This document shows, in pieces, positions 1 to 64,000 of a stretch of DNA of 64,000 bases. The stretch is from an uncultured Spirochaetota bacterium (lineage in GTDB: Bacteria; Spirochaetota; Brevinematia; Brevinematales; JAOACQ01), in contig CAWIGG010000004.1 of NCBI GenBank assembly GCA_963835575.1, positions 320,001-384,000 on the forward strand, read 5' to 3'. The notes under the pieces were generated by a model. The model was not told the DNA's origin. It ran no database searches and was given only the letters and a program-made list of their open reading frames with translations. Position numbers and translations under genes: made by a program. The stretch's first letter is position 1. Every line of letters starts with the position of its first letter.

Positions 1-1090
1 TCGGTATGACCGCGCTGAGAATGACCACGGTCACAAGTATGGTGTATTGATTCTGATCGATAATATGGTTATTCAGGCCGAACAGGGCGGAAATGGTCCC
101 GAAAGTGAGCCCGGTGGACATCAGCAGGGTTGTGTAGTTCGCTTCCTTCGGGCGCATTTTGAACATTCTGGCCGACGGCCAGACGCCTATCGCTTTTGTA
201 AAAACTTTCAATAATAGCAAAACCGCGATAACGGCCAATGAAGCCCAAACGGCGGGAAGCGAGACAAAAAGCCCCGCTTTCATAAAATAAAACGGCGTAA
301 ATATGGTAAACGCGATTGTCCGCATTCTGGCAACCAGCGTTTTATCCCTTAAAAATACTCCCGCCACAACAAGCCCGACGAGATAGGCCGGAAGCACCGC
401 CTCGCTTTTCGCCGTCGTCGCGAGGCCGCCGAGGAAAAACAGGATCAGGAAAATAAATTTCACTTCCGGTTCGCTGACCCTTTTCGCTCCCAATTTTCCA
501 ATGATATATTGCGTCAATTTCGGCATGAACCATAATACTATTACAAGAACGACGGCAAAAACCAGAAGCCAGATGTTGAAATCGGCGAATAAAATACCTA
601 AAGCCAGAACGGTCCCAAAGTCCGTTATAAAACAGGCGGCGAGAAGCATCTTTCCCATAGCCGTTTCGGAAAGCCCCTTTTCGATCATCACGGCGTAAAT
701 CACCGCGACGGAAGTCGTTGACAGGGCTATTCCAGCGATCTGCGCCTGATGAAGCCCCCATCCCAATACAAATTGGGCGAACAGCCATACCGCCCCGAAC
801 GGGACAGCGAACAACAGAACGCCTATTATGAAACTGACCTTAAAATTTGTCTTGAGCGATTGCGGGTCGATTTCCGCGCCCGCCAGAAAAGTCAGAACGC
901 CGCTTCCCAGCATCGCCAGAAAATCGATCCATTGGGTCGTCCCATGGATACCGAGAAAATTGCCCGCGAAAACCCCTACGAATATTTCAACAAGGGCGAC
1001 GGATATTCCTATCCTTATTGATATCAAACTGGCGGCAAACGCGAGCCCCATCCACACCGCCGCCGTAAGCCACACATTGTCAAAGAGCAT
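1..1090 (-). CDS. Cation:proton antiporter (CPA2/Kef-like Na+/H+ exchanger family), 3' end runs off the window
   Basis: Not in the ORF track because no stop is in the window. Manual translation from ATG 1090 (GGAGG RBS upstream) gives MLFDNVWLTAAVWMGLAFAASLISIRIGISVALVEIF...LTFLAGAEID...ALSTTSVAVIYAVM...TPFYFMKAG, open to base 1 and highly hydrophobic. Confidence 0.85.
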   Translation of the reverse strand, partial: MLFDNVWLTAAVWMGLAFAASLISIRIGISVALVEIFVGVFAGNFLGIHGTTQWIDFLAMLGSGVLTFLAGAEIDPQSLKTNFKVSFIIGVLLFAVPFGAVWLFAQFVLGWGLHQAQIAGIALSTTSVAVIYAVMIEKGLSETAMGKMLLAACFITDFGTVLALGILFADFNIWLLVFAVVLVIVLWFMPKLTQYIIGKLGAKRVSEPEVKFIFLILFFLGGLATTAKSEAVLPAYLVGLVVAGVFLRDKTLVARMRTIAFTIFTPFYFMKAGLFVSLPAVWASLAVIAVLLLLKVFTKAIGVWPSARMFKMRPKEANYTTLLMSTGLTFGTISALFGLNNHIIDQNQYTILVTVVILSAVIP

Positions 1091-1113
1091 TATCTTCCTC
1101 CATATCTAAATAA

Positions 1114-1764
1114 CTAATATTTCATCCCTTCATAACCGGAAAACATCCGCACCGCTTTTTGATAGATGAGCTGTTCCTCATAGGTCAGGTCCGGCCTGCC
1201 GCCGCCCAAAGAATAATTCCTGAAATCAATGAAATTCTTCAGTTTTGAGAATATCTCCTCAAATATTGAGATTTGAAAGGATTTGATCCATTCCGGCGGG
1301 CGGTTTTTGTATTTTTTAATGAGTTTAAGATAGTGAGGAACGCAGAGGCCATGGGAATTGAGAAAGGATCCCTTAAACTCTTCTTCGATCATGAAATCTT
1401 TAAGGGACGAAATGTACATATTCTCCGATGACCGCGCGAAATCGCATGCCTGGCAATCCTTTGTCTGCGTCAATCCTGGATTCGCCGGGCTGATTGATTT
1501 CATTTCATCCAGTTTATCCATTGAAAGATAATAGTAAAGGCTTGCAGAGGCCATCGCGTTTTTATAGCCGAGAAATTTATACGAATGGAAATTACAGAAG
1601 CCTTTATTTTCCCGGAATTTCCCGATAAACCCGAAATCATTAACACCTTCGTATAATAGATCATCAAAGTATTTTTCCATTGCTCCGGATAAATAAAAAC
1701 ACGCAGGACATTCGTCTGCTTGAAAGGAATCCATTATTTTATAATAGAAGGTATGTTTTTCCAT
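1114..1764 (-). CDS. DUF6062-like protein with two repeated CxxC...CxxH putative Zn sites
   Basis: Motifs CPAC, FCNFH, CQAC and LCVPH; 216 aa; AGGAGG RBS. Confidence 0.6.
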   Translation of the reverse strand: MEKHTFYYKIMDSFQADECPACFYLSGAMEKYFDDLLYEGVNDFGFIGKFRENKGFCNFHSYKFLGYKNAMASASLYYYLSMDKLDEMKSISPANPGLTQTKDCQACDFARSSENMYISSLKDFMIEEEFKGSFLNSHGLCVPHYLKLIKKYKNRPPEWIKSFQISIFEEIFSKLKNFIDFRNYSLGGGRPDLTYEEQLIYQKAVRMFSGYEGMKY

Positions 1765-1789
1765 CGCTCCTCCTGCCTGAAGAAATTTC

Positions 1790-1842
1790 CCGCAGGAGTT
1801 ATCAGCCTTTGAGGCGGTTAGAGGTGAACTCCATCACCCTTT
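1790..1842 (-). promoter_or_regulatory. Fluoride riboswitch (crcB motif)
   Basis: Minus strand reads GGTGATGGAGTTCACC-TCTAACCGCCTCAAAGGCTGATAACTCCTGC. This gives P1 GGUGA/UCACC, pseudoknot GGAGU/ACUCC and the AACCGC...GCUGAU core, matching the crcB consensus. Confidence 0.9.
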
Positions 1843-1871
1843 GTTTTTGAAGTGAATTACTTTATAAATAA

Positions 1872-1900
1872 ATTATAATAAGATCCCGGGCTCCCGTCAA
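1872..1900 (-). promoter_or_regulatory. Sigma70-type promoter for the fluoride-riboswitch operon
   Basis: TTGACG-N17-TATAAT on the minus strand, about 30 nt upstream of the riboswitch. Confidence 0.75.
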
Positions 1901-4900
1901 GTTTTAAAAAACGTAAAATTATAATTCATTGAATTTATTTTCAAAATATTTGAGTTTTAATTTATGATGGAATATTCTATAAGAAGGAAATACAAATAAT
2001 TACAGGAATCGTTGATGAACCCGTTAACTTTATTCCATCCCCTCATTAAAAAATGGTTCGGTGAAAAGATCGGAACGCCCACGGAAATCCAGTCCAGGTC
2101 ATGGCCTTTGATCGCCGATGGGCGGCATGTCCTGATGACCGCGCCGACCGGAACAGGAAAAACACTGGCCGCTTTTCTCTGGGCTTTAGACCGGCTCCTC
2201 ACCGGGAAATGGGAACCTGGTAAAACCAGTGTTCTCTATATATCGCCGCTGAAAGCGCTCAATAACGACGTGCGGAAAAACCTCCTCAAACCGCTTGAGG
2301 AAATTAAATCTTATTTTAATTCGGAAGGGCTTAATTTTCCGGATATAAAAGTGTTCGTCAGGAGCGGAGACACGCCCCCGGATGAAAGGCGGAGAATGGT
2401 CAGCCGGCCGCCGGAAATCCTCATTACGACACCGGAAAGCCTGAATATCCTTCTGACATCAAAAAACAGCTTTACTCTCTTCGATGGTTTGAAGACGGTA
2501 ATCCTGGATGAAATCCATGCACTGGCCGGAAATAAAAGAGGCACTTACCTCATCTGCGCCGTGGAGCGGCTCACACGAATTGCCGGGGAATTCCAGCGCG
2601 TCGTCCTCTCAGCGACGGCAAAGCCTCTTCAGGTCATAGCTGATTGGGCCGGAAGCCAGAGAAAGATGGAGATCGCCGAATCGGCGCAGTCAAAGGAATA
2701 CGAAGTGTCCGTCACATTCCCGGCTGACGCAAGGGAAAAGATGATTGACGATTCATGGTGGCCGCCTTTGATCGACGAATTCAAGAAGAGGATCAAAAGC
2801 CGCCGTTCGACTTTGCTCTTTGCCAACAGCCGGAGATTGACTGAAAAAGTTGTCCGGCTGATCAATGAAAACGAGCCGGAGATCATAGCCTATTCACACC
2901 ATGGCTCCATCTCAAAGGAAATCCGCCTGGCTGTGGAGGACAGACTGAAAAAGGGCGAGCTTAAGGCGATCGTCGCCACAAATTCCCTCGAACTGGGGAT
3001 CGACATCGGCGAACTGGACCAGGTCATTCTCATCCAGACGCCCCGCTCGATTTCCTCCGCACTGCAGAGGGTCGGCCGCGCCGGGCACCAGGTCGGCGCC
3101 GTCAGCAGGGGCCTTCTTTTCCCGACGCATGGACGCGACTTCCTGGACGCGGCCGTGATGGCCAGAAGCGTCAGGGACTTCGAGATAGAGTCCATCAGGC
3201 CCGTCGAGTGCCCGCTCGACCTGCTGGCCCAGATCATCCTCTCCATGACGCTTGTCGAGGAATGGGACATCGACAAGCTCTACGGTTTTATCAGAACTTT
3301 TTATCCCTATAGAAACCTGCTGAAAAAGCATTATCTCCTTGTGCTTGATATGCTCTCCGGGCGGTATGCCGACAGCCGCATCAAGGAGCTCAGGCCGAGG
3401 ATTTCCGTCGATAAACTGGAAAACAAGGTCCGCGCCAGGGAAGGATCGGCCTACCTGATCTATCTTTCCGGCGGGACGATCCCCGACCGGGGCTATTATA
3501 ATATCCGGCTTCAGGACACCCATGCCAAAATCGGCGAGCTGGACGAGGAATTTGTCTGGGAAAGAAAGATCGGCGAATCATTTTCTCTAGGGACAAGCGT
3601 CTGGAGGATCCAGAAGATAACTCATAACGATGTGGAGGTCGTCCCGGTGGAATACGACCCGAATATCATTCCTTTCTGGAAAGCGGACGAGTTCGATAAG
3701 GATTTTTTCCTCTGTGAAAAGATAGCTCTTTTCCTGGAAAAGGCGGATGAATTAATAGAAGATGAAACGGTTTTTTTAAACAAACTGCGGACGGAATACT
3801 CCATGGACGAGGCCTCCTCAAAGGAGCTTTACTTCTTTTTAAAATTACAAAAAGACATGACGCGATCTTCACTTCCAAGCCGGCATCACCTTTTGATCGA
3901 GCATATCCTGACAAAGGCCCCCGGCGATAACAAGCAGGTCGTCCTTCACACCCTCTGGGGCGGCAGGGTGAACCACCCATTCGCGATGGCGCTCAGCGCC
4001 GCCTGGGATGAAAAATACGGCAACCCGCTGGAAGTCATGGTCAACGATGACTGTGTTTTATTGATGCTTCCGCATTCATTTGATGGAAAAGAAATTTTTG
4101 ATATCATCGGTCCAACGGACATCGAAACGCTTCTCCGGCGGAAGCTCGAAAACACAGGCTATTTCGGCGCCCGTTTCCGCGAGAACGCGGGCAGGGCGCT
4201 CCTCCTGCCGAAAGGCGATTTCCACAGCCGCGTCCCGCTCTGGCTGAACCGCCTCCGCTCCAAAAAGCTTATGGAAGCGGTCAAAAAGTATAATGATTTT
4301 CCCATCCTGCTTGAGACATGGCGCGAATGCCTTCAGGACGAGCTCGACCTGGCAAGCCTGAGAAAAGTCCTGGACGAGGTCCGGAACGGGATGATCCGGA
4401 TCAGTGAAACGGAGACACGGGAACCTTCCCCCTTCTGCGGCAGCATCATCTGGAAGCAGGAAAATACTTACACATATCTTGACGACACACCGGCACCCTC
4501 CGGAACATCAGCACTGTCGGGGGACCTTTTTAAGGATATCCTCCTTCAGTCCGGCCTTCGGCCCCGGCTTCCGGAAAAGCTCGTCTTGGAATTCGAACAG
4601 AAGCTGAAAAGGACAGCGCCGGACTATTCCCCGCAGAACGCTCAGGACCTCCTCGACTGGATCAAGGAAAGGCTTCTCATTCCCGAAGACGAATGGAACG
4701 AGCTCCTCACTGCCGCCGCTGGAAATGAGGAAAATATACATGATGGTTTGAAAAAACTTGAGAATAAAGTTTTTATGATCAAATCTCCTGAAACCGGCAG
4801 CGGACTCATTTTTGCCGCTGAAAACCTGTCGATTATTATAAATTTTTATGATGCCGCGCCGGAAGATTTAAGTCTATATGATCTGTCCGGCAGTCCGGTT

Positions 4901-5781
4901 AAAGAAAATGTCATAAACCGCCTGATAAAGCTTTCGGAAAAAATCAATTCCGAGTCCGCCCTTCTGGACGAAAACCGTTTTGTCCTGCAGTGGCTTTCCT
5001 ATTATTCCGCGATTGAGGCAGACATTATAAATAAAAAGCTCTTAATTGAAAAAAACCGCATCCAGGGAATAATCGGAATCCTTTCTGAATCGGAAGACGT
5101 GATCGCGGATTGCCTGATCGAAGGGGACAAAAATCTTTATATTTCAATTAAGGAAAATCTGGAGTCCATGCTCCGGATGCTCCGCCACAGCCGGCAAATC
5201 TCGTTCAAAGCCCTGCCCGTGGAGGCGCTCCAACTCTACCTGGCTTCATTTCAGAACGTCATCCGGAAAAACGATTCTAATGAAGGCCTCAAAATAAGCC
5301 TGGAAAAGCTCTTCGGCTATCCGCTGGAAGCCGACGCCTGGGAAGAGGCCGTATTTCCGGCAAGGCTCGCGCCGTATTATACATCCTGGCTTGACAGCCT
5401 CCTGCAGAACACGGGACTCGTCTGGTTCGGCTGTGGAAAAAAAAAGGTTTCCTTCGCTTTTCAGGAAGACCTCGAACTATTCGAGGATCAGTCCCGCCGT
5501 CCGGAAAGCATGACTAGTCTGGAAGAGGGAAAACGTTACAGTTTTTTTGATATAGCCGGACTGCTTGATCTCAATTCGGAAAAAGCCTCTGAAACAGTAT
5601 GGAACATGGCATGGAAAGGCGTCATCGGCAACGATTCCTTCGAGACAGTCAGAAAGGGAATTCAAAACAAATTTTCCGCCTTTAAAATACAGGATCAGAA
5701 GTCCCTCAGCCGCCGCTCCGGCCAGAGCCGCTGGGAATCCAGCCGGCCGATCCTGGGAAGCTGGTACGCTTTTACGACAGC

Positions 5782-7456
5782 TTGCCTGTCGGTTATTTCA
5801 TTTTCGGAGTCAAACCAGCCCCTTACAATAAGCGGGCAAATAAAAATTTTGTCAGCTTAGCTGATTTTAATAATAAATTTCGAATAATCGATACTCAGAC
5901 TATACAAAATCCTCTCTATTTTCTCAAATATTGGGCATATTTCATAAAATTATGCGCAAGGGATACCCAGCATAGCTCCAAATTCACTTTCCGTTGACCT
6001 CTGTAAACTGTCTGAACATAACCCTTCTGTGTTTTGATGTTTGAAAATACGTGTTCTTTACCTATCCTGCGGTTGTATATCTTTTGCCCTTCTTCGCTGT
6101 AAAGTTTTGTTAAATAAGCATCAATCTTAGACCGATTATTCAATTCAAACTCACTGAAAATTACTGTCTTTTGCTGTGTTTTCGGTTTGATGTTTTTATA
6201 ACACTCACTGAAAAATGGACATCTTTCACAGCCCTTCCGTGAATACAAAAATGTATATCTTTGGTTATTTCGATCTAAATACCCATTTTCCTTACGGCCG
6301 CCCCGGCATCCCAGGATATATTCGTCATCAATCTTTTCCAGTTTAAAGTCTCTTCGCTTCTGTGATTTATCACTGAAATCCCGCTCTTTCGTATCCACAT
6401 AAAGGTCTTTTCCTTCCTCCACCATCCGGATTGTCTCTTCCATGTCCTGAAAACCCGAATCAAAAAGGTATTTGCTAGCCTTATCAACTTTTAATTCCGC
6501 TTTTTTCTGTTCCACCCTCTTTACCATTTCTTCCGTATGCTGTTTTTCCGGTGTTGTGATTGCTTCAAAATCTATAATCACATCATTATTACTGACCATC
6601 ATCGCCGAATTATATCCCTGTATAAACACACTATGCGGATTTCCAGACATCAGCTTGCTTTCGGGATCAGTCAGGTTGGTGAATTCTTCGTCTGTCTTTT
6701 CCCCTCTCTCTACCTGTTTTTTGTATTCATCGATTTGGTTCAAAACACTATCGTAAATCTTTTTCCGCCTTGATACCCGCTTCTTCTCCGCTTCGTAATA
6801 AGGCTGCTCCAGCTTGCCTTCCCGGTAAGATTCTTCCAGTTCCAGGTCTTGTTTCACAATCTTTTCCGCCATCTTCTGGTAAGTGTCCATCAGCTTCCGG
6901 GTATGTTTCTTTCCCACATTCTTATTCTTACTCGCGTAGGCCTTGATCTTTGTGCCGTCACCCACTACCATGTCCCAATCTATAGACCCCATTTCGTTGA
7001 GTATATATAAAAGCTGGCTGAACAACTCCTCGATCTTTTCCTGAAAAAGTACCTTGAACTCGCAAATTACCGAATGGTCAATTTTCAGCCGGTTTGAAAC
7101 ATACATAAACCCAATGTGTTTTTTCAGCAAATCTTCTATCTTTCGGCTGATACGATTTCCCGTAATGTAACCGTAGAGTACCGCACAGATCACATCCCGA
7201 GGATTTTTAATCTCTCTGCCTCTATGGTCGTTCTTATAGTAAGCCGCGAAATCCTCCAGTTTAATACGGTTTTTGATGAATTCTTTTAGTATAAATTCTC
7301 TGGAATTCTCATCAAACTGCTCGCCTATATTGATCGCGAGGAACTCACCCTGCTCCAGGCTGTTCTTTTCAAATCTTGCCATCTTTTTCTCCCGTTTTAT
7401 TTTAACGGGAACCCTGCCGTATGTCCATGAAGCATGTTATAAAAACCGACAGGCAA
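5782..7456 (-). mobile_element. IS1182-family insertion sequence, 1675 bp
   Basis: Terminal IRs TTGCCTGTCGGTT (5782-5794) and AACCGACAGGCAA (7444-7456); 4-bp target duplication CAGC (5778-5781 and 7457-7460). Confidence 0.9.
5916..7382 (-). CDS. IS1182-family DDE transposase
   Basis: Motifs DGTKIKAYAS, NLTDPESKLM, QGYN, DSGF and YNRRIGKEHVFSNIK...RG.RKVNLE; 488 aa. Confidence 0.85.
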   Translation of the reverse strand: MARFEKNSLEQGEFLAINIGEQFDENSREFILKEFIKNRIKLEDFAAYYKNDHRGREIKNPRDVICAVLYGYITGNRISRKIEDLLKKHIGFMYVSNRLKIDHSVICEFKVLFQEKIEELFSQLLYILNEMGSIDWDMVVGDGTKIKAYASKNKNVGKKHTRKLMDTYQKMAEKIVKQDLELEESYREGKLEQPYYEAEKKRVSRRKKIYDSVLNQIDEYKKQVERGEKTDEEFTNLTDPESKLMSGNPHSVFIQGYNSAMMVSNNDVIIDFEAITTPEKQHTEEMVKRVEQKKAELKVDKASKYLFDSGFQDMEETIRMVEEGKDLYVDTKERDFSDKSQKRRDFKLEKIDDEYILGCRGGRKENGYLDRNNQRYTFLYSRKGCERCPFFSECYKNIKPKTQQKTVIFSEFELNNRSKIDAYLTKLYSEEGQKIYNRRIGKEHVFSNIKTQKGYVQTVYRGQRKVNLELCWVSLAHNFMKYAQYLRK

Positions 7457-8194
7457 CAGCCGTAAAAGAAAGCGACCCGATAGAAGAAGTCGAGATGATA
7501 AAAAACCGCGCCCGCGTCCTATTCGACCGTTACGGCGTTCTTTTCAGGGAGCTCATCGCGAACAAACTGCCGGCCCTGCAGTGGGGCAGGCTCCTGAAGG
7601 TCCTCCGGCTGATGGAACTTTCCGGCGAGATCATCCCGGGCTACTTTTTCGAAGGCATACCCGGCCTCCAGTTCGCCTCCCATGAGGCCTTCCGCTTTCT
7701 CAATAAGGTGCTGCCGGAGGATTCCGTTTACTGGCTGTGCGCCGTCGACCCGGCGTCCCTCTGCGGCATCAAGCCGGAAGGATTGAGGCAGAAATTCCCT
7801 AGAAGGATTTCATCTAATTATATGGTTTTTCATGGAAGGGACCTGGTCCTGACAATCGAAAGGGACGGCAGGGCGCTCGAATTCACCGTTGAACCGGGCC
7901 TGCCTCAGATTCAGAAGTACCTGGAGGTATTCAAGACGCTCCTGACAAGGGAATTCAATCCCCTTTCTGCCGTCCGTGTGGAGAAGATCAACGGCATCGC
8001 TGCGGCGGAGAGTCCTTATAAAGAGGATTTGAAGAAGTTCGGGTTTCAGGCAAGCTATAAGGGACTGGAATTGTGGAAGTATTAGAATTATAAAAGATAA
8101 CTATAGTATTTAAACACTTTTGTTTTTTAACACGAAGAGCACGAAGATTATTAACGATTCATTGATTATCGGATTGAAAATTCTAACTAATGGC

Positions 8195-8268
8195 TCTTTT
8201 TTGTAATATCCAATTCCACACGGATGGGCGCGGATGAGGCGGATTCGCGCGGATTTTATTTTTTCATA
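8195..8268 (+). repeat. 9-nt-periodic CGGAT repeat arm, copy 1
   Basis: TCTTTTTTGTAATATCCAATTCCACACGGATGGGCGCGGATGAGGCGGATTCGCGCGGATTTT; direct repeat of 8798-8877. Confidence 0.85.
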
Positions 8269-8352
8269 GTCGGAAATTTATTTAATTAATTCGGTACTTA
8301 AAGTTATCTGACAAGACCAATATATAAACCACAAAACACAAGAGCACGGAGG

Positions 8353-8493
8353 CTTGATACAATATATTTTGATATTGTTACAGTTTTTGAATATAATATT
8401 ACTCCGGCGGACAGAAGATTACTCAGAAAGATAATATTCGGGAATTTCGATTACATCCTATCGGAATGGAATAAATTTAAAAGGGGGAAATAA
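8353..8493 (+). pseudogene. 5'-truncated DUF4160-like gene remnant
   Basis: Frame LDTIYFDIVTVFEYNITPADRRLLRKIIFGNFDYILSEWNKFKRGK* resembles DUF4160 C-termini. Its TAA overlaps the ATG of the DUF2442 gene, the usual partner. No start codon lies before the repeat at 8327-8352. Confidence 0.6.
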
Positions 8494-8756
8494 TGCGGGT
8501 ATATCATAAAATCGATAGAATTGATTTTGAGGGACCAAAAATGATGCTTATCGTTGATGGGAAAAAATACATTATCGATATTCTTAAACAATCCAGAAAA
8601 TTAGCCAAAGCCGATATAAAAACAAAAATGAACTTTCAAATATCTCCTTCCGGGTATGGAATACATTGGCCGGAAATCGATGAGGACCTTTCAATTGACG
8701 GGCTGATCGGGAATAAAGCAATAAAATCAAAAAAGCTCACGACTAAAATTTCTTAA
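8493..8756 (+). CDS. DUF2442-family protein (putative antitoxin partner of DUF4160)
   Basis: Signature ISPSGYGIHWPEIDEDLSIDGL; 87 aa. Confidence 0.8.
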   Translation: MRVYHKIDRIDFEGPKMMLIVDGKKYIIDILKQSRKLAKADIKTKMNFQISPSGYGIHWPEIDEDLSIDGLIGNKAIKSKKLTTKIS

Positions 8757-8797
8757 TAAATTCTCATGTTGTTGAATTGAATATTTAAATTCATGAT

Positions 8798-8877
8798 TCT
8801 TTTTTGTAATATCTGATTGTTCACACGGATACGCGCGAATGAGGCGGATTTGCGCGGATTTTAATTTGTATTTCATA
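8798..8877 (+). repeat. 9-nt-periodic CGGAT repeat arm, copy 2
   Basis: TCTTTTTTGTAATATCTGATTGTTCACACGGATACGCGCGAATGAGGCGGATTTGCGCGGATTTT. Confidence 0.85.
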
Positions 8878-8882
8878 TTGTA

Positions 8883-11402
8883 TTACTTAAAGAATTTCTT
8901 CAAGTCTTCTTCCTCTTTGCCCTGTTCGACAAGATAGAATTCTACACTATCATTAATCTGCCCGAATGGGAGTTCCAATTGTTCACAATGTTCAATGGTT
9001 TTTCTTTTCTTCTGCTCAGTCATAAAATTTAAAACTTTTTGCTTATATAATGTATCTGCATTTCCAGCCAAATGTTCGCCTTTGCTTTCAAGAATATAAA
9101 CTAATTCAAGTTTACAAGTATCATTTTTCTTTGCAGCTACAAAGTCGGGGCGGAGTTTGTATTCCTGCCATCCTTGGATAGAATACCAATTTCTTGAAAC
9201 CTTATTGCGGAACCACCAGAGTATTTTTTCCTGTTTGTCGAGAATATCACCAACTGTTTGTTCAAGCGTATTCATTGCAGAAAGGTCAACATCATCGAAA
9301 AGGTAATATTTATAGGGATTGGGCATACGTCCGACAACAATATAATCTTCTTCGGGTATTTTAAAACCAAGATCAGGGTCATCCGACACGGCAAGAATAA
9401 TTTTCTTTGTTTTTAGGTAATCAACAAAAAGTTTTTCTTCAAGTTTTACTTTTTCTTTTGAAAGCAGTTCGAACATAAAAGCGGATATATAACCGAAATT
9501 TTCTTCCACTTTTTCTTTCCCAATCCCGGCAATTAAAGCGTCAATATGGTTTGAAGCTAATTTTCGCGCAAAGAATGGGTTTTCTGTCAGTTCTGTATAA
9601 CGGCGTGTAAGGTAATCGATGTTGATTTCTTTTATACCATTTATTTCAGTTCTTTCTAACTTGGCTGTAACCATACTCGATTCATCAAGAGTAATAATAA
9701 TTGAATGACGTTCTTTTGTTTCTTCGCTGAATGAAGCTGAAAGACGATCAATGAAACCGTTAATCCGGAAAGAGGAAAAATCTATAAACGGTTTTATATC
9801 CAGTTCATAAGAAAAACGGTGTTTCCGTTCTCCTTCATCAATCATTACCCATACTGGAAGATAAAAAGCGCTTTCATATTTTGATTTAAATTCTTTACGG
9901 ATATTTACCTTTTTCGTTTTGTTTATTTCGTTGTTGTCGCTCACCTTTATTTTTGTAATTAAGTCTTCAAGTCCTTCGTTTTTAAATCCTGTATCAACTT
10001 TTTCCAGAATGGAGCGGGTGTCGCCCTTGGAATAATAGATATAACTTTCATCCAGTTCGGGAATACCCGTTTTTCGCGCAAAAGGCTGACGGAGAATCCG
10101 TCCTACAAGCTGGGTAATTCCGGTATCGGAATTGACATTTGGAATAATGCCGAGAATATACGCAAAGGAGCAGTCCCAACCCTCGCGGAGGGCTTCTTTA
10201 GTTATAAGATAGCGTATATTACAGTCCGGGGCGAAAAGGTTTTTATCTTCAATATCATTCTGCGCGCTTGTTTTTATGGCGATTTCATCCGGGTTTATTT
10301 CCAGTTCCTGCAAAAACTCCTTCACATCAAGGCTATGAACGCCGTGTTTGCCGCGCTGGTCTTTTCCCGTAGATTCCACCTGAATAAGCGCAATAGGTCT
10401 GATATAAAGTCCTGAGTCCTGGCGGTATTTGATAGTTCTTTTTTCCAGAGCGTCCCGGTGAGCTTTTATCTCCCTGAGCATGGATTTCCAGTCGTCTTCT
10501 TTACGGCCTGAAGGCGGAATAATGTGCATATCCAGCTTGACCATTTCCTCGTCTTTCAGTTCAAGGCCGGAAATGCTCACATGAATATTCATTTCCGCTT
10601 TCGGCGTAGCGGTTAGCCCGAGAATCATTTCCGGATTGAGCCCGTCAATGGTTTTACGCGCCATATCCGAAAAGACTTTGTGGATTTCATCAATGATAAT
10701 AAAAGGTTTTGAAAGGCGGATAGCGTTACCGAGGCTTGTTCGTACAACCGGCCCGATTTCAGTTAAGAGGTCGAGGTTCGGACAAATTTTTAAAAGTTCG
10801 GCATGAAGATCATACCGGTTATCGGAAGGAAAAAAGCTCTCAAAACCGCCAGAGTCCTGAAATACCTTAAGGGCTTCTTTGCCGTTCTGCCTGCTGATAG
10901 ACTGGATCATAACGAAAAGAACAACAAGGTTTTCCTCTATATCATTTGTGGTTAGTCTTTGCCCTTTTTCCAGTATCAGCGTCTTGTTTCCGCTGGCCTG
11001 GTCGAGGAGCTGGCGGAGCGGGTTAGCCTTATCCCGCAGTTTCTGTACCGTCTGTGAATAAATCGTTTCACTTGGGACAATCCAGACGACAAGTCCCGTC
11101 CGCTTACGGGCAAAAATAGTTTGATATTCGCGGATTGCTTCAACCGCCAGAAGGGTTTTACCGCCCCCCGTAGGCACTTTCATAATAATACGGGGATAGT
11201 ATTCATTAAGGCCGTTTGTACAGCGGTCTTTATATTCTTTATTTAAAGTCTGAAAAGTGGTTTGTACCCAGTTCAGCGTATGCCGCATTTCGGCAGGCAG
11301 GGCTTTCCGGGCCGTATCAAAAGCGTCTTTTGTTTCCCTTGCTTTGGAGTAAAAAGATTTAAGCTCCGATATTACCTTGACCTGGTAATTCTTGAGGAAC
11401 AC
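8883..11402 (-). CDS. res: Type III restriction endonuclease Res subunit (SF2 helicase plus PD-(D/E)xK nuclease)
   Basis: Motifs VPTGGGKT, IIDEIH, LTATP, LREGWD and QLVGRILRQP; C-terminal PDF...ILESKG; GTG start 2 nt after the mod stop. Confidence 0.8.
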   Translation of the reverse strand: MFLKNYQVKVISELKSFYSKARETKDAFDTARKALPAEMRHTLNWVQTTFQTLNKEYKDRCTNGLNEYYPRIIMKVPTGGGKTLLAVEAIREYQTIFARKRTGLVVWIVPSETIYSQTVQKLRDKANPLRQLLDQASGNKTLILEKGQRLTTNDIEENLVVLFVMIQSISRQNGKEALKVFQDSGGFESFFPSDNRYDLHAELLKICPNLDLLTEIGPVVRTSLGNAIRLSKPFIIIDEIHKVFSDMARKTIDGLNPEMILGLTATPKAEMNIHVSISGLELKDEEMVKLDMHIIPPSGRKEDDWKSMLREIKAHRDALEKRTIKYRQDSGLYIRPIALIQVESTGKDQRGKHGVHSLDVKEFLQELEINPDEIAIKTSAQNDIEDKNLFAPDCNIRYLITKEALREGWDCSFAYILGIIPNVNSDTGITQLVGRILRQPFARKTGIPELDESYIYYSKGDTRSILEKVDTGFKNEGLEDLITKIKVSDNNEINKTKKVNIRKEFKSKYESAFYLPVWVMIDEGERKHRFSYELDIKPFIDFSSFRINGFIDRLSASFSEETKERHSIIITLDESSMVTAKLERTEINGIKEINIDYLTRRYTELTENPFFARKLASNHIDALIAGIGKEKVEENFGYISAFMFELLSKEKVKLEEKLFVDYLKTKKIILAVSDDPDLGFKIPEEDYIVVGRMPNPYKYYLFDDVDLSAMNTLEQTVGDILDKQEKILWWFRNKVSRNWYSIQGWQEYKLRPDFVAAKKNDTCKLELVYILESKGEHLAGNADTLYKQKVLNFMTEQKKRKTIEHCEQLELPFGQINDSVEFYLVEQGKEEEDLKKFFK

Positions 11403-11404
11403 TG

Positions 11405-13039
11405 CTAAACCCCCGGACGCTGAAATAGGTTATAGGGTATGCCGACGTATTCAATATTTTTCTCTCTCATATAATCTTCTTCAAGGAAGCAGGCCGGGGC
11501 GTAAACAACAATCCGTTTTTTCTGATTTCCGGCGGCAATCTTTTCCGCAAGGCTTAAATTAAGCGCCATACGGGTTAGTTCTTCAAAGTCCTGTTTATAG
11601 ACAAGGTATATTACCATATCAGCGTGTTCACCGACAAAGTAAGTCTTTTCATTGATAGCAGTCTTGTTTTTCAGACTCTCGCCTGTACAGAGATAATACA
11701 CATACTCCGCAAACTGTTTGTATTCCGGTAATTTCCCGGATAATAGAGTTTCAGCGTCGATGGGAATGCCAACCCGGTAATACTGAAAGCCGGAATCATA
11801 ACCGTATTTCTCAATAGCCCGCTTGACCCGCTCGCGCGTTATGTCCTTGCAGATGTTTTTTTTAGGCTCTGAGGCAGTAGCTTCTGTCATTTGAATGAGA
11901 ATACACTTCCTTTTAATATTTTTATTTTCAATATTTAAATCCATAACAGCTTGCATAGTCGTACCCGAACCAGCAAATGAATCGAGAATGATATCATTAG
12001 GGTTTGAACATAATTGAATAATTCGTTTTATTAATCCAACTGGTTTAGGATTATCAAAAGGAGCATCAAAATCTGGAAACAATTCTTTCAGTTCTTTACG
12101 AGAACTATCTGTATGTCCAACCTCATCATATAACCAAATTGTTAGCGGAACAGTGCCTTTTTGAACTTCATTAAAATATCTTTTTAATTGAGGCGCACCC
12201 AATCCATCTTTTCCAAAAAATACACGCCCTTTATCAATCCATTTTTTCATAGTTTCTTTATTAGTTAACCAACATCGTCCCTTTGTTGGATTATAATCCT
12301 TACCGGTATTTGGATTTTTTATTGGATAATCATAATCCGCCGAATAAGTTTTTACAGTTAAATTATCTGGACGCCAGAATCCTTTGCCATCACTACTATC
12401 AAATTTATAAAGTATATCTTGCTTCTCAGTACGTGGTAAAAGATTTCTCACCCAACCAGTTGAATTACCATTAATTAATTTCTTTTTTGCATAACAAATG
12501 ATAAAATCATGATTATCAGAAAAATATTTTGCATCGTTTGAAGCCGCGTATTTTTTTTGCCATATAATATTTGTAATAAAATTTTCATCACCAAAAAGCT
12601 CATCCAAAACCATACGAAGTGTATGTTGTTCATTATCATCTATTGAAATAAAAATTGCCCCATCATCCGATAGCAGTTCCCTTAAAAGTTTCAATCTTGG
12701 AACCATCATACAGAGCCATTTGTCGTGACGGGTCAGGTCATCCTTACCGACTTCCTTTCCCAGCCATTCTTTGAGCATAGGACTGTTCACATTGTCGTTA
12801 TAAATCCAGCCTTCGTTTCCCGTATTATACGGCGGGTCGATATAAATGCATTTGATTTTTCCGGCGTATTGCGGAAGCAGGGCCTTGAGAGCAAGAAGAT
12901 TATCCCCTTCGATAATTATGTTGCCGTCCGCTTTTTCTGACTGGAAGTTAAGTTTTTCAACCTCGTCCAGGGTATGGTATGGTATTGAAAGGTGGTGGTT
13001 CCAAATGATGTTCTTTCCTTTGAATTGCAGAGTGGGCAT
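11405..13039 (-). CDS. mod: Type III R-M adenine DNA methyltransferase Mod subunit
   Basis: Motifs IEGDNL, YIDPPYNTG, FISIDDNE, FDNPKP and LDSFAGSGTT (beta-class order). Confidence 0.88.
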   Translation of the reverse strand: MPTLQFKGKNIIWNHHLSIPYHTLDEVEKLNFQSEKADGNIIIEGDNLLALKALLPQYAGKIKCIYIDPPYNTGNEGWIYNDNVNSPMLKEWLGKEVGKDDLTRHDKWLCMMVPRLKLLRELLSDDGAIFISIDDNEQHTLRMVLDELFGDENFITNIIWQKKYAASNDAKYFSDNHDFIICYAKKKLINGNSTGWVRNLLPRTEKQDILYKFDSSDGKGFWRPDNLTVKTYSADYDYPIKNPNTGKDYNPTKGRCWLTNKETMKKWIDKGRVFFGKDGLGAPQLKRYFNEVQKGTVPLTIWLYDEVGHTDSSRKELKELFPDFDAPFDNPKPVGLIKRIIQLCSNPNDIILDSFAGSGTTMQAVMDLNIENKNIKRKCILIQMTEATASEPKKNICKDITRERVKRAIEKYGYDSGFQYYRVGIPIDAETLLSGKLPEYKQFAEYVYYLCTGESLKNKTAINEKTYFVGEHADMVIYLVYKQDFEELTRMALNLSLAEKIAAGNQKKRIVVYAPACFLEEDYMREKNIEYVGIPYNLFQRPGV

Positions 13040-13278
13040 AACCGGCTCCTTATATTTACCCGTCAGTAAAAAAAGTAAAAGCGCATCAATCTAATGGATA
13101 TTTTATAGTAAACTAATTTTAAATACAAAATTTTTTTAACTTTATTATATTTATTAATTATTCTGCATAAAATATCCGCTCCCGAGGCCATTTTCCTCCT
13201 GGCTATAATCTGTACATAAAATAACTCAATATCAAGTCGTGTTATCCGTTAGTATAATAATAGAAGAGAGGCACATGT

Positions 13279-13545
13279 TTTTGACAAGGATGTCAAAACC
13301 GACGCATAAAGCCACGCCCAGCACCACTTTGATTGCCTGTCCTCAAAGTGGTGCTGGGCAAGGACGGCGACATAAGGAGGCTATTTTATTAAGGAACCGT
13401 TTTTTAAAAACCGTATAACACACCTCCATACGATCCCGATTGCTTCGTATGAAAATGGCCTCGCCCTGTTTTCTTTCTTTAGCGCGATATTTCTTTCTTT
13501 TCGAAAAGAAAGAAATATCGCAAACCCCCGACAGCCTGTCGGGAA
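13279..13545 (+). other. Highly structured intergenic element (candidate ncRNA or palindromic mobile unit)
   Basis: Hairpins at 13279-13298 (AGGA loop), 13316-13359 (17-bp stem), 13484-13521 (38-bp perfect palindrome) and 13527-13543; four AAGGA motifs. Confidence 0.55.
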
Positions 13546-13633
13546 AAAAACCATTAAATTTTAATAAAAAGAAAAGACTTTGACTCCCGGCATCACTGCC
13601 GCCCGACCTGCCCCTCCGGCTGGCCGGAAAAAC

Positions 13634-14619
13634 CTATTCTTTAAACCATTTTGAGTTCGTCGAAATAAGATTTGTGCCCTTTTCCGAAATGATGAAGACA
13701 GGCAGTTTGTTACTGTCCGCGAAAGACAGACCTTTACTTAACCCCAAGACAAATATCCCCGTCGAGAGGGCGTCGGCATCTTCCGCGCTGGGCGACAGGA
13801 CAGTGACGCTCGTGATGCCGTTCATCGCGGGATAGCCGGTTTTGGGGTCGAGTATATGAAAATACCTGATTGAATTGGTAATGAAAAACCGCTCATAATC
13901 GCCGGATGTCGATACGGATTCGCCGTCCTTGAGCGTAATGATCTTATAGATTTCCCCGGGTTCCCTCGGGTGGCGTATGCCGATCTTCCATGGGGTATTG
14001 TCCGACTTTACGCCGAAAACCTTCAGGTTGCCGCCGGCGTTGACAATCCCCGCGGCAATATTTTTGTTCTGAAGGAATTCCACCATCCTGTCAACGGCAT
14101 AGCCCTTCAGAATGCCTCCCAGGTCTAATTGGGTATGGGACGGCATCTTTATCGTATTGGAAGTAAGGCGGATTGAGTGATAGCCGATAAAAGGCAGCGT
14201 TTGTTTGATAGAAGCCGGGCCCGGCAGGCGGTATTCCTGGTTGATAAAACCCCAGAGCTTTACCAGGGGAAATACGGTTATATCAAAAGCCCCGCCCGTT
14301 TTTTTTGAGAATAAAAGCGAATCCCGGATGATCCGGGTTTCTTCTTCATCCATTGACCGGGGCAGACTGCCGCTGTTCAATTGAAAAACAAAGGAGTTTG
14401 TAATAGTTGTGCTGTATTTGTTTTCCAGTTTCTCCGCGACGGCAAAAGCCTCATCCGCCGTTTTTCCGGCTGTTGAAGCGCCCAGATCGGTGTATAGGAC
14501 AATCTCGAACAATGTGTTCATAATAAAGCGCGTGAAGAAATATTTCGCCGTTCTTTTTTTTCGCATGATAAGAAGCTGATAAGTAATAACGATAAAAGGA
14601 TAAGAAAGGCTTTCTTCAT
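13634..14619 (-). CDS. apbE: FAD:protein FMN transferase ApbE (lipoprotein) with an apparent frameshift at an A8 run (14554-14561)
   Basis: Motifs GAFDITV.PL, LDLGGILKGYAVD, STSGDYER, HILDPKTG and ADALSTG. A signal peptide MKKAFLILLSLLLISFLSC starts at ATG 14619 (ATGA overlap with the upstream gene), one base out of frame with the rest. Confidence 0.85.
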
Positions 14620-14867
14620 GACACTTCCATGCTTTTTGTTCTGACGCCTTTGATTATACCGAGGTCCTTTGAAAGTCCACTGATCTCCTTTTTTGTCCCG
14701 GCCAGATGCAGCAGAATCAGGCCTTCCTCGGAACAGCGGCTTCCGGCTTCATGCAGTCCGACGCGCATTTTGATGATGCAGCCGTGTTTTGTCAGTATTT
14801 CCTGGACCTTCACCGCTTCGCTCGTTCTTTTGTCCAGCAATAACGCCATGATAACGGTTTTTCCCAT
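14616..14867 (-). CDS. TM1266-like iron-only hydrogenase system regulator (ACT-like small protein)
   Basis: Pattern AVKVQEILTKHGCIIKMRVGLHE...GLILL; 83 aa. Confidence 0.65.
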   Translation of the reverse strand: MGKTVIMALLLDKRTSEAVKVQEILTKHGCIIKMRVGLHEAGSRCSEEGLILLHLAGTKKEISGLSKDLGIIKGVRTKSMEVS

Positions 14868-14885
14868 AGGAGCCCCCTATTCACT

Positions 14886-15413
14886 TTATTCAGGCTTTGA
14901 TTCCTGCGCCGGCTCTTTCTTTTTATCCTTACTTTCCATAAACATCAGGATGATCAGGATAAAGAAACCCGCCATTATGTACAGATCGGCAAAATTAAAG
15001 ATGCCTGTCCTCAGGTAAGGCCCAATGCCGAGGTTCATGAAATCGATGACATGCCGGCCCGCTATAAACCGGTCGGTTATATTGCTCGCTCCGCCGGTAA
15101 ATATAAGTGCAAAGGCAATCACCTGCGAAGCGGGCATTTTTTTGGAAAAAAGGACATAAAAGAAAAGGAGCAGAAGGAACAACGCCGGAAGGAGCGTCAG
15201 CATGATAAAACCGGCTTCTTTGGGGAGCTTTTCGCCGAGGCTGAGGAACGCCCCCGTGTTTTCCGAATACTGTAGCCGGAAAGTATCAAAGAAGTAAGAA
15301 AAAGACATCCCGCCCGAAAGCTTTTCTTTAGCCTCGGCTTTTGTCGCATGGTCGACGATATAACCGGCCGAGAGAATGATAAAGAGAATAACTATTCTAT
15401 ATATTAAGCGCAT
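14886..15413 (-). CDS. lspA: Lipoprotein signal peptidase II
   Basis: Motifs DHATK, ENTGAFLSL, GGASNITDR, VIDF and FNFADLYI; start taken at MRLIYR. Confidence 0.9.
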   Translation of the reverse strand: MRLIYRIVILFIILSAGYIVDHATKAEAKEKLSGGMSFSYFFDTFRLQYSENTGAFLSLGEKLPKEAGFIMLTLLPALFLLLLFFYVLFSKKMPASQVIAFALIFTGGASNITDRFIAGRHVIDFMNLGIGPYLRTGIFNFADLYIMAGFFILIILMFMESKDKKKEPAQESKPE

Positions 15414-15448
15414 ATAAACCCCTTGTTTAAATTTCCTTACGGGCAATA

Positions 15449-15477
15449 ATTGTATAATGAAGACCGTTAATTGTCAA
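15449..15477 (-). promoter_or_regulatory. Sigma70 promoter for lspA-regulator-apbE
   Basis: TTGACA-N17-TACAAT on the minus strand. Confidence 0.7.
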
Positions 15478-15601
15478 AAGATGCTTGATTTACCGCTGTA
15501 TTTACTCATACCTGAACCGTGGTCTATACTGATAAATTACCGGTTTTCCATATCCGAGCCCGGCTCATGGATAAGACAATCGATTGGAGGACCGGTGAAT
15601 C

Positions 15602-15630
15602 TTGATAAATTCTGTTTTTTTCAATATAAT
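15602..15630 (+). promoter_or_regulatory. Sigma70 promoter for thrC
   Basis: TTGATA-N17-TATAAT. Confidence 0.65.
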
Positions 15631-15678
15631 AAGAGTCTTATCATATAAGAATGGAAGTATCATAAAAAAGGGAATTCT

Positions 15679-17202
15679 ATGAAATATATCAGCACAAGGG
15701 GCAACTATCCGGCTATCTCCAGCGCGGAAGCGATTGTCCAGGGAATGGTCCCCCGGGGGGGCCTTTTTGTACCGGAAGAAATCCCTCAGCTTGATATCGA
15801 AAGGCTCAGGGGATTAAACTACCAGGGCATAGCCTATGAAGTGCTTAAGCCTTATCTCTGCTCGGACGGGAACTATTCAGAAGAAGAAATCAAAGGTTAT
15901 ATAGATTCAGCCTATAATCTCGATAAATTCGACGATGTAAAAGTGGCGCCTCTCCATTTTCTCGAGGATAACCTGGGGATCCTGGAACTCTGGCATGGGC
16001 CGACGGCTGCCTTTAAGGATATGGCCCTGCAGATAATGCCTTATTTTCTGACCGGCGGGGTTAAAATCCTCAACCGTAAAAATGAGATCGTGATCCTTGT
16101 CGCCACTTCCGGCGATACGGGAAAAGCGGCGCTGGAAGGATTCAAAGATGTGCCCGGAACAAGGATCATCGTCTTCTATCCGAAAGACGGCGTCAGCCAT
16201 ATCCAGGAAGTCCAGATGCTCACGACCGAGGGGAAAAACACGCATATTATCGGAGTCCAGGGAAATTTTGACGACTGCCAGAATTTAGCAAAGGATATTT
16301 TCTCGGATGCCGATTTTAATTCCCTTCTCCGCAAAAAGGGGTTCGAACTGTCCTCGGCCAATTCCATCAACTGGGGAAGGCTTGTGCCCCAGATCGCCTA
16401 TTACTTCTGGGCATATTTTCAAATGGTCGAAAAAAAGACGCTTTTTACAGGCGAAAAAATAGACGTCTGCGTTCCGACAGGTAATTTCGGCAATATACTG
16501 GCCGCCTATTACGCCGGCGAGATGGGCCTGCCTGTCCGCCGCCTTGTCTGCGCGTCCAATAAGAATAATGTGCTCTCGGAGTTCATTCAAACGGGCATTT
16601 ACAATAAAAAGAGGGAGTTTTATAAAACAAGCAGCCCTTCAATGGATATTCTCATTTCCTCCAATCTGGAGCGTTTTTTATTTTCCATATCCTCAAATAA
16701 TCCCCGGAAAATCCTCCGCTGGTATGAGGACCTTTCCCGGGACGGGCTGTTTAAAGTCGACGATTCCACCCGGCAGAGGCTTAAGAACACCCTGTACGGC
16801 GATTTTGCGACAGAGGAAGAAACCGCCGTCATGATAAAAAAAATATTCGAACAATACAGCTATCTGATTGACCCTCATACCGCGGTCGGCGTCAAGGTTT
16901 ACGAATCCTACCGTAAGACTGTAACAGATGCCGTGCCCGCTTTTATTTGCGGCACCGCCTCGCCTTATAAATTCAATTCGGCCGTATACAATGCCCTGAC
17001 CGGGAACGGCGCCGTAACGGACGAATTCGCCATTCTGCAGAAGCTTAAAAAAATCAGCGGGACTAAATTACCGCGGGCAGTGGAAGGCCTGGAACATTTG
17101 AAAATCCGGCGGAGCAGGGTTATTGAAATAAAAAAGGGAAGGGATGAAATCCTTCATATCTTAAAAGGCGGTAAAGGCCCGCGCCTCAGTCTCAAGAGCT
17201 AA
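15679..17202 (+). CDS. thrC: Threonine synthase
   Basis: Motifs MKYISTRG, LELWHGPTAAFKDMAL, ATSGDTG, SANSINWGR, VPTGNFGN and SPSMDILISSNLER. Confidence 0.95.
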   Translation: MKYISTRGNYPAISSAEAIVQGMVPRGGLFVPEEIPQLDIERLRGLNYQGIAYEVLKPYLCSDGNYSEEEIKGYIDSAYNLDKFDDVKVAPLHFLEDNLGILELWHGPTAAFKDMALQIMPYFLTGGVKILNRKNEIVILVATSGDTGKAALEGFKDVPGTRIIVFYPKDGVSHIQEVQMLTTEGKNTHIIGVQGNFDDCQNLAKDIFSDADFNSLLRKKGFELSSANSINWGRLVPQIAYYFWAYFQMVEKKTLFTGEKIDVCVPTGNFGNILAAYYAGEMGLPVRRLVCASNKNNVLSEFIQTGIYNKKREFYKTSSPSMDILISSNLERFLFSISSNNPRKILRWYEDLSRDGLFKVDDSTRQRLKNTLYGDFATEEETAVMIKKIFEQYSYLIDPHTAVGVKVYESYRKTVTDAVPAFICGTASPYKFNSAVYNALTGNGAVTDEFAILQKLKKISGTKLPRAVEGLEHLKIRRSRVIEIKKGRDEILHILKGGKGPRLSLKS

Positions 17203-17867
17203 TTTTGAGCCCTGTCCGGCGGGTCCTGCGGCTGTGATTGAACTTGATCTTCTGCCTGATCCTGAACTTTAACCGCTCCAAGCTTCCAGTAAATTTTTTT
17301 CAAAATCCAGACAGGTATAAAGGAAAAAAGAAGAAGCAGCGCTGAGAGCGTTATAAACACCGGGAAAGAAAGCGTCTTCTCAAAATACTGCGTGATGAAT
17401 TCCGGAAGGAATGAAAAAGGCCAGGTTAATAAGGCGGCGATTTTAAACCGTGAAATACTCCAGAGAAGCCCTCCGGCGCATAATGAAAAAAATAAAGGAA
17501 AAACAATCACATAGAGCACAAAGCCCTTCATATGAAAGAGCGTGGAAAATAGTTCTTTAAAATACTCAACGAAGGAACCCAGATAAATAATGTAAAGATA
17601 AGCGCAGAACAGCTGGACGGCAATATAAGACAACCCCAGGGCTTCCAGCGGAGGAAGAGAGCTGAGGAGCGGTATACCGCGGATAATATCGGAAAAATTC
17701 TTAATGGAAAAAACAAGGGTTAAGACTGCCGCAATCTGAAAGATAAAGATCAGCACCTTCAGAATAAAGCCGGCAAAGAGATTTTCATTCTGAGGCTTTC
17801 CCGATAAAGCGCTTTCCTCCAGCTTTCTATTATGGCCCGGATGAACTTTTATCTGATTCTCTTCCAT
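17199..17867 (-). CDS. Hypothetical integral membrane protein
   Basis: 222 aa, four to five hydrophobic segments, AGGAG RBS, co-oriented with lysC. Confidence 0.6.
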   Translation of the reverse strand: MEENQIKVHPGHNRKLEESALSGKPQNENLFAGFILKVLIFIFQIAAVLTLVFSIKNFSDIIRGIPLLSSLPPLEALGLSYIAVQLFCAYLYIIYLGSFVEYFKELFSTLFHMKGFVLYVIVFPLFFSLCAGGLLWSISRFKIAALLTWPFSFLPEFITQYFEKTLSFPVFITLSALLLLFSFIPVWILKKIYWKLGAVKVQDQAEDQVQSQPQDPPDRAQN

Positions 17868-17894
17868 TCGCTTCTCCTGTCGGATTATTGCACT

Positions 17895-18725
17895 CTAAAA
17901 CGCGCTTTTGTATTCCAGTATTCTTTTTTCCAGGACTGTCATATCAAGATACTGCTTTTTTAATTCCTCCACTCTGGCCCTGTCTGTATTTTTTACAAAA
18001 TAAGCCACTTCATACTGGGGCGATAGCAGGGTCAACAGCGGCTTTAAAAGCGATATGTCTTCGACATCCAGGCGGAAATATTCCGCGTTTTCCTCGCTGA
18101 ATTTCTTAATTTTATCTTTTCCGTTCACTTCCTTATAACCGACCTGCGCCATAACGGCTTTCCTGTAAGCGCTTTTTGCCGCATCCAGCTCATTATTTAT
18201 ATCCACTGTTTCCAGCTCATCTTCCCAATCCTTCGGCATAAGCATAAAAACCCTCTGCCTCGCATCGTCTTTGTAGAATTCACCGGCAACCCACATTTTG
18301 TCATTTTTACGGATCATGCCTTTCATCAATATGACCTGGTCCCTCCCCAGCGCCATATAGGGGGCGACTTTGCCGATCAGATCAAAGGAAAGCATTCTTC
18401 TATATGCAAACTTATTGGTCTTGAGCCGGCAGTAGCTGTCGCTTTTGACAAAGATGAGATTATTAAAATACATTGACGGGCTGTAATAAACCGCTGTATC
18501 CAGGCTGACGGCGTTTTTGGCGCTTTGCGCGATGCTTTCGAAGAGTGAATTATAAAGGATCTTAATGATCAGTAAAACCGGCAGGATAAACAGCGCCAGT
18601 TTTCCAACCGCCAGGAACGCCTTGATCGCGCCGGAAATAAAATTCGAGCAGCGGGGGCACTCGCGGGTATTAAAAATACCGCCTTCAAAATGATTGCCGC
18701 AGTTATTGCAGACCCACCTTGCCAT
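17895..18725 (-). CDS. Hypothetical membrane-anchored protein with an N-terminal Zn ribbon
   Basis: WVCNNCG...ECPRC followed by one transmembrane segment; GGGAG RBS immediately after lysC. Confidence 0.6.
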   Translation of the reverse strand: MARWVCNNCGNHFEGGIFNTRECPRCSNFISGAIKAFLAVGKLALFILPVLLIIKILYNSLFESIAQSAKNAVSLDTAVYYSPSMYFNNLIFVKSDSYCRLKTNKFAYRRMLSFDLIGKVAPYMALGRDQVILMKGMIRKNDKMWVAGEFYKDDARQRVFMLMPKDWEDELETVDINNELDAAKSAYRKAVMAQVGYKEVNGKDKIKKFSEENAEYFRLDVEDISLLKPLLTLLSPQYEVAYFVKNTDRARVEELKKQYLDMTVLEKRILEYKSAF

Positions 18726-18737
18726 AATTTCTCCCTT

Positions 18738-19949
18738 TTATTCTCCAAAGAAACGTTTGTGGAGAAGCCTTATCGTATCATCCGCTTTATCTTTCCCGAT
18801 GACGACGGAAATTTTTATTTCAGAAGTGGATATCATCTCGATATTGATCTTCGCTTTCGCCAGTTCGTCAAAAACAGCGGCCGCGACACCCGCATGGATC
18901 CTCATACCGATGCCGACTACCGAAACAATAGCGATATCGTCATCATAAGACACATCTTCAGCCTTAAGTTCTTTTTTCAATCCTTCCATTATTTTTTTTG
19001 TATCAATCATATCGGTCGAGAGGACCGTAAATGAAATCTGGCTTTTAGAATCGCGGCCCAGGCTCTGGACGATCATATTCACATTGATGTTGGATTCTGC
19101 CAGCTTTTTAAAAATACTGGCGGCCACTCCCGGCTGGTCGGGTATGCCGGATATATTCACGCGAGTTTCGTCTGTTTTTTTCGCTATTCCTGTTATAACT
19201 AAATCTTCCATATCCTTATTCTCCTTTACTACTAAAGTTCCTTCGTTTTCCACAAAGGTGGAAACAACCCTCAGCGGCACGCCGTATTTCATGGCAAAAA
19301 TAACCGAACGGTCATGCAGGACCTTGGCGCCCATGGAAGCAAGCTCAAGCATTTCGTCATGAGTAATCCGGGCAAGCTTCTTCGCGTTCTTTACGATCCT
19401 GGGATCGGCGGTGTAAACGCCGTCAACATCCGTGTAGATATCGCAGTAGTCCGCCTTCAGGGCCGCCGCCACAGCCACGGCCGTCGTATCGGAACCGCCT
19501 CTGCCGAGCGTGGTGATATTTCCCTCTCCATCGATCCCCTGAAAGCCCGCAACCACGACAATCCTGCCGTCTTTCAGGGCCTTCTGGATTTTTTCCGTGT
19601 TGATGTCCAGAATTTTAGCTTTTGTAAAATCCGCGGTTGTCTTTATCCCGATCTGCGCGGCATTATAGGAAATCGCGTCCACTCCCAGATTATGAATGGC
19701 TATGGAAAGAAGGGCGATTGATACCTGTTCTCCTGTCGAGACCATCATATCCATTTCCCTTTTTGAAGGATTCGGGGACAATTGCTTTCCGAGATTGATA
19801 AGATAATCCGTCGCGCCGCTCATGGCGGACACAACGACAACAACATCATTTCCCTTGCTTTTTGTTTTGACCACTTTTTCGGCCACTTTTTTTATCCTCT
19901 CCACATCGCCGACGGATGTGCCGCCGAACTTCTGAACTACCAATGCCAC
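18738..19949 (-). CDS. lysC: Aspartate kinase
   Basis: Motifs VVQKFGGTSV, VVSAM, AGFQG, TTLGRGGSDTTA and YTDVDGVYTADP; two ACT domains; GTG start at 19949 with GAGGAGG. Confidence 0.95.
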   Translation of the reverse strand: MALVVQKFGGTSVGDVERIKKVAEKVVKTKSKGNDVVVVVSAMSGATDYLINLGKQLSPNPSKREMDMMVSTGEQVSIALLSIAIHNLGVDAISYNAAQIGIKTTADFTKAKILDINTEKIQKALKDGRIVVVAGFQGIDGEGNITTLGRGGSDTTAVAVAAALKADYCDIYTDVDGVYTADPRIVKNAKKLARITHDEMLELASMGAKVLHDRSVIFAMKYGVPLRVVSTFVENEGTLVVKENKDMEDLVITGIAKKTDETRVNISGIPDQPGVAASIFKKLAESNINVNMIVQSLGRDSKSQISFTVLSTDMIDTKKIMEGLKKELKAEDVSYDDDIAIVSVVGIGMRIHAGVAAAVFDELAKAKINIEMISTSEIKISVVIGKDKADDTIRLLHKRFFGE

Positions 19950-20127
19950 CGTTAGACCCTCCTCAAAAAAAATGACGGTATTATTATACAGGGCATTTCC
20001 AAAAACTACCAAAAAAAAATAAATTGGTGTTTTTGGAAATGCCCGGCATCTCAATTTTAATATTGCTTTTTTGCGGAGCGAAAATTATAATACAATCTCT
20101 TTAAATTTAAAAACAAGGAAAAAAATA

Positions 20128-20745
20128 ATGAAAGGCTTTTTTGTCACTTTTGAAGGCATCGAGGGGTGCGGAAAATCGACGCAGGCATATTACCTTTATG
20201 AATATTTAATCAACAGCGGCAGAAAGGCCCTTCTTACCAGAGAGCCGGGCGGGACCGAAAGCGGCGCGCATATCCGCGATATTCTTCTCAACTCTTCTTC
20301 ATTATCTCCGTACTGCGAGCTTTTTCTTTTCCTGGCGGACAGAAGCCAGCATGTCGAAGGGCTTATCCGGCCCGCCCTGGAAAAAGGCTCCGTAGTTATC
20401 TGCGACAGGTTTTACCACTCCACGTTTGCCTATCAGGCGGGAGGCAGGCATGTCCCTCTGGAAACGGTTGAATACCTGAATGACCTGGCAATACAGGGAT
20501 TAAGGCCTGATATTACTTTTCTTATCGATATCAATCCCGAAACCGGAATGGCAAGAAAACATTCCGCAGAGCTTTCATTAGACCGTATAGAAAAAGAAAA
20601 CGGATCATTTCATAAGGCAATAAGGGATTCTTATTTAAAACTGGCTGAAAAAGATAAAAATATTGCCGTCATAAACGGAGAAAGGAATAAAGAGATCATC
20701 CGGGATGAAATCATTGAAATATTTTTAAAGAAATGTCAAAAGTAA
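20128..20745 (+). CDS. tmk: Thymidylate kinase
   Basis: Motifs FEGIEGCGKSTQ, TREPGG, LFLADRSQH and CDRFYHST.AYQ; TTGCTT-N17-TATAAT at 20063-20091. Confidence 0.95.
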   Translation: MKGFFVTFEGIEGCGKSTQAYYLYEYLINSGRKALLTREPGGTESGAHIRDILLNSSSLSPYCELFLFLADRSQHVEGLIRPALEKGSVVICDRFYHSTFAYQAGGRHVPLETVEYLNDLAIQGLRPDITFLIDINPETGMARKHSAELSLDRIEKENGSFHKAIRDSYLKLAEKDKNIAVINGERNKEIIRDEIIEIFLKKCQK

Positions 20746-20833
20746 GCTGCCCGGATTAACACTCCGGTTTTTATACACTACAAAGATCACCAAGAGGCAC
20801 TAACCAGGTTTTCCTTGCTCTGCTTCATTATTG

Positions 20834-21036
20834 AATCTTCCGCTAAGCCACGCGAAGTCACGCCAATATAAAATATTCTATGCCTCTATTCAATTACCCT
20901 TTGAGTCAATTAGTTTTTTAATATGCTATTTTTCCTTATCACTAATACTCAATGCATACTAAGTGTCACAAACCATATGTACCCTCAATCCCTTATATTA
21001 TATTCGCGTCTATTCGCGTGTATTAGCGGATTATCC
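20834..21036. repeat. Inverted-arm element (CGCGAA 9-nt period), copy 1
   Basis: Left arm 20834-20866 and right arm 21003-21036 are identical to 53825-53857 and 53966-53999. The two arms are imperfect inverted repeats of each other. Confidence 0.85.
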
Positions 21037-21211
21037 GGCCCAACTTAATCTTTTAATAACCAAAAGGAAATTTATTTCTAATATTGCTTACAAGACTCAA
21101 AACGATGCCCCAAACATGCCGAGGGGAACACAAAAGAGCCGGCAGTCAAGAGTCATCAGCTTATTAAAATTTTTATTTACATTTATTATTTTAATTGTTA
21201 AAATCATAAGC

Positions 21212-22357
21212 ATGGAAAAGATTGTTCTACTCGGCGCCACAGGCTCAATCGGTTCTTCTGTTCTTGATGTGCTCAGGAATCACTCCGCAAGATTCAAGCT
21301 CATCGGGGTAAGCGGCCATAAAAATCTGGAGAAATTGGAAGCCATCGTCAGGGAATTCGTCCCGGAGGCGGTTTGCCTTTCAAAAGAGAACAGGGATTTT
21401 ATAAAATTATTTCCTGAAGTCTCATTCGTTTTCGGGGAAAAAGGACTATCAGAATTGGCTTCTCTTCCTTCCGCGGATACCATTGTTATCGGAATAGCGG
21501 GTATTGCCGGCCTTGCCCCCACTTTAAGCGCCATTAAAAGCAAAAAAAGGCTCCTGACAGCCAATAAGGAATCCATCGTTGCCGCCGGCGGGCTTGTCAA
21601 CCGGCTCCTGGCCGACACAAACCAAATGATAATACCCCTGGACAGCGAGCATAATGCCATCTTTAATATCTTTTCCAGAATACAGAAACAGTATATTAAA
21701 AGCATCTGCTTAACGGCTTCAGGCGGGCCCTTCCTCAATAAGAATATCACAGTGCGCACAGCCAGGAAGGATGTCCTGCAACATCCGACATGGGACATGG
21801 GCCATGAAATTACCGTCAACAGCGCCTCGTTAATGAATAAAGGGTTCGAAGTTATTGAGGCCCATTTCCTGTTCCATATGGATTATGACGATATTAAAGT
21901 CCTGATCCATCCGCAATCTCTTGTCCATGGAATTGTTGAAACAATAGACGGCACTCACTTTATGGCGGCGTCGCCCAGCGATATGCGCTATCCCATCGCG
22001 CTTTCGCTCTTTTATCCTGATTTTCCGGAACAGAAATTTCCGGACCTTGATCTGAGTCAGAAGAAACTGGAATTCTTCGAACCGGATTATAACAAGTTCC
22101 CCCTGCTGAAATTGGCTTACAGCGCGGGAAAAGAAGGCGGCATATTGACCGCCGTACTGAATGCCGCAAATGAAACCGCGGTGAATGCTTTTTTAAAAAA
22201 CAGGATTAAATTTATTCATCTGCCTGACCTGATCCATCAGGTCATAGAATCCTTTAGCGGAAGAAATATCAAAAATGGGGAATTATCTCTTGAAATAATC
22301 AATCAAATCGACATTGAAGCCCGGCAGAAAACAGCCGGTCTCATTGAAAGGTTTTAG
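21212..22357 (+). CDS. dxr: 1-deoxy-D-xylulose 5-phosphate reductoisomerase
   Basis: Motifs LLGATGSIG, ANKESIV, PLDSEHNAIF, LTASGGPF, HPTWDMG, MNKGFEVIEAH and NAANE. Confidence 0.95.
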   Translation: MEKIVLLGATGSIGSSVLDVLRNHSARFKLIGVSGHKNLEKLEAIVREFVPEAVCLSKENRDFIKLFPEVSFVFGEKGLSELASLPSADTIVIGIAGIAGLAPTLSAIKSKKRLLTANKESIVAAGGLVNRLLADTNQMIIPLDSEHNAIFNIFSRIQKQYIKSICLTASGGPFLNKNITVRTARKDVLQHPTWDMGHEITVNSASLMNKGFEVIEAHFLFHMDYDDIKVLIHPQSLVHGIVETIDGTHFMAASPSDMRYPIALSLFYPDFPEQKFPDLDLSQKKLEFFEPDYNKFPLLKLAYSAGKEGGILTAVLNAANETAVNAFLKNRIKFIHLPDLIHQVIESFSGRNIKNGELSLEIINQIDIEARQKTAGLIERF

Positions 22358-22521
22358 GGCAGTTCCAAAAACCTTAAGTTTTTAGGAACTGCCCCGATAA
22401 TAAAAACTTTTTGGTTAATGTAAATGACGCTACTGCGTGGAGTTTGCAAAGCAAACTTAGCAGTTGCATGACTTAAAACAATATCGGCAGTTCTAAAAAT
22501 GTGAGTTTTTAGAACTGCCCT
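22356..22521. repeat. Palindromic MITE/REP-like unit between convergent genes
   Basis: Ends AGGGCAGTTCCAAAAAC and GTTTTTAGAACTGCCCT are inverted; each end is also its own hairpin; internal AGTTTGC-AAA-GCAAACT hairpin. Confidence 0.65.
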
Positions 22522-22525
22522 TTAG

Positions 22526-24877
22526 TTATTTTTCAGCGGCGTCCAGAACTTCCCGCACCTTATTGGCCAGTTCTATCATGGAATAAGGTTTCTGGATAAT
22601 GTCGCGCGCTCCCAGTTCTATCGTATCCTGGACCCTTTTATCATTCCTGAAGCCTGAAGCCAGAAGAACTTTCACATCGGGGGCTATCGCTTTCATCTCA
22701 ATATACGCTTCTTTTCCTGAAAGCTTCGGCATCGCCATATCCAGAATAACCAGGTCTATTTTTTCATGTTCCTTTTTAAAAATCTTTACGCATTCATCGC
22801 CGTCCTGCGCAGAAATCACCTGATACCCGCATTTTTCCAGTATCGTTTTCGCCACTTTCCTGACATTATCCTCATCGTCAGCCAGGAGAACCGTTTCATT
22901 TCCCTTTGCCGGTTCCTGTTTTTCCTTTTTTACCGGGACACTCTTTTCTTTATAAAGAGGAAGAAATACCTTGAATTCAGATCCGCTGCCGACTTTTGAT
23001 AATACATCAATAAACCCGTCATGCTGATGCACAATATTATAGACCATGGCAAGGCCCAGTCCCGTGCCCTTGTCTTTTTCCTTGGTCGTAAAGAAAGGAT
23101 CGAAGATTTTCGGCATTGTTTTACTGTCAATCCCCACGCCGGTGTCTTTAACAATTATGACCCAGTACTCATCCTCGCTGGCTTCGGGATGATGCTTGCG
23201 CAGGCGGGCGTCATTCGTTATTTTTTCAAGCGAAAGGCTGAGAATTCCTCCCTGATGTTCGTTTGGTTTTCTCATGATAGTCATGGAATGTTCCGCGTTC
23301 ACGCAGAGATTGAGCAATATCTGCTCTATCTGTGTGAAATCCGCTCTTGCGACAGCCATACTGTCATTAAGATGGACCTGGATTTCCACAGACTTATCAA
23401 AAGTATTTCTGCAGATTTGTATAACACTCCGGAAGACCAGGTTCAAATCCACTGTTGTGAAAGCGATATCCTGCTTCCTGGAAAGCGAGAGCAGCTGGTT
23501 GACCATGTCCGAGGCCCTTTTCGCCGAATCTTCAATAATAGAGATATGTTCTTTCAGGCTCTCTTTTTCAATTTTTTTCGTACTGCCGAGCATATACTGG
23601 ATCAGTGAAACTGAACCGATGACCCCGGCCAGGACATTATTAAAATCATGGGCCAGACCGCCAGCCAGCCTCCCGACAGTTTCCATCTTCTGGGCCTGCC
23701 GGAGCTGCGACTCTTTCCTTTCCAGTTCCGTGATATCATCAAGGCGGATAACCACGCCGCCCGTACCGTTAAACACGAGAGGATAAAAAGATATGTTAAA
23801 ATAGCGCCTTTCCTCTTCAGTTAAAGTTTCCCGCTGGATCTCAATCGGCATTCTCTTTTTTATCACATCCTCAAAATTACCTTCATACTGCTTGAGCGTC
23901 GGGATCATTTCCCATATTTTTTTTGAAACAGCCTCAGAGGCGGGAATTCCCGTTTCTCTTTCCGCCGCCATATTCCACTGAGTGATAATCCCTTCATGAT
24001 TAATGGAAATTAAAACCGAAGCCAGAGAATCGAAAATATTCTTGAGATAATTTTTGGTTTTCCTGAGTTCTTCTTCCGCCTCTTTACGCTCCAGGATTTC
24101 CTTTTTTAATTCTTCGAGGGTCTTTTTCAACTGGATTGTCATTGTGTTGAATTCCAGGGCCAGGGTGCCGATCTCATCATTGGACGATACATGCACAAGC
24201 TTATCAAAGTTACCCTGAATGATCTGTTTCGTGCTTTCAACAATGGATATGATCGGTTTTGTCAGCCTGCCGGCCAGCAATATCGATATGAAAAATGATA
24301 AAAGGATAACAATCGCCGTAAAAACAGCCATCAGTATGCGCGCGAACGCAAAATCCCTGTCCAGTTCTATGAGAGAATTCTCAAAAGATTTTTTTGACTT
24401 GGTGAATGTCTCATCCAGCAATGCGTTCAGGCTGTTTTTATTTTCCTTGAATTTATTCACAATATCCTTTTGCGACTGGAATCCCTCCAGATCTTTTATC
24501 CCGAGAATGGAAGACCCGAATTGATAATAAAGCCTGAAATAAGTTCTGAGCTTCTGCAGAGAAGGCTCTTCTTCCGGGATCCTTTCGGAAAGGTCGTCAA
24601 TATTTTTATAAAATGACTTGGCCAGATCGTCCAGGCGTACTTTTTCCTTCCGGCGGCTTTCAATATCAAAAAGCATTGTGTCCCAGATTTCGGCATGGAT
24701 GCGCATGATGATCAGATAGGATTCCTGGATATACTTTTCAGTCGTGAAATTATTCTCAACCAGCAGATTTATCTTCCGCGCCGACTGATTAAGAAAAACA
24801 AGATTAAAAACAATAAAACCCATAAATAGAAGGATCAATATCCCGAAACCCATCAAGACACGGTACTTTAGCCTCAT
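22526..24877 (-). CDS. Hybrid sensor histidine kinase/response regulator (TM-helical sensor-TM-HAMP-PAS-HisKA-HATPase-REC)
   Basis: Motifs [34 protein letters not shown] and DPFFTTK...GTGLGL; REC domain LADDE...LDMAMP...KP. Confidence 0.92.
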
Positions 24878-25180
24878 AAGCTGCTGTAAACCTCCGGATA
24901 CCCCTTGCCCCTTAAATGAATAAAAGCGATATAATCAGATTACCGCATAATCAGTAATCAATCCGTAATACAAATTGCTGTCAATTAAATCATACATTCA
25001 AAACCGGAATATTTCAATAGCTTTCTTGTTTTGTCTTGATTACATGAAATTCAAATATGAGGGATCCATTGCCCGGCTCAAGATGGAATATGATAAATCC
25101 GTCTTTCGGCCGGAGTGTAATAATTGGATTATAAACCTGTTATTCAGCTTGTTTCTATTTTAACAGGTACCTGATAACAA

Positions 25181-26182
25181 TTATTTCTTTAGAAATCCGA
25201 CAACAAATAAATCTGTTTGAACCGGAATTTCCTTTTTATAAACAGCGTATTTACTGCCGCCGATAGTGATCTCAAATTCGCTTTCATTCACAAGCTTTCT
25301 GCCGAGCTCCCGTATATCCTCAGAATTATCTTTATAAGTCAGCTTATATTCGTCCGGAGCAAACTCATTTTTTGACATCTGCTTCAAATAATCGAACTCT
25401 TTCAAAACCTTGACCTTTAAAAACCTGACTGATGCTTCATTAGCTCCGATAACCATCGAATCTTTAGACATGAAAATGAGCGGGGTTTTTTGTTTTCTGA
25501 GAGCTTCCCGTCCTATCGGCGTTAAATACAAATCACAGTTTATTACAGCTTCCAGTTTGTTTTTATTATATACAGGCATCATATATACTTTTATAAAACC
25601 GTTCCCAGCGATCTCCGCAAAAGGTTCATCAGTCCAGATCAGCTTTTTCGAGGGATTATGCTTTTCATCCGCCAGAAAATACCAGAATATAGTACGGTAG
25701 TCAAAATTAAATGGTATTACAGAAACAAGGTCAACCCAGGGCGCCACAAACCCTACGCCGTCGCTTCCCAGGATCCAGAGCGTCATATAGTTTGTAATTG
25801 ATGAAATCATCAGTTTTTCCGATTTTTCATAAAGACGGATCTTTTCTTTTATTTTATTGGTCGGGAAAGGGGCCATATCCGCGACCATGACTGCGCAGCC
25901 GCTGTCGTTTGTGGCTTTATGATATAAATGTCCCTGTTGAAATTTATATTTTCCCCCGTCTTCAATATCCATTTTATCGATTGATAAATTAATTGTACTT
26001 TCATTCAGGTATAAATCATCCAGAAACAGGTTTAGTTTTTCCACTCCGGCTTTGGAAAAGGCAAAATATCCGTTTATATCGCTAACAGAAGCTTCAACAT
26101 CCGATTTCATATTTTTTACCGAAGACCCGCAAGATGTAATAATAAGAAAAAGAAATGACAGGATAATCAGCTCTTTTTTCAT
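25181..26182 (-). CDS. Stand-alone dCache-domain lipoprotein (putative ligand-binding protein)
   Basis: Lipobox IITSC; dCache-like FDYRTIFWY...NPSKKLIWTDEPF...GNG...MPVYNKNKLEAVINCDL; no cytoplasmic output domain; ATGA overlap with the upstream gene. Confidence 0.65.
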   Translation of the reverse strand: MKKELIILSFLFLIITSCGSSVKNMKSDVEASVSDINGYFAFSKAGVEKLNLFLDDLYLNESTINLSIDKMDIEDGGKYKFQQGHLYHKATNDSGCAVMVADMAPFPTNKIKEKIRLYEKSEKLMISSITNYMTLWILGSDGVGFVAPWVDLVSVIPFNFDYRTIFWYFLADEKHNPSKKLIWTDEPFAEIAGNGFIKVYMMPVYNKNKLEAVINCDLYLTPIGREALRKQKTPLIFMSKDSMVIGANEASVRFLKVKVLKEFDYLKQMSKNEFAPDEYKLTYKDNSEDIRELGRKLVNESEFEITIGGSKYAVYKKEIPVQTDLFVVGFLKK

Positions 26183-27108
26183 ATATTTCTCCCTGTTTTT
26201 AATTCTTCATTATCAATAAAATATCTTTCTTTTATCGCTCTCAATATTTCATCTTCTTTACTGTATGGTATCGGGGCCCTTAAAATGCCGATATTACCGC
26301 TCCCCTCTTTTTTGTCCGGTATGTCCCCCGCATCTTTAATTATAACAGGCCTTGCTCCGTTTTCCTCGATTTCATACACAAGAGATTTCACAGAGCGGTT
26401 GTTTTCACCGCTGCAAATCACCCATATTTCAGAAAGATTTTTTCCTCTTACAGCTTGCGCAATCTCTTCGAATATACCGGACCCCAGGACCCATCCGCAT
26501 ATCCCTTTAAGCCAGAAAATGTTTTCCTTATGAGGGAAACATGTGCTGATATATTTAACAATGGTTTCCGCATCCTTCAGACGGAATGAGGAATAAACCA
26601 GCAAATGGACCGGTTTTCCTCCATCAAAAAATCGAAGTTTTTCTTTATAGTTTTCTATCGTTAAAAAAACCGTGTTAACAGGAAAAATCGAACTGTAATT
26701 ATAAAAAATCATATGCCCTTCATCCAGAAGCATCAAACACTGATAACCCGGCCTGACTTTTTTAATCTCATTTTTAAGCATCGCTATCCAGGGGCAGATT
26801 TTTTCTAATACAGGGGTCCCTTTTTCTTTAGCCGCTTCAATCTCTTCAAGGCTGCCGTCATAACCGCTTACCAGTATCCCGGCACCTGCGGGCAGCTCCG
26901 AGATATTCCTAATATAACGGTAATTATATCGGTCAAACCAGCCTGTTTCTACACCTTTACCGCCCCGTGAATTCCATTCCAGATTTAAATAATATTCAGT
27001 ATTATGATATTTCTTATCTTTTTTCAGATATTCCCAGTAATCTTCTTCAAACTGCTTTTTAATAAAACCGCATCTGCCGTCATTCTGAAAAAAATAAAAA
27101 AAAGGCAT
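26179..27108 (-). CDS. Divergent IspH/LytB-fold [4Fe-4S] protein
   Basis: From ATG 27108 (AGGAGA RBS) the ORF is 309 aa. Three spaced Cys motifs GRCGF, KICPW and GICGW parallel IspH GFCxG, ATCP and xICxA; VICSGENNRSVKSL parallels VVGxxNSSNSxxL. Confidence 0.6.
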   Translation of the reverse strand: MPFFYFFQNDGRCGFIKKQFEEDYWEYLKKDKKYHNTEYYLNLEWNSRGGKGVETGWFDRYNYRYIRNISELPAGAGILVSGYDGSLEEIEAAKEKGTPVLEKICPWIAMLKNEIKKVRPGYQCLMLLDEGHMIFYNYSSIFPVNTVFLTIENYKEKLRFFDGGKPVHLLVYSSFRLKDAETIVKYISTCFPHKENIFWLKGICGWVLGSGIFEEIAQAVRGKNLSEIWVICSGENNRSVKSLVYEIEENGARPVIIKDAGDIPDKKEGSGNIGILRAPIPYSKEDEILRAIKERYFIDNEELKTGRNI

Positions 27109-27122
27109 TGTTTCTCCTAAAA

Positions 27123-28394
27123 CTATTCCCGGTCCGTTCTCAGGTAGCAGTATTGCTTGATGATTTCCCTGATATTCTCTTTGTCCGGTTTTGATATTCT
27201 GCTGATATGAAAACCGCATAAAATTATTTCCATATCAAGGCTTTGCCATTTGATCAGGCTGCAGCCGCGGATAAAACCGATTTGCGGGAAACACATAATG
27301 AATTCGTATTCATTTTTTGTTGAACAGTTTTCAGGCATTTCTTCCATTTCAAGACGGAAACCGTCAAAGGAAATATCGACAAGCTTTGCTTTGATATAGT
27401 TATTTTTATTGGAATCCCAGAGCGAAACCGTACAGTCTTCGCTTTTTATAGGATAAAAACGGTGTGCCGGGTCTGTTGAATTTCTTCCATCCCTCAGGCG
27501 TTTGAATAATTTCCTGTTAATCAGGCGGCCTTCCATTTCAAAATAGGCGCGGATAGTTCCTTTCTGATAAAGAGTGACATGAAAATTCAGGAAAAGCCAT
27601 TCACCATCCTTATTATTTTCCGGCGATATGAATTCCGCTTTCATGCCCGCGGGATAATGTAAATCGACATAATCATAGAATTTTGAATTATACTGGCTCA
27701 GAACAAATTGAACGCCATGAAGAGGAACCTTGCCGTAAATATGGCTGCATGCCGTGGTGAACTGCCTGGCCGCTTCTATCAGCATAACTCCAGGCACATG
27801 GTCATTGGGATGCTCGAAAAAGAAGGAATGTCCCGAATCGATAACAAGATCCGCGTAGAAAATCTTTTCCAGAGTCAAGCCGGGGATATTTTCGATTATT
27901 TCGGCCAATTTCAAGCGCTCAATATTTGAAATATGGATATTTTTCTTATAGAGGATTGAATAAATATCTTTAACTTCTTCATCGGAGAGATGATTTTTTA
28001 AAATATAATTCTCGTTTTTATTGTTTTTACGGTAATAATTATGAAGCAGTCTGATTTCTTTCTGGTCCAATTGATTTGAATGGTCCAGGATATCCAGAAC
28101 TTCCGTGCTTAAAAAATGAGGGATATTAAATAGAACATAATATTTTTCATTTTTATGTTCCGGCAAGGAAATATTTCCCCCGATGATGCTCTTATCATCG
28201 ATATTCTGCAGACGGTAATACTCCAGAAACATATCCTGCTGCGCTTTTGGCAAACTCGGGATAATTATATTTTCTACTGTTTCCTTTTCAAAATAAGCGG
28301 GGATCGCTCTCCGCAGATTTTTTACAAATACATTGTCCTGCAGACTTTTATGGACATATTTTTTATCAAGAGCGGCATCCAATTGTAAAACCAT
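27123..28394 (-). CDS. AfsA-related hotdog-domain protein fused to a C-terminal PilZ-like domain
   Basis: KKYVHK...NVF and HSFFFEHPNDHVPGVMLIEAARQ match the A-factor biosynthesis hotdog motif. The C-terminus has LVDISFDGFRL...IKW...CGFH (PilZ DxSxxG). Confidence 0.75.
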   Translation of the reverse strand: MVLQLDAALDKKYVHKSLQDNVFVKNLRRAIPAYFEKETVENIIIPSLPKAQQDMFLEYYRLQNIDDKSIIGGNISLPEHKNEKYYVLFNIPHFLSTEVLDILDHSNQLDQKEIRLLHNYYRKNNKNENYILKNHLSDEEVKDIYSILYKKNIHISNIERLKLAEIIENIPGLTLEKIFYADLVIDSGHSFFFEHPNDHVPGVMLIEAARQFTTACSHIYGKVPLHGVQFVLSQYNSKFYDYVDLHYPAGMKAEFISPENNKDGEWLFLNFHVTLYQKGTIRAYFEMEGRLINRKLFKRLRDGRNSTDPAHRFYPIKSEDCTVSLWDSNKNNYIKAKLVDISFDGFRLEMEEMPENCSTKNEYEFIMCFPQIGFIRGCSLIKWQSLDMEIILCGFHISRISKPDKENIREIIKQYCYLRTDRE

Positions 28395-28600
28395 TGCTTT
28401 TTCCTTTTTTTAAATATAAAAAGCCCCCGAAATTAACATCAATAATAACTGAATTATGCTTTTTAAATTTTTAATAAAAACAATTAATAAGCATATTTGA
28501 TGAAAAGCCCTTAAAATACTTTCATTCATAAGATGATAAGTTAATGCAATTTTCCCATATCCAGGAACAATTAAATTTAGAAGAACAAAACTATTACCTT

Positions 28601-28633
28601 AAAAAAAGGGAGCCCCATCCCTTTCTTTTTTTT
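28601..28633 (-). terminator. Intrinsic terminator downstream of flgJ (possibly bidirectional)
   Basis: AGGGA-gcccca-TCCCT stem flanked by an A-run and a T-run. Confidence 0.5.
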
Positions 28634-28844
28634 GTTCTTTTAAACGTTATTTGATCAGTATTTAATTACTGCTTATTATTATATATGATTCAAATTATTA
28701 TTATAACAATAAATAAAAATTTATCAAGAATATTATTTTTCTTATAAAAGAAGAATATTTCCTGAACTGAAAGATTTTCCTATTTGAAAGCTTTAAAAAA
28801 ACACCCATTTAATGATATATTTTAAAATAAGATTGTATTAAAAA

Positions 28845-29165
28845 TCACCTGACAGTCAGAAGATATTTATAAACCATATCCCCGAGGCCGATCCCGCCTG
28901 ATTTTGAGATGTTCTTCGAGTATTCGTTATAGAGCATGTCTTCAAATATATCCTGCTTTAAACCGCCGTTCAGCCATTCATCCTTGGGAACTGTGCTCCG
29001 CATTGATTTAAAGAGCTGATTGATAAAAAGCGACTCAAATTCCTGGGAAACTTCCTTTAATTTTTTATCATCCATCCCTTTATAATTTTTCTTCTCATAC
29101 GAACGGAGCTGATCGCTTTTCATGTTTTCACTGGCCGTAAACAGGCTCTCGCTTCCTATCTCCAT
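28845..29165 (-). CDS. flgJ: Rod-binding-domain-only FlgJ
   Basis: KLKEVSQEFESLFINQLFKSMRSTVP...DIFEDML...GGIGLGDMVYKYL; 106 aa; no muramidase domain. Confidence 0.85.
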   Translation of the reverse strand: MEIGSESLFTASENMKSDQLRSYEKKNYKGMDDKKLKEVSQEFESLFINQLFKSMRSTVPKDEWLNGGLKQDIFEDMLYNEYSKNISKSGGIGLGDMVYKYLLTVR

Positions 29166-29183
29166 TTTCCGCCTCCGCGTATA

Positions 29184-29210
29184 ATATCGGCAGAAAACAG
29201 GATACTTTTA
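29184..29210 (-). promoter_or_regulatory. Sigma28 (FliA/SigD) promoter for flgJ
   Basis: Perfect TAAA-N15-GCCGATAT on the minus strand. Confidence 0.85.
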
Positions 29211-31229
29211 GCGGTTGGTCGTTTTTCCTTTTTCATTTTCATCGGCATTCTGCGGAATATTAATGGATTTAAAAAACAAAAAGCTGTTTCTGATAACCGA
29301 TTTATTTCCCTGGTTTTCTTCCCAGCTTATCCGGAAACCCAGAAAATTCTTTTTCCTTAAAAATATTGTGTTATTTGTGTCCATCTGCAGAGGCACTGTC
29401 ATGTTAATTTCCTTGCCGGCCGGTATCTCTTTAATCATATTATTTTTTTGAATATATTTCCCGGCATTGGGCAGATATTCAATCTTGAAATTATTCGCTT
29501 TTGTTGCCATGGTATTAACGATATCAAAGGAAATGAGAACCTCCTTTTTCTGTAAATCGATTTTTGAGACGTCTATCTGTATTTCCAGGGGAATAGCCTG
29601 GTAAAGCTGTTTAAATTCATAGACTATCTCGCCGACCCCAAGCATCCATTCATTCGGCGTATAAGGCCCCCTTCTTCCGAACATCAGTTTATACAGGTCA
29701 TTAATGACAATCCCGTTTGCGATTAAAGATCCGGAGCCGTTTTTAACCAGCTGCAGGTTAGCTCCCACATAATTTTCTATGGCGCTGATATCAAAGCCGT
29801 TGACATCCAGGTTCTGATAATCAAAATAATAGGATACGATCAGGCGGTTAATATAATGGGCTATCATGGGATTTTTGCTGATGTCATTCAATTCATCGAG
29901 GATTTTATCATAATTCATATTAAAATCAACAATAACAAAATCGACGCCCGCGGACAGCAAGACCGAAAGAATCGCCGGATTTTCCATCAGAAGACTATCG
30001 TTCAAGTAATAAAATATGGGTTTTTTATGACCGACCTTGTCAATAATATCCCGGATGTAATCGGCGATATAATAAAGTTTCCATAAAGCGAAACGGTTCA
30101 GATTATTTTTATCCTTCATTTTATCTTTAAAGAAAAGAAATTTGCCGTTAAAATCCATATCTGTCCAGTTGTTCGGGACACTGATCTGGCAGTCGCTGAA
30201 ATAATTGTCCATCAGCTCGGCCCCGTAATTCGTGGAAAGAAAAACGTCGGAAAATCCGACATACGACATATTATTATTTTCCATAAACGAAGACAGGAGT
30301 TTGATCAGGCTTTTTTTCCTGTTTTCATCAAGCGGGGATATGAACGAAGGGTCCTCGCCGTAATTATCCCCTTTAAAAAACAGTACCGGCTTATAGCCGA
30401 TCTTCTTCGCGTCAACGCCTTCGACTTTCAGGCCTCTGGCGTAAATCCCGAAATTTTTATTTCTCTTATTAACCTTATCCGCGAGTATGATGGATTCGCC
30501 GAGTTTATCCTTATCCCAGGGCGACTCCAGCGTTACATCCTCCTGAAATGTTTTTGTTATCCCGGCCAGCATAATAATACCGTCGGCCGAAACAAAATTG
30601 ACCCATTCAGGAATATAATTCCAATCAACCTCCTTGCCCTCAATTGAAAGAATATTCCGTTTGGAAATCCTTTCAAGAGAATCTATGCCCATGAACACCT
30701 GGCCTTTGTTTAAAATATACTTCGGGTTATTCTCATTGATGACAAAGCTGTTTTTCGCTGTAACCGGGGCCTCGGGGCTGTCTACGAAACCGGACGCGCT
30801 GACATCAACTTTCCCTTCAATTTCAGGGCTTTCCGGGAAATAATAACCGATCCAGGCTTTCTGCCCTGAAAAATAAGATAGACTGATCCTTTCATCCCCG
30901 TCTATATTTTTTATTCTTTTCCCATCCTGAAAAAATTCCACGCGGATAACGGAATTTTCAGGAATCTCCCGCCTTTTTTTCCCGGTGATCCTCGCGAAAA
31001 GCTTCACTTTTTCATATTTATTGTAAACTTTTTTATCTGTTTCAATTTTCAATTGATAATCCGTATTATTCTGTTCATCCAGACGGCCGGTTTCTTCCTC
31101 ATTCAATTCAAGGCCGAGAATATTTTTATTAATATAATGCCGGATAGGAGAATAAAATATATTTCCAGCGATGAGTAATAATACGATAATGATTAAAAAT
31201 ATAATGGATAAAGTCCTCAAAAATTTCAT
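29208..31229 (-). CDS. Hypothetical membrane-anchored protein (Ig-like and possible TIM-barrel regions)
   Basis: 673 aa; N-terminal transmembrane segment; ETDKKVYNKYEKV beta-sandwich-like start; no recognisable family motif. Confidence 0.55.
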   Translation of the reverse strand: MKFLRTLSIIFLIIIVLLLIAGNIFYSPIRHYINKNILGLELNEEETGRLDEQNNTDYQLKIETDKKVYNKYEKVKLFARITGKKRREIPENSVIRVEFFQDGKRIKNIDGDERISLSYFSGQKAWIGYYFPESPEIEGKVDVSASGFVDSPEAPVTAKNSFVINENNPKYILNKGQVFMGIDSLERISKRNILSIEGKEVDWNYIPEWVNFVSADGIIMLAGITKTFQEDVTLESPWDKDKLGESIILADKVNKRNKNFGIYARGLKVEGVDAKKIGYKPVLFFKGDNYGEDPSFISPLDENRKKSLIKLLSSFMENNNMSYVGFSDVFLSTNYGAELMDNYFSDCQISVPNNWTDMDFNGKFLFFKDKMKDKNNLNRFALWKLYYIADYIRDIIDKVGHKKPIFYYLNDSLLMENPAILSVLLSAGVDFVIVDFNMNYDKILDELNDISKNPMIAHYINRLIVSYYFDYQNLDVNGFDISAIENYVGANLQLVKNGSGSLIANGIVINDLYKLMFGRRGPYTPNEWMLGVGEIVYEFKQLYQAIPLEIQIDVSKIDLQKKEVLISFDIVNTMATKANNFKIEYLPNAGKYIQKNNMIKEIPAGKEINMTVPLQMDTNNTIFLRKKNFLGFRISWEENQGNKSVIRNSFLFFKSINIPQNADENEKGKTTNR

Positions 31230-31239
31230 TTTACGCTCC

Positions 31240-31434
31240 TTACTTTTTTTCCAGCAGCGATTTCACCGGCAGGTAGGAAATGATCCCCAATATCATCCCC
31301 AAAACAAAGGACAAAGGGAACAATGTCAGCATTTTGTCCGGATAGATCCTGAAAAACAAAATGACAAAAAGCGTTGCTATTAAAAAAGAAATACCGGTCT
31401 GGATCATCAGTATAAAAAAGAGCCGTTTGCCCAT
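31240..31434 (-). CDS. Small two-TM membrane protein
   Basis: 64 aa; GGGAGG RBS; 10 nt upstream of the 673-aa gene. Confidence 0.5.
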   Translation of the reverse strand: MGKRLFFILMIQTGISFLIATLFVILFFRIYPDKMLTLFPLSFVLGMILGIISYLPVKSLLEKK

Positions 31435-31528
31435 AGGAGCCTCCCACTGGAATTATTTTAAAGTATTATAAGACAAAGACCAAAAAAAATAAAGGAACGG
31501 GACAGAATGGTATTCATTGGACTTTAAA

Positions 31529-31582
31529 TTAAACAGAAATTAATTAAACCTTCATATTAAATTAATTTAAGCATCTTATCCT
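31529..31582 (+). promoter_or_regulatory. Pho-box-like promoter 1
   Basis: TTAA/TTCA at 31529, 31540, 31551 and 31562 (11-bp period); TATCCT 15 bp after the last unit. Confidence 0.6.
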
Positions 31583-31588
31583 TTAAGC

Positions 31589-31688
31589 AGATAATTTTTC
31601 ATCTCTTGTTTTCATATATTCATTCACAACCTCTCCCCTTTCTATTAAGTCCTGGTCCTCTCTCTCGGGCCGGGACTGTCTTTTTTTG
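31589..31688 (+). ncRNA. Candidate Pho-regulated small RNA
   Basis: ORF-free ~100 nt between Pho-box promoter 1 and an intrinsic terminator; contains the C-rich stretch ACCTCTCCCCT. Confidence 0.4.
31648..31688 (+). terminator. Intrinsic terminator
   Basis: AGTCCTGGTCC/GGGCCGGGACT stem followed by GTCTTTTTTT. Confidence 0.7.
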
Positions 31689-31735
31689 AGGCCGGATCGG
31701 GCGATTTCTTCAACATTCATATAAGGTTAAGCCAA

Positions 31736-31789
31736 TTAATCTAAAATTAATATAAAATTTACCGGATTTTAATATTCATTCCTTAATAT
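31736..31789 (+). promoter_or_regulatory. Pho-box-like promoter 2 (PHP-GT4 operon)
   Basis: TTAA/TTTA at 31736, 31747, 31758 and 31769; TAATAT at +15; 31754-31786 is 29/33 identical to 36188-36220. Confidence 0.7.
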
Positions 31790-31824
31790 ACTGTGTTTTA
31801 TATCATGATAAGGAGATTTATATT

Positions 31825-34272
31825 ATGGTAAAGATCGATATGCATGTTCATTCAAGCCATTCCAAACATCCCTCAGAATGGTTCCTTCAAAGGCTGGGAG
31901 CGGCCGAGTCTTATACAGACCCTGAAGTTGTCTATTCAAAAGCGAAAGAAAATAACATGAGTTTTGTCACTCTTACAGATCATAATACAATTGACGGGGC
32001 TTTGGAACTCCAGAAAAAATACCCTTCCGAAATAATAACTGGAGTTGAAGCCACAGCTTATTTCCCGGAAGACGGATGTAAAGTCCATATTCTGGTCTTT
32101 GATATTAACAAAAGCCAATTCCAGATAATAAATAATATCAGAGAAAATATATATTTACTAAGGGATTACATCAAAAAAGAAAACCTTGCCTATTCCGTAG
32201 CGCATGCCAGCTATTCCATCGACGGAAAATTAAAAACGGAACACCTGGAAAAGCTGATACTTTTATTCGACATATTCGAAGCACAAAACGGCTCAAGGAA
32301 CAGGCGCCTGAATTTGGATTGGACTTCGCTTTTGTCCTCCCTGACCCCGCATGATATAGACAAATTGTATCAGAAACATAAAATAGAGCCTTACAGTTCA
32401 AACCCCTGGATTAAAGGCTTTACCGGAGGGTCCGATGATCATGCCGGCATCTTTATCGGGAAAACCTATACCTGTGCGGAAACGGAAACAAAAGAAGGGT
32501 TTTTGGAACTCCTCAAATCTAAAAAGACCCTTGCTTCAGGAAGGCATAATCATTTTCATGGACTTGCCTTCGCGATCTACAAAATCGCTTATGAGTTTTC
32601 CAGAACAAAAAGTAAGGTACTATCGGACCATTTCTTCAGCAGGCTGACAGAATTGATCTTCAATCAAAAAGAACTCAATTTAAAGAGCAAATTGGTCTTA
32701 AAAAGCCTTAAAGTTAAAAAGAAATCGATGAAACCTTATCAGATGATCGCCGATCTGATTGAAAACCTGCGCAATAGCAACTTCAGCAACATAGACGATA
32801 CGCTGTCGGCTGTTTATGATAAAATAGCCATGATCTCCGATTATTTTATAAAACATTTTATTGAATCGATCAGAAAAGACCTGGAAAAAGGAAATATTAT
32901 ATCTATTTTTAAAGATATTTCAATTTCGCTTCCCGGGATATTCCTGTCCCTCCCGTTCCTGACCGCTTTCCGGCATCTTTTTAATAACCGCTATCTGGTT
33001 TCTGAACTGTCGGCAGGTCTCAACATGTCATCACTCCACAATCCTGATAAGAAAATCCTCTGGTTCACCGATACGCTGACGGACCTGAACGGCGTATCGG
33101 TTGTTTTAAAAAAAATTGCCGGACAGAGCTCACTCAACAATAAAAATTTAAAAATTCTCACAAGCCTGAATAAAAATGAGATCGTTGAAGAACTGCCGCC
33201 GAATATAATGGTTTTTGAGCCTGTTTATTCATTCAAGATACCTTACTATGAAAATCTCAGTATTAACATTCCTTCCCTGTTGAAGGTCCTGAAGGAAATA
33301 TATCAATATGATCCCGATGAAATTTATATATCAACCCCCGGTATTATCGGTTTGATCGGACTTTTCGTCTCCAGGCTGATGAATATAAAGGCCGTAAGCG
33401 TTTATCATACGGATTTTATGCTGCAGGCCGAGAAACTGGCCGGGAATGAATCCATAACCTCCATGGTGGAAAATTATATCCGCTGGTTTTATAACTTTTC
33501 AGACGAAATAAAAATTCCTACAGCGGGCTACATGGAAATTCTCGAAAAGCGAGGGTATCTCCCGGAAAAGATGAGCCTTTTCAGAAGAGGCTATGATGTT
33601 GAGACATTCAAGCCCAGAATGAAAAAAAGCATGTATTTCAAAAACCGGTTTGATTTGAAAAAGGGAATTAATCTTCTCTATGCCGGCAGGATTTCAAAAG
33701 ATAAAAATCTTGACCTGCTCATTGAAGCGTTTTTGAAAGCTTCCAGGGAAGGAAATAATATCAACCTTATTCTCGCAGGGGACGGACCTTACCTGACCGA
33801 ATTGAAAAACAAAATAAAAAATGAAAAAAGAATACTGCTGACTGGAAGGCTTCCTCATGAGGAAATGCCTGAAATCTATTCCGACGCCGATATATTCGTT
33901 TTCCCCAGCACGACAGACACATTCGGAATGGCTGTTCTTGAAGCCCAGGCCTGCGGCGTACCGGCGGTTGTCACCGATGTCGGCGGCCCCAAGGAAATCA
34001 TTCAGGACGGTATTACCGGCTTAGTGGCAAAGTCCGGCGATATCAATGACTGGGTAGAAAAGATAGAATTTCTCTGCCGCTTAATAAAATATAAACCCAG
34101 ACGCTACGGTGAGATGTGCCTGGCATCATGGCTAAGGATGATGGAAAACTACAGCTGGGAAAATCTTTTTAATGATATATATGAGAAAAAACCGGACAGG
34201 AAGAAATTAAATATTAAATACCGGCCAAAAAAAAGAAATCTTACAACAGAGCTCATTGCGAGTCTGGAATAA
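31825..34272 (+). CDS. PHP-domain phosphoesterase / GT4 glycosyltransferase fusion
   Basis: N-terminal DMHVHS, LTDHNT, GVE, H, GGSDDH; C-terminal GT-B fold NGVS, YHTDF, YAGRISKDKN, FPSTTDTFGMAVLEAQACG.P. Confidence 0.85.
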   Translation: MVKIDMHVHSSHSKHPSEWFLQRLGAAESYTDPEVVYSKAKENNMSFVTLTDHNTIDGALELQKKYPSEIITGVEATAYFPEDGCKVHILVFDINKSQFQIINNIRENIYLLRDYIKKENLAYSVAHASYSIDGKLKTEHLEKLILLFDIFEAQNGSRNRRLNLDWTSLLSSLTPHDIDKLYQKHKIEPYSSNPWIKGFTGGSDDHAGIFIGKTYTCAETETKEGFLELLKSKKTLASGRHNHFHGLAFAIYKIAYEFSRTKSKVLSDHFFSRLTELIFNQKELNLKSKLVLKSLKVKKKSMKPYQMIADLIENLRNSNFSNIDDTLSAVYDKIAMISDYFIKHFIESIRKDLEKGNIISIFKDISISLPGIFLSLPFLTAFRHLFNNRYLVSELSAGLNMSSLHNPDKKILWFTDTLTDLNGVSVVLKKIAGQSSLNNKNLKILTSLNKNEIVEELPPNIMVFEPVYSFKIPYYENLSINIPSLLKVLKEIYQYDPDEIYISTPGIIGLIGLFVSRLMNIKAVSVYHTDFMLQAEKLAGNESITSMVENYIRWFYNFSDEIKIPTAGYMEILEKRGYLPEKMSLFRRGYDVETFKPRMKKSMYFKNRFDLKKGINLLYAGRISKDKNLDLLIEAFLKASREGNNINLILAGDGPYLTELKNKIKNEKRILLTGRLPHEEMPEIYSDADIFVFPSTTDTFGMAVLEAQACGVPAVVTDVGGPKEIIQDGITGLVAKSGDINDWVEKIEFLCRLIKYKPRRYGEMCLASWLRMMENYSWENLFNDIYEKKPDRKKLNIKYRPKKRNLTTELIASLE

Positions 34273-34276
34273 AATC

Positions 34277-35512
34277 ATGAAAAAGGAATTGATTGTTTTT
34301 GAAACTGAAAATAAAAAGCCGGGAAATAGACCTCTGGAGTCCATCGAAAAATTGAATGCCTACAAAATCCTTAAATCGGTCCAAAATCCGCCTCTCATCA
34401 GGGAAACGATCGGGAAAATCGTCAGCAGTCTCTATTTTGTTTATGATGATGAAAAAGTGACGGACCTGGCGCAGGACCTGGATAAAAATAAAGAAATCCA
34501 GGCGCTCGGCGTCATTGACAGGCAGGGACAGATAAAGGGAATCATTGTCCGGAATGAACTTTTCAGTCTCCTGGGCAAACCCTACGGATACGATATTGTC
34601 AGGCATAAGACAATAAGCAAATTTATCAAAACAGCGGTCATGTTCAGTTATGAGAACAGTATACTGACTGTGGCAGAGGAAATGAAACAAGCGCTGAACA
34701 GTAAGGATACGGAATATTATATTCTATTCAGGGAAGGCAAAAAGTACGCGGGCGTGTTCAGCTCGATCGATATGATGATCTATTTATCCTTTATGACGCA
34801 AAGGGACATTCAGCTTGCCAGGACCCTGCAGCAGAAAATCGTCAAAGAGGATTATTTTATCAAAAACGAATATTTTCAATTCTGCGGCGCTTCCCGCATG
34901 GCAAAAGACATCGGCGGGGATTATTACCATATGATCAATTATGATGAAGGGAAATGGCTTATCACAATCTGCGATGTCTGCGGCAAAGGGGTGGCGGCCT
35001 CGCTCGTTTCGACCAGCATATCCGGAATGCTGTCGGTTTATAATTTCAAGAACGGTTTTGACGCTTTCATTTCAAAATTCAATCAGTATATTTTAAATAC
35101 TTTTGAATTTGTCACGGCGGTTTTTATAGATTTTAACAAAAAAGACGGCAGCTTGAAGCTGTATGATATGGGACATTCCTATATTTATCTGTTTAAAACG
35201 GGCAAGCTTTACCGGCTGAAGTCCGGAAGTGATAACCTGCCCCTTGGGGTCAGGGCGGAAATATCCCCCAGGGCCGATTCGCTCAAGCTTTCAAAGGGAG
35301 ATATGCTCATCATGATCACAGACGGTATTATCGAAGAGATTAACGAAAGCGGGGAAGAATTCGGGGAAAAACGGCTTTATCAAATTATCAAGAATTATCA
35401 AAGCACGGATATTACAAAAATAAAAGAAATCCTTCTTCAGACCGTTTCTTCCTACCGGGGTCATCTCCCGCAGCATGACGATCTGACCATACTCCTCCTC
35501 AACTATAAGTAA
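34277..35512 (+). CDS. CBS-domain / SpoIIE (PP2C) serine phosphatase
   Basis: Motifs ARTLQ, IGGDYY, ICDVCGKGVAASL, DMGH, ITDGIIE and HDDLTILL; N-terminal CBS pair. Confidence 0.85.
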   Translation: MKKELIVFETENKKPGNRPLESIEKLNAYKILKSVQNPPLIRETIGKIVSSLYFVYDDEKVTDLAQDLDKNKEIQALGVIDRQGQIKGIIVRNELFSLLGKPYGYDIVRHKTISKFIKTAVMFSYENSILTVAEEMKQALNSKDTEYYILFREGKKYAGVFSSIDMMIYLSFMTQRDIQLARTLQQKIVKEDYFIKNEYFQFCGASRMAKDIGGDYYHMINYDEGKWLITICDVCGKGVAASLVSTSISGMLSVYNFKNGFDAFISKFNQYILNTFEFVTAVFIDFNKKDGSLKLYDMGHSYIYLFKTGKLYRLKSGSDNLPLGVRAEISPRADSLKLSKGDMLIMITDGIIEEINESGEEFGEKRLYQIIKNYQSTDITKIKEILLQTVSSYRGHLPQHDDLTILLLNYK

Positions 35513-36039
35513 AATTCCCCGACTTCCTCATAATAGGGTTCCCTGTTTTTAAAAGGAAATTTCAGGCCGTCATCGAGAGAACATGATTGAATATACCTGC
35601 CGGTAAATGATTCATCAATATCGATTTCTATCAATGAAGGCTTCTTAAAATAGAACGCGATATTTTTATTGCCGATCAGTTCCCCGGCGATATTGGAAAG
35701 ATCCGGACAATGGCCTACTAAAACAGCTGTTTGTACTGAAGACTGCATATTTTTTATCAATATCTGGAAATTAGGAAAATCAAATCCCGGATTCAGGGTT
35801 TTATTGATTTCGTATTTTCTGGGCTTCAATTCGTTCTTGAGATATTCCGCTGTCTCCAGGGCCTTTGTAAAATCCGATGTGATCAGGCAGTCGATATCAT
35901 GATGGTATAAATTGACCAGCTTCCTGGCAAAAATCCCGGCCCTGAAGTGACCCGCTTTTGAGAGAGGCCTTAAATCCGCTTCGCCCTGCCAGAGTTCCTT
36001 TTCCACAGGCTTTGAATGCCGGACCAGTAAAATTTTCAT
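35503..36039 (-). CDS. sixA: SixA-like phosphohistidine phosphatase
   Basis: Motifs LVRHSK, RPLSKAG, TS...ALETA and LVGHCPDLS. Confidence 0.7.
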   Translation of the reverse strand: MKILLVRHSKPVEKELWQGEADLRPLSKAGHFRAGIFARKLVNLYHHDIDCLITSDFTKALETAEYLKNELKPRKYEINKTLNPGFDFPNFQILIKNMQSSVQTAVLVGHCPDLSNIAGELIGNKNIAFYFKKPSLIEIDIDESFTGRYIQSCSLDDGLKFPFKNREPYYEEVGEFYL

Positions 36040-36082
36040 CTGTTTTCTCCTTAAATGTTTTGTTTTGAAAACATTCCCTTCT

Positions 36083-36114
36083 ATTTTAACAAGGGATTAT
36101 TAAGAAAATATGAA
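36083..36114 (-). promoter_or_regulatory. Pho-box-like promoter 3 (sixA)
   Basis: Minus strand TTCA (36114), TTAA (36103), then TAAAAT 15 bp later. Confidence 0.55.
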
Positions 36115-36187
36115 TTTCATATCTGTTTTTTCTAAAGATTCAATTCCTCCGGCGGGAAACAAACCATTCCTTATCCTTAAAAAACAG

Positions 36188-36223
36188 AAAATTAACCGGA
36201 AATTAATATTCTTTCCTTAAAAT
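36188..36223 (+). promoter_or_regulatory. Pho-box-like promoter 4 (phoB)
   Basis: AAAATTAACCGGAAATTAA, identical to 39485-39503; TAAAAT at +15. Confidence 0.7.
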
Positions 36224-36286
36224 CATAATGAGATTATATTTTTGAAAAAAAGAAGTATGCGTTCTATACTATTAAAAGGAGGCATA

Positions 36287-36973
36287 ATGAATGAAGTAAT
36301 TGCCGTTGTGGACGACGAGGAAGATATCCTGAACCTGGTCGCCATTCATCTGGAAAAAGAAAAATTCCGGCCTGTGAAATTTTCAAGCGCTTTTCCATTC
36401 AAGGCATGGCTTCATGAAAATAAAACCACCCCGGACCTGATCATTCTGGACCTGATGCTGCCCGACCAGAGCGGGCTGGATATCTGCCGGGAACTGAAAT
36501 CAAGCGAGCTTTATTCCGGCATACCGGTGATTATGCTGACTGCCAGGGGCGAGGAAACGGATAAAATAGTGGGCCTGGAGCTGGGCGCGGATGATTATGT
36601 CACCAAGCCTTTCTCGCCGAAAGAACTGATAGCCCGGATAAAAGCGGTGCTGAGGCGGACCCGCCCTTCGGCAAAGACAGGCGAAAAAAAACGCAGCATT
36701 CATAATATAGAGATCGATTTCAACACTCATGAAGTGAGGGTCGAGGGAGAAAAAGTCGAGCTGACCTCGACCGAATTCAAGATCCTGGAAATCCTTTCCG
36801 CAAGAAGGGGCTGGGTGTTCAACCGCGATCAGCTTTTGGAACGGCTCTGGGGGCATGAAAAATATCCCACGGAACGTTCCATCGATGTGCATATCAATAA
36901 CCTCCGGAAAAAACTGGGGAAGGCCGGGGAAAGGATATTGAACCTGCGTGGCGTGGGCTATAAGATGGAGTAA
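36287..36973 (+). CDS. phoB: PhoB/PhoP-family response regulator
   Basis: Motifs VVDDE, LDLMLP and GLELGADDYVTKPFS; wHTH RSIDVHINNLRKKLG...RGVGY; phoR and pst context. Confidence 0.85.
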   Translation: MNEVIAVVDDEEDILNLVAIHLEKEKFRPVKFSSAFPFKAWLHENKTTPDLIILDLMLPDQSGLDICRELKSSELYSGIPVIMLTARGEETDKIVGLELGADDYVTKPFSPKELIARIKAVLRRTRPSAKTGEKKRSIHNIEIDFNTHEVRVEGEKVELTSTEFKILEILSARRGWVFNRDQLLERLWGHEKYPTERSIDVHINNLRKKLGKAGERILNLRGVGYKME

Positions 36974-36986
36974 GGATTTGCTGCTG

Positions 36987-37034
36987 ATCCGATGTTTCAC
37001 ACGGATGACGCGGATTGAACGGATTTGCACGGAT
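36987..37034 (+). repeat. CGGAT 9-nt-periodic arm (left end of the cassette in phoB-phoR)
   Basis: 39/48 identical to the reverse complement of 37685-37732. Confidence 0.85.
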
Positions 37035-37107
37035 CAGTTGATTGCTTCAAATATTATATGAAAATATATATATTTAAAAAAACGAAATGCTTTTATATGG
37101 AGTTGTA

Positions 37108-37638
37108 ATGAAGATAGCTTGTATTGGATGGGGATCACTTATTTGGAATCCTAGAAGACTTAAAACTCAAAATAAATGGTTTGAAGATGGGCCATTCTTG
37201 CCAATTGAATTCACGAGAATATCAAGAGACGATAGAGTAACCTTAATTATTGATGAGAAATCTAAACCTGTGCGGACTTTATGGACATTAATGACAACAG
37301 AATCTTTGGATGAAGGATTAAAGTCTTTAAAAGACCGAGAAGGATGTAAAAAAGAAGAAGATATTCATCATGTTACATCTTATGACGAACCAAAGGGTAA
37401 CATTCAAGAGACAATTAAGAAATGGATATTAGAAAAAAATTTAGATGCCGCTGTTTGGACAGGATTGTCATATAATAAGGAGAGACCGGATATTGATAGA
37501 ATTATTGAACACCTTGACAAACTCGAACGAAAGATTCAAATTTTGGCTGAAGAATACATAAGGAAAGCCCCCAAACAGATTGACACAGAATATAGACGAA
37601 GAATTGAAAAAGAGTTTGGATGGACTCTGATTGAATAA
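37108..37638 (+). CDS. AT-rich hypothetical protein with a GGCT/ChaC-like N-terminus
   Basis: MKIACIGWGSLIWNP resembles the YGSL(I/M)W motif of gamma-glutamylcyclotransferase-fold proteins; composition differs from the flanks. Confidence 0.55.
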   Translation: MKIACIGWGSLIWNPRRLKTQNKWFEDGPFLPIEFTRISRDDRVTLIIDEKSKPVRTLWTLMTTESLDEGLKSLKDREGCKKEEDIHHVTSYDEPKGNIQETIKKWILEKNLDAAVWTGLSYNKERPDIDRIIEHLDKLERKIQILAEEYIRKAPKQIDTEYRRRIEKEFGWTLIE

Positions 37639-37684
37639 TTTGCATGAATACACAAAAAGTATTTAACCAATAATTTTCTTTATA

Positions 37685-37732
37685 ATCCGTGAAAATCAGT
37701 GTCATCCGTGTTATCCGTGTGAATAATCGGAT
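37685..37732 (-). repeat. CGGAT 9-nt-periodic arm (right, inverted)
   Basis: Reverse complement ATCCGATTATTCACACGGATAACACGGATGACACTGATTTTCACGGAT, extended by CTTTTTTGTAAT as in the copies at 8.2 and 8.8 kb. Confidence 0.85.
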
Positions 37733-37760
37733 ATTACAAAAAAGCTTGAGGTATAAAAAC

Positions 37761-39503
37761 ATGAAAAGAAGCTTGTTTTTAAAAATCTGGATGGGTTTTC
37801 TGGCTTTAATAATACTGTTCGCTGTTTTTTTCAATCTGTTTATTTACAGGATGATACGGGAATTTTATATTAACGGCCTTTCCGATCATTACCGGAGTAT
37901 CGGCGTTTATATGTCCGAACAGTTGAAGCCTTTACTGCTGAAGGGAAAGATCCCGGAATTAAACGAAAGGATCCGTTCCGACACGAAATTCCTGAATGCC
38001 CGCATTACCGTGATCCGGACAAACGGGGTAGTGCTGGCCGATTCCGAAGCGGAAGCGGCTTCCATGGCCAACCATCTGGACCGGCCCGAAGTTCAGGATG
38101 TGCTTTCCGGCGGCACGGGTTTTTCGCTTAGGTACAGCGCTACCGTCCACAAAAGAATGCTTTACTCGGCCGTGCCCGTGATGGACGCGGGAAAAATGAT
38201 AGGAATAGTAAGGCTCAGCCTCTTTTTCGATAAGGAAGAGGCATTCATCGGCATCATCCGTGGAAGAATATTGTTGATCGGGTTTTTGATTTTAACGGCA
38301 TCCTTCATTCTGGCGGCCCTTTTCTCCGGATGGATCACGCGGCCCATACAGGCGCTGATCCGTCTTTCCGAGGAATTCGCCGGCGGGAATTTCAAGGCGC
38401 GCCTTTACCTTAAACAAAGCGGGGAGTTCAGGGTCCTTTCCGAACGGTTTAACCTGATGACGGAAAAAATCGAGGAATTGTTCGGAACGGTCACCAAGCA
38501 GAACGAGGAGTCACGGGTCCTGATGAACGCCATCCCCGAAGGCATATTATTTCTGGATAAAAAAGGGGTCATCCTGCAATGGAACAAAGGCATGGAACCG
38601 ATGATTTCCATACCGGACCCGCGGAACAGGCATTACTGGGAGATCATCCGGGAATCCTCACTAATGGATTTTGTGGACGCGCTTAAGAAAACAAGCGGGC
38701 CCCTGTCTCAGGAAATCGGCATGGGCGGAAAACAATATCTGGCAAGCGGCGCCGTTCTGGAAAAGCAGGAAAGGATCATTCTTCTTTTTCATGATATTAC
38801 CGGTTTAAAGGACCTGGAAGTCATGAAGAAAGACCTGATCGCCAACGCTTCCCATGAGCTGAGGACCCCTCTAACCGCTATCAAGGGATTTCTGGAAACA
38901 CTTGAAATGGAACCGACCAAGGAAAGCCTGAAGAAATATCTTCCCGTTCTGCAGAGGCACACCGAAAGGCTGATCGCCATTGTGGAAGATCTGTTGAAGC
39001 TGTCAAAGATGGAGAGCCCGGAATTCCGCATCAATATCACCCGGATCAATGTCAAGGACCTGATCGATGTCTCAACGAAAATATTTATAAAAAAAATCGA
39101 GGACAAAAAGCTTTACCTGCGGACCGAATTGTTTGATTCTCCTCTGCAGATCGAGGGGGATGAGCTTCTCCTGCAGGACATGCTGATCAACCTTATCGAT
39201 AACGCCGTAAAATACACCGATGCCGGGGAGATCAGGGTACAGGTCGATCAGTCCGGCGGGGAAATTCTTTTCAAAATTACCGATACGGGTATCGGGATCC
39301 CGAATGAAAGCCTTTCCCGGATTTTCGAACGGTTTTACGTGGCGGATAAGTCCCGCTCGCGCCAGTCCGGCGGCACAGGTCTGGGACTTGCAATCGTCAA
39401 GCATATCGTACTTCTGCACCGGGGTTCAATCACGGTGGACAGCATTCCCGGCAAGGGTACAACTTTTACTGTAAGGATTCCTGTAAAATTAACCGGAAAT
39501 TAA
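37761..39503 (+). CDS. phoR: Phosphate-regulon sensor histidine kinase
   Basis: Sensor motif NHLDRPEV, HAMP and PAS domains, then ANASHELRTPLTAIKG, NLIDNAVKY and FERFYVADKSRSRQSGGTGLGL. Confidence 0.9.
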   Translation: MKRSLFLKIWMGFLALIILFAVFFNLFIYRMIREFYINGLSDHYRSIGVYMSEQLKPLLLKGKIPELNERIRSDTKFLNARITVIRTNGVVLADSEAEAASMANHLDRPEVQDVLSGGTGFSLRYSATVHKRMLYSAVPVMDAGKMIGIVRLSLFFDKEEAFIGIIRGRILLIGFLILTASFILAALFSGWITRPIQALIRLSEEFAGGNFKARLYLKQSGEFRVLSERFNLMTEKIEELFGTVTKQNEESRVLMNAIPEGILFLDKKGVILQWNKGMEPMISIPDPRNRHYWEIIRESSLMDFVDALKKTSGPLSQEIGMGGKQYLASGAVLEKQERIILLFHDITGLKDLEVMKKDLIANASHELRTPLTAIKGFLETLEMEPTKESLKKYLPVLQRHTERLIAIVEDLLKLSKMESPEFRINITRINVKDLIDVSTKIFIKKIEDKKLYLRTELFDSPLQIEGDELLLQDMLINLIDNAVKYTDAGEIRVQVDQSGGEILFKITDTGIGIPNESLSRIFERFYVADKSRSRQSGGTGLGLAIVKHIVLLHRGSITVDSIPGKGTTFTVRIPVKLTGN

Positions 39504-39542
39504 CAATCTTCTGACGGATTATTAATCCGCATCTTCTAAAAT
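39489..39542 (+). promoter_or_regulatory. Pho-box-like promoter 5 (porin-pst operon)
   Basis: Units at 39489, 39500, 39511 and 39522; TAAAAT at 39537 (+15). Confidence 0.7.
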
Positions 39543-39584
39543 ATTCCTGCCTTAAATTTTAAAACCAAATAAGGAGGATATTTT

Positions 39585-40727
39585 ATGAAGAAGATTTTAG
39601 GCGCAATAACGCTGGTAATGATCCTTTCAACGGCGGCATTCGCGGAACTCAAAGTGGAATCCCTTACCTGGCTGGATATTGAGGAAACCATCGACACCAA
39701 CCCAAGCCCGAAAGTTGACGGAGGCGGCCAGTTCTACATCGGAAGGGAATATCTCACACTGTCCGGCGACATCGGCAAGGACTGGTTCGGAGACTCCATC
39801 AAAGGAAGAGTAACGTTTGATGCTACAAAAGCCGCTACGCCGATCAAGTACGCTTATTTTGACTGGACCATTCTGAAGACTTCCTACAGCTTCGTTCATG
39901 GCGAAGATACGAACACCGTCAGCCTGGCCAGTCTTGTATTATCAGGCGGTCTTCTCAAGAGCTATTTCGGCAACCTGGCATTCTGGGAATACCCCATTCC
40001 GGTAAAGGACGCAACAGAAAATTATTCCTCTACCAGTCAATATCTTAAACCCGCCGTTTCGGCCGATTTCGGCCTGATGCTTTCCGGAAAATTGCTCCCG
40101 GTCGAAGGCCTGACATCATCCCTTTTCTCTTATTACATCCAGGTCCTTAACGGCGAAAAGGGATACGAATCCGTTTATTCAGGATCTTTCCTGGGGACCA
40201 ACGCCGATTCATTCGTCGGCCAGTATTCGGCATTTATTTCACCTCTGGACGGTATTCTGATCGGCGGTACTTACCGTTACCAGGATTATAACCTTGTCAC
40301 AGGCAATAACGAGACATCCTATGCCCTGGTGGCGACGGCAAAAGACGTTATGGGAATACCTGTCGATTTCGTCGCGCAGTACATTATGATGAACTCGACT
40401 AATTTTTATGGGAAAGCCGTTAACGGCACAACCAATAATTACTTTAACGGCGTTGTATACACGGTTTCCCTGGGCTACGGTTTATTTGACGGCGCTTTTA
40501 CACCTTATGTCAGGTATGATTTCTACGACCAGAACACCGCCTCCAATAAAACCAACGATTCAGGCTCTCTTCTCTACATCGGCGCAAATATCAAGCTGGA
40601 CAAAAACAATATGGCCATCAAACCTATGTATACCATGTACCTGACTGAAAAAGACCAGCCGACAGGCGGCAAATTCAATATCAAGCTTGAATTCGAGTAC
40701 AAGCTGAACTTCAGCATCTGGCAGTAA
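39585..40727 (+). CDS. Putative phosphate-starvation outer-membrane beta-barrel (porin-like)
   Basis: Signal peptide ending AAFA; alternating aromatic beta strands (REYLTL, KYAYFDW, PYVRYDFYD); first gene before pstS. Confidence 0.6.
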   Translation: MKKILGAITLVMILSTAAFAELKVESLTWLDIEETIDTNPSPKVDGGGQFYIGREYLTLSGDIGKDWFGDSIKGRVTFDATKAATPIKYAYFDWTILKTSYSFVHGEDTNTVSLASLVLSGGLLKSYFGNLAFWEYPIPVKDATENYSSTSQYLKPAVSADFGLMLSGKLLPVEGLTSSLFSYYIQVLNGEKGYESVYSGSFLGTNADSFVGQYSAFISPLDGILIGGTYRYQDYNLVTGNNETSYALVATAKDVMGIPVDFVAQYIMMNSTNFYGKAVNGTTNNYFNGVVYTVSLGYGLFDGAFTPYVRYDFYDQNTASNKTNDSGSLLYIGANIKLDKNNMAIKPMYTMYLTEKDQPTGGKFNIKLEFEYKLNFSIWQ

Positions 40728-40762
40728 CTTTTTGTCTAAATAACGAATAATAGTTATAATAA

Positions 40763-40797
40763 TAGGGTAGACTGGAAACAGTTTCCGGTCTGCCCTT
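40763..40797 (+). other. Intergenic hairpin between porin and pstS
   Basis: GGGTAGACTGGAA/TTCCGGTCTGCCC stem without a U-run. Confidence 0.45.
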
Positions 40798-40822
40798 AAT
40801 TCTAAAAAAAGGAGGAAATAAG

Positions 40823-41866
40823 ATGAAGAAAGTATTATTGACGATTTTAACCATATCCGTTTTCTGCATGGCGGGATTATACGGGGCTGATAAGATTGAC
40901 AGTCTCCTGGGGGCCGGGGCGACATTCCCATATCCCCTTTATTCCAAAATGTTTGACGTTTATAATCAGTCCATGAAAATCATGGTTAATTATCAGGCCA
41001 TCGGCTCAGGCGGCGGCATCCAGCAGCTGATCAGCAAAACCGTCGATTTCGGCGGCACGGACGCGCCTTTGAGCGACAATGAAAAAAAGGCCGCGAAAGG
41101 CGATGTGATACATATCCCGACCTGCCTTGGAGCTGTTGTGCTGACATACAACCTGCCCGGCGCCCCGGTCCTGAATTTCACTCCGGAAGTCATCGCGGGA
41201 ATATTCCTGGGCGCCATCACAAAATGGAACGACCCGAAGATCGCTGAGATCAACAAGGATGCCAAACTGCCCGACCTGGCTATCACCGTTGTCCACCGTT
41301 CAGACGGAAGCGGCACGACTTATACATTCAGCGACTATCTCACAACTGTCAGCCCCGAATGGAAAACCAAGGTGGGAACAGGAAAATCCCTTAACTGGCC
41401 CGCCGGTATCGGCGGAAAGGGAAATCCCGGCGTGACCGCCTATATCAAACAGCTTCCCGGCGCCATCGGCTATGTGGAAGAGGCATATGCCAGTCAAAAT
41501 AAAATGCCTATGGGCAAAATCAGGAACAAAAGCGGGAATTTTATCGAAGCCAATTTAAAATCCGTTATGAATGCGGCAAACATTGAAATACCTGCTCACA
41601 CTCAGGTTTCCATAGTAGACACGCCGGCCAAGGACGGCTATCCCATCTGTACTTTCACCTGGATCATTCTTTACAAGGAACAGTCTTACGGCGGCAGGCC
41701 TCTTAACAGGGCTAAAGAAGTCGTCAAGCTCATCCGGTGGATGGTCCATGACGGCCAGCAGTACAATGAAACGCTGGAATACGGAAAGCTTCCGGAAAAA
41801 GTGGTAAAACTCGCGGACGATTTATTGGATTCGGTGGTTTATGCAGGCAAAAAAGTTGCTAAATAA
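40823..41866 (+). CDS. pstS: Phosphate ABC transporter substrate-binding protein
   Basis: Motifs GAGATFPYP, NYQAIGSGGG, VDFGGTD, RSDGSGTT and GKGNPG. Confidence 0.95.
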   Translation: MKKVLLTILTISVFCMAGLYGADKIDSLLGAGATFPYPLYSKMFDVYNQSMKIMVNYQAIGSGGGIQQLISKTVDFGGTDAPLSDNEKKAAKGDVIHIPTCLGAVVLTYNLPGAPVLNFTPEVIAGIFLGAITKWNDPKIAEINKDAKLPDLAITVVHRSDGSGTTYTFSDYLTTVSPEWKTKVGTGKSLNWPAGIGGKGNPGVTAYIKQLPGAIGYVEEAYASQNKMPMGKIRNKSGNFIEANLKSVMNAANIEIPAHTQVSIVDTPAKDGYPICTFTWIILYKEQSYGGRPLNRAKEVVKLIRWMVHDGQQYNETLEYGKLPEKVVKLADDLLDSVVYAGKKVAK

Positions 41867-42785
41867 TACAGCGCTCAAGAAAAGCGGGGGCAAGACCATT
41901 GCCCCCCCGTCTTATTTATTTTTTAATCAATCGTTCAAAACGGTACTGCTTTTCTGCACGGCAGCCGTCTGCGCGCTCCTCCTGGCCATGTTTATCAGCC
42001 TGATGATTTCGGCCTGGCCGTCCATACAAAAATTCGGCATGAGTTTTTTTGTAACAACAACCTGGGACCCGCTTTCCGGACAATTCGGCGCCCTTCCCTT
42101 CGCGCTGGGAACTTTATTGACATCCATCATAGCCTTAATAATATGCGTTCCCTTCGCATTAGCCGTAGCTTTGATACTGGGCGAATATTTCCCCGACGGG
42201 AAAATAGCGGCGGCGCTCAATTCGGCAATGGAACTTCTGGCCGGCATTCCATCCATCATTTTCGGGATGTGGGGGCTTTTCGCCCTTGTTCCTATAATCA
42301 GAATACTTGAAAGCAGGATCGGGGTCATTCCGCTCGGGGTCGGTATCTTCGCGGCCGCGCTTCTCCTGTCGATCATGATAATCCCCTACGCGGCGTCCAT
42401 ATCGCGCGAGGTGATCGGTATGGTGCCGGAAGACTTAAAGGAAGCCGCCTATTCTCTCGGGGCGACGCGCTTTGAAGTGATAAAAAAAGTGGTCCTTCCG
42501 CATGCCGGTTCCGGCATCATCGCCGGAATCCTCCTCTCTTTCGGCAGGGCGCTTGGAGAGACAATGGCCGTCACAATGGTCATCGGCAATTCCTATTTTA
42601 TGCCGTCGAATATATTCGGACCAGGCCATACGATCTCAAGCATCATCGCGAACGAATTTACTGAGGCGACCGACCCGGTTTACGTTTCCGCCCTCATCGA
42701 AATGGGCCTGGTGCTTTTTATCATAACAATTATATTCGGCATACTGGGAAGATATATAATCACAAAAATGAGTATCAAGGATTAA
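41841..42785 (+). CDS. pstC: Phosphate ABC transporter permease (start codon uncertain)
   Basis: Motifs ELLAGIPSIIFGMWG, EAAYSLGATRFE, GRALGETMAVTMVIGN and IANEF. Confidence 0.93.
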   Translation: MQAKKLLNNTALKKSGGKTIAPPSYLFFNQSFKTVLLFCTAAVCALLLAMFISLMISAWPSIQKFGMSFFVTTTWDPLSGQFGALPFALGTLLTSIIALIICVPFALAVALILGEYFPDGKIAAALNSAMELLAGIPSIIFGMWGLFALVPIIRILESRIGVIPLGVGIFAAALLLSIMIIPYAASISREVIGMVPEDLKEAAYSLGATRFEVIKKVVLPHAGSGIIAGILLSFGRALGETMAVTMVIGNSYFMPSNIFGPGHTISSIIANEFTEATDPVYVSALIEMGLVLFIITIIFGILGRYIITKMSIKD

Positions 42786-42788
42786 ACC

Positions 42789-43652
42789 ATGGACAAAAAA
42801 GATAAAAAGGTAAAATCCGTCAGGATGAATAATTTCAAGGACAGGCTGTTTTTTTCCATAATTATTATTCTGTCAATTTTAACAATTGTCCCGCTGGTCT
42901 GGATCCTCGGCTATATAACAATCAACGGAATTTCTTTTATCAATTATGAGTTATTTACACAGCTGCCGAAACCGCCCGGGGAAAGCGGAGGCGGTATTAT
43001 TAACGCGATCATCGGTACTTTTATTATCGTTATTATCGCTTCGGCAGTCGCCATACCGATCGGGGTTTTCTCGGGGATCTATCTCGCGGAAAATAAGCAG
43101 GGGAAAATCGCTCAATTCGCCAGGATTGCCGTCGATGTCCTGCAGGGCGTGCCGTCGATAGTCATCGGGATCATCGCTTATGTCTGGATCGTGCTTCCCT
43201 CAAGAAGCTTTTCCGCCGTTTCGGGAAGCGCCGCCCTGGCCATTATGATGCTTCCCGTCATCATCAAAAACACGGAAGAAACATTAAAGCTGATCCCCTA
43301 TTCCATCAAGGAAGCGGCTTATTCCCTGGGCGTCCCGTATTACAGGGTAGTTTTAAGAATTGTTCTGCCGGCAGGCCTCAGCGGCATATTGACCGGGATA
43401 CTGGTCGGCGTCGCGAGGGTAACAGGCGAAACGGCGCCGCTCCTCTTTACGGCTTTCGGAAACCCTTTTAATGAGTTCAATCCGCTCAAACCGATGGAAA
43501 CAATCCCCCATATTATATTTAAATACGCGACAAGCCCCTATACAGATTGGCAGAACATTGCCTGGGGCGCGTCTTTTATCCTGGTGGCTTTTGTTTTATT
43601 CATGAATCTTATTGCGAAGGCGGTGGCAAACAAATGGAAGGTAAAATTTTGA
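42789..43652 (+). CDS. pstA: Phosphate ABC transporter permease
   Basis: Motifs [25 protein letters not shown] and [13 protein letters not shown]. Confidence 0.93.
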
Positions 43653-44404
43653 ACACACTATTAGAGGTCGAAAATCTCAATGTGTTTTACGGCGACCAGC
43701 AGGCGCTGAAAGACGTCGCGTTGAATTTCTATGACCATACGGTGCATGCCGTCATGGGACCCTCCGGATGCGGCAAATCGACGCTGATCCGCTGTTTTAA
43801 CCGGATGCATGAACTCACGCCGGGCGCGCGCGTGGAAGGAAAAATCCTTCTAAATGGAGAAGACCTGCTTCTGCTTGATCCGATCCTTGTCAGGCGCAGG
43901 ATCGGGATGGTTTTCCAGCGGCCGAACCCTTTTCCCACAATGACGATCTACGATAACGTCATAGCCGGTTATAAACTGAACGCCATTCACCTGAAAAAGC
44001 AGGAATCCGATAAGATAGTCGAGGAATCGCTCGCAAAAGCGGCGCTCTGGAAAGAAGTGAAAGACAAGCTTTTCAAACGGGGGACTTTTCTTTCCGGCGG
44101 CCAGCAGCAGCGTCTCTGCATAGCCCGGGCCCTGGCCATGAACCCCGATGTCCTGCTCCTGGACGAGCCGACGTCGGCGCTCGATCCGAAGGCCACTTCC
44201 CATATAGAGGAATTGATGGTCGAGCTCAAAAATACCGTGGCCATCATCCTGGTCACGCATAATATCGCGCAGGCCGGCCGCGTTTCGGAATACACCGCCT
44301 TTATGTACCTCGGCGAGCTGATAGAATACGGAACGACCGAAAAGCTCTTTACCGTTCCTCAGGACCACAGAACAGAAGAATACCTGAGCGGAAAATTTGG
44401 ATAG
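43634..44404 (+). CDS. pstB: Phosphate ABC transporter ATPase
   Basis: Motifs [43 protein letters not shown] and [10 protein letters not shown]. Confidence 0.95.
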
Positions 44405-44414
44405 GAGAAAAAGT

Positions 44415-45110
44415 ATGCTGGAACAGCAAATTAACGTTTTAAAAGAAAAAATCACAAAGGTGTCCGCCATCGTCCGTGAAATGATCGACCATTCCGTTAA
44501 AGCCCTCATAGACAGGAATGCTTCAATGGCAAAAAGGGTCATTACCGAACTGGAGCCGCTGGTCAACCGGTCTGAGATCGAAATAGACGAGGACTGCATT
44601 AGCCTGATCGCCCGCTACCAGCCGGAAGCCAAGCTTCTCCGCTTTGTCATGATGATATCGAAAATGGTGTCGGACCTGGAAAGGATGGGCGATCATGCCG
44701 TCAATATAGCCGAAAGCACCATCTTTCTCATAGACCGCCCGCCTGTCAAGCCTCTTCTCGACCTTCCCCAGATGTGTATCGAGACCATAAAAATGATGGA
44801 TGACAGTATTTCTTCCTTTCTGAATGAAGACGCAAAACTCGCATATGAAGTTTTGCCCCGCGACGATATCGTCGACGATTATCGCGACCAGATCCTCCGC
44901 GAGCTTATCACTTATATGGTTTCAAACGCCGCTCTCATAGAACCGTCAATCCAGCTTATCCGTATCACTGAAAACCTTGAAAAAATTGCGGATATTACTT
45001 CCAACATCTGCGAGGAAGTGATTTATATAAAGGAAGGAAAAATTGTCATGCATTCCAAACAGGAAAATAAATGGGTCAATAAGGTTGAGGCATGGCATAA
45101 GGAAGGTTAA
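44415..45110 (+). CDS. phoU: Phosphate signalling complex protein
   Basis: Motifs [24 protein letters not shown] and [13 protein letters not shown]. Confidence 0.93.
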
Positions 45111-45111
45111 C

Positions 45112-45573
45112 ATGGAAAAAATAAAAGTATTATTTGTCTGCATCCATAATTCGGCGCGGAGCCAGATGGCCGAAGCTTTTATGAATAAATTGGGCGATGA
45201 TCGATTCACGGCCGAAAGCGCGGGCCTGGAACCCGGAAAGCTCAATCCGCTTGCCGTGGAAGTCATGAAGGAAACAGGGATCGATATTTCCGGAAATAAA
45301 ACCAAAAGCGTTTTTAATTTTCTGAAGCAGGGGGAAACCTATGATTATGTCGTCACAGTCTGCGACGAAGCCTCAGGAGAACGGTGCCCCTTTTTCCCCG
45401 GAAAAACTGTCCGTCTTCACTGGTCTATTGATGATCCCGCCGCGTTCGAGGGAACAGATAAAGAAAAACTGGAAAAAACAAGGGTCGTCAGAGACTTGAT
45501 AAAGGAAAAAATCAAGGATTTTATAGCAAACTATCAGGATGGGACAAAATTGAAGCCTTCTATATCTCTGTAA
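45112..45573 (+). CDS. arsC: Arsenate reductase (LMW-PTP fold)
   Basis: Motifs [21 protein letters not shown]...CPFFPG and DDPA. Confidence 0.85.
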
Positions 45574-45580
45574 TAGGGCC

Positions 45581-45723
45581 GTCATTGCGAGCGCCCGGTT
45601 TTCTCCATTGCCTGTTAGTTTGATGCGAAGCAATCTGTCAATTCATTAAGCTATCTTTTTTGCAGACAGATTGCTTCGCGCTGCTGTCAGTACCGAAATA
45701 CAATGCAGGATGCTCGCAATGAC
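45581..45723. repeat. GTCATTGCGAG...CTCGCAATGAC palindromic (REP/RPE-like) element
   Basis: Outer IR GTCATTGCGAGC/GCTCGCAATGAC and inner IR GCGAAGCAATCTGTC/GACAGATTGCTTCGC. Confidence 0.8.
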
Positions 45724-46004
45724 TGCCTTTGTCCTGAATTCTCTTCACTTTCAGCATGCCTTAATAGAGAGTAAATTATCAGTGTAATTCTGTGAAACTT
45801 GTGGTGAGCCCGCCGAATCCATTCCGCGGCTAAATTGGAATTAAATAAAATCAGAATTCCTCCTGATTCCAAGGATTTCCATGAAATTACCATAAAAAAG
45901 TACCGGTTTTATTTCAGGCATAAAATCCCCGATATAGAAAAGAGTGATTTATCCGGAATATTCCCTGATAATTACCGGAATACTTGATAAAAAAGGTACT
46001 CTGA

Positions 46005-47495
46005 ATGGATACAATACTCATTATCCTTTCAATCCTGCTTTTTTTCAGCATTATGGGGAGCCTTGCTTCAGACAAGCTTGGAGTGCCTTCGCTTGTTCTA
46101 TTTCTCATAATCGGAGTTCTCGCCGGGCCTGAGGGATTTATAAAAATAAAACTGACCAGCCCTGAAATAGCCCAGCAGATCGGCGTTATCGCCCTGTCGT
46201 TTATCATTTTTTCAGGCGGCTTCGGCACACAGTTCCGCATCATAAAGCCGATACTGCTTCCCGGGATCCTATTATCATCGGCGGGAGTGATTATTTCATG
46301 CCTTGTCATGGGACTTTTTCTCCATTACATTCTGGGCTTTTCATTACTGACCGGTTTTCTCATCGGCGCGATTGTCTCATCCACAGACGCGGCATCCGTT
46401 TTTTCAGTCTTGAATTCCAAGAATGTACTGTTGAAAGGCGGCCTGAAGCCCATTCTCGAATTCGAGTCGGCCAGTAACGACCCGATGTCGGTTTCGTTAA
46501 CACTCGCTTTTATTATGCTTATAAACAAGCCGGGGACTGATATGCCGGGAATGATTATTTTCATGCTCAAGCAGTTTCTTATCGGCGGGGCGGCCGGCAT
46601 TCTCATTTCAATGATATCTGTTTATCTTCTGAAAAGGTTCATTAAACTGGATTATGAAGGCGTCTATTCCGTACTGACAATCGGACTGGTTTTATTCACC
46701 TACGGAATTGTGAACACTCTGGGCGGCAGCCCTTTCCTTGCCGTCTATATACTCGGCCTTTACCTGGGCAACAGCGATATCCTTTATAAAAGAAACCTGC
46801 TCCGCTATCATGATAATATTTCATGGCTTTCTCAGATTGTCATGTTTCTCTGCCTCGGCCTTCTCATCTATCCTTCGCAGATCATCCCCGCATCCTTTAA
46901 AGGCGTTCTGGCCACCGTTTTCCTGATTCTTATCGCCAGGCCGGCGAGCGTGTTTATCAGCCTTGCTTTTACCAGGAAATTTAAATTCCGAGAAAAGCTT
47001 CTTCTCTCATGGGTCGGCCTGAGAGGGGCCGCTCCTATTATATTATCGACATTCCCTCTTCTGGCCGGAATTCCCGAGGCAAACAGCCTTTTTTATATAG
47101 TCTTTTTTATTGTTATAACTTCTGTGCTCCTGCAGGGCACTTCCATACCTTTTCTGGCTAAAATACTAAAGCTTTATGACAGGGGAAAGTCAAACATTAA
47201 ATATCCCATTGAATTTGATAAAAGCGATAAGATAGAGGGCGAGTTGAATGAGATAGAAATCCCGGAAAATTCCATTGTCGTCAATACGGCCGTCAGGGAC
47301 CTCGGTCTGCCGGAAAATGTCATGGTCATCCTTATTTACCGTAACGGGCGTTTTTTCCCCGTCAACGGTAAAACAATTCTCTATCCAAAAGACAGGCTGC
47401 TCGTCCTTGCCACAATATCGGAATTCATAAAATTTACCATGCAGGTCCTTCTTGAAAAAGAGAACCCGGAAGAAGCTAAAAACAGCGAAGCATAA
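46005..47495 (+). CDS. cvrA: K+/H+ antiporter (NhaP2/CvrA type) with a TrkA-C domain
   Basis: Motifs SSTDAASVFSVL, LEFESASNDPM and SWVGLRGAAPIIL; C-terminal RCK_C domain. Confidence 0.85.
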   Translation: MDTILIILSILLFFSIMGSLASDKLGVPSLVLFLIIGVLAGPEGFIKIKLTSPEIAQQIGVIALSFIIFSGGFGTQFRIIKPILLPGILLSSAGVIISCLVMGLFLHYILGFSLLTGFLIGAIVSSTDAASVFSVLNSKNVLLKGGLKPILEFESASNDPMSVSLTLAFIMLINKPGTDMPGMIIFMLKQFLIGGAAGILISMISVYLLKRFIKLDYEGVYSVLTIGLVLFTYGIVNTLGGSPFLAVYILGLYLGNSDILYKRNLLRYHDNISWLSQIVMFLCLGLLIYPSQIIPASFKGVLATVFLILIARPASVFISLAFTRKFKFREKLLLSWVGLRGAAPIILSTFPLLAGIPEANSLFYIVFFIVITSVLLQGTSIPFLAKILKLYDRGKSNIKYPIEFDKSDKIEGELNEIEIPENSIVVNTAVRDLGLPENVMVILIYRNGRFFPVNGKTILYPKDRLLVLATISEFIKFTMQVLLEKENPEEAKNSEA

Positions 47496-47691
47496 CCATG
47501 TATAATTAAAAAAATCCTTTTTTAACTACCCTCATCAAAATCCAGCCATTTTTCATTTATTTTTTTAAGTCAAGTCCACTTAAAATTCTTTACAAATCGG
47601 AATAAATTGGATAAAATACCACTGTTTCATATTAGCGCGGCATGCATAACAGGATTATAAAGCCGGCTTTTTTGAATGGAGAGGAGAGTTT

Positions 47692-49731
47692 ATGGCTTTA
47701 TCTAAAGGCACTTCCGATCAGGATGGAGGGCCTTCGCTTTTTTCAAAACTTCGGTCATTCATCATCGGCAAACCGAGAAATCCGCAGGATAGAACAATTT
47801 TTCATAAAATATCCCTGATCGCCATTTTTGCCTGGGTGGGTCTGGGCGCGGACGCCCTTTCCTCATCATCATACGGCCCAGAACAGGCTTTCCGTGTTGT
47901 CGTCAATTATCCCTTTCTCGGCCTTTTTGTCGGTCTGGCGACAGCCATCACAATTCTTATCATCAGCGCCAGTTATTCGCAGATCATCGAGCTTTTCCCC
48001 GGCGGCGGGGGAGGATACATTGTCGGCAGCAAGCTTCTTTCTCCGACAACAGGCATGGTTTCCGGCTGCGCGCTGATGGTGGACTATATCCTGACCATCG
48101 CCGTTTCCATAGCCAGCGGCGCGGACGCCATATTCAGCTTTTTTCCCATTCATTTCCTTAAATATAAAATCTATTTTTCCATCTTCTGCATCATAATCCT
48201 GATATTAATGAACCTCAGGGGTGTAAAAGAATCCGTTTCAATTCTCGCGCCGATTTTCGCCATTTTTATACTGACGCATGTTTTTCTTCTTCTCTACGGG
48301 ACTTTCTTTCATGTATCCAATTTTTCAGGCGTTATCCAGTCATCTTACCAGGATTTTAATAAGGTTAAATTAAATCTCGGGTTGATCGGGGCCCTTGCCC
48401 TTTGTGTCAAGGCTTATGGAATGGGGGCCGGCACATATACCGGTATAGAATCCGTTTCTAACGCCATGACGATCCTCCGGGAGCCGCGCGTTCAGACGGC
48501 AAAAAAGACAATGGTCTATATGGCCGTATCGCTGACAATTATGGCCTTCGGAATTATGATTATCTATCTCCTGTATAATGTCCATCCCGAAACCGGCAAG
48601 ACCCTGAATTCCGTAGCATTTGAAAAAATGATGTCCGACTGGCCGCCTTTTGTAAAAAACATTTTATTGTTTTTAACCCTCTTATCCGAGGCGGCGCTTC
48701 TTTTTGTCGCGGCTCAGGGCGGTTTTCTGGCCGGCCCGAGGGTTCTATCCAACATGGCCATCGACAAATGGATGCCGTCCCGTTATTCACAGCTCTCAAA
48801 CAGGCTGGTCACAGAAAACGGCGTTCTGGTTATGGGCGTCACGTCCCTGTTGGTCCTGATCATAACAGGCGGGTCTTTAGATGTTCTGATCATCCTGTAC
48901 AGCATCAATGTGTTCATCACTTTCAGCATTTCCCAGCTGGGCATGGTCAGGCACTGGTGGATCAGCAGAAAGAGCGAAAAGAAATGGGGCCGGAAATTGA
49001 TAATCAACGGGATCGGCCTCCTCCTCAGCGTTTCGATCCTGATCTCATTCCTTGTCACCAAGCTGAACGAAGGCGGATGGGTCACTTTAGTCATCACGGG
49101 TATTTTGGTGGCGTTTTCATTCTGGGTAAAAAACCAGTATTCCAAAGTGGAGAAGCAACTTAACCGCCTGAACTCACTACTGGAAGCAGTGGAAAATTCC
49201 GAGCATATATCAAAACTTTCCTTCGAGGATTACAAAGATTTTAAAGGAAAAATCGACAAAAACGGTAAAACGGCTGTTTTATTAGTCAACGGTTATAACG
49301 GGACAGGGCTTCATATTTTATTCGGCATACAGAAACTACTGGGTTTCAGCACCTTTAAAAATTATGTCTTTATCCAGGTCGGCGTTGTTGACGCGGGCAA
49401 CTTTAAAAGTGTGGAAGAAGTTGACCACCTGAAGCAGGACATTCAAAAGAGCGTCGATACATACGCGGTCCTGATGCGGAAGACAGGATTTTATACTGAA
49501 ACATTCACATCGCTGGGCACAGACGCTGAAGAAGAGATCATGGCGCTCACTCCGGAAATCCTCAAGCAATTCCCCAATTCCATCTTTTTCGGCGGACAGC
49601 TTGTCTTTTCAGAAGCAGGCCTCTTTACAAAATTCACGACGAACCTCCTCCATAATAACCTTATCTTCAGCCTGCACGAAAAGCTTTATTACAAAGGGGT
49701 CCCTTTTGTTCTTCTGCCGATCAGGATTTAA
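47692..49731 (+). CDS. APC-superfamily permease, KimA/YdaO-like potassium importer
   Basis: Motifs GADALSSSSYGPE, GGGGYIV, DYILTIAVS and TGIESVSN; soluble C-terminal domain. Confidence 0.75.
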   Translation: MALSKGTSDQDGGPSLFSKLRSFIIGKPRNPQDRTIFHKISLIAIFAWVGLGADALSSSSYGPEQAFRVVVNYPFLGLFVGLATAITILIISASYSQIIELFPGGGGGYIVGSKLLSPTTGMVSGCALMVDYILTIAVSIASGADAIFSFFPIHFLKYKIYFSIFCIIILILMNLRGVKESVSILAPIFAIFILTHVFLLLYGTFFHVSNFSGVIQSSYQDFNKVKLNLGLIGALALCVKAYGMGAGTYTGIESVSNAMTILREPRVQTAKKTMVYMAVSLTIMAFGIMIIYLLYNVHPETGKTLNSVAFEKMMSDWPPFVKNILLFLTLLSEAALLFVAAQGGFLAGPRVLSNMAIDKWMPSRYSQLSNRLVTENGVLVMGVTSLLVLIITGGSLDVLIILYSINVFITFSISQLGMVRHWWISRKSEKKWGRKLIINGIGLLLSVSILISFLVTKLNEGGWVTLVITGILVAFSFWVKNQYSKVEKQLNRLNSLLEAVENSEHISKLSFEDYKDFKGKIDKNGKTAVLLVNGYNGTGLHILFGIQKLLGFSTFKNYVFIQVGVVDAGNFKSVEEVDHLKQDIQKSVDTYAVLMRKTGFYTETFTSLGTDAEEEIMALTPEILKQFPNSIFFGGQLVFSEAGLFTKFTTNLLHNNLIFSLHEKLYYKGVPFVLLPIRI

Positions 49732-49758
49732 AGGCAGATATTGTATTTTATTTTTTTT

Positions 49759-49863
49759 GCCACTGAATTTCACAGAAGAGCACGGAAAAAACATTAAACA
49801 GTCAAAAGAGTTATTTGGTTTTCATCAATAATAATTCCGTGTTTTTCTGTGTCATTCTGTGGC
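49759..49863. repeat. Empty inverted pair of 9-10-nt-periodic CACAGAA/CACGGAA arms
   Basis: GCCACTGAATTTCACAGAAGAGCACGGAA (49759-49787) versus the reverse complement GCCACAGAATGACACAGAAAAACACGGAA (49835-49863); 47-bp spacer. Confidence 0.75.
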
Positions 49864-49984
49864 TGATCCTGTAATATTCCCATATTGATATTCACTTTAT
49901 AGTTTATCCTGGATTGACTAAGAAAGGGCGTTGTATTAAACTATAATCCATTGAAAAGTTAATCCAGTAGATAAGGAGCCTCTC

Positions 49985-50485
49985 ATGTCTTTAAAAAAAG
50001 TCGGTATTATCATGGGAAGCGATTCCGATCTTCCCATAATGCAGGAAACCGCGGATATGCTTAAAAAATTCAATATTCCCTTCGAAATGACCGTTATATC
50101 GGCCCACCGGACACCTGAAAAGGCCTTTGAATACGCCCGGACAGCCGAGGAAAGAGGTTTGAGTGTCATCATTGCCGGCGCGGGAGGCGCGGCGCACCTG
50201 CCCGGCGTGATCGCCGCTTTAACACCTCTTCCGGTGATCGGCGTGCCGATCCTTTCCAAAAGCCTCTCCGGAATGGACTCGCTTTTTTCTATCGTACAGA
50301 TGCCGAAAGGCATACCTGTCGCAGCAGTCGCAGTCAACGGCGCCGCCAACGCGGCCATACTGGCCGTGCAGATGCTGGGCATCGGTGATGAAAAAATAAG
50401 ACAAGCTGTAAAAGAATACAAGGAAAAATTGAAGGAAGAAGTGGCGGAAAAGGCGAAGAAGGTAGAGGAAACTTCAAAAAATTAA
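49985..50485 (+). CDS. purE: N5-carboxyaminoimidazole ribonucleotide mutase
   Basis: Motifs [29 protein letters not shown] and SIVQMP.GIPVA; TTGACT-N17-TAAACT at 49914-49942. Confidence 0.96.
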
Positions 50486-52054
50486 CCACCAAGATCACAA
50501 AGAGCACGAAGGACCACCAACGGGGATTAACGGCACTTCATTTTCTAACAAAAGATTTTAATTAACTATTCTCTATAATAATATCCGATTGTTCACACGG
50601 ATCAGACGGATTGGGCGGATTTGCGCGGATTCGGGGGGACGAATTCAACCACAGATTTCACAGACGCCGTGGTGAGCAAAGTCGAACCATTACACTGAAG
50701 GGAAAATAAATATGATGGGCAGTATCTAGCTAATATGATTTTATTATTTGCAAATGAGGTGAGTAAAGGAGTATAATTTTAACGGATAATGAGTTATATT
50801 TGTATATTTTGAGTTGGGCTAAAGCGGTGCACAATCATTAATATTTCTGGAGTAATTTATGATTAAACCAAAAATATTTATCAGTTGTGGACAAGATAAA
50901 TCATCTGATGAATATAAAATAGCTGAAATAATTAAAAACAAAATTGATGATACTGATAAATATATTGGTTATGTTGCAACACTTGAACAATCAAACAAAG
51001 GTTTATTAAATAATATACTATATGAACTTGAAACTGCCGAATATTTTATATTTATTGATTTTATAAGAGAAAAATTACTTGATAAAAATGATAATTTTAT
51101 TGGTTATAGAGGTTCATTATTTACAAATCAAGAATTAAGTATAGCTTCATATTTTGGAATTGAAACAATTGCATTTCAAGAAAAAGGAATCAAATCTTAT
51201 GACGGAATGATTGGAGCCATGCAATTAAATGTTCAAAAACATCATGTTTTTGAACCAAATGAAAGAAATATTTTACCTGATAAGGTGATTGATGAAATTC
51301 AAAATAGATTTACACCATTATGGAAAAATAAAATTAACTTATCAGATATCAAAATTGTAAATAATGTTAAAAAATATAGGATCATTAATTTTTCTCAAAA
51401 AGAAGATTTTTTTGCTAATCATTATCAAATTAAAGTTGAAAACCTTCATAAGGATAAAATTGCCTTAAATTGTTACGCATTTATTGAATCAATATTAGAT
51501 TTAGAAAATAATACACCTATTCAAACTCAAACAGTAGAATTAAAATGGGCAGGTGTTATTAATATTCCTAATGTTTCAATAATTAATCAGTCACATAGAA
51601 TGCTTGATGCCTTCTTTTATGATGTCGCCTACCCAAAGAAAATATATTTTTGCAGTTATAGTGATTCAGATGAAAATCTTCCTCCTTTAGAATCTTCCAA
51701 TAAATATAAAATTTGCTATATGATTGTTTCTTCTAATTTTAGAATTGAAAAAAGGAATTATATAATTGAATTTATTAATAATATATGGCAGATGAATCCC
51801 GAATAATACGTGAAAAGTGGTATTCACCTAAACACCATTCTCCTGAATCTATCTTGTCTCACAAAAGCACCAAATACTACCAAAAAAGGCGGCTTTAAGA
51901 AAATTAAATCCTATAAAATCTGTATCAATCAGTGAAAATCTGTGTAAACAATCGGGGTAACTAGAAAGAAAGATTGATTAATAATCATTGTTTTACAATA
52001 AAGTGTGTTTAATCCCCAGTTGGTGTTACTTGGTGTTCTTTGTGTCTTAGTGGT
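50485..52054. mobile_element. Putative repeat-bounded cassette with nested inverted arms
   Basis: Outer arms 50485-50531 / 52008-52054 (CACNAAG type ending GGGGATTAA); inner arms 50583-50631 / 51906-51955 (CGGAT type); AT-rich ORF inside. Confidence 0.6.
50859..51806 (+). CDS. AT-rich hypothetical protein with a TIR/NDT-like N-terminal domain
   Basis: KPKIFISCGQ...YFIFID...SLFTNQELSIA follows the FIS...S..v..E pattern of TIR/DUF4062-like folds. Confidence 0.5.
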   Translation: MIKPKIFISCGQDKSSDEYKIAEIIKNKIDDTDKYIGYVATLEQSNKGLLNNILYELETAEYFIFIDFIREKLLDKNDNFIGYRGSLFTNQELSIASYFGIETIAFQEKGIKSYDGMIGAMQLNVQKHHVFEPNERNILPDKVIDEIQNRFTPLWKNKINLSDIKIVNNVKKYRIINFSQKEDFFANHYQIKVENLHKDKIALNCYAFIESILDLENNTPIQTQTVELKWAGVINIPNVSIINQSHRMLDAFFYDVAYPKKIYFCSYSDSDENLPPLESSNKYKICYMIVSSNFRIEKRNYIIEFINNIWQMNPE

Positions 52055-52066
52055 GAAAAAAAAAAG

Positions 52067-53008
52067 CTACTGCGCCGATTTAATCTCTTTCTCGAAATAC
52101 TCAATCGTCTTTTTCAAGCCTTCCCTGAGCGGGACTGCCGGTTCCCAGCCGAGCTTTTCTTTGGCCAGCGAGATATCGGGCTTTCTCTGTTTGGGATCGT
52201 CGGAGGGGATATCTTTATAGACAATCTTTGACTTTGAGTTTGTCATCTCAATAATGATTTTCGCCAGTTCAATAATCTTGTATTCGTCCGGATTTCCCAG
52301 GTTTACAGGCCCTATAAAATTTTCCGATTTCATCATCTTTATAAATCCGCCGATCAAATCGTCGACATAACAAAAACTCCGCGTCTGCTCTCCTTTGCCG
52401 TAAACCGTGATATCCTCGTTTCTCAGAGCCTGAGAAATAAAATTCGACACAACGCGGCCGTCGTTTTGAAGCATCCTGGGCCCGTATGTGTTGAAAATCC
52501 TCACGATTTTTATATCGACATGGTTCAGCCGGTAATAATCCATAAATAGGGTTTCAGCTATTCTTTTTCCTTCGTCATAACAGCTCCGGACCCCTATCGG
52601 ATTGACATGCCCCCAGTAAGATTCCGTTTGAGGATGGACCGCCGGATCGCCGTAAACCTCGCTTGTCGAGGCCTGAAGGACCCTCGCCTTCAGCCTCTTG
52701 GCCAATCCCAGCATATTGAAAGCCCCCATAAAACTTGTTTTAATTGTTTTAATGGAATTGGCCTGATAATGGACAGGCGAAGCCGGGCAGGCCAGATTAA
52801 ATATCCAGTCCACTTCCAGCAAAAGCGGCTCTACGATATCATGGCGGATCACCTCAAAATTCATATTGTCCATCAGGCGGATGATGTTTTTATTTCTGCC
52901 GGTAAAGAAATTATCCACACAGATAACCGTATTTCCCTCTTCCAGAAGCCGTTCGCAGAGAAAACTGCCGAGAAAGCCGGCGCCGCCTGTTACCAGAACG
53001 CTTTTCAT
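52067..53008 (-). CDS. UDP-glucuronate decarboxylase (UXS-like SDR)
   Basis: Motifs [41 protein letters not shown] and [10 protein letters not shown]. Confidence 0.92.
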
Positions 53009-53021
53009 TTTTCACTCTCCA

Positions 53022-53678
53022 TTAATATCTTTTGTCAAAACGGATGGCCGTGACAATTCCATCAACGGGATTCATAAAATTATATCCGAAAACCGGGGAT
53101 TTCGTGTTTTCCCAGTGAAACGAGTTCTTTTTGCCTTCAACCCAGGTGTCATAAAAAACTGTTGCGAGAGGGATCTTCTGATCGTCAGAACCGAATAAAA
53201 ATGTGTTAAAAATATCAATATTGCCTTTGTATTCAAAAAAACCGGCGCTGTTCAGATTGGTATAAATTTTATATTGGACCGGGACAAACAGATAGTTATT
53301 ATCGCCTTTTTCCCGGGCTTCCCAGCGGATGATCTCAATCTTCGCGATATCATAGAGAGAAATACTTCGGATTGAAAGCGTATTTTTCACCCTGTTTGTC
53401 ATTGTTAATCTTAAAGTATTGCTGACATAAAGCATTCCGCTTTCCTCGCTGCCGCCTGCCAGTGTAACCATGGCTTTTACGAGGAACAGATATGAAGTTT
53501 TATTTGCCTTAAAACTATCATTTATATGAATATCTGTCATAAGAGAATCGTCAACAACCGGCTCATCCGGTACTTCAGGGTCTTTAATTGAAGGCTCTTG
53601 AAGAGAATAAAGCGGCTGGAGGGCAATAAAGAACATCAGGAGCAGAATTTGAGCGGCAGTCTTCAAAAAGCTATGCAT
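53022..53678 (-). CDS. Hypothetical exported protein
   Basis: 218 aa; N-terminal signal-like segment; 13 nt upstream of the decarboxylase. Confidence 0.6.
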   Translation of the reverse strand: MHSFLKTAAQILLLMFFIALQPLYSLQEPSIKDPEVPDEPVVDDSLMTDIHINDSFKANKTSYLFLVKAMVTLAGGSEESGMLYVSNTLRLTMTNRVKNTLSIRSISLYDIAKIEIIRWEAREKGDNNYLFVPVQYKIYTNLNSAGFFEYKGNIDIFNTFLFGSDDQKIPLATVFYDTWVEGKKNSFHWENTKSPVFGYNFMNPVDGIVTAIRFDKRY

Positions 53679-53824
53679 GGCATCTTCCTTAATAAAAATT
53701 GGTTACTTAGGATATTGTTCCTTATCGGCAGTTGATTTTACAAAATAAAATCTGGTTCTTATATCAAGCGGGCAATTTATTCATAATTCATAAATTTGAT
53801 AAACCGTCAAGACTCAGAATTACC

Positions 53825-53999
53825 AATCTTCCGCTAAGCCACGCGAAGTCACGCCAAGTGAAAATCTACTATACAAGTATTTTTGATTTTATCTTGTCTT
53901 TATTATTTACATTAGATTACCCGGTTAAATCCGTTTTATTCGTGGTTTTCCTTTCCCGGTTTCCTTTCGCGTCTATTCGCGTGTATTAGCGGATTATCC
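53825..53999. repeat. Inverted-arm element (CGCGAA 9-nt period), copy 2
   Basis: Arms identical to those at 20834-21036 but with a different 108-bp interior; a third degenerate left arm lies at about 54005-54032. Confidence 0.85.
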
Positions 54000-54164
54000 A
54001 GTTTTCCCTAAGACACGCGAAGTCATGTCAAATGATAATACATTTAATAAATTAAAAAACTCAGATCCTGCAATAATTATTTCTTTTGATTTGTTTATAT
54101 TTTTTGTATTCATCCGATATTCTTAATGGCAAACCGCAACGGAAAATGAAGAACGCCGGGTTTG

Positions 54165-54184
54165 TTTCAACAAGGATGTTGAAA
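54165..54184 (+). promoter_or_regulatory. CsrA-binding hairpin in the flgN leader
   Basis: TTTCAACA-AGGA-TGTTGAAA contains ACAAGGAUGU; a second AGGA lies in the SD (CAAGGAGG). Confidence 0.6.
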
Positions 54185-54205
54185 AAATAACCAAGGAGGG
54201 TTAAT

Positions 54206-54718
54206 ATGGAACTGGGAATGGATTACCTCAAATCGTTTAAGGAGCTGCTGAAGCTTGAAGCCGGATATCTTTCGGAGCTGGTAGCGCTGGAAGAAGAAAA
54301 GTATGACGCTCTCAAGCAGGTTGATATTACGCTTCTCATGAAAGTGAACACTAATGAAGAGGATATTCTTCAGCATCTCGCTTCCATAGAAAGAAAAAGG
54401 AAGGATCTGATATTGAACCTTTCTAAAATTTATCATTTTAATCCGAATCTGTCGCTTACGGAGCTGTTTTCCTACATTATGGATGAAAACAGCCAAAGCT
54501 TGAAAAATGAACTGATTGAGCTCCGGACAAAAATTAAAAACGAGATCGGCAAGCTTCAGATTTCAATGCATGAAAATTCGCAGATCATCCAGGCCAACCT
54601 GGAAATCATTAATCTGACAATGAATTTCGCGAACCGCAACGCGCAGAAGGAAACGTACGATTATAGAAGTAAAAAAGAAAGCAAGGAAAGCATCTATCTG
54701 GTAAATCAGATAGCGTAG
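54206..54718 (+). CDS. flgN: Flagellar export chaperone FlgN
   Basis: Helical 170-aa protein with L.ALEEEK..AL...D and N..IIQ..L; directly upstream of flgK. Confidence 0.75.
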   Translation: MELGMDYLKSFKELLKLEAGYLSELVALEEEKYDALKQVDITLLMKVNTNEEDILQHLASIERKRKDLILNLSKIYHFNPNLSLTELFSYIMDENSQSLKNELIELRTKIKNEIGKLQISMHENSQIIQANLEIINLTMNFANRNAQKETYDYRSKKESKESIYLVNQIA

Positions 54719-54727
54719 GAGAAGAAT

Positions 54728-56629
54728 ATGCTGTCAACATTTAATGGAATTGAGGTCGGGAAAAAGGGATTGATGGCCAACAATGCCGGCCTGCAGATCA
54801 CGGGCCATAATCTTTCGAACGTGGAAACGGAAGGCTACAGCCGGCAGAAGGTCAACCTCACGACATTTATCCCGATTTACGATCCCAGCGCGAACCGGGT
54901 GGAGACTCCCGGCCAGTACGGTACAGGCGTCGTCGTTGAGGACATCCAGAGGGTCAGGGACCAGGCCATCGACGACCGCATTAATTATGAAAAAGGCGGC
55001 CTCGGGTTCTGGGAAATGAAACAGCAGTATCTCCATCTGATAGAAATGATCCATAATGAACCGAATAAGCCGAACCTCCGCACGGTCCTGGACGAATACT
55101 GGGAAAGCTGGCAGAAAGTCGCCGCCGACCCGACGGAAAGGGCATCGCGCGAGGAATTGATCCAGAGAACGAAAGTCCTGGCTGAGACGTTCAAGCACAA
55201 CTATGAGTCCTTGACCGATCTGCGGAAAAACGCCAATAATCTCGTTGACCAGAGAATAAACGAGATCAATCATATGGCTTCGGAAATTGCTTCGCTCAAT
55301 GTCCAGATCGTCAAATCGGAATCGATGGGCGATAATCCCAATGATCTTTACGATAAAAGGGACCTTCTCATAGAAAAGCTTTCAAAATACGTGGATATCC
55401 GCGTTGAAAGAAATAATAAACATGAGACGATCGTTTACATCGGTGCGGAAAACCTGGTCCAGGGCGAGCTGGCCAATAAGATCAACGCGGTAGGAAACCC
55501 GGATAATGAAGGTTATACAGACGCGCTCTGGGAAGACGGGCGGAAGGTGAAGCTCGGCTTGGGTGAACTGGCCGGCCTCGTCTCCGCGCGCGACGACGAT
55601 CTGAAATCTTCCATCCAGAACCTCGATTCTCTGGCGATCAACCTGACGGACGCGACCAATGAAATACACCGCGACGGTTTCGGCCTCAATCTGACAACCA
55701 ATAATAATTTCTTTAAAGAGCTGCCGATCACGCCTTACGCGAACGGCAATTACGATTTCACCAACGACGGCGTTGTAGACGGCACGGCCCTTTTTAAAAT
55801 CAGCGGAACAGAAAAAATAGACGAAAACACTCTAATAGGCAGCGGCGGAACATTGAACTTCGGCCCTGCGGCGCCCGCCGGCCCCAATATCGTGATCAAT
55901 TACAACGCAAGCGATAAAATAAAAGATATTATCGCCCGTATTAACCAGTCGGACGCGGGCGTTGTCGCTTACCTTAACCATAAAAGCGAGCTGTCATTTA
56001 AATCCAAATTCCCGTCCGACCAGAATTATCCCGATTTTGTCATCCGCCATGTCGAGGACAGCGGGAACTTACTTGTCGGCATCACCGGCATGCTCGGCGC
56101 GTCGGGCCCGCAGGGGGCTTTTGACTACAAGAATGTCGGCGATATCGTTAAATTCAGTGTGCCTTCATTTAATATATCATTTACGCCGGAAAAGCACCCT
56201 TCAGGCTGGCTGAATATAGATGATAAGATTGTAGCCAACCCCGACACGATAGCCGCCTCGGCGGGCATGGACACGACCGGAAGCGGCAAACCCGACAAAA
56301 TGAACGGCATCAGCGATAATAGGAACGCCCTGGCCATAGCCGACCTCAGGCAGAAGGACCTTATGTTCGAAAGCCAGTCCACGATGGGGGATTTTATTAA
56401 AACAATGGTCGGCGATATCGGCACGCGCTCAGAATCGGCAAAGATAAATATGGATAAAAACAGCGCCGTTGTGGACAGCCTCGTTAATCTGCGGCAGGAA
56501 ATCAGCGGCGTGAATATAGACGAGGAAATGACAAAGATGCTGATGTTCCAGCATGGCTACAACGCTTCGGCAAGGCTCGTCAGCACCGTCGACCGGATGA
56601 TCGAAACGATCATCAGAATGGGAGCGTAA
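54728..56629 (+). CDS. flgK: Flagellar hook-associated protein 1
   Basis: Motifs TGHNLSNVETEGYSRQ, GTGV, PNDLYDKRDLL and SGVNIDEEM...FQHGYNASAR. Confidence 0.95.
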   Translation: MLSTFNGIEVGKKGLMANNAGLQITGHNLSNVETEGYSRQKVNLTTFIPIYDPSANRVETPGQYGTGVVVEDIQRVRDQAIDDRINYEKGGLGFWEMKQQYLHLIEMIHNEPNKPNLRTVLDEYWESWQKVAADPTERASREELIQRTKVLAETFKHNYESLTDLRKNANNLVDQRINEINHMASEIASLNVQIVKSESMGDNPNDLYDKRDLLIEKLSKYVDIRVERNNKHETIVYIGAENLVQGELANKINAVGNPDNEGYTDALWEDGRKVKLGLGELAGLVSARDDDLKSSIQNLDSLAINLTDATNEIHRDGFGLNLTTNNNFFKELPITPYANGNYDFTNDGVVDGTALFKISGTEKIDENTLIGSGGTLNFGPAAPAGPNIVINYNASDKIKDIIARINQSDAGVVAYLNHKSELSFKSKFPSDQNYPDFVIRHVEDSGNLLVGITGMLGASGPQGAFDYKNVGDIVKFSVPSFNISFTPEKHPSGWLNIDDKIVANPDTIAASAGMDTTGSGKPDKMNGISDNRNALAIADLRQKDLMFESQSTMGDFIKTMVGDIGTRSESAKINMDKNSAVVDSLVNLRQEISGVNIDEEMTKMLMFQHGYNASARLVSTVDRMIETIIRMGA

Positions 56630-56631
56630 AC

Positions 56632-56670
56632 TAGCTGTTAGCTTCTAGCTGTTAGCTGTTAGCTATTAGC
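56632..56670 (+). repeat. 7-nt tandem repeat (TAGCTGT)x5.5 between flgK and flgL
   Basis: TAGCTGT TAGCTTC TAGCTGT TAGCTGT TAGCTAT TAGC. Confidence 0.85.
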
Positions 56671-56687
56671 AGATCAAGGAGGATTTT

Positions 56688-57938
56688 ATGATAGGACGCG
56701 TTACACAGGGATATATGGTGAGCGATTTTAACAACAACCTGCATACCCGCCAGGAAGACCTTCAAAAGACGCAGAACGAGCTTTCCAGCGGCTACAGGGT
56801 CAATCTTCCCAGCGACGATCCGGTCGCCACAATCAATTTTATGGATTATGACAGCCGTTTAAAAGAGATAAATACATACAAGTCCATTATTGACAACGCT
56901 AAAAGCAAGCTCAATATGGTGGATTCCTCGCTGAACAGCGTCACAACACTTGTTCAGAGGCTCAGGGAACTGGCGGTCCAGGGAGCGAACGGGGTTTATT
57001 CCAAGGATGAAAGGCAGAATATGGCCGTTGAAGTAGATCAATTGACCCGCGAAATCCTTCAGCAGGCCAATACTTATTATAAAGACAACGCCCTATTCGG
57101 CGGCACAATGACGGATGAGGAGCCTTTCAAGCCCGTTTACAGGGCCGATCCCGATACAGGCATAGAATATCTTCAGGAAGTGCGTTATACAGGGAACAAC
57201 CAGAGCCAGCTTATTGAAGCGGAAAGAGGCGAGAAAATAGAAGTGAACCAGCCCGGCAACCAGGTCTTCTGGGCCGACAATATGGACATTTATTCCACGA
57301 TTTCCGTTTCGGGCTATACGGCCGCAAAAGACTCGAAGGTCATTGTCGACGGTAATGAAGTGGAGATCAAATCGGGAGACAACCTTGAAGTCATCGCCAA
57401 TAAAATCAATAATTCCGGGGCCGCAGTCAAGGCTTCCATACAGACAAAGGACGGCCAGAGCTATTTTACCCTGGAAACAACCTCTCCGCACCAGATTTCC
57501 CTGATGGACAGCGACGGCGGTTCGGTCCTCCAGGACCTGGGCGTTATAGAACATGGGATGTACCCGCCCTACAACTACTCCCCGTCGGCAAGGGTCTATA
57601 CGGGAAGTATTTTTGACGCGATGATCAATTTCCGTAAAGCCCTGCAGGGAGACAATATTTTCCAGGTCGGCGGTACGGCGCTCGCCCAGATCGACAGTTC
57701 TCTCGCGAATGTGCTTAAATTCCGGGCCCATATGGGCGCGGTTTCACAGAGGCTGGACGCCATCACAGACAGATATATGAATGATGAAGTTTACATAACG
57801 GACGCAAAAGATAAATCGACCGGCACCGATATATCGAAAGCCATGATGGAGATGAAAATGCTGGAATTTTCTCATGATGTCGCGCTGAATATCGGGGCCA
57901 GGATTTTACCGAAAACACTGCTGGACTTTTTAAGGTAA
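56688..57938 (+). CDS. flgL: Flagellar hook-associated protein 3
   Basis: Motifs LSSGYRVNLPSDDPV, RLRELAVQGANG and ARILPKTLLDFLR. Confidence 0.95.
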   Translation: MIGRVTQGYMVSDFNNNLHTRQEDLQKTQNELSSGYRVNLPSDDPVATINFMDYDSRLKEINTYKSIIDNAKSKLNMVDSSLNSVTTLVQRLRELAVQGANGVYSKDERQNMAVEVDQLTREILQQANTYYKDNALFGGTMTDEEPFKPVYRADPDTGIEYLQEVRYTGNNQSQLIEAERGEKIEVNQPGNQVFWADNMDIYSTISVSGYTAAKDSKVIVDGNEVEIKSGDNLEVIANKINNSGAAVKASIQTKDGQSYFTLETTSPHQISLMDSDGGSVLQDLGVIEHGMYPPYNYSPSARVYTGSIFDAMINFRKALQGDNIFQVGGTALAQIDSSLANVLKFRAHMGAVSQRLDAITDRYMNDEVYITDAKDKSTGTDISKAMMEMKMLEFSHDVALNIGARILPKTLLDFLR

Positions 57939-58021
57939 TTTTCAGCGGTAATTATATAACTAAATATTTGAAAATTTTCAGCAAAGATACTACAGTATAT
58001 AAGCGAAAAATGGAGGCTATC

Positions 58022-58504
58022 GTGGAAACTATTAAAACTAAGGCTTACGGCGAGATCCAGGTGGAAGAAGACACGGTCATTCATTTTAAACGCGAAATCC
58101 TTGGTTTTGAAAACAATCATGATTATTATCTCATCGAAATGGGGGACCTGCCGAATTTCTACTGGCTCCAATCCAAGGAAGAACCCGGTCTGGCCTTTAT
58201 TGTGGTCAACCCCAGGCTTTTTAAACAGGATTATAAACTGGACATTGATGATATAGACAGAGGCCTTCTGGAAATTGAGGACGGGAATGAAATGATCGAT
58301 TTTGTCATCGTGAACATTCCCGAGGACATTAACAAAATGACGATGAACCTCCTCGGGCCCATTGTCATCAATGTCAACAAACGGATCGCCATACAGGGCA
58401 TCTCGCTCAATAACGACTACGGAACAAAAGTATTCATATTCAATCCGGGTGAAGAGGAAATCCCGCAGGACCAGACAAAACAGGAAGCGGCTGAAAATTT
58501 ATAA
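58022..58504 (+). CDS. fliW: Flagellar assembly factor / CsrA antagonist
   Basis: Motifs ILGFE, FYWLQS...LAFIVVNP and MTMNLLGPIVIN; GTG start with GGAGG; TTGAAA-N17-TACAGT at 57968-57996. Confidence 0.9.
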   Translation: METIKTKAYGEIQVEEDTVIHFKREILGFENNHDYYLIEMGDLPNFYWLQSKEEPGLAFIVVNPRLFKQDYKLDIDDIDRGLLEIEDGNEMIDFVIVNIPEDINKMTMNLLGPIVINVNKRIAIQGISLNNDYGTKVFIFNPGEEEIPQDQTKQEAAENL

Positions 58505-58519
58505 CGAGGGGAAAAGGAA

Positions 58520-58768
58520 GTGCTGGTTTTATCAAGACGCGAAGATGAGTCCATCATCATAAACGATGATATAGAAATTAAAGTGATCGGCGTCAAACAG
58601 GATCAGGTTAAAATCGGTATTGTCGCGCCGAAGTCAGTAAAAATATTCAGAAAGGAAATCTATGATGAAATACAGAGCGCTAATATAGCAGCCGCCGCGA
58701 GCGCTGCCGGCAAAGTAGGAGACCTCAAAGAAGCATTATCACAGAAAGAAAAAAAGGGGGAGGTATGA
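58520..58768 (+). CDS. csrA: Carbon storage regulator / translational regulator
   Basis: MLVLSRR..ESIIINDDIEI.V...QVKIGI.APKSVKIFRKEIY with the C-terminal EIQ..N extension typical of FliW-regulated CsrA. Confidence 0.95.
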   Translation: MLVLSRREDESIIINDDIEIKVIGVKQDQVKIGIVAPKSVKIFRKEIYDEIQSANIAAAASAAGKVGDLKEALSQKEKKGEV

Positions 58769-58986
58769 TCAGCAAAGAAAAGCTGGAAATGCTTAAATAT
58801 TACAATAAAGGGCTGGAATTATACAGACAGAGGCAATTCAAGGAATCAAAGGAATATTTTAAAAAAAGCCTGGAAATCGTTCCGGGCGACGGGCCTTCCC
58901 GGATATATATTGAAAGGTGCGATGCTTTTATTCAAAACCCGCCCCCGCCGGATTGGGACGGCGTATTTGTTATGACCACAAAATAA
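58765..58986 (+). CDS. Small TPR protein
   Basis: YNKGLELYRQRQF..S..YF..SL...PGDGPS..YIERC...PPPPDWDGVFVMTTK; ATGA overlap with csrA. Confidence 0.7.
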   Translation: MISKEKLEMLKYYNKGLELYRQRQFKESKEYFKKSLEIVPGDGPSRIYIERCDAFIQNPPPPDWDGVFVMTTK

Positions 58987-59000
58987 GGAGGGATTAGAAA

Positions 59001-59351
59001 ATGCCCCAGAATATTGATCCATACAGGGATTATCCGACAACAACAACTCTCAGCAATACATCTCTCTTCAACGGAGTGATTAGTTTCAAAAATTCTCTGC
59101 GGATTGACGGTGAATATACCGGCAAAATAGACGCCGACGGCCTTCTCGTTGTCGGGCCGCAGGCCAAAATCAAAGGCGACGTTGTCTGCGAAGAAGTCAT
59201 CCTCGGCGGCGAGATCCGCGGAAATATCTTTGCCAAAAAGCGCCTGGAGCTTCTCGAAAGCGCGAAACTTTACGGGGATATCAAAACAGCCAAGTTAAAA
59301 ATCGCGGACGGCGTTATTTTCGAAGGAAAATGCGAGATGACGCAGAAATAA
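59001..59351 (+). CDS. Bactofilin (polymer-forming cytoskeletal protein)
   Basis: LRIDGEYTGKI...VG..AKIKGDV....VILGG.IRGNI...LEL...AKLYGDI....L.I..G..FEG.C.M. Confidence 0.88.
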   Translation: MPQNIDPYRDYPTTTTLSNTSLFNGVISFKNSLRIDGEYTGKIDADGLLVVGPQAKIKGDVVCEEVILGGEIRGNIFAKKRLELLESAKLYGDIKTAKLKIADGVIFEGKCEMTQK

Positions 59352-59360
59352 AAAATCCTG

Positions 59361-59389
59361 TTGACATAATTTATCTTTGAACGTACAAT
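59361..59389 (+). promoter_or_regulatory. Sigma70 promoter
   Basis: TTGACA-N17-TACAAT. Confidence 0.75.
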
Positions 59390-59443
59390 GTATCTCATGA
59401 AAAGCTGGCGTGTGCGGTCCTGCCTTTCTTCAGGAGGTGTGAA

Positions 59444-59779
59444 ATGGTGAATGTAGAGAAAAAAGGCGAAGTCGTTGTTTTAAAAGTATCCGGAAGGCTT
59501 GAAATCAATCAGGCCCTTGAATTGGAAGAGATAATCAATACCCATATAAATAACGGCAGCAAGTTTTTTATTTTTGATCTGGGCGATGTCCATTATCTTT
59601 CCTCAAGCGGGATCCGCGTCTGCATCGCCACTCTCAGGCAGTTAAAAGACATTAAGGGAAGAATGATCCTTTCCAACCTCAGCTCGAACGTCATCAAAAC
59701 GCTTAAAATCGTCGAGCTGGACGGCCTTTTTGAGATCATCAACTCGACGGACAAAGCGGTCAAAGCATTATCGAAATAA
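59444..59779 (+). CDS. STAS-domain anti-sigma-factor antagonist
   Basis: Motifs VSGRLE and DLGDVHYLSSSGIRV. Confidence 0.88.
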   Translation: MVNVEKKGEVVVLKVSGRLEINQALELEEIINTHINNGSKFFIFDLGDVHYLSSSGIRVCIATLRQLKDIKGRMILSNLSSNVIKTLKIVELDGLFEIINSTDKAVKALSK

Positions 59780-60195
59780 TGAGCTTCCGCTTTTTACTCG
59801 CCCTTGCCGGTTTTATACTTATTGTCGGTAGCGGTTCGGCCTGGCTCTTTTATAATATTATAAAAAAGAAAAATCTTCTAAGGGATCTCCTCAATCTTCC
59901 CAAGGAAAGAAGGCTTTTCTGGTATAAGCTCCGCGAGGCGGGTTTTACAATCATATCACACAATACCATCAAAGAAATAGAACTTATCATAGACGGTATG
60001 GATAAAAGCTATTCATTAAAAGCGGATTTTATCGTCAAAAAAAAGAACAGGAAATATGTCTCTCTTTTCGCCCCTCACTTCGAGGAAAAAGAATACCTTA
60101 AACAGCTTTTTGCCTACAGCATCGCTTTCAACGCCGACGGGGTGATTTATTATAATGAAAGCGAAAAGAATTTTACCGTCTGGGAAATGAAGTAA
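59779..60195 (+). CDS. Hypothetical membrane-anchored protein
   Basis: N-terminal transmembrane segment; ADFIVKK...QLFAY, a degenerate PD-(D/E)xK-like pattern; TAATG coupling to the STAS gene. Confidence 0.55.
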   Translation: MSFRFLLALAGFILIVGSGSAWLFYNIIKKKNLLRDLLNLPKERRLFWYKLREAGFTIISHNTIKEIELIIDGMDKSYSLKADFIVKKKNRKYVSLFAPHFEEKEYLKQLFAYSIAFNADGVIYYNESEKNFTVWEMK

Positions 60196-60243
60196 ACTTA
60201 CCTTTTTTTGCCGACCCCAATTCGGCAGGATGAGTGTTATTCT

Positions 60244-60420
60244 ACAGGAAGGCACGAAGGCGCGAAGGGCTACGCCTGTAAAATAAAAGATTGATAAATC
60301 AAAATCCCTTCATATTTAATTAAGATTTTTAAATCGACCCCAATAGAACAGGATCAGCAGGATGTAACAGGATTTGCAGGATGGGTATTAATGTTACAGG
60401 AAGGCACAAAGGCGGTAAGG
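60244..60420 (+). repeat. Cluster of periodic left arms (CACGAAGG 8-nt and CAGGAT 9-nt types)
   Basis: CAGGAAGG CACGAAGG CGCGAAGG; AACAGGATC AGCAGGATG TAACAGGAT TTGCAGGAT; CAGGAAGG CACAAAGG CGGTAAGG. Confidence 0.75.
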
Positions 60421-60494
60421 TATTATTACAATCAATCCGGGAACGATTGAAAAGTAATAGAGTGGCCTAAATATGAGGTAAAAAAGGGGGTAAT

Positions 60495-60836
60495 ATGAAA
60501 CTCAAAGATTTTATTTCTGAAACTTTGAAAGAAATAATTGATGGTGTAAGCGATGCACAAAAATATTATAGTGAGAAAGGTGGATTAATCAATCCAGTTT
60601 TAGATTTCACAGGAGCTGATAAAGCAGTAGTTTATTATGCTCGAGATACTCAACAAATTCCTCAATTCATAGATTTTGATGTTGCGATAACTGCTTCAGA
60701 GGAATCTGGAACAAAAGGTGGAATAGGAGTTTGGGTTGGGCCAGTAGGAGCAGGTATTAAAGGAAAGTCTGATACTTCAAATACTTCAACTAATCGAATT
60801 AAATTTTCAATACCGGTTATTTTACCTAAGGGATAA
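60495..60836 (+). CDS. Trypco2-like small protein
   Basis: MKLKDFISETL..I..GV..AQ...IDFDVAIT....GGIGV...GAG..G.S......RIKFSIPV.LP. Confidence 0.6.
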   Translation: MKLKDFISETLKEIIDGVSDAQKYYSEKGGLINPVLDFTGADKAVVYYARDTQQIPQFIDFDVAITASEESGTKGGIGVWVGPVGAGIKGKSDTSNTSTNRIKFSIPVILPKG

Positions 60837-60864
60837 ATAAGATTGTAATAAATTGGAGGTTATT

Positions 60865-61080
60865 ATGCCTAATGAAACAATTAAAAGAGAAAGAGAACTA
60901 AGTAGGAAGGATACAATTCCCCCTAAAACTACTTATGATCTTAAAGTTATTAAGAATACGGGTACTTATGGATTTGAAAAGGATAGTAACGAATTACTAA
61001 ACAATGGTTATGAACTCAAATTTGCTTCTACTATTGCTCCTAATGAATTAGTGGGTTTTTTTATTAAAAAGAACCATTAA
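60865..61080 (+). CDS. Small hypothetical protein
   Basis: GGAGG RBS before the ATG; AT-rich; 71 aa. Confidence 0.45.
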   Translation: MPNETIKRERELSRKDTIPPKTTYDLKVIKNTGTYGFEKDSNELLNNGYELKFASTIAPNELVGFFIKKNH

Positions 61081-61125
61081 TTTCTATTTTTAAGGCCCTC
61101 AATTAAATTTTCTATACCAGTAGCT

Positions 61126-62521
61126 GAGTTATAATAGAAAGTTGTGTATAGGAATAAATATTATAAAAAAGATGGCGTACCCTCTATAATTTATTTACGA
61201 CAATAAACAAAAGGAGGAATACGCCATATGCCGAAGCACAACGAAGATTTTAAGCTCTTACAGGCTTTTAATCAAGATGAAACAGTAGAATTTTTATGTC
61301 TTGAAGAATTGGCAAGGATCGGGGCCAGGGAAATAATCAAGAAGGCTCTGGAAGATGAAATTAATGGGTTTCTTCAGGAGAGAGAGCATTTAACTATCGA
61401 AGACGGGAGAAAGGCAATAGTAAGAAATGGGTATCATAAAGCCCGTCAGATTCTCATTGGTGGAGGGGCTATTGATGTATGTATTCCGAGAACAAGGAAC
61501 CGACTCGGAGGCGACAATTTTCAAAGCCTAATAGTACCGCCGTATATGAGAAAAAGCCTGAGAATTGAGGAAGCCATTCCATTGTTGTATCTCTATGGAG
61601 TCTCAGAGATGGATATGGAGAATGCCTTGAGAGGATTGCTTGGTGAAGAAGCGAAAGGATTATCAGCCTCAAGTATAAGCAGAATGAAACAAGGATGGGG
61701 TAAAGAATATGATGAGTGGCGGACATCCGATTTAAGCGATAAAAAGTATTGCTATATATGGGTTGACGGCATTTACTTCAATGTACAGGGCAGCGAAGAC
61801 CGTTTATGCACTCTTGTAATGATCGGAGCCAATGAGAATGGTGAAAAGGAGATTATTCTTGTTGAAGAAGGTTACAGAGAGAATTCCGAGACTTGGTTAG
61901 GGATATTAAGAAACCTAAAAGAAAAAGGTTTGAAAGGTCCTATTCTTTTTATCGGAGACGGAAGCCTTGGATTCTGGAAAGCAGCCAAAGAAGTATATCC
62001 TGAATCCAGATGGCAGAGATGCTGGGTTCATAAGATAAAGAACATTCTAAACAAGCTGCCCAAAGTATTACAGTCAAAGGCAAAAGAGATGCTTCATGAG
62101 ATATGCAATGCTCCTGATAAGGATAATGCTATCAAAGCTTTTGAATTATTCCAGGCGGTTTTTAATCCTAAATATCCAGCAGCTGTCGAATGTTTAGAAA
62201 AGGATTGGGAGCTTATGATCGAATTTTATAACTGTCCGGCGGAACATTGGGTACATATCCGTACGACAAACGTAATAGAATCTACCTTCTCTACAGTTCG
62301 ATTAAGAACTAAAAAGATGAGAGGCTGCGGAACCAGGGAAACGATTCTAATAATGGTCTATAAATTACTGGATAAGGCATCCAGGCGATGGAGAAAATTA
62401 AGAGGTTATGAAAAGATTAGCCTTGTATTGGAAGGCGCTGTTTTTGAGAACGGAGAGCTTGTAAAAAAGGCAGCATAAAAAAATGAGAGGGTATGTCATA
62501 CACAACATTTGACAAAAACTC
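61126..62521 (+). mobile_element. IS256-family insertion sequence, 1396 bp
   Basis: Imperfect 24-bp IRs GAGTTATAATAGAAAGTTGTGTAT and GAGTTTTTGTCAAATGTTGTGTAT (reverse complement); 8-bp TSD CAGTAGCT (61118-61125 and 62522-62529). Confidence 0.92.
61228..62478 (+). CDS. IS256-family (mutator-type) transposase
   Basis: Motifs RNGY, IPRTR, YIWVDGI, IGDGSLG, QRCWVHK and RTTNVIES. Confidence 0.93.
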   Translation: MPKHNEDFKLLQAFNQDETVEFLCLEELARIGAREIIKKALEDEINGFLQEREHLTIEDGRKAIVRNGYHKARQILIGGGAIDVCIPRTRNRLGGDNFQSLIVPPYMRKSLRIEEAIPLLYLYGVSEMDMENALRGLLGEEAKGLSASSISRMKQGWGKEYDEWRTSDLSDKKYCYIWVDGIYFNVQGSEDRLCTLVMIGANENGEKEIILVEEGYRENSETWLGILRNLKEKGLKGPILFIGDGSLGFWKAAKEVYPESRWQRCWVHKIKNILNKLPKVLQSKAKEMLHEICNAPDKDNAIKAFELFQAVFNPKYPAAVECLEKDWELMIEFYNCPAEHWVHIRTTNVIESTFSTVRLRTKKMRGCGTRETILIMVYKLLDKASRRWRKLRGYEKISLVLEGAVFENGELVKKAA

Positions 62522-62624
62522 CAGTAGCTTTATTTACAAGATAACCGATAATAATTTACTCTTCAGACAATTGACTTTATAATAACAGTAATAATAAACT
62601 ATTTATGTGAAATAAGGAGTTATT

Positions 62625-62960
62625 ATGGAAAAGGATATACCTGAAATAACAGTTAATTACAAAAAATCAGATTCTTATAGGTCATATCATGCTGATGGTT
62701 TTTTTGGGGGACTTACTCCAAGAGGTTATTTATATATGGAACCCTTTATTGATAGGAGAGTTACCCCCAAAACAATGGTTCATAAAATTATTGATGGAAG
62801 TATTGACTCTGGAACTGTAAAAGAATCTTTAGAGGGTACAATAAGAGAAATTGAATGTGGTATAATAATGGATTTTGAAACTGCTCGAACATTAAGAGAC
62901 TGGCTTGAAGGTAAAATTAAAGAATATGATGGAATAAAACTTATAAAAAAGGGGAAATAA
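62625..62960 (+). CDS. Conserved-looking hypothetical protein (DUF3467-like pattern)
   Basis: YKKS..YR..HADG.FGGLTPRG...RE...I.M....A..L..WL; AGGAG RBS. Confidence 0.55.
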   Translation: MEKDIPEITVNYKKSDSYRSYHADGFFGGLTPRGYLYMEPFIDRRVTPKTMVHKIIDGSIDSGTVKESLEGTIREIECGIIMDFETARTLRDWLEGKIKEYDGIKLIKKGK

Positions 62961-63248
62961 ATGAATAATTACCTATATGATTTAGATTTAATGTCTCAAG
63001 ATTCTTCTTACGGATGTTTTATTATAGGATTTAAAATAGGCAAATATGCTACAAAAGATGTGTATTCAATGATAGGAGCCCAGGCAATGTCAACATCATC
63101 ACTTGTTAAGCTATCTAAGGTATCAGGAATTCAAGTCGAACAAAAAATTCAGTTTAATGCTGGGTTTAGTTCTATGCTTGCAAGTGAAGAATCTTTAAAG
63201 AAAGAATGGTTGTTGCCTGAGGAGGATGAAGCTTGGAAAGATTTGTGA
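62961..63248 (+). CDS. Putative antitoxin (DUF2281-like acidic C-terminus)
   Basis: Ends LASEESLKKEWLLPEEDEAWKDL and overlaps the mazF-like start. Confidence 0.55.
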   Translation: MNNYLYDLDLMSQDSSYGCFIIGFKIGKYATKDVYSMIGAQAMSTSSLVKLSKVSGIQVEQKIQFNAGFSSMLASEESLKKEWLLPEEDEAWKDL

Positions 63249-63416
63249 AAGGGGAAGTTGTTGTTTTAGATTTCCCATTTTCAGATAGATCAAGGGTAAA
63301 AAGAAGGCCTGCTGTTGTACTTTCTGAGATTGAACAAAGTGGCGCGGTAGTAATAACTAATTTAGATGGAGAAGATATAATATTATGTCAAGTTACATCG
63401 GTAAATTATAAGGATG
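63233..63416 (+). pseudogene. mazF: PemK/MazF-family toxin interrupted by IS256
   Basis: KGEVVVLDFPFSD..KRRPAVV...IILCQVTS; the frame runs into the IS end at 63417. Confidence 0.8.
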
Positions 63417-64000
63417 GAGTTTTTGTCAAATGTTGTGTATGACATACCCTCTCATTTTTTTATGCTGCCTTTTTTACAAGCTCTCCGTTCTCAAAAACAG
63501 CGCCTTCCAATACAAGGCTAATCTTTTCATAACCTCTTAATTTTCTCCATCGCCTGGATGCCTTATCCAGTAATTTATAGACCATTATTAGAATCGTTTC
63601 CCTGGTTCCGCAGCCTCTCATCTTTTTAGTTCTTAATCGAACTGTAGAGAAGGTAGATTCTATTACGTTTGTCGTACGGATATGTACCCAATGTTCCGCC
63701 GGACAGTTATAAAATTCGATCATAAGCTCCCAATCCTTTTCTAAACATTCGACAGCTGCTGGATATTTAGGATTAAAAACCGCCTGGAATAATTCAAAAG
63801 CTTTGATAGCATTATCCTTATCAGGAGCATTGCATATCTCATGAAGCATCTCTTTTGCCTTTGACTGTAATACTTTGGGCAGCTTGTTTAGAATGTTCTT
63901 TATCTTATGAACCCAGCATCTCTGCCATCTGGATTCAGGATATACTTCTTTGGCTGCTTTCCAGAATCCAAGGCTTCCGTCTCCGATAAAAAGAATAGGA
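63417..64000 (-). mobile_element. Second IS256 copy, inverted, partial (runs off the window)
   Basis: Reverse complement matches the 3' end of the first copy (same IR; identical translated C-terminus ...ENGELVKKAA at 63460-64000). Confidence 0.92.

Follow-up and report, generated by a model that had tools for sequence, protein, structure and literature searches.

Intergenic word-array arms linked to GxxExxY nuclease genes border AT-rich foreign genes in an uncultured Spirochaetota bacterium

What are the short repeat arms that recur between the genes of this 64,000-nucleotide stretch of DNA (the window), and how do foreign genes come to lie between them? A sequence-only reading had interpreted them as a possible cassette-capture system, an interpretation that is partly supported here. 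The repeat itself was printed in 2009; added here are statistics on the cargo and comparisons of junctions. We find that small elements have these arms as their two ends, and that in its complete form such an element carries a GxxExxY nuclease gene. The account that we favor, at a probability of about one half, is that these are nuclease-linked elements with an interior that serves as a payload slot filled locally.

Arms, words and short elements

Arms are present at all the places listed earlier. Strict word chains number 11 in the window compared with 0.16 ± 0.37 in 100 shuffles, and a weight matrix for which 417 arms from the rest of the genome served as the training set recovers 20 window arms at a score of at least 16, against 0.65 (maximum 3) in 20 shuffles; one of the 20, at 23345, lies deep inside a gene and is probably a chance match. 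In the complete form of the element, each arm is an array of three to four words with a C-R-C-D-R-A core, the words standing about one helical turn apart. The period, first read as 8–9 nt, is actually 9–10 nt: genome-wide, 892 of 1,012 steps measure 10 nt (547) or 9 nt (345) and only 73 measure 8 nt. The supposed single family resolves into about five related sub-families, with about 660 arms across the genome. The consensus of the arms consists of tandemly repeated words and is not a short palindrome tagged GTAG or CGTC, and no Rfam family matched the arms. The features of the window are as follows (a dot denotes no strand).

8131–8146, +, B-type arm of two words (score 19.5), forming the left border of the 6.8-kb insert that separates lhr from lspA
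8196–8253, +, A-type arm with leader, four words (score 32.4)
8330–8352, +, degenerate B-like arm, seen by eye only (score under 10)
8368–8472, +, DUF4160-like C-terminal half, a cut cargo (PF13711 positions 29–65 of 65, E 0.032, below cut-off)
8493–8756, +, DUF2442 gene, GC 0.34, family match firm
8799–8858, +, A-type arm, direct repeat of 8196–8253 (82% over 92 nt)
8883–13039, −, type III restriction-modification pair (PADLOC REase_III, MTase_III) on the inner side of the arms
20779–20803, +, weak outer B-type arm (score 16.2)
20834–21036,., empty C-type element between tmk and dxr, with a 136-nt interior that resembles another copy's at 77%
36982–37034, +, left A-type arm directly after the phoB stop codon (weight matrix)
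37108–37638, +, 176-aa foreign gene, GC 0.34, assigned to no family, GGCT/ChaC being no more than a lead
37685–37744, −, right A-type arm with leader, the arm pair being asymmetric
45776–45830, −, lone D-type arm (score 16.0) interrupted by a small REP-like insert
49761–49861,., empty D-type element, 49-nt interior (weight matrix)
50487–50520, +, outer B-type arm with the purE stop codon in its leader
50579–50698, +, inner A-type arm, then a D-type arm with a REP-like insert (weight matrix)
50859–51806, +, 315-aa foreign gene, GC 0.24, assigned to no family, “TIR-like” being no more than a lead
51918–52052, −, the closing arms, inner of A/D type and outer of B type, mirroring the left-hand order (weight matrix)
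53825–53999,., empty C-type element upstream of flgN (weight matrix)
60213–60381, +, left arms stacked as short E, B/E and full E, with closing B and E arms at 65148 and 65193
60495–64000,., cargo of a 5,017-bp insert, continuing to about 65005

A further degenerate arm follows the C-type element near flgN, at about 54006–54030. The leader that the sequence-only reading assigned to several arms has exact copies at 8196 (+) and 37744 (−) and partial ones at 8807 and 50579. Several details of that reading need revision. The arms at 60.2–60.4 kb, described as direct, are left ends whose partners stand beyond the window. At 45.8 kb the arm is alone. At 8.1–8.9 kb the arms keep one orientation throughout and no partner was found; since no closing arm was found there, it is uncertain whether the type III restriction-modification pair belongs to the element. 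The arm at 8330–8352 occupies the expected place of the first half of the DUF4160 gene. Among the cargo names, DUF2442 is firm, the DUF4160 half and the PemK-like gene match their families only below cut-off, and “TIR-like” and “GGCT-like” are Atlas leads at 0.83–0.85 with no Pfam or NCBIfam match; a search by sequence found no solved structure for the 176-aa protein. The 5,017-bp insert carries a Trypco2-like gene, small ORFs, two IS256 copies and the PemK-like gene, which is split by the second IS256.

Empty pairs with short interiors, also part of that reading, were recovered in the window with interiors of 49, 108 and 136 nt. Genome-wide there are 146 short inward pairs (median 122 bp), which are intergenic and form hairpins when folded; the segment 49755–49870 folds into one hairpin of −39.7 kcal/mol. 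The asymmetric A pair at 36982–37744 encloses short spacers at two other sites (C3:68220 and C2:1788615). Short elements are copied whole. A search of 119 of them found no nuclease remnants (best E 0.015); these short forms are thus more than nuclease elements that have lost their gene. The same 119 gave no signal of target-site duplication, with a longest shared flank word of 4.81 compared with 4.73 ± 0.10 after shuffling, although old copies may have lost a duplication. Element polarity showed no correspondence with GC skew.

Foreign genes between the arms

The proposed association of arms with variable cargo is borne out by base composition. Genes bracketed by inward-facing arms fall under 36% GC in 15 of 20 cases, compared with none of 23 between outward-facing arms and 461 of 2,878 unflanked genes; with nuclease genes set aside, the inward count is 10 of 15. 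Arms stand on both sides of 20 of 215 AT-rich runs and of 1 of 1,919 host-GC genes. This GC test describes the present genome; the distant stretches compared are nearly devoid of arms outside the nuclease locus (400 kb of G121, with arms almost only at that locus; 200 kb of G062, with one arm). In 24 of 46 filled pairs the outermost family is identical on both sides, against 9.5 (maximum 18) in shuffles. The A arms are most often beside cargo (24/68, compared with 24/219 for C arms). Between the arms lie nuclease genes, short spacers, foreign genes, other elements of the family, IS elements or whole islands; IS256 and the other IS elements among these bring their own ends, and a GIY-YIG fragment and the cut DUF4160 half adjoin or sit within arms. 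The only gene family repeatedly flanked by arms is GxxExxY. Defence-type genes (restriction-modification, kinases, PIN, GmrSD, Panacea) stand singly inside housekeeping operons here.

Comparison with congeners shows that the arms border inserts specific to this lineage, which stand at operon junctions and at the 3′ ends of genes. Four inserts of 3.0–5.0 kb have arms at their edges, and the same junctions are tight in 4/4 congeners. The earlier view of a non-autonomous element family sited between genes is supported. The genes hydF and a flanking 138-aa gene overlap or lie 76 bp apart in 4/4 congeners, lhr and lspA are adjacent in 3/3 congeners syntenic here, and the tmk–dxr junction spans 463 bp here compared with 2–46 bp in 4/4 congeners. 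The reverse case is also seen, with four GxxExxY elements of the congener G002 standing at junctions that are only 11–20 bp here. Filled, empty and absent alleles occur at orthologous junctions, as the claim of variable loci had anticipated; neither of the two outcomes named in advance as refuting the sequence-only reading was obtained. The phoB junction is weak evidence because the congeners do not have that kinase there; phoB–phoR adjacency recurs only in four distant relatives with kinases 28–31% identical. The purE–UXS junction varies among congeners without arms. Also in G002, 9/9 inspected long inward pairs hold AT-rich foreign genes, and D arms enclose an island of 11.5 kb with an integrase gene; a 73% identical integrase stands here without arms. 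The direct arms round a DUF4160–DUF2442 pair in that genome belong to tRNA-end duplications. As the congeners belong to different species, they do not reveal whether the arms preceded the cargo or came with it. In a single shallow DNA read set, no joint skipping a cargo was seen across 36000–55500. One contig junction joins C arm ends head to tail; a matching tandem pair is already present elsewhere in the genome, so this junction is no sign of a circle.

Do arms and payload travel together? A unit resembling a mobile insertion cassette (MIC), mobilized in trans by GxxExxY, would account for the matched arms at insert edges, for the xerD site (where the stop codon is part of the left arm and only 8 bp separate the right arm from the next gene), for the finding of no empty arms in congeners at the four tight junctions, for the rarity of empty A-type arms (12/68), and for a type III methylase gene in G121 that lies between arm arrays beside the nuclease gene. 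The cargo itself argues otherwise, and we consider such a unit somewhat unlikely: i) no close second copy of non-IS, non-nuclease AT-rich cargo was found in the genome, ii) homologues of four cargo genes, most of them under about 60% identical, are bracketed at 0/79 loci (0/14, 0/41, 0/13 and 0/11), the 176-aa gene having homologues in 14 unrelated genomes and the 315-aa gene at 41 metagenome loci, and iii) the cargo had no match in a phage collection and eight matches in plasmid records, all classed non-mobilizable.

Alternatively, the arms may be a passive landing pad: nuclease-linked MITE-like repeats spread, and foreign DNA merely survives in the only neutral spot of a tight operon. This would fit the IS copies and the self-mobile integrative element found inside arms, the 158 of 215 AT-rich runs genome-wide that have no arm at all, the occurrence of some cargo families as attC-type cassettes elsewhere, and the DNA inserted between REP dimer partners that is described in Di Nocera 2013 (PMC3733652). 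Against this, filled elements do not have the empty interior split around the cargo: filled and empty versions diverge immediately after the last word, and the interior is missing from there on. Filling also depends strongly on sub-family, and the inspected G002 pairs, picked from a list and not a census, comprise nine long filled against three short. A passive pad is distinctly unlikely in our estimation.

Integron cassettes and CALIN arrays carry small AT-rich defence-type ORFs, and homologues of two window cargo genes occur in attC-like cassettes at 7/42 loci. The absence of attC structure stated earlier is confirmed, as none of 31 cargo genes has the inverse core (RYYYAAC ... GTTRRRY) after its stop, and no integron integrase was found (TIGR02249 best 127 bits against a cut-off of 265, in a genome 94% complete). 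The brackets here are inverted pairs, and unlike integron cassettes the cargo can be fragments or multi-kb islands. A reading as dedicated, integron-like cassettes is not supported: cargo is not repeated in the genome, its homologues are unbracketed, and it includes fragments, IS elements and a self-mobile element.

The GxxExxY nuclease link

No mobilizer had been seen in the window, and a consistently linked one was to be sought among GxxExxY, RAYT, four-helix-bundle and GIY-YIG genes; only GxxExxY emerged. All nine GxxExxY genes of this genome lie outside the window, seven with inward arms on both sides and two with an arm on one side; the gene at C4:157426, for example, has C-type arms and that at C2:137443 has B-type arms. 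Across 83 loci with full flanks, inward arms occupy both sides at 41, compared with 7 for outward arms; outside this genome, 34 of 74 loci have arms on both sides and 58 at least one. The other candidates were set aside: RAYT and intact GIY-YIG genes stand here without such arms (Y1_Tnp gave two weak matches, with no arms within 400 nt), the four-helix-bundle gene has a different tandem repeat of its own, and the two xer recombinase genes bordering filled elements are ordinary host genes in all five relatives searched.

Word type follows nuclease clade: on a protein tree built from an alignment of 124 columns only, the word label changes 24 times, compared with 49.1 in shuffles, and 0/200 shuffles were as low. 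Co-inheritance of gene and arms would give the same tree result without recognition. By hand count, at least ten word-array matches occur in 31 of 63 genomes having the gene and 11 of 238 lacking a strong hit to it; eight of those 11 show no GxxExxY match whatever, among them G237 (150 array matches, 99% completeness). No A-type (CGGAT-leader) GxxExxY gene was found in the present genome, even though A arms are those that most often adjoin cargo.

The protein matches PF13366 over the Pfam cut-off, with D71, E81 and K83 invariant in 18 rows. Its model (pLDDT 89) resembles Cas4 SSO0001 (E 4e-5) and R.SwaI (Z 7.9, rmsd 3.3, 116 aligned), and the predicted fold is PD-(D/E)XK with a D..ExK motif; a search by sequence found no solved structure. 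PF13366 is described as a family of unknown function transferred many times between lineages (PMC3424549). A literature search, with subscription journals and bioRxiv supplements outside its range, turned up no link of GxxExxY/PF13366 (PDDEXK_3, TIGR04256) to repeats, though an earlier description may exist.

The arms could instead be host regulatory or RNA-structure elements, such as the global regulator or IHF/HU sites of the 2009 reading, or serve another enzyme, with GxxExxY as the commonest passenger. On folding, the arms form hairpins with each other as RNA, the orientation of C-type elements agrees with host transcription in 21/25 co-directional contexts, and the array-rich genomes without the gene point the same way; short pairs show no bias as to divergent genes, because 15/119 lie between them against a background of about 15%. 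This is a slim prospect, given that arm positions are not conserved among congeners, that word type and nuclease clade correspond even between host families, and that genes for the other candidate enzymes stand here without such arms.

Known repeats and a proposed payload-slot model

The repeat was printed as “class 2 predicted global regulator binding sites” of Geobacter metallireducens and read as regulator sites unique to that genome (Aklujkar 2009, PMC2700814). As here, those sites consist of three tandem words and form opposite-strand pairs, intergenic and with varying spacing. Read on the other strand, their consensus is the CACGGAG-type word, by eye the same word class with differing leaders. 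The related class 1 sites have IS insertions nearby. For class 2 pairs, the available text of that paper lists adjacent host genes and proposes no nuclease link, cargo or mobility. REPINs and REPs with RAYT (REPtrons) and TIRtrons, as presented in PMC3733652, likewise are short inverted intergenic hairpin elements near 3′ gene ends, with heterodimeric arms and a rare cognate nuclease gene flanked by its own repeats. Their partner is an HUH tyrosine transposase, whereas the partner here is a PD-(D/E)XK protein; REPIN arms are GTAG/CGTC-tagged palindromes, whereas these arms are word arrays; and the interiors here, unlike theirs, are often whole foreign genes or islands. The MIC/MITE set (PMC4337579) also holds passenger genes or nothing within inverted ends, with no transposase of its own and a candidate enzyme in trans; the present elements differ in that no IS-derived ends, target-duplication signal or DDE partner was recognized.

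In the payload-slot account, the nuclease would bind the word arrays and cut at or near them, and such cutting would spread the elements without target duplication. The contents of the interior would be exchanged at the inner arm edge, most likely through repair of a nuclease cut or hairpin break with incoming DNA, or alternatively with the arms acting as homology anchors. The source of payloads would be the general pool of mobile genes, tapped locally, and selection would retain defence-type payloads that are useful. Local filling is favored by the divergence of filled and empty versions right behind the last word, by the cut DUF4160 half and the GIY-YIG fragment, and by the G002 island inside D arms. 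The workings would then resemble those of REPIN/RAYT or the IS–MITE–MIC set with a different enzyme class. Filled units might move as well; no insertion, excision or other activity was seen.

It is possible, and we advance it tentatively, that a widespread class of elements exists in which a minimal PD-(D/E)XK nuclease reads 9–10-nt word arrays, swaps interiors for foreign genes and moves filled units from junction to junction and from genome to genome. If so, it would provide integrase-free, attC-free gene capture by which housekeeping operons are seeded with defence genes. Should the nuclease move or refill the elements, its transposition chemistry would belong to none of the DDE, HUH, tyrosine and serine classes. 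Because the arms mark island edges to within tens of bases, they offer a way to search for defence candidates not yet known. PF13366 itself gains a candidate DNA substrate, a testable clade-to-word code and a possible part in placing foreign genes.

Word arrays as element ends

Every arm (an array of words spaced 9–10 nt apart) listed in the sequence-only reading was found in the window. Strict chains of at least three words, scored with a word list derived in part from that reading's own finding, numbered 11 versus 0.16 per shuffle (100 shuffles), and a weight matrix trained on 417 arms, all from outside the window, returned 20 arms at a score of at least 16 versus 0.65 in shuffles. The claimed period of 8–9 nt gave way to word steps of 9 or 10 nt (892 of 1012). 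Across the 4.39 Mb genome (94% complete) we detected 713 arms, 662 of them not deep within long ORFs; the five sub-families A (CGGAT), B (CACGAAG), C (CGCGAA), D (CACAGA) and E (CAGGAT) share the core C-R-C-D-R-A. At window positions 45803 and 50671 a small REP-like insert lies within D-type words, and 21 of the 71 genome matches to its core fall within 70 nt of an arm.

Adjacent same-family arms face inward 86 times versus outward 11 times genome-wide. The proposed pairing in the window held in part: the arms at 60.2–60.4 kb have closing partners, but beyond the window, while a search for a partner to those at 8.1–8.9 kb found none. Short inward pairs (146; median 122 bp) were copied whole, since a relative across at least 60% of the length exists for 21 of 120 interiors. 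In 24 of 46 pairs spanning 350–6000 bp the two outermost arms belong to the same family, versus 9.5 when shuffled, nested arms frequently follow mirror order, and in C and A elements the left arm differs from the right. The elements sit near 3′ gene ends, with the stop at a median of 55 nt and the next start at 102 nt; at purE and xerD the stop codon falls inside the arm leader. No target duplication was present in 119 elements examined. The arms are element ends.

Filled and empty junctions in relatives

Comparison of orthologous junctions, which the sequence-only reading had called for, revealed arm-bounded inserts where congeners are tight. In four congeners a 138-aa gene either overlaps hydF or is separated from it by 76 bp, versus 5,017 bp here, and tmk–dxr spacing is 2–46 bp in four congeners versus 463 bp; lhr and lspA are adjacent in 3/3 congeners. 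The alaS, xerD and ftsK junctions, tight in 4/4, hold inserts of 4,447, 5,003 and 2,997 bp, respectively. Two further islands are rearranged in relatives. The purE–UXS junction is counter-evidence: it is tight in a single congener, and in three it is occupied by other genes with no arms present. Separately, a DDE transposase gene (DUF772 and DDE_Tnp_1_6; window 5916–7382) interrupts the lhr helicase, a single 1448–1453-aa gene in congeners, whose C-terminal winged-helix part resumes at 7273–8085.

In the reverse direction, all nine long inward pairs inspected in the congener G002 enclose AT-rich genes; the corresponding junctions here are arm-free (two), occupied by a short element (two, of which one matches in D type and the other is B type) or not syntenic (five). 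Four G002 nuclease elements occupy junctions of 11–20 bp here, and one is 82% identical to a copy elsewhere in this genome. Two genes adjacent in genome G004 lie 254 kb apart here (contig C4, 548477 and 802531; L281) with inward-facing arms beside each; arms may mark rearrangement breakpoints.

A linked GxxExxY nuclease

Among the mobilisers suggested earlier, GxxExxY (PF13366) stood as a linked candidate: its nine genes, all outside the window, have scored inward arms on both sides (seven) or one side (two). No such arms accompany Y1_Tnp, intact GIY-YIG or four-helix-bundle genes. At 83 GxxExxY loci with full flanks, arms face inward on both sides in 41 and outward in 7. On a tree of 84 proteins (two of 86, a near-copy and a short sequence, were omitted), the word label changes 24 times versus 49.1 when shuffled; in its ‘PGLLES’ half, spanning many host families, all 41 labelled rows have words ending in G. 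This pattern shows joint inheritance of gene and words, not recognition. The predicted model is a minimal PD-(D/E)XK fold (best Z a middling 7.9) with invariant D71, E81 and K83.

Among 301 genomes of the phylum, which as relatives are not independent, at least 10 array matches occur in 31 of 63 with the gene versus 11 of 238 without; eight of these 11 had zero GxxExxY match even at E 0.001. In Geobacter, words of this class, paired on opposite strands, are interpreted as regulator sites in the passages describing them (Aklujkar 2009, PMC2700814). That the arms are regulatory, or moved by another enzyme, is improbable to us. REPtrons/TIRtrons (PMC3733652) and MICs (PMC4337579) work on the same logic as these elements but differ from them in the enzyme, the end structure and target duplications. 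A search of openly accessible literature found no paper tying PF13366 to these word repeats.

Several related arrangements were observed. Genome G237 (99% complete) contains 150 matches to word arrays and none to GxxExxY. Loci L128 and L129, from two genomes of the same genus, each have a GxxExxY element downstream of alaS, with the two elements oppositely oriented; the alaS 3′ end here likewise holds an arm-bounded island. In genome G121 (locus L334, 1937–6519), the nuclease gene follows ~15 tandem arm units of 89–92 bp, and additional arm arrays enclose a type III methylase gene. Another, separate palindromic repeat of CGTC type (window 45580–45720; contig C4, 1026200–1027000) has copies flanking a 99-aa GIY-YIG gene, a second pairing of repeat and nuclease, and a four-helix-bundle gene (locus L010; contig C6, 2181–2498) sits between inverted arrays in which a different 14-nt unit is repeated in tandem. 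The window also holds an unrelated ~300 bp element with inverted ends between a type III methylase gene and apbE (13168–13480), and a fluoride riboswitch upstream of a DUF6062 gene (1786–1847).

Cargo and the filling of elements

The proposed tie between arms and variable cargo was corroborated: GC content is below 36% in 15 of 20 inward-bracketed genes versus 0 of 23 outward-bracketed, and in 461 of 2878 unflanked genes. Without five nuclease genes the inward count is 10 of 15, three of the remaining five being IS-like. Inward arms lie on both sides of 20 of 215 AT-rich runs, on one side of 27 and on neither of 158; a single host-GC gene in 1919 has them on both sides. Passive tolerance of foreign DNA inside elements is, in our estimate, unlikely. 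A Pfam scan of 40 of the 64 listed cargo candidates matched 24, including PIN (3), kinases (2), DNA methylases (2), nucleotidyltransferase, GmrSD, AlbA_2, Panacea, IrrE and Gp49; two bracketed islands contain type IIG enzymes. At window 61228–64000 (to 64710), two identical, inverted IS256 copies surround two small genes together with the beginning of a PemK-like gene, possibly a composite transposon inside an arm-bounded insert.

Homologue loci were compared for three window genes:
8493..8756, + strand, DUF2442 gene
37108..37638, + strand, 176-aa gene
50859..51806, + strand, 315-aa gene

Bracketing arms were found at 0/11, 0/14 and 0/41 of these loci, respectively, and at 0/13 Panacea homologue loci, three from array-rich genomes; 7 of 42 such loci instead have an attC-like cassette appearance. 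Dedicated cassettes were not borne out. Filled and empty element versions part at the last word of the arm. The absence of attC structure noted earlier was upheld (an attC half at 0/31 cargo genes), and no IntI integron integrase was found in the 94% complete genome. A DUF4160 half (match below cut-off) lies directly against an arm, a GIY-YIG fragment lies within a nest of arms, and in G002 D arms surround an 11.5-kb integrase island, while a 73% identical integrase in this genome has none. The lack of attC and IntI, the unbracketed homologues, the divergence at the last word, and the fragments and integrase island within arms favour a payload slot that is filled locally, to which we assign a probability of about one half. 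Transport of arms and payload together is a weaker possibility; most cargo homologues are distant, and therefore recent moves of such units would escape detection. Both the chemistry of capture and the mobility of filled units are at the level of inference. The element family itself is real and recently expanded; its link to foreign genes is strong and directional, and it has a candidate enzyme.

Follow-up and report, generated by a model that had tools for sequence, protein, structure and literature searches.

AfsA enzymes yield phosphorylated butenolides, which need phosphatases of the SabP/SrrP type (PMC7756379, PMC12301235). Elaboration of these phosphorylated butenolides to products beyond gamma-butyrolactones is an open question (PMC7756379). 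The canonical IspH enzyme, whose catalytic Glu is E126 (PMC8837944), can take the allylic diphosphate off DMAPP reductively (PMC4864966). Pairs of a binding protein and a kinase are well known (PMC8050422).

In an uncultured Spirochaetota bacterium (GCA_963835575.1 CAWIGG010000004.1:320001-384000), genes for an AfsA-PilZ protein, an IspH-like protein, a dCache lipoprotein, and a hybrid histidine kinase are located at positions 22526 to 28394, counted within the whole stretch of 64,000 nt that was analyzed (the window). A sequence-only reading had interpreted these genes as one circuit that makes, modifies, and senses a butenolide-like signal, and had regarded the architecture as undescribed. 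The latter view agrees with our literature search, in which no description of an afsA-PilZ/IspH-like/lipoprotein/kinase locus was found. We consider, with a probability of roughly 0.6, that the locus is composed of two modules, and that the IspH-fold protein acts on the AfsA product. The second module, formed by the lipoprotein and the kinase, seems to have become linked with afsA in the lineage of this bacterium.

Gene organization of the locus

Four co-oriented open reading frames were confirmed on the minus strand, with the limits and spacings that had been proposed. The afsA-PilZ gene (27123 to 28394, minus strand; 423 aa) is separated by 14 nt from the IspH-like gene (26179 to 27108, minus strand; 309 aa), which overlaps the dCache lipoprotein gene (25181 to 26182, minus strand; 333 aa) in an ATGA sequence. 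The hybrid histidine kinase gene (22526 to 24877, minus strand; 783 aa) follows after a spacer of 303 nt (24878 to 25180). The ATG start of the IspH-like gene lies behind an AGGAG site; a longer form of 346 aa given by the ORF finder was rejected, because it overlaps the upstream gene. The best sigma-70-like site upstream of afsA (28700 to 28727, minus strand; 11/12, with TG) and a hairpin that is likely to be a bidirectional terminator (22486 to 22519; a 14-15-pair stem called on both strands) are consensus matches only. This hairpin sits between the kinase and dxr genes, which converge.

Two promoter-like sites are present in the 303-nt spacer, at 25157 and 25017. The promoter total for this region was 25, against 17.8 ± 4.1 in shuffles. 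Because these counts are just mildly above the shuffles, co-transcription is something that we infer. No remnant of an HAD or SDR gene was found in the 303-nt gap or in the flanks of the locus; in the relative G285, a split HAD gene occupies the position matching the spacer. The dxr gene flanks the locus, and the flgJ-dxr site is common to this genome and the relative G206. The window gave no TetR_N match, as the sequence-only reading had stated, and the nearest of the 12 matches in the whole genome is about 41 kb from afsA. A conserved four-gene unit was rejected, since the full set was found only in this genome.

AfsA-PilZ protein

The domain calls made from the sequence proved to be real by Pfam, profile, and structure comparison, with weak matches for PilZ and for Cache, the dCache assignment of the lipoprotein being a probable one; single-sequence PDB searches with three proteins of the locus gave nothing significant. 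The AfsA-PilZ protein matched PF03756 with one repeat (E 5.4e-19; 69 bits against a curated cut-off of 24), and reached 60 bits in NF041195 (cut-off 200), the full ScbA/BarX model, which requires two repeats. Its single hotdog (residues about 5-30 and 178-293) is interrupted by an insertion of about 145 aa. This insertion has an internal repeat, which was missed by pairwise BLAST and found by profile comparison (hhalign probability 96.9). Glu207 and Arg210 are invariant in 23 of 23 sequences, and were matched by motif alone to the active-site ExxR of ScbA (E78/R81 and E240/R243; PMC13454427). In the structure model (pLDDT 80), the hotdog gave a Z score of 15.0, the closest solved folds being FabZ dehydratases and also thioesterases. 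No solved AfsA structure was among the matches of the fold searches, which barely probed the 145-aa insertion.

By analogy with the chemistry of its family, this protein probably makes 2-acyl-3-(phosphooxymethyl)butenolide, for which DHAP would be condensed with a beta-ketoacyl-ACP. The one-repeat protein presumably forms a homodimer, so as to rebuild the two-repeat active site.

The PilZ domain is C-terminal (residues 307-418) and was detected with an E value of 0.028, below the Pfam cut-off; in the model, it superposed on MotI with a Z score of 13.1 and an rmsd of 2.2 (103 aligned). PilZ domains that bind c-di-GMP have the motifs RxxxR and D/NxSxxG. Among 38 proteins, a set that excludes the f15 proteins, D/NxSxxG was present in 26 and RxxxR in none. 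Canonical c-di-GMP binding by the PilZ domain is doubtful on this ground, and was rejected.

IspH-fold protein

The IspH-like protein matched PF02401 (LytB) with an E value of 3.4e-6, and gave 26 bits with the TIGR00216 equivalog, against a cut-off of 188. It superposed on IspH structures with Z scores of 18-21, and on that of Plasmodium falciparum IspH with a Z score of 20.9 and an rmsd of 3.6 (284 aligned). The predicted Fe-S ligands Cys13, Cys105, and Cys204 are invariant in the 29, 33, and 33 family rows that cover them, respectively. The active site is remodelled. The catalytic Glu is found in 13 of 13 canonical IspH proteins, versus 0 of 33 members of the IspH-like family. The His of the AHG motif, which we take to be H74 of IspH, is replaced by Tyr (Tyr83) in all 33 members, the Gln is replaced by Tyr172, and the newly acquired Trp45 and Trp206 are invariant. 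The pocket keeps His132, Thr/Ser174, and Arg176. The His equivalent to H124 is conserved in 30 of the 33.

The IspH-like family forms a clade apart from canonical IspH (support 100/100), and a canonical ispH gene is present elsewhere in this genome. Some database members of the family carry the label IspH. The plasmid collection contained no IspH-like match. To our knowledge, no IspH-fold enzyme has been described that is dedicated to anything other than isoprenoid synthesis, and none was found in the literature search.

Exchange of IspH-like and HAD genes

AfsA-PilZ gave 52 clear matches in 401 genomes of the phylum. The same genomes contained nine strong IspH-like matches, all nine in afsA-PilZ genomes. 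Among 12 distinct IspH-like loci, nine have afsA within three genes and show five gene arrangements; in the other three, afsA is on a different contig. These 12 are loci with genomic context, which roughly 20 further IspH-like clusters lacked. In one locus (L097), a Nitrospirota protein is the sister of the IspH-like protein, a divergent LuxR gene is present, and the afsA gene lacks PilZ.

The HAD families linked to afsA were found in none of 10 IspH-like genomes, versus 10 of the 15 other afsA-PilZ genomes checked, a count that took in only five of the 36 positive f15 genomes. The Fisher p value of 0.001 for this exclusion is an overstatement, because the genomes are related to one another, and a large number of them are fragmented MAGs (77-96% complete). 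In the largest genus of f15, neither an HAD nor an IspH-like gene was found in the two genomes sampled. This means that a gene dedicated to phosphate removal need not be present, and that a housekeeping phosphatase could also be at work in the present locus.

The two types of gene are swapped between the close relatives G306 and G268, whose AfsA proteins are 79% identical, and, at the shared flgJ-dxr site, between this genome and its close relative G206. In the AfsA tree, IspH-adjacent and HAD-adjacent proteins clustered no more than shuffled labels did, and at least two changes of adjacency were forced by well-supported branches. SDRs accompany both types of locus, and the SDR of most related loci has no close orthologue in this genome (best 30-40% identity). 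Fusions or neighbours of the IspH-like family include extended SDRs, SnoaL domains, and an FAD enzyme. The making and modifying steps of the proposed circuit are supported by the tie of the IspH-like gene to afsA in every locus found, whereas the sensing step is weaker. We predict with considerable confidence that the AfsA pathway has a dedicated Fe-S enzyme in the IspH-fold protein.

Proposed reaction of the IspH-fold protein

The IspH-fold protein seems to stand where HAD phosphatases occur in related loci; this replacement suggests a phosphate ester as its substrate. The most likely single reaction, at a little under even odds, would be reductive loss of the allylic phosphate. Such a two-electron reaction would give a 3-methyl butenolide or its 3-methylene isomer, not the hydroxymethyl product. 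Loss of Glu alone does not argue for phosphate elimination, because the Glu-to-Gln variant of IspH lost the DMAPP-to-isoamylene reaction (PMC4864966). Without this residue, elimination would require that the proton come from elsewhere, or that a stabilised enolate be protonated by solvent. As a more general proposal concerning the enzyme alone, an IspH-fold Fe-S family might strip the butenolide phosphate reductively in place of HADs, leading to deoxy (3-methyl) signals; this is put forward tentatively. The IspH-type dehydroxylation of an allylic alcohol that had been suggested from the sequence is unlikely in that form, because the Glu required by IspH is absent from 33 of 33 members.

A possible alternative, somewhat less probable than this proposal, is that the IspH-fold protein works in the AfsA pathway and catalyzes a different reaction (dehydroxylation of the free allylic alcohol, C2=C3 reduction, Lewis-acid hydrolysis, or isomerisation), or that it is a non-catalytic Fe-S sensor of redox state or oxygen gating the pathway. 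The thorough alteration of the active site at Tyr83, Tyr172, Trp45, and Trp206 is consistent with this, as are the several promiscuous activities of IspH (PMC4864966). The fusions and neighbours mentioned above also suggest several downstream steps. However, the mutual exclusion with HADs is most simply explained if the IspH-fold protein handles the phosphate, and the occurrence of SDRs in both types of locus indicates that it does not substitute for a reductase. In a pure sensor, moreover, the conserved pocket of His132, Thr/Ser174, and Arg176 would be unexpected.

Lipoprotein and histidine kinase

The lipoprotein has a lipobox (ITS-C18). Its own Cache match was weak (E 0.0027, below the cut-offs), and dCache_1 was detected in three of 10 homologues (to E 2.6e-7) and MCP-like_PDC_1 in six of 10. 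Its profile matched solved dCache structures (6iop, E 1.7e-5), and the Atlas Cache/PDC clusters gave 0.98-0.99. The kinase consists of a TM segment, a helical periplasmic sensor of about 145 aa, a second TM segment, HAMP, PAS, HisKA (His410), HATPase, and REC; the TM segments and the H, N, G, and D motifs were identified. The homologous sensor in G276 weakly matched 4HB_MCP_1 (E 1e-4). In nine of 10 genomes, the lipoprotein gene adjoins one that encodes the same sensor domain; in the tenth, it is three genes away. The lipoprotein is thus likely to be an accessory binding protein of the helical periplasmic domain. A complex prediction for the lipoprotein (20-333) and this domain (30-180) scored 0.18 against a mark of 0.32, and was counted neither way.

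The sequence-only reading took this pair as the sensor of the AfsA product. In a closed circuit of this kind, the AfsA/IspH-like product would be bound by the lipoprotein and signalled via the kinase, as in a LuxPQ-like loop with a butenolide autoinducer. The ATGA coupling of the lipoprotein gene to the IspH-like gene favors such a circuit, and binding-protein/kinase pairs have ample precedent (PMC8050422). The pair lies beside afsA in three of the 10 genomes: this genome, G285, and G236. That of G236 is of another subtype (25% identical, with the gene order reversed and convergent with afsA), and G271, a genus-mate, has the pair and no afsA; therefore, the G236 pair could be an independent recruitment. 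In G206, neither the lipoprotein nor the sensor domain is present, but afsA is kept beside a kinase of the same type, with a 60%-identical core.

On the other hand, six of the 10 lipoprotein genomes have no AfsA match, and the sensor domain is absent from the other nine IspH-like genomes. The G285 lipoprotein, which is 61% identical, comes with a split HAD in place of the IspH-like gene, which means that the same receptor family accompanies a different predicted product. Furthermore, most afsA-PilZ loci adjoin sensors other than this pair, usually Ser/Thr-kinase-AAA-GAF multisensors, chemoreceptors, LuxR, or TetR. The co-occurrence expected from the sequence therefore holds for afsA with the IspH-like gene and for the lipoprotein with the kinase, partly for afsA with the pair (three genomes), and not for the four-gene set. 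The closed circuit is possible but less likely than not, and conservation gives it no support; in the other case, the pair would read an unrelated periplasmic ligand. Still less probable is the full proposal that the reductive enzyme operates in spirochaetes and other Gram-negatives and that its signal is read here by a free-standing dCache lipoprotein, which would dock on the four-helix bundle of a hybrid kinase.

Product of the AfsA pathway

In the two-module reading, the product of the AfsA pathway is likely to be a diffusible signal. Of the 20 afsA-PilZ regions that were fetched, 18 have a signalling gene no more than six genes away, a raw count uncorrected for background. It is rather unlikely that the pathway leads instead to a bioactive metabolite or lipid, or that the hotdog functions as a FabZ-like dehydratase or a thioesterase, the nearby signalling genes being regulators that do not sense the product. 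AfsA domains also build antimicrobials (gladiostatin and a Roseobacter killing locus), and the best structural matches of the hotdog were FabZ and thioesterases; however, PF03756 was passed by a wide margin with an invariant ExxR. The afsA loci are small and flanked by receptors, including the divergent LuxR in L097, and no PKS, NRPS, or exporter gene was seen in them. A second IspH of the isoprenoid pathway, lying near afsA by chance, would account for the LytB/IspH profile matches, the IspH labels, and the adjoining dxr, but was rejected as very improbable, because canonical ispH is already present, the clade is separate with Glu and one His lost, the gene tracks afsA and not dxr in other loci, and the G206 locus, although it lacks an IspH-like gene, is likewise flanked by dxr.

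Comparison with known systems

The IspH-like family keeps the cluster ligands, has a rebuilt active site, and is exchanged with phosphatases in AfsA loci; it is therefore a lead to new Fe-S chemistry, and bears on the question of how phosphorylated butenolides are elaborated (PMC7756379). An IspH-like enzyme beside a lactone-signal synthase, seemingly replacing the usual phosphatase step, points to new signal chemistry. Since AfsA-PilZ loci are common in the phylum and their tailoring and sensing modules are interchangeable, a lactone signalling system may have gone unrecognised in spirochaetes.

The AfsA-PilZ protein shares the PF03756 domain and the ExxR motif with the phosphorylated-butenolide synthases AfsA, ScbA, SrrX, SabA, and MmfL, but has one repeat instead of two, the 145-aa insertion, the PilZ fold, and a spirochaete host. 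Its PilZ domain has the beta-barrel fold of the c-di-GMP-binding proteins YcgR, MotI, and PP4397 (Z scores of 12.7-13.1), with D/NxSxxG in 26 of the 38 proteins, and differs from them in lacking RxxxR. Related spirochaete loci have HAD phosphatases and SDRs, like the AfsA-BprA-phosphatase, SabA-SabP-SabD, and SrrX-SrrP-SrrG loci. In contrast to Streptomyces butenolide loci, the present locus has an IspH-fold protein instead of a phosphatase, and no TetR receptor. As in the Streptomyces GBL hormone systems, which have a linked TetR/ArpA receptor, a TetR gene is adjacent in the related locus G379.

The three-lobed fold, the three cluster cysteines, and the H124-equivalent His (kept in 30 of the 33 family members) are common to IspH/LytB (HMBPP reductase) and the IspH-fold protein. 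The latter differs in its low identity (about 16%), its separate clade, the loss of the E126 equivalent, the changes of AHG to GYD and QTT to YxT, and the tie of its gene to afsA alongside a canonical ispH.

The lipoprotein and kinase resemble LuxP-LuxQ, XylFII-LytS, TorT-TorS, and HptA-HptS, in that a predicted extracytoplasmic binding protein is encoded beside a membrane kinase; the helical-bundle sensor is similar to that of LytS. In the available part of PMC8050422, dCache is a domain of the receptor, and classical solute-binding proteins serve as the partners. The accessory protein in the present locus differs from those of binding-protein-stimulated kinases in being a free-standing dCache lipoprotein.

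Locus organization

The four minus-strand genes described by the sequence-only reading are present and encode products of 423, 309, 333, and 783 amino acids, respectively: afsA-PilZ (gene 1; 27123–28394), an IspH-like gene (gene 2; 26179–27108), a dCache-type lipoprotein gene (gene 3; 25181–26182), and a hybrid histidine kinase gene (gene 4; 22526–24877). The spacings (a 14-nt gap, an ATGA overlap, and then a 303-nt gap) are real, and the absence of a TetR gene from the window was borne out: TetR_N matched 12 times genome-wide and never within the window. The locus is flanked by flgJ and dxr. The GC content is 0.38–0.39 in genes 1–3, against 0.435 in the kinase gene and 0.45–0.48 in three housekeeping neighbours. 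Named relatives of the locus proteins come from Spirochaetota. The source genome (G000) has a single AfsA gene, and a canonical ispH is present elsewhere in it.

The dxr gene also adjoins the locus in G206, a genome of the same genus. At the flgJ-adjacent site (window 28845–29165), G000 and G206 have afsA and the relative G276 (L088, G276:C11) has a lipoprotein homologue standing alone, which suggests a variable insertion site. At 2012–8085, an Lhr helicase gene is apparently split by a DDE transposase (5916–7382), its last winged-helix part lying at 7273–8085; a type III restriction-modification pair follows (8883–13039). At 31825–35512, a PHP-domain/GT4 glycosyltransferase fusion precedes a SpoIIE phosphatase, an arrangement syntenic with G206.

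The AfsA-PilZ protein and its neighbourhoods

PF03756 matched the gene 1 product once (E 5.4e-19); the score to the full ScbA/BarX model was 60 bits, below the cut-off of 200. Comparison of the structure model (pLDDT 80) indicated a single hotdog of residues ~5–30 and 178–293, with FabZ as its best match (Z 15.0), and a PilZ barrel spanning residues 307–418 (Z 13.1). An internal repeat lies within the insertion. All 23 homologues compared keep Glu207 and Arg210, which correspond to the ExxR pairs reported to be essential in ScbA (PMC13454427).

The gene 1 product matched 56 of the 401 genomes of the phylum (52 clearly, 4 weakly or partially). In family f15, homologues occur in 36 of 75 genomes, and an SDR and a Ser/Thr-kinase-AAA-GAF-PP2C protein adjoin in all three fetched regions; two f15 sequences (L051:8436–9701 and L053:323–1606) retain ExxR, with the VHK and FFEH..HVP motifs replaced. 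RxxxR and D/NxSxxG are the c-di-GMP motifs of PilZ domains. Among 38 PilZ-domain proteins, a set exclusive of f15, a motif script found RxxxR in none and D/NxSxxG in 26; c-di-GMP binding by this domain is therefore doubtful, judging from the motifs.

Twenty regions, out of 55 other afsA-PilZ-positive genomes, were compared. The recurrent neighbours are SDRs, two HAD families, large Ser/Thr-kinase-AAA-GAF multisensors, and chemoreceptors, and in 18 of the 20, as a raw count, afsA-PilZ has a signalling gene no more than six genes away. AfsA domains have been reported from 12 phyla (PMC8209734); "spiroch" is absent from the main text of that source, the figures or supplements of which may list the phylum. 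Literature searches for AfsA with butyrolactone in spirochaetes and for AfsA with Leptospira gave no paper on the subject among the matches listed.

An IspH-fold family probably dedicated to AfsA

The strongest of the new findings is a family of IspH-fold proteins, probably dedicated to AfsA, which alternates with HAD phosphatases. The top fold matches of the gene 2 model (pLDDT 84) are all IspH (Z 20.9, 20.1, and 18.4), and the next match is at 8.4. When 33 family members were aligned with 13 canonical IspH proteins, three cysteines were invariant in the family. The His of GHPE is retained in 30 of 33 members and the Glu in none, and the His of AHG and the Gln of QTT are each replaced by Tyr in all 33. 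The branch parting the family from canonical IspH has a support of 100/100 (bootstrap not fully settled). IspH E126 mutants are nearly inactive (PMC8837944). Taken together, the fold matches, cysteines, lost Glu, and separate branch mean that the gene 2 product, as modelled, has the IspH fold and probably carries an IspH-type cluster, yet is not an IspH.

Searching 1.84 billion representatives with a profile returned 21 proteins at E ≤1e-30 and 29 at ≤1e-10, followed by a tail of canonical IspH. Within the phylum, 88 of 401 genomes matched, 9 at E <1e-75 and 79 at E >1e-14; we read the latter as canonical IspH or fragments. All nine strongly matching genomes also carry afsA-PilZ. Twelve loci were compared, from these nine genomes, G401, and two metagenome loci found by collection scans, after two duplicate metagenome loci were dropped. 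The afsA gene lies within three genes of the IspH-like gene in nine of them (co-oriented, divergent, or convergent) and on a different contig in three. In G104, the IspH-like gene is between a multisensor kinase and an SDR, and afsA is absent across 17 kb. In locus L097, a LuxR gene diverges from the IspH-like gene, and an extended SDR accompanies an afsA that lacks PilZ. The L097 IspH-like protein pairs as sister with one from a Nitrospirota MAG, and one further family member is from Desulfobacterales. The family has about 20 further clusters besides. We consider that the gene 2 product acts as a dedicated enzyme on the AfsA product, with a probability of about 0.8.

Fusions of IspH-like proteins to a C-terminal SnoaL, an N-terminal extended SDR, or a hydrophobic tail are seen among P0030, P0033, L059 (G133), P0046, and P0045; separate SnoaL genes and an FMN reductase lie downstream in G104.

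Exchange with HAD phosphatases

We searched 33 genomes with profiles of both afsA-linked HAD families. Neither matched in the 10 IspH-like genomes, and at least one matched in 10 of 15 other afsA-PilZ genomes (two as split genes), five of these positives having themselves built the profiles. Eight HAD-negative genomes lie outside this count, three with partial AfsA matches and five without any. Fisher's p for the exclusion is 0.001, a value to be discounted since kin are not independent and the MAGs are 77–96% complete. The count took in 5 of the 36 positive f15 genomes; two, from the largest genus of f15, have neither gene.

Two swaps are more telling than this p value. G306 and G268, of one genus, share a multisensor neighbour and AfsA proteins 79% identical; the former has an SDR and an IspH-like gene, whereas the latter has two HAD genes. 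Likewise, the same flgJ-dxr site carries an IspH-like gene in G000 and a HAD gene in G206. The AfsA tree forces at least two changes between these partners.

Some pathway genes are broken in relatives: HAD genes are split in G285 (L035:9702–10369) and G276 (G276:C10:58231–58855), and afsA is split in G316 (G316:C1:1500409–1501425) and ends at an in-frame stop in L097 (L097:7842–8369). This may be due to decay or assembly error.

The AfsA product would be a butenolide carrying an allylic phosphate. If the gene 2 product takes the place of the phosphatase, an IspH-type cluster would most simply act by reductive loss of this phosphate, giving a 3-methyl butenolide or its 3-methylene isomer; we hold this reaction to be slightly short of an even chance. 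A precedent is the reductive removal of the allylic diphosphate of DMAPP by IspH (PMC4864966). The Glu variant of IspH loses this reaction (PMC4864966), so the loss of Glu here is not support for phosphate elimination. The anion here would, we infer, be a keto-lactone enolate, protonatable by solvent.

The lipoprotein–kinase pair

The gene 3 product has a lipobox. A profile of its homologues matches solved dCache domains, an ESM Atlas look-up returns Cache/PDC clusters, and the homologues match dCache_1 (3 of 10) or MCP-like_PDC_1 (6 of 10). It matched 11 of 401 genomes; setting aside one weak, partial match to a longer protein leaves 10. The lipoprotein gene in nine of these adjoins a gene with the same helical periplasmic sensor domain as the kinase; a split HAD gene lies between the two in G285, and the pair is at a contig edge in G399. 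The tenth genome, G276, has two lipoprotein copies, one of them three genes from a fusion of such a sensor to a PP2C phosphatase. Of 21 genomes searched with the sensor profile, four matched; each of these has the lipoprotein, and three had served to build the profile. The nine other IspH-like genomes gave no match. Since the two genes keep together across genomes, they form a unit. In G206, afsA is retained together with a kinase that shares 60% identity over 528 residues; profile and protein searches found no sensor domain of this type and no lipoprotein there.

Only 3 of the 10 lipoprotein genomes have this unit next to afsA. In G276, afsA is located elsewhere in the genome. PF03756 gave no match in five others, in a search whose controls were also unmatched, although that family search did recover the G000 gene; G399 had no match to the AfsA protein query. 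That the unit senses the AfsA product is possible but less likely than not. The sequence-only reading had proposed a four-gene circuit making, modifying, and sensing a butenolide-like signal. This reading is partly supported. Its modifying step gains from the probably dedicated IspH-fold family; the four-gene set is a local combination in G000 of an AfsA/IspH-like module with a mobile lipoprotein–kinase pair.

Locus L087 (G276:C13:85000–100000) has a lipoprotein homologue, two SDRs, a condensation-type acyltransferase, a histidine phosphatase, a chemoreceptor, STAS, HATPase, and sensor-PP2C genes. It looks like the remainder of an afsA locus, with afsA itself on another contig. In three genomes of genus g114 (L082, L083, and L068), a canonical ispH is divergent from the pair; this proximity, like that of dxr in G000 and G206, is probably chance. 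Atlas look-alike clusters of the lipoprotein, and likewise those of the IspH-like protein, come most often from Bacteroidota.

Comparison with known systems

A search with most subscription journals outside its coverage found no literature joining AfsA, butyrolactone, and IspH, or IspH and butenolide. Known butenolide loci combine AfsA with a phosphatase and a reductase (PMC7756379, PMC12301235, PMC11877004). The lipoprotein–kinase unit resembles known binding-protein/kinase pairs (PMC8050422) in its gene pairing, with the unusual trait that its accessory protein is dCache-type.
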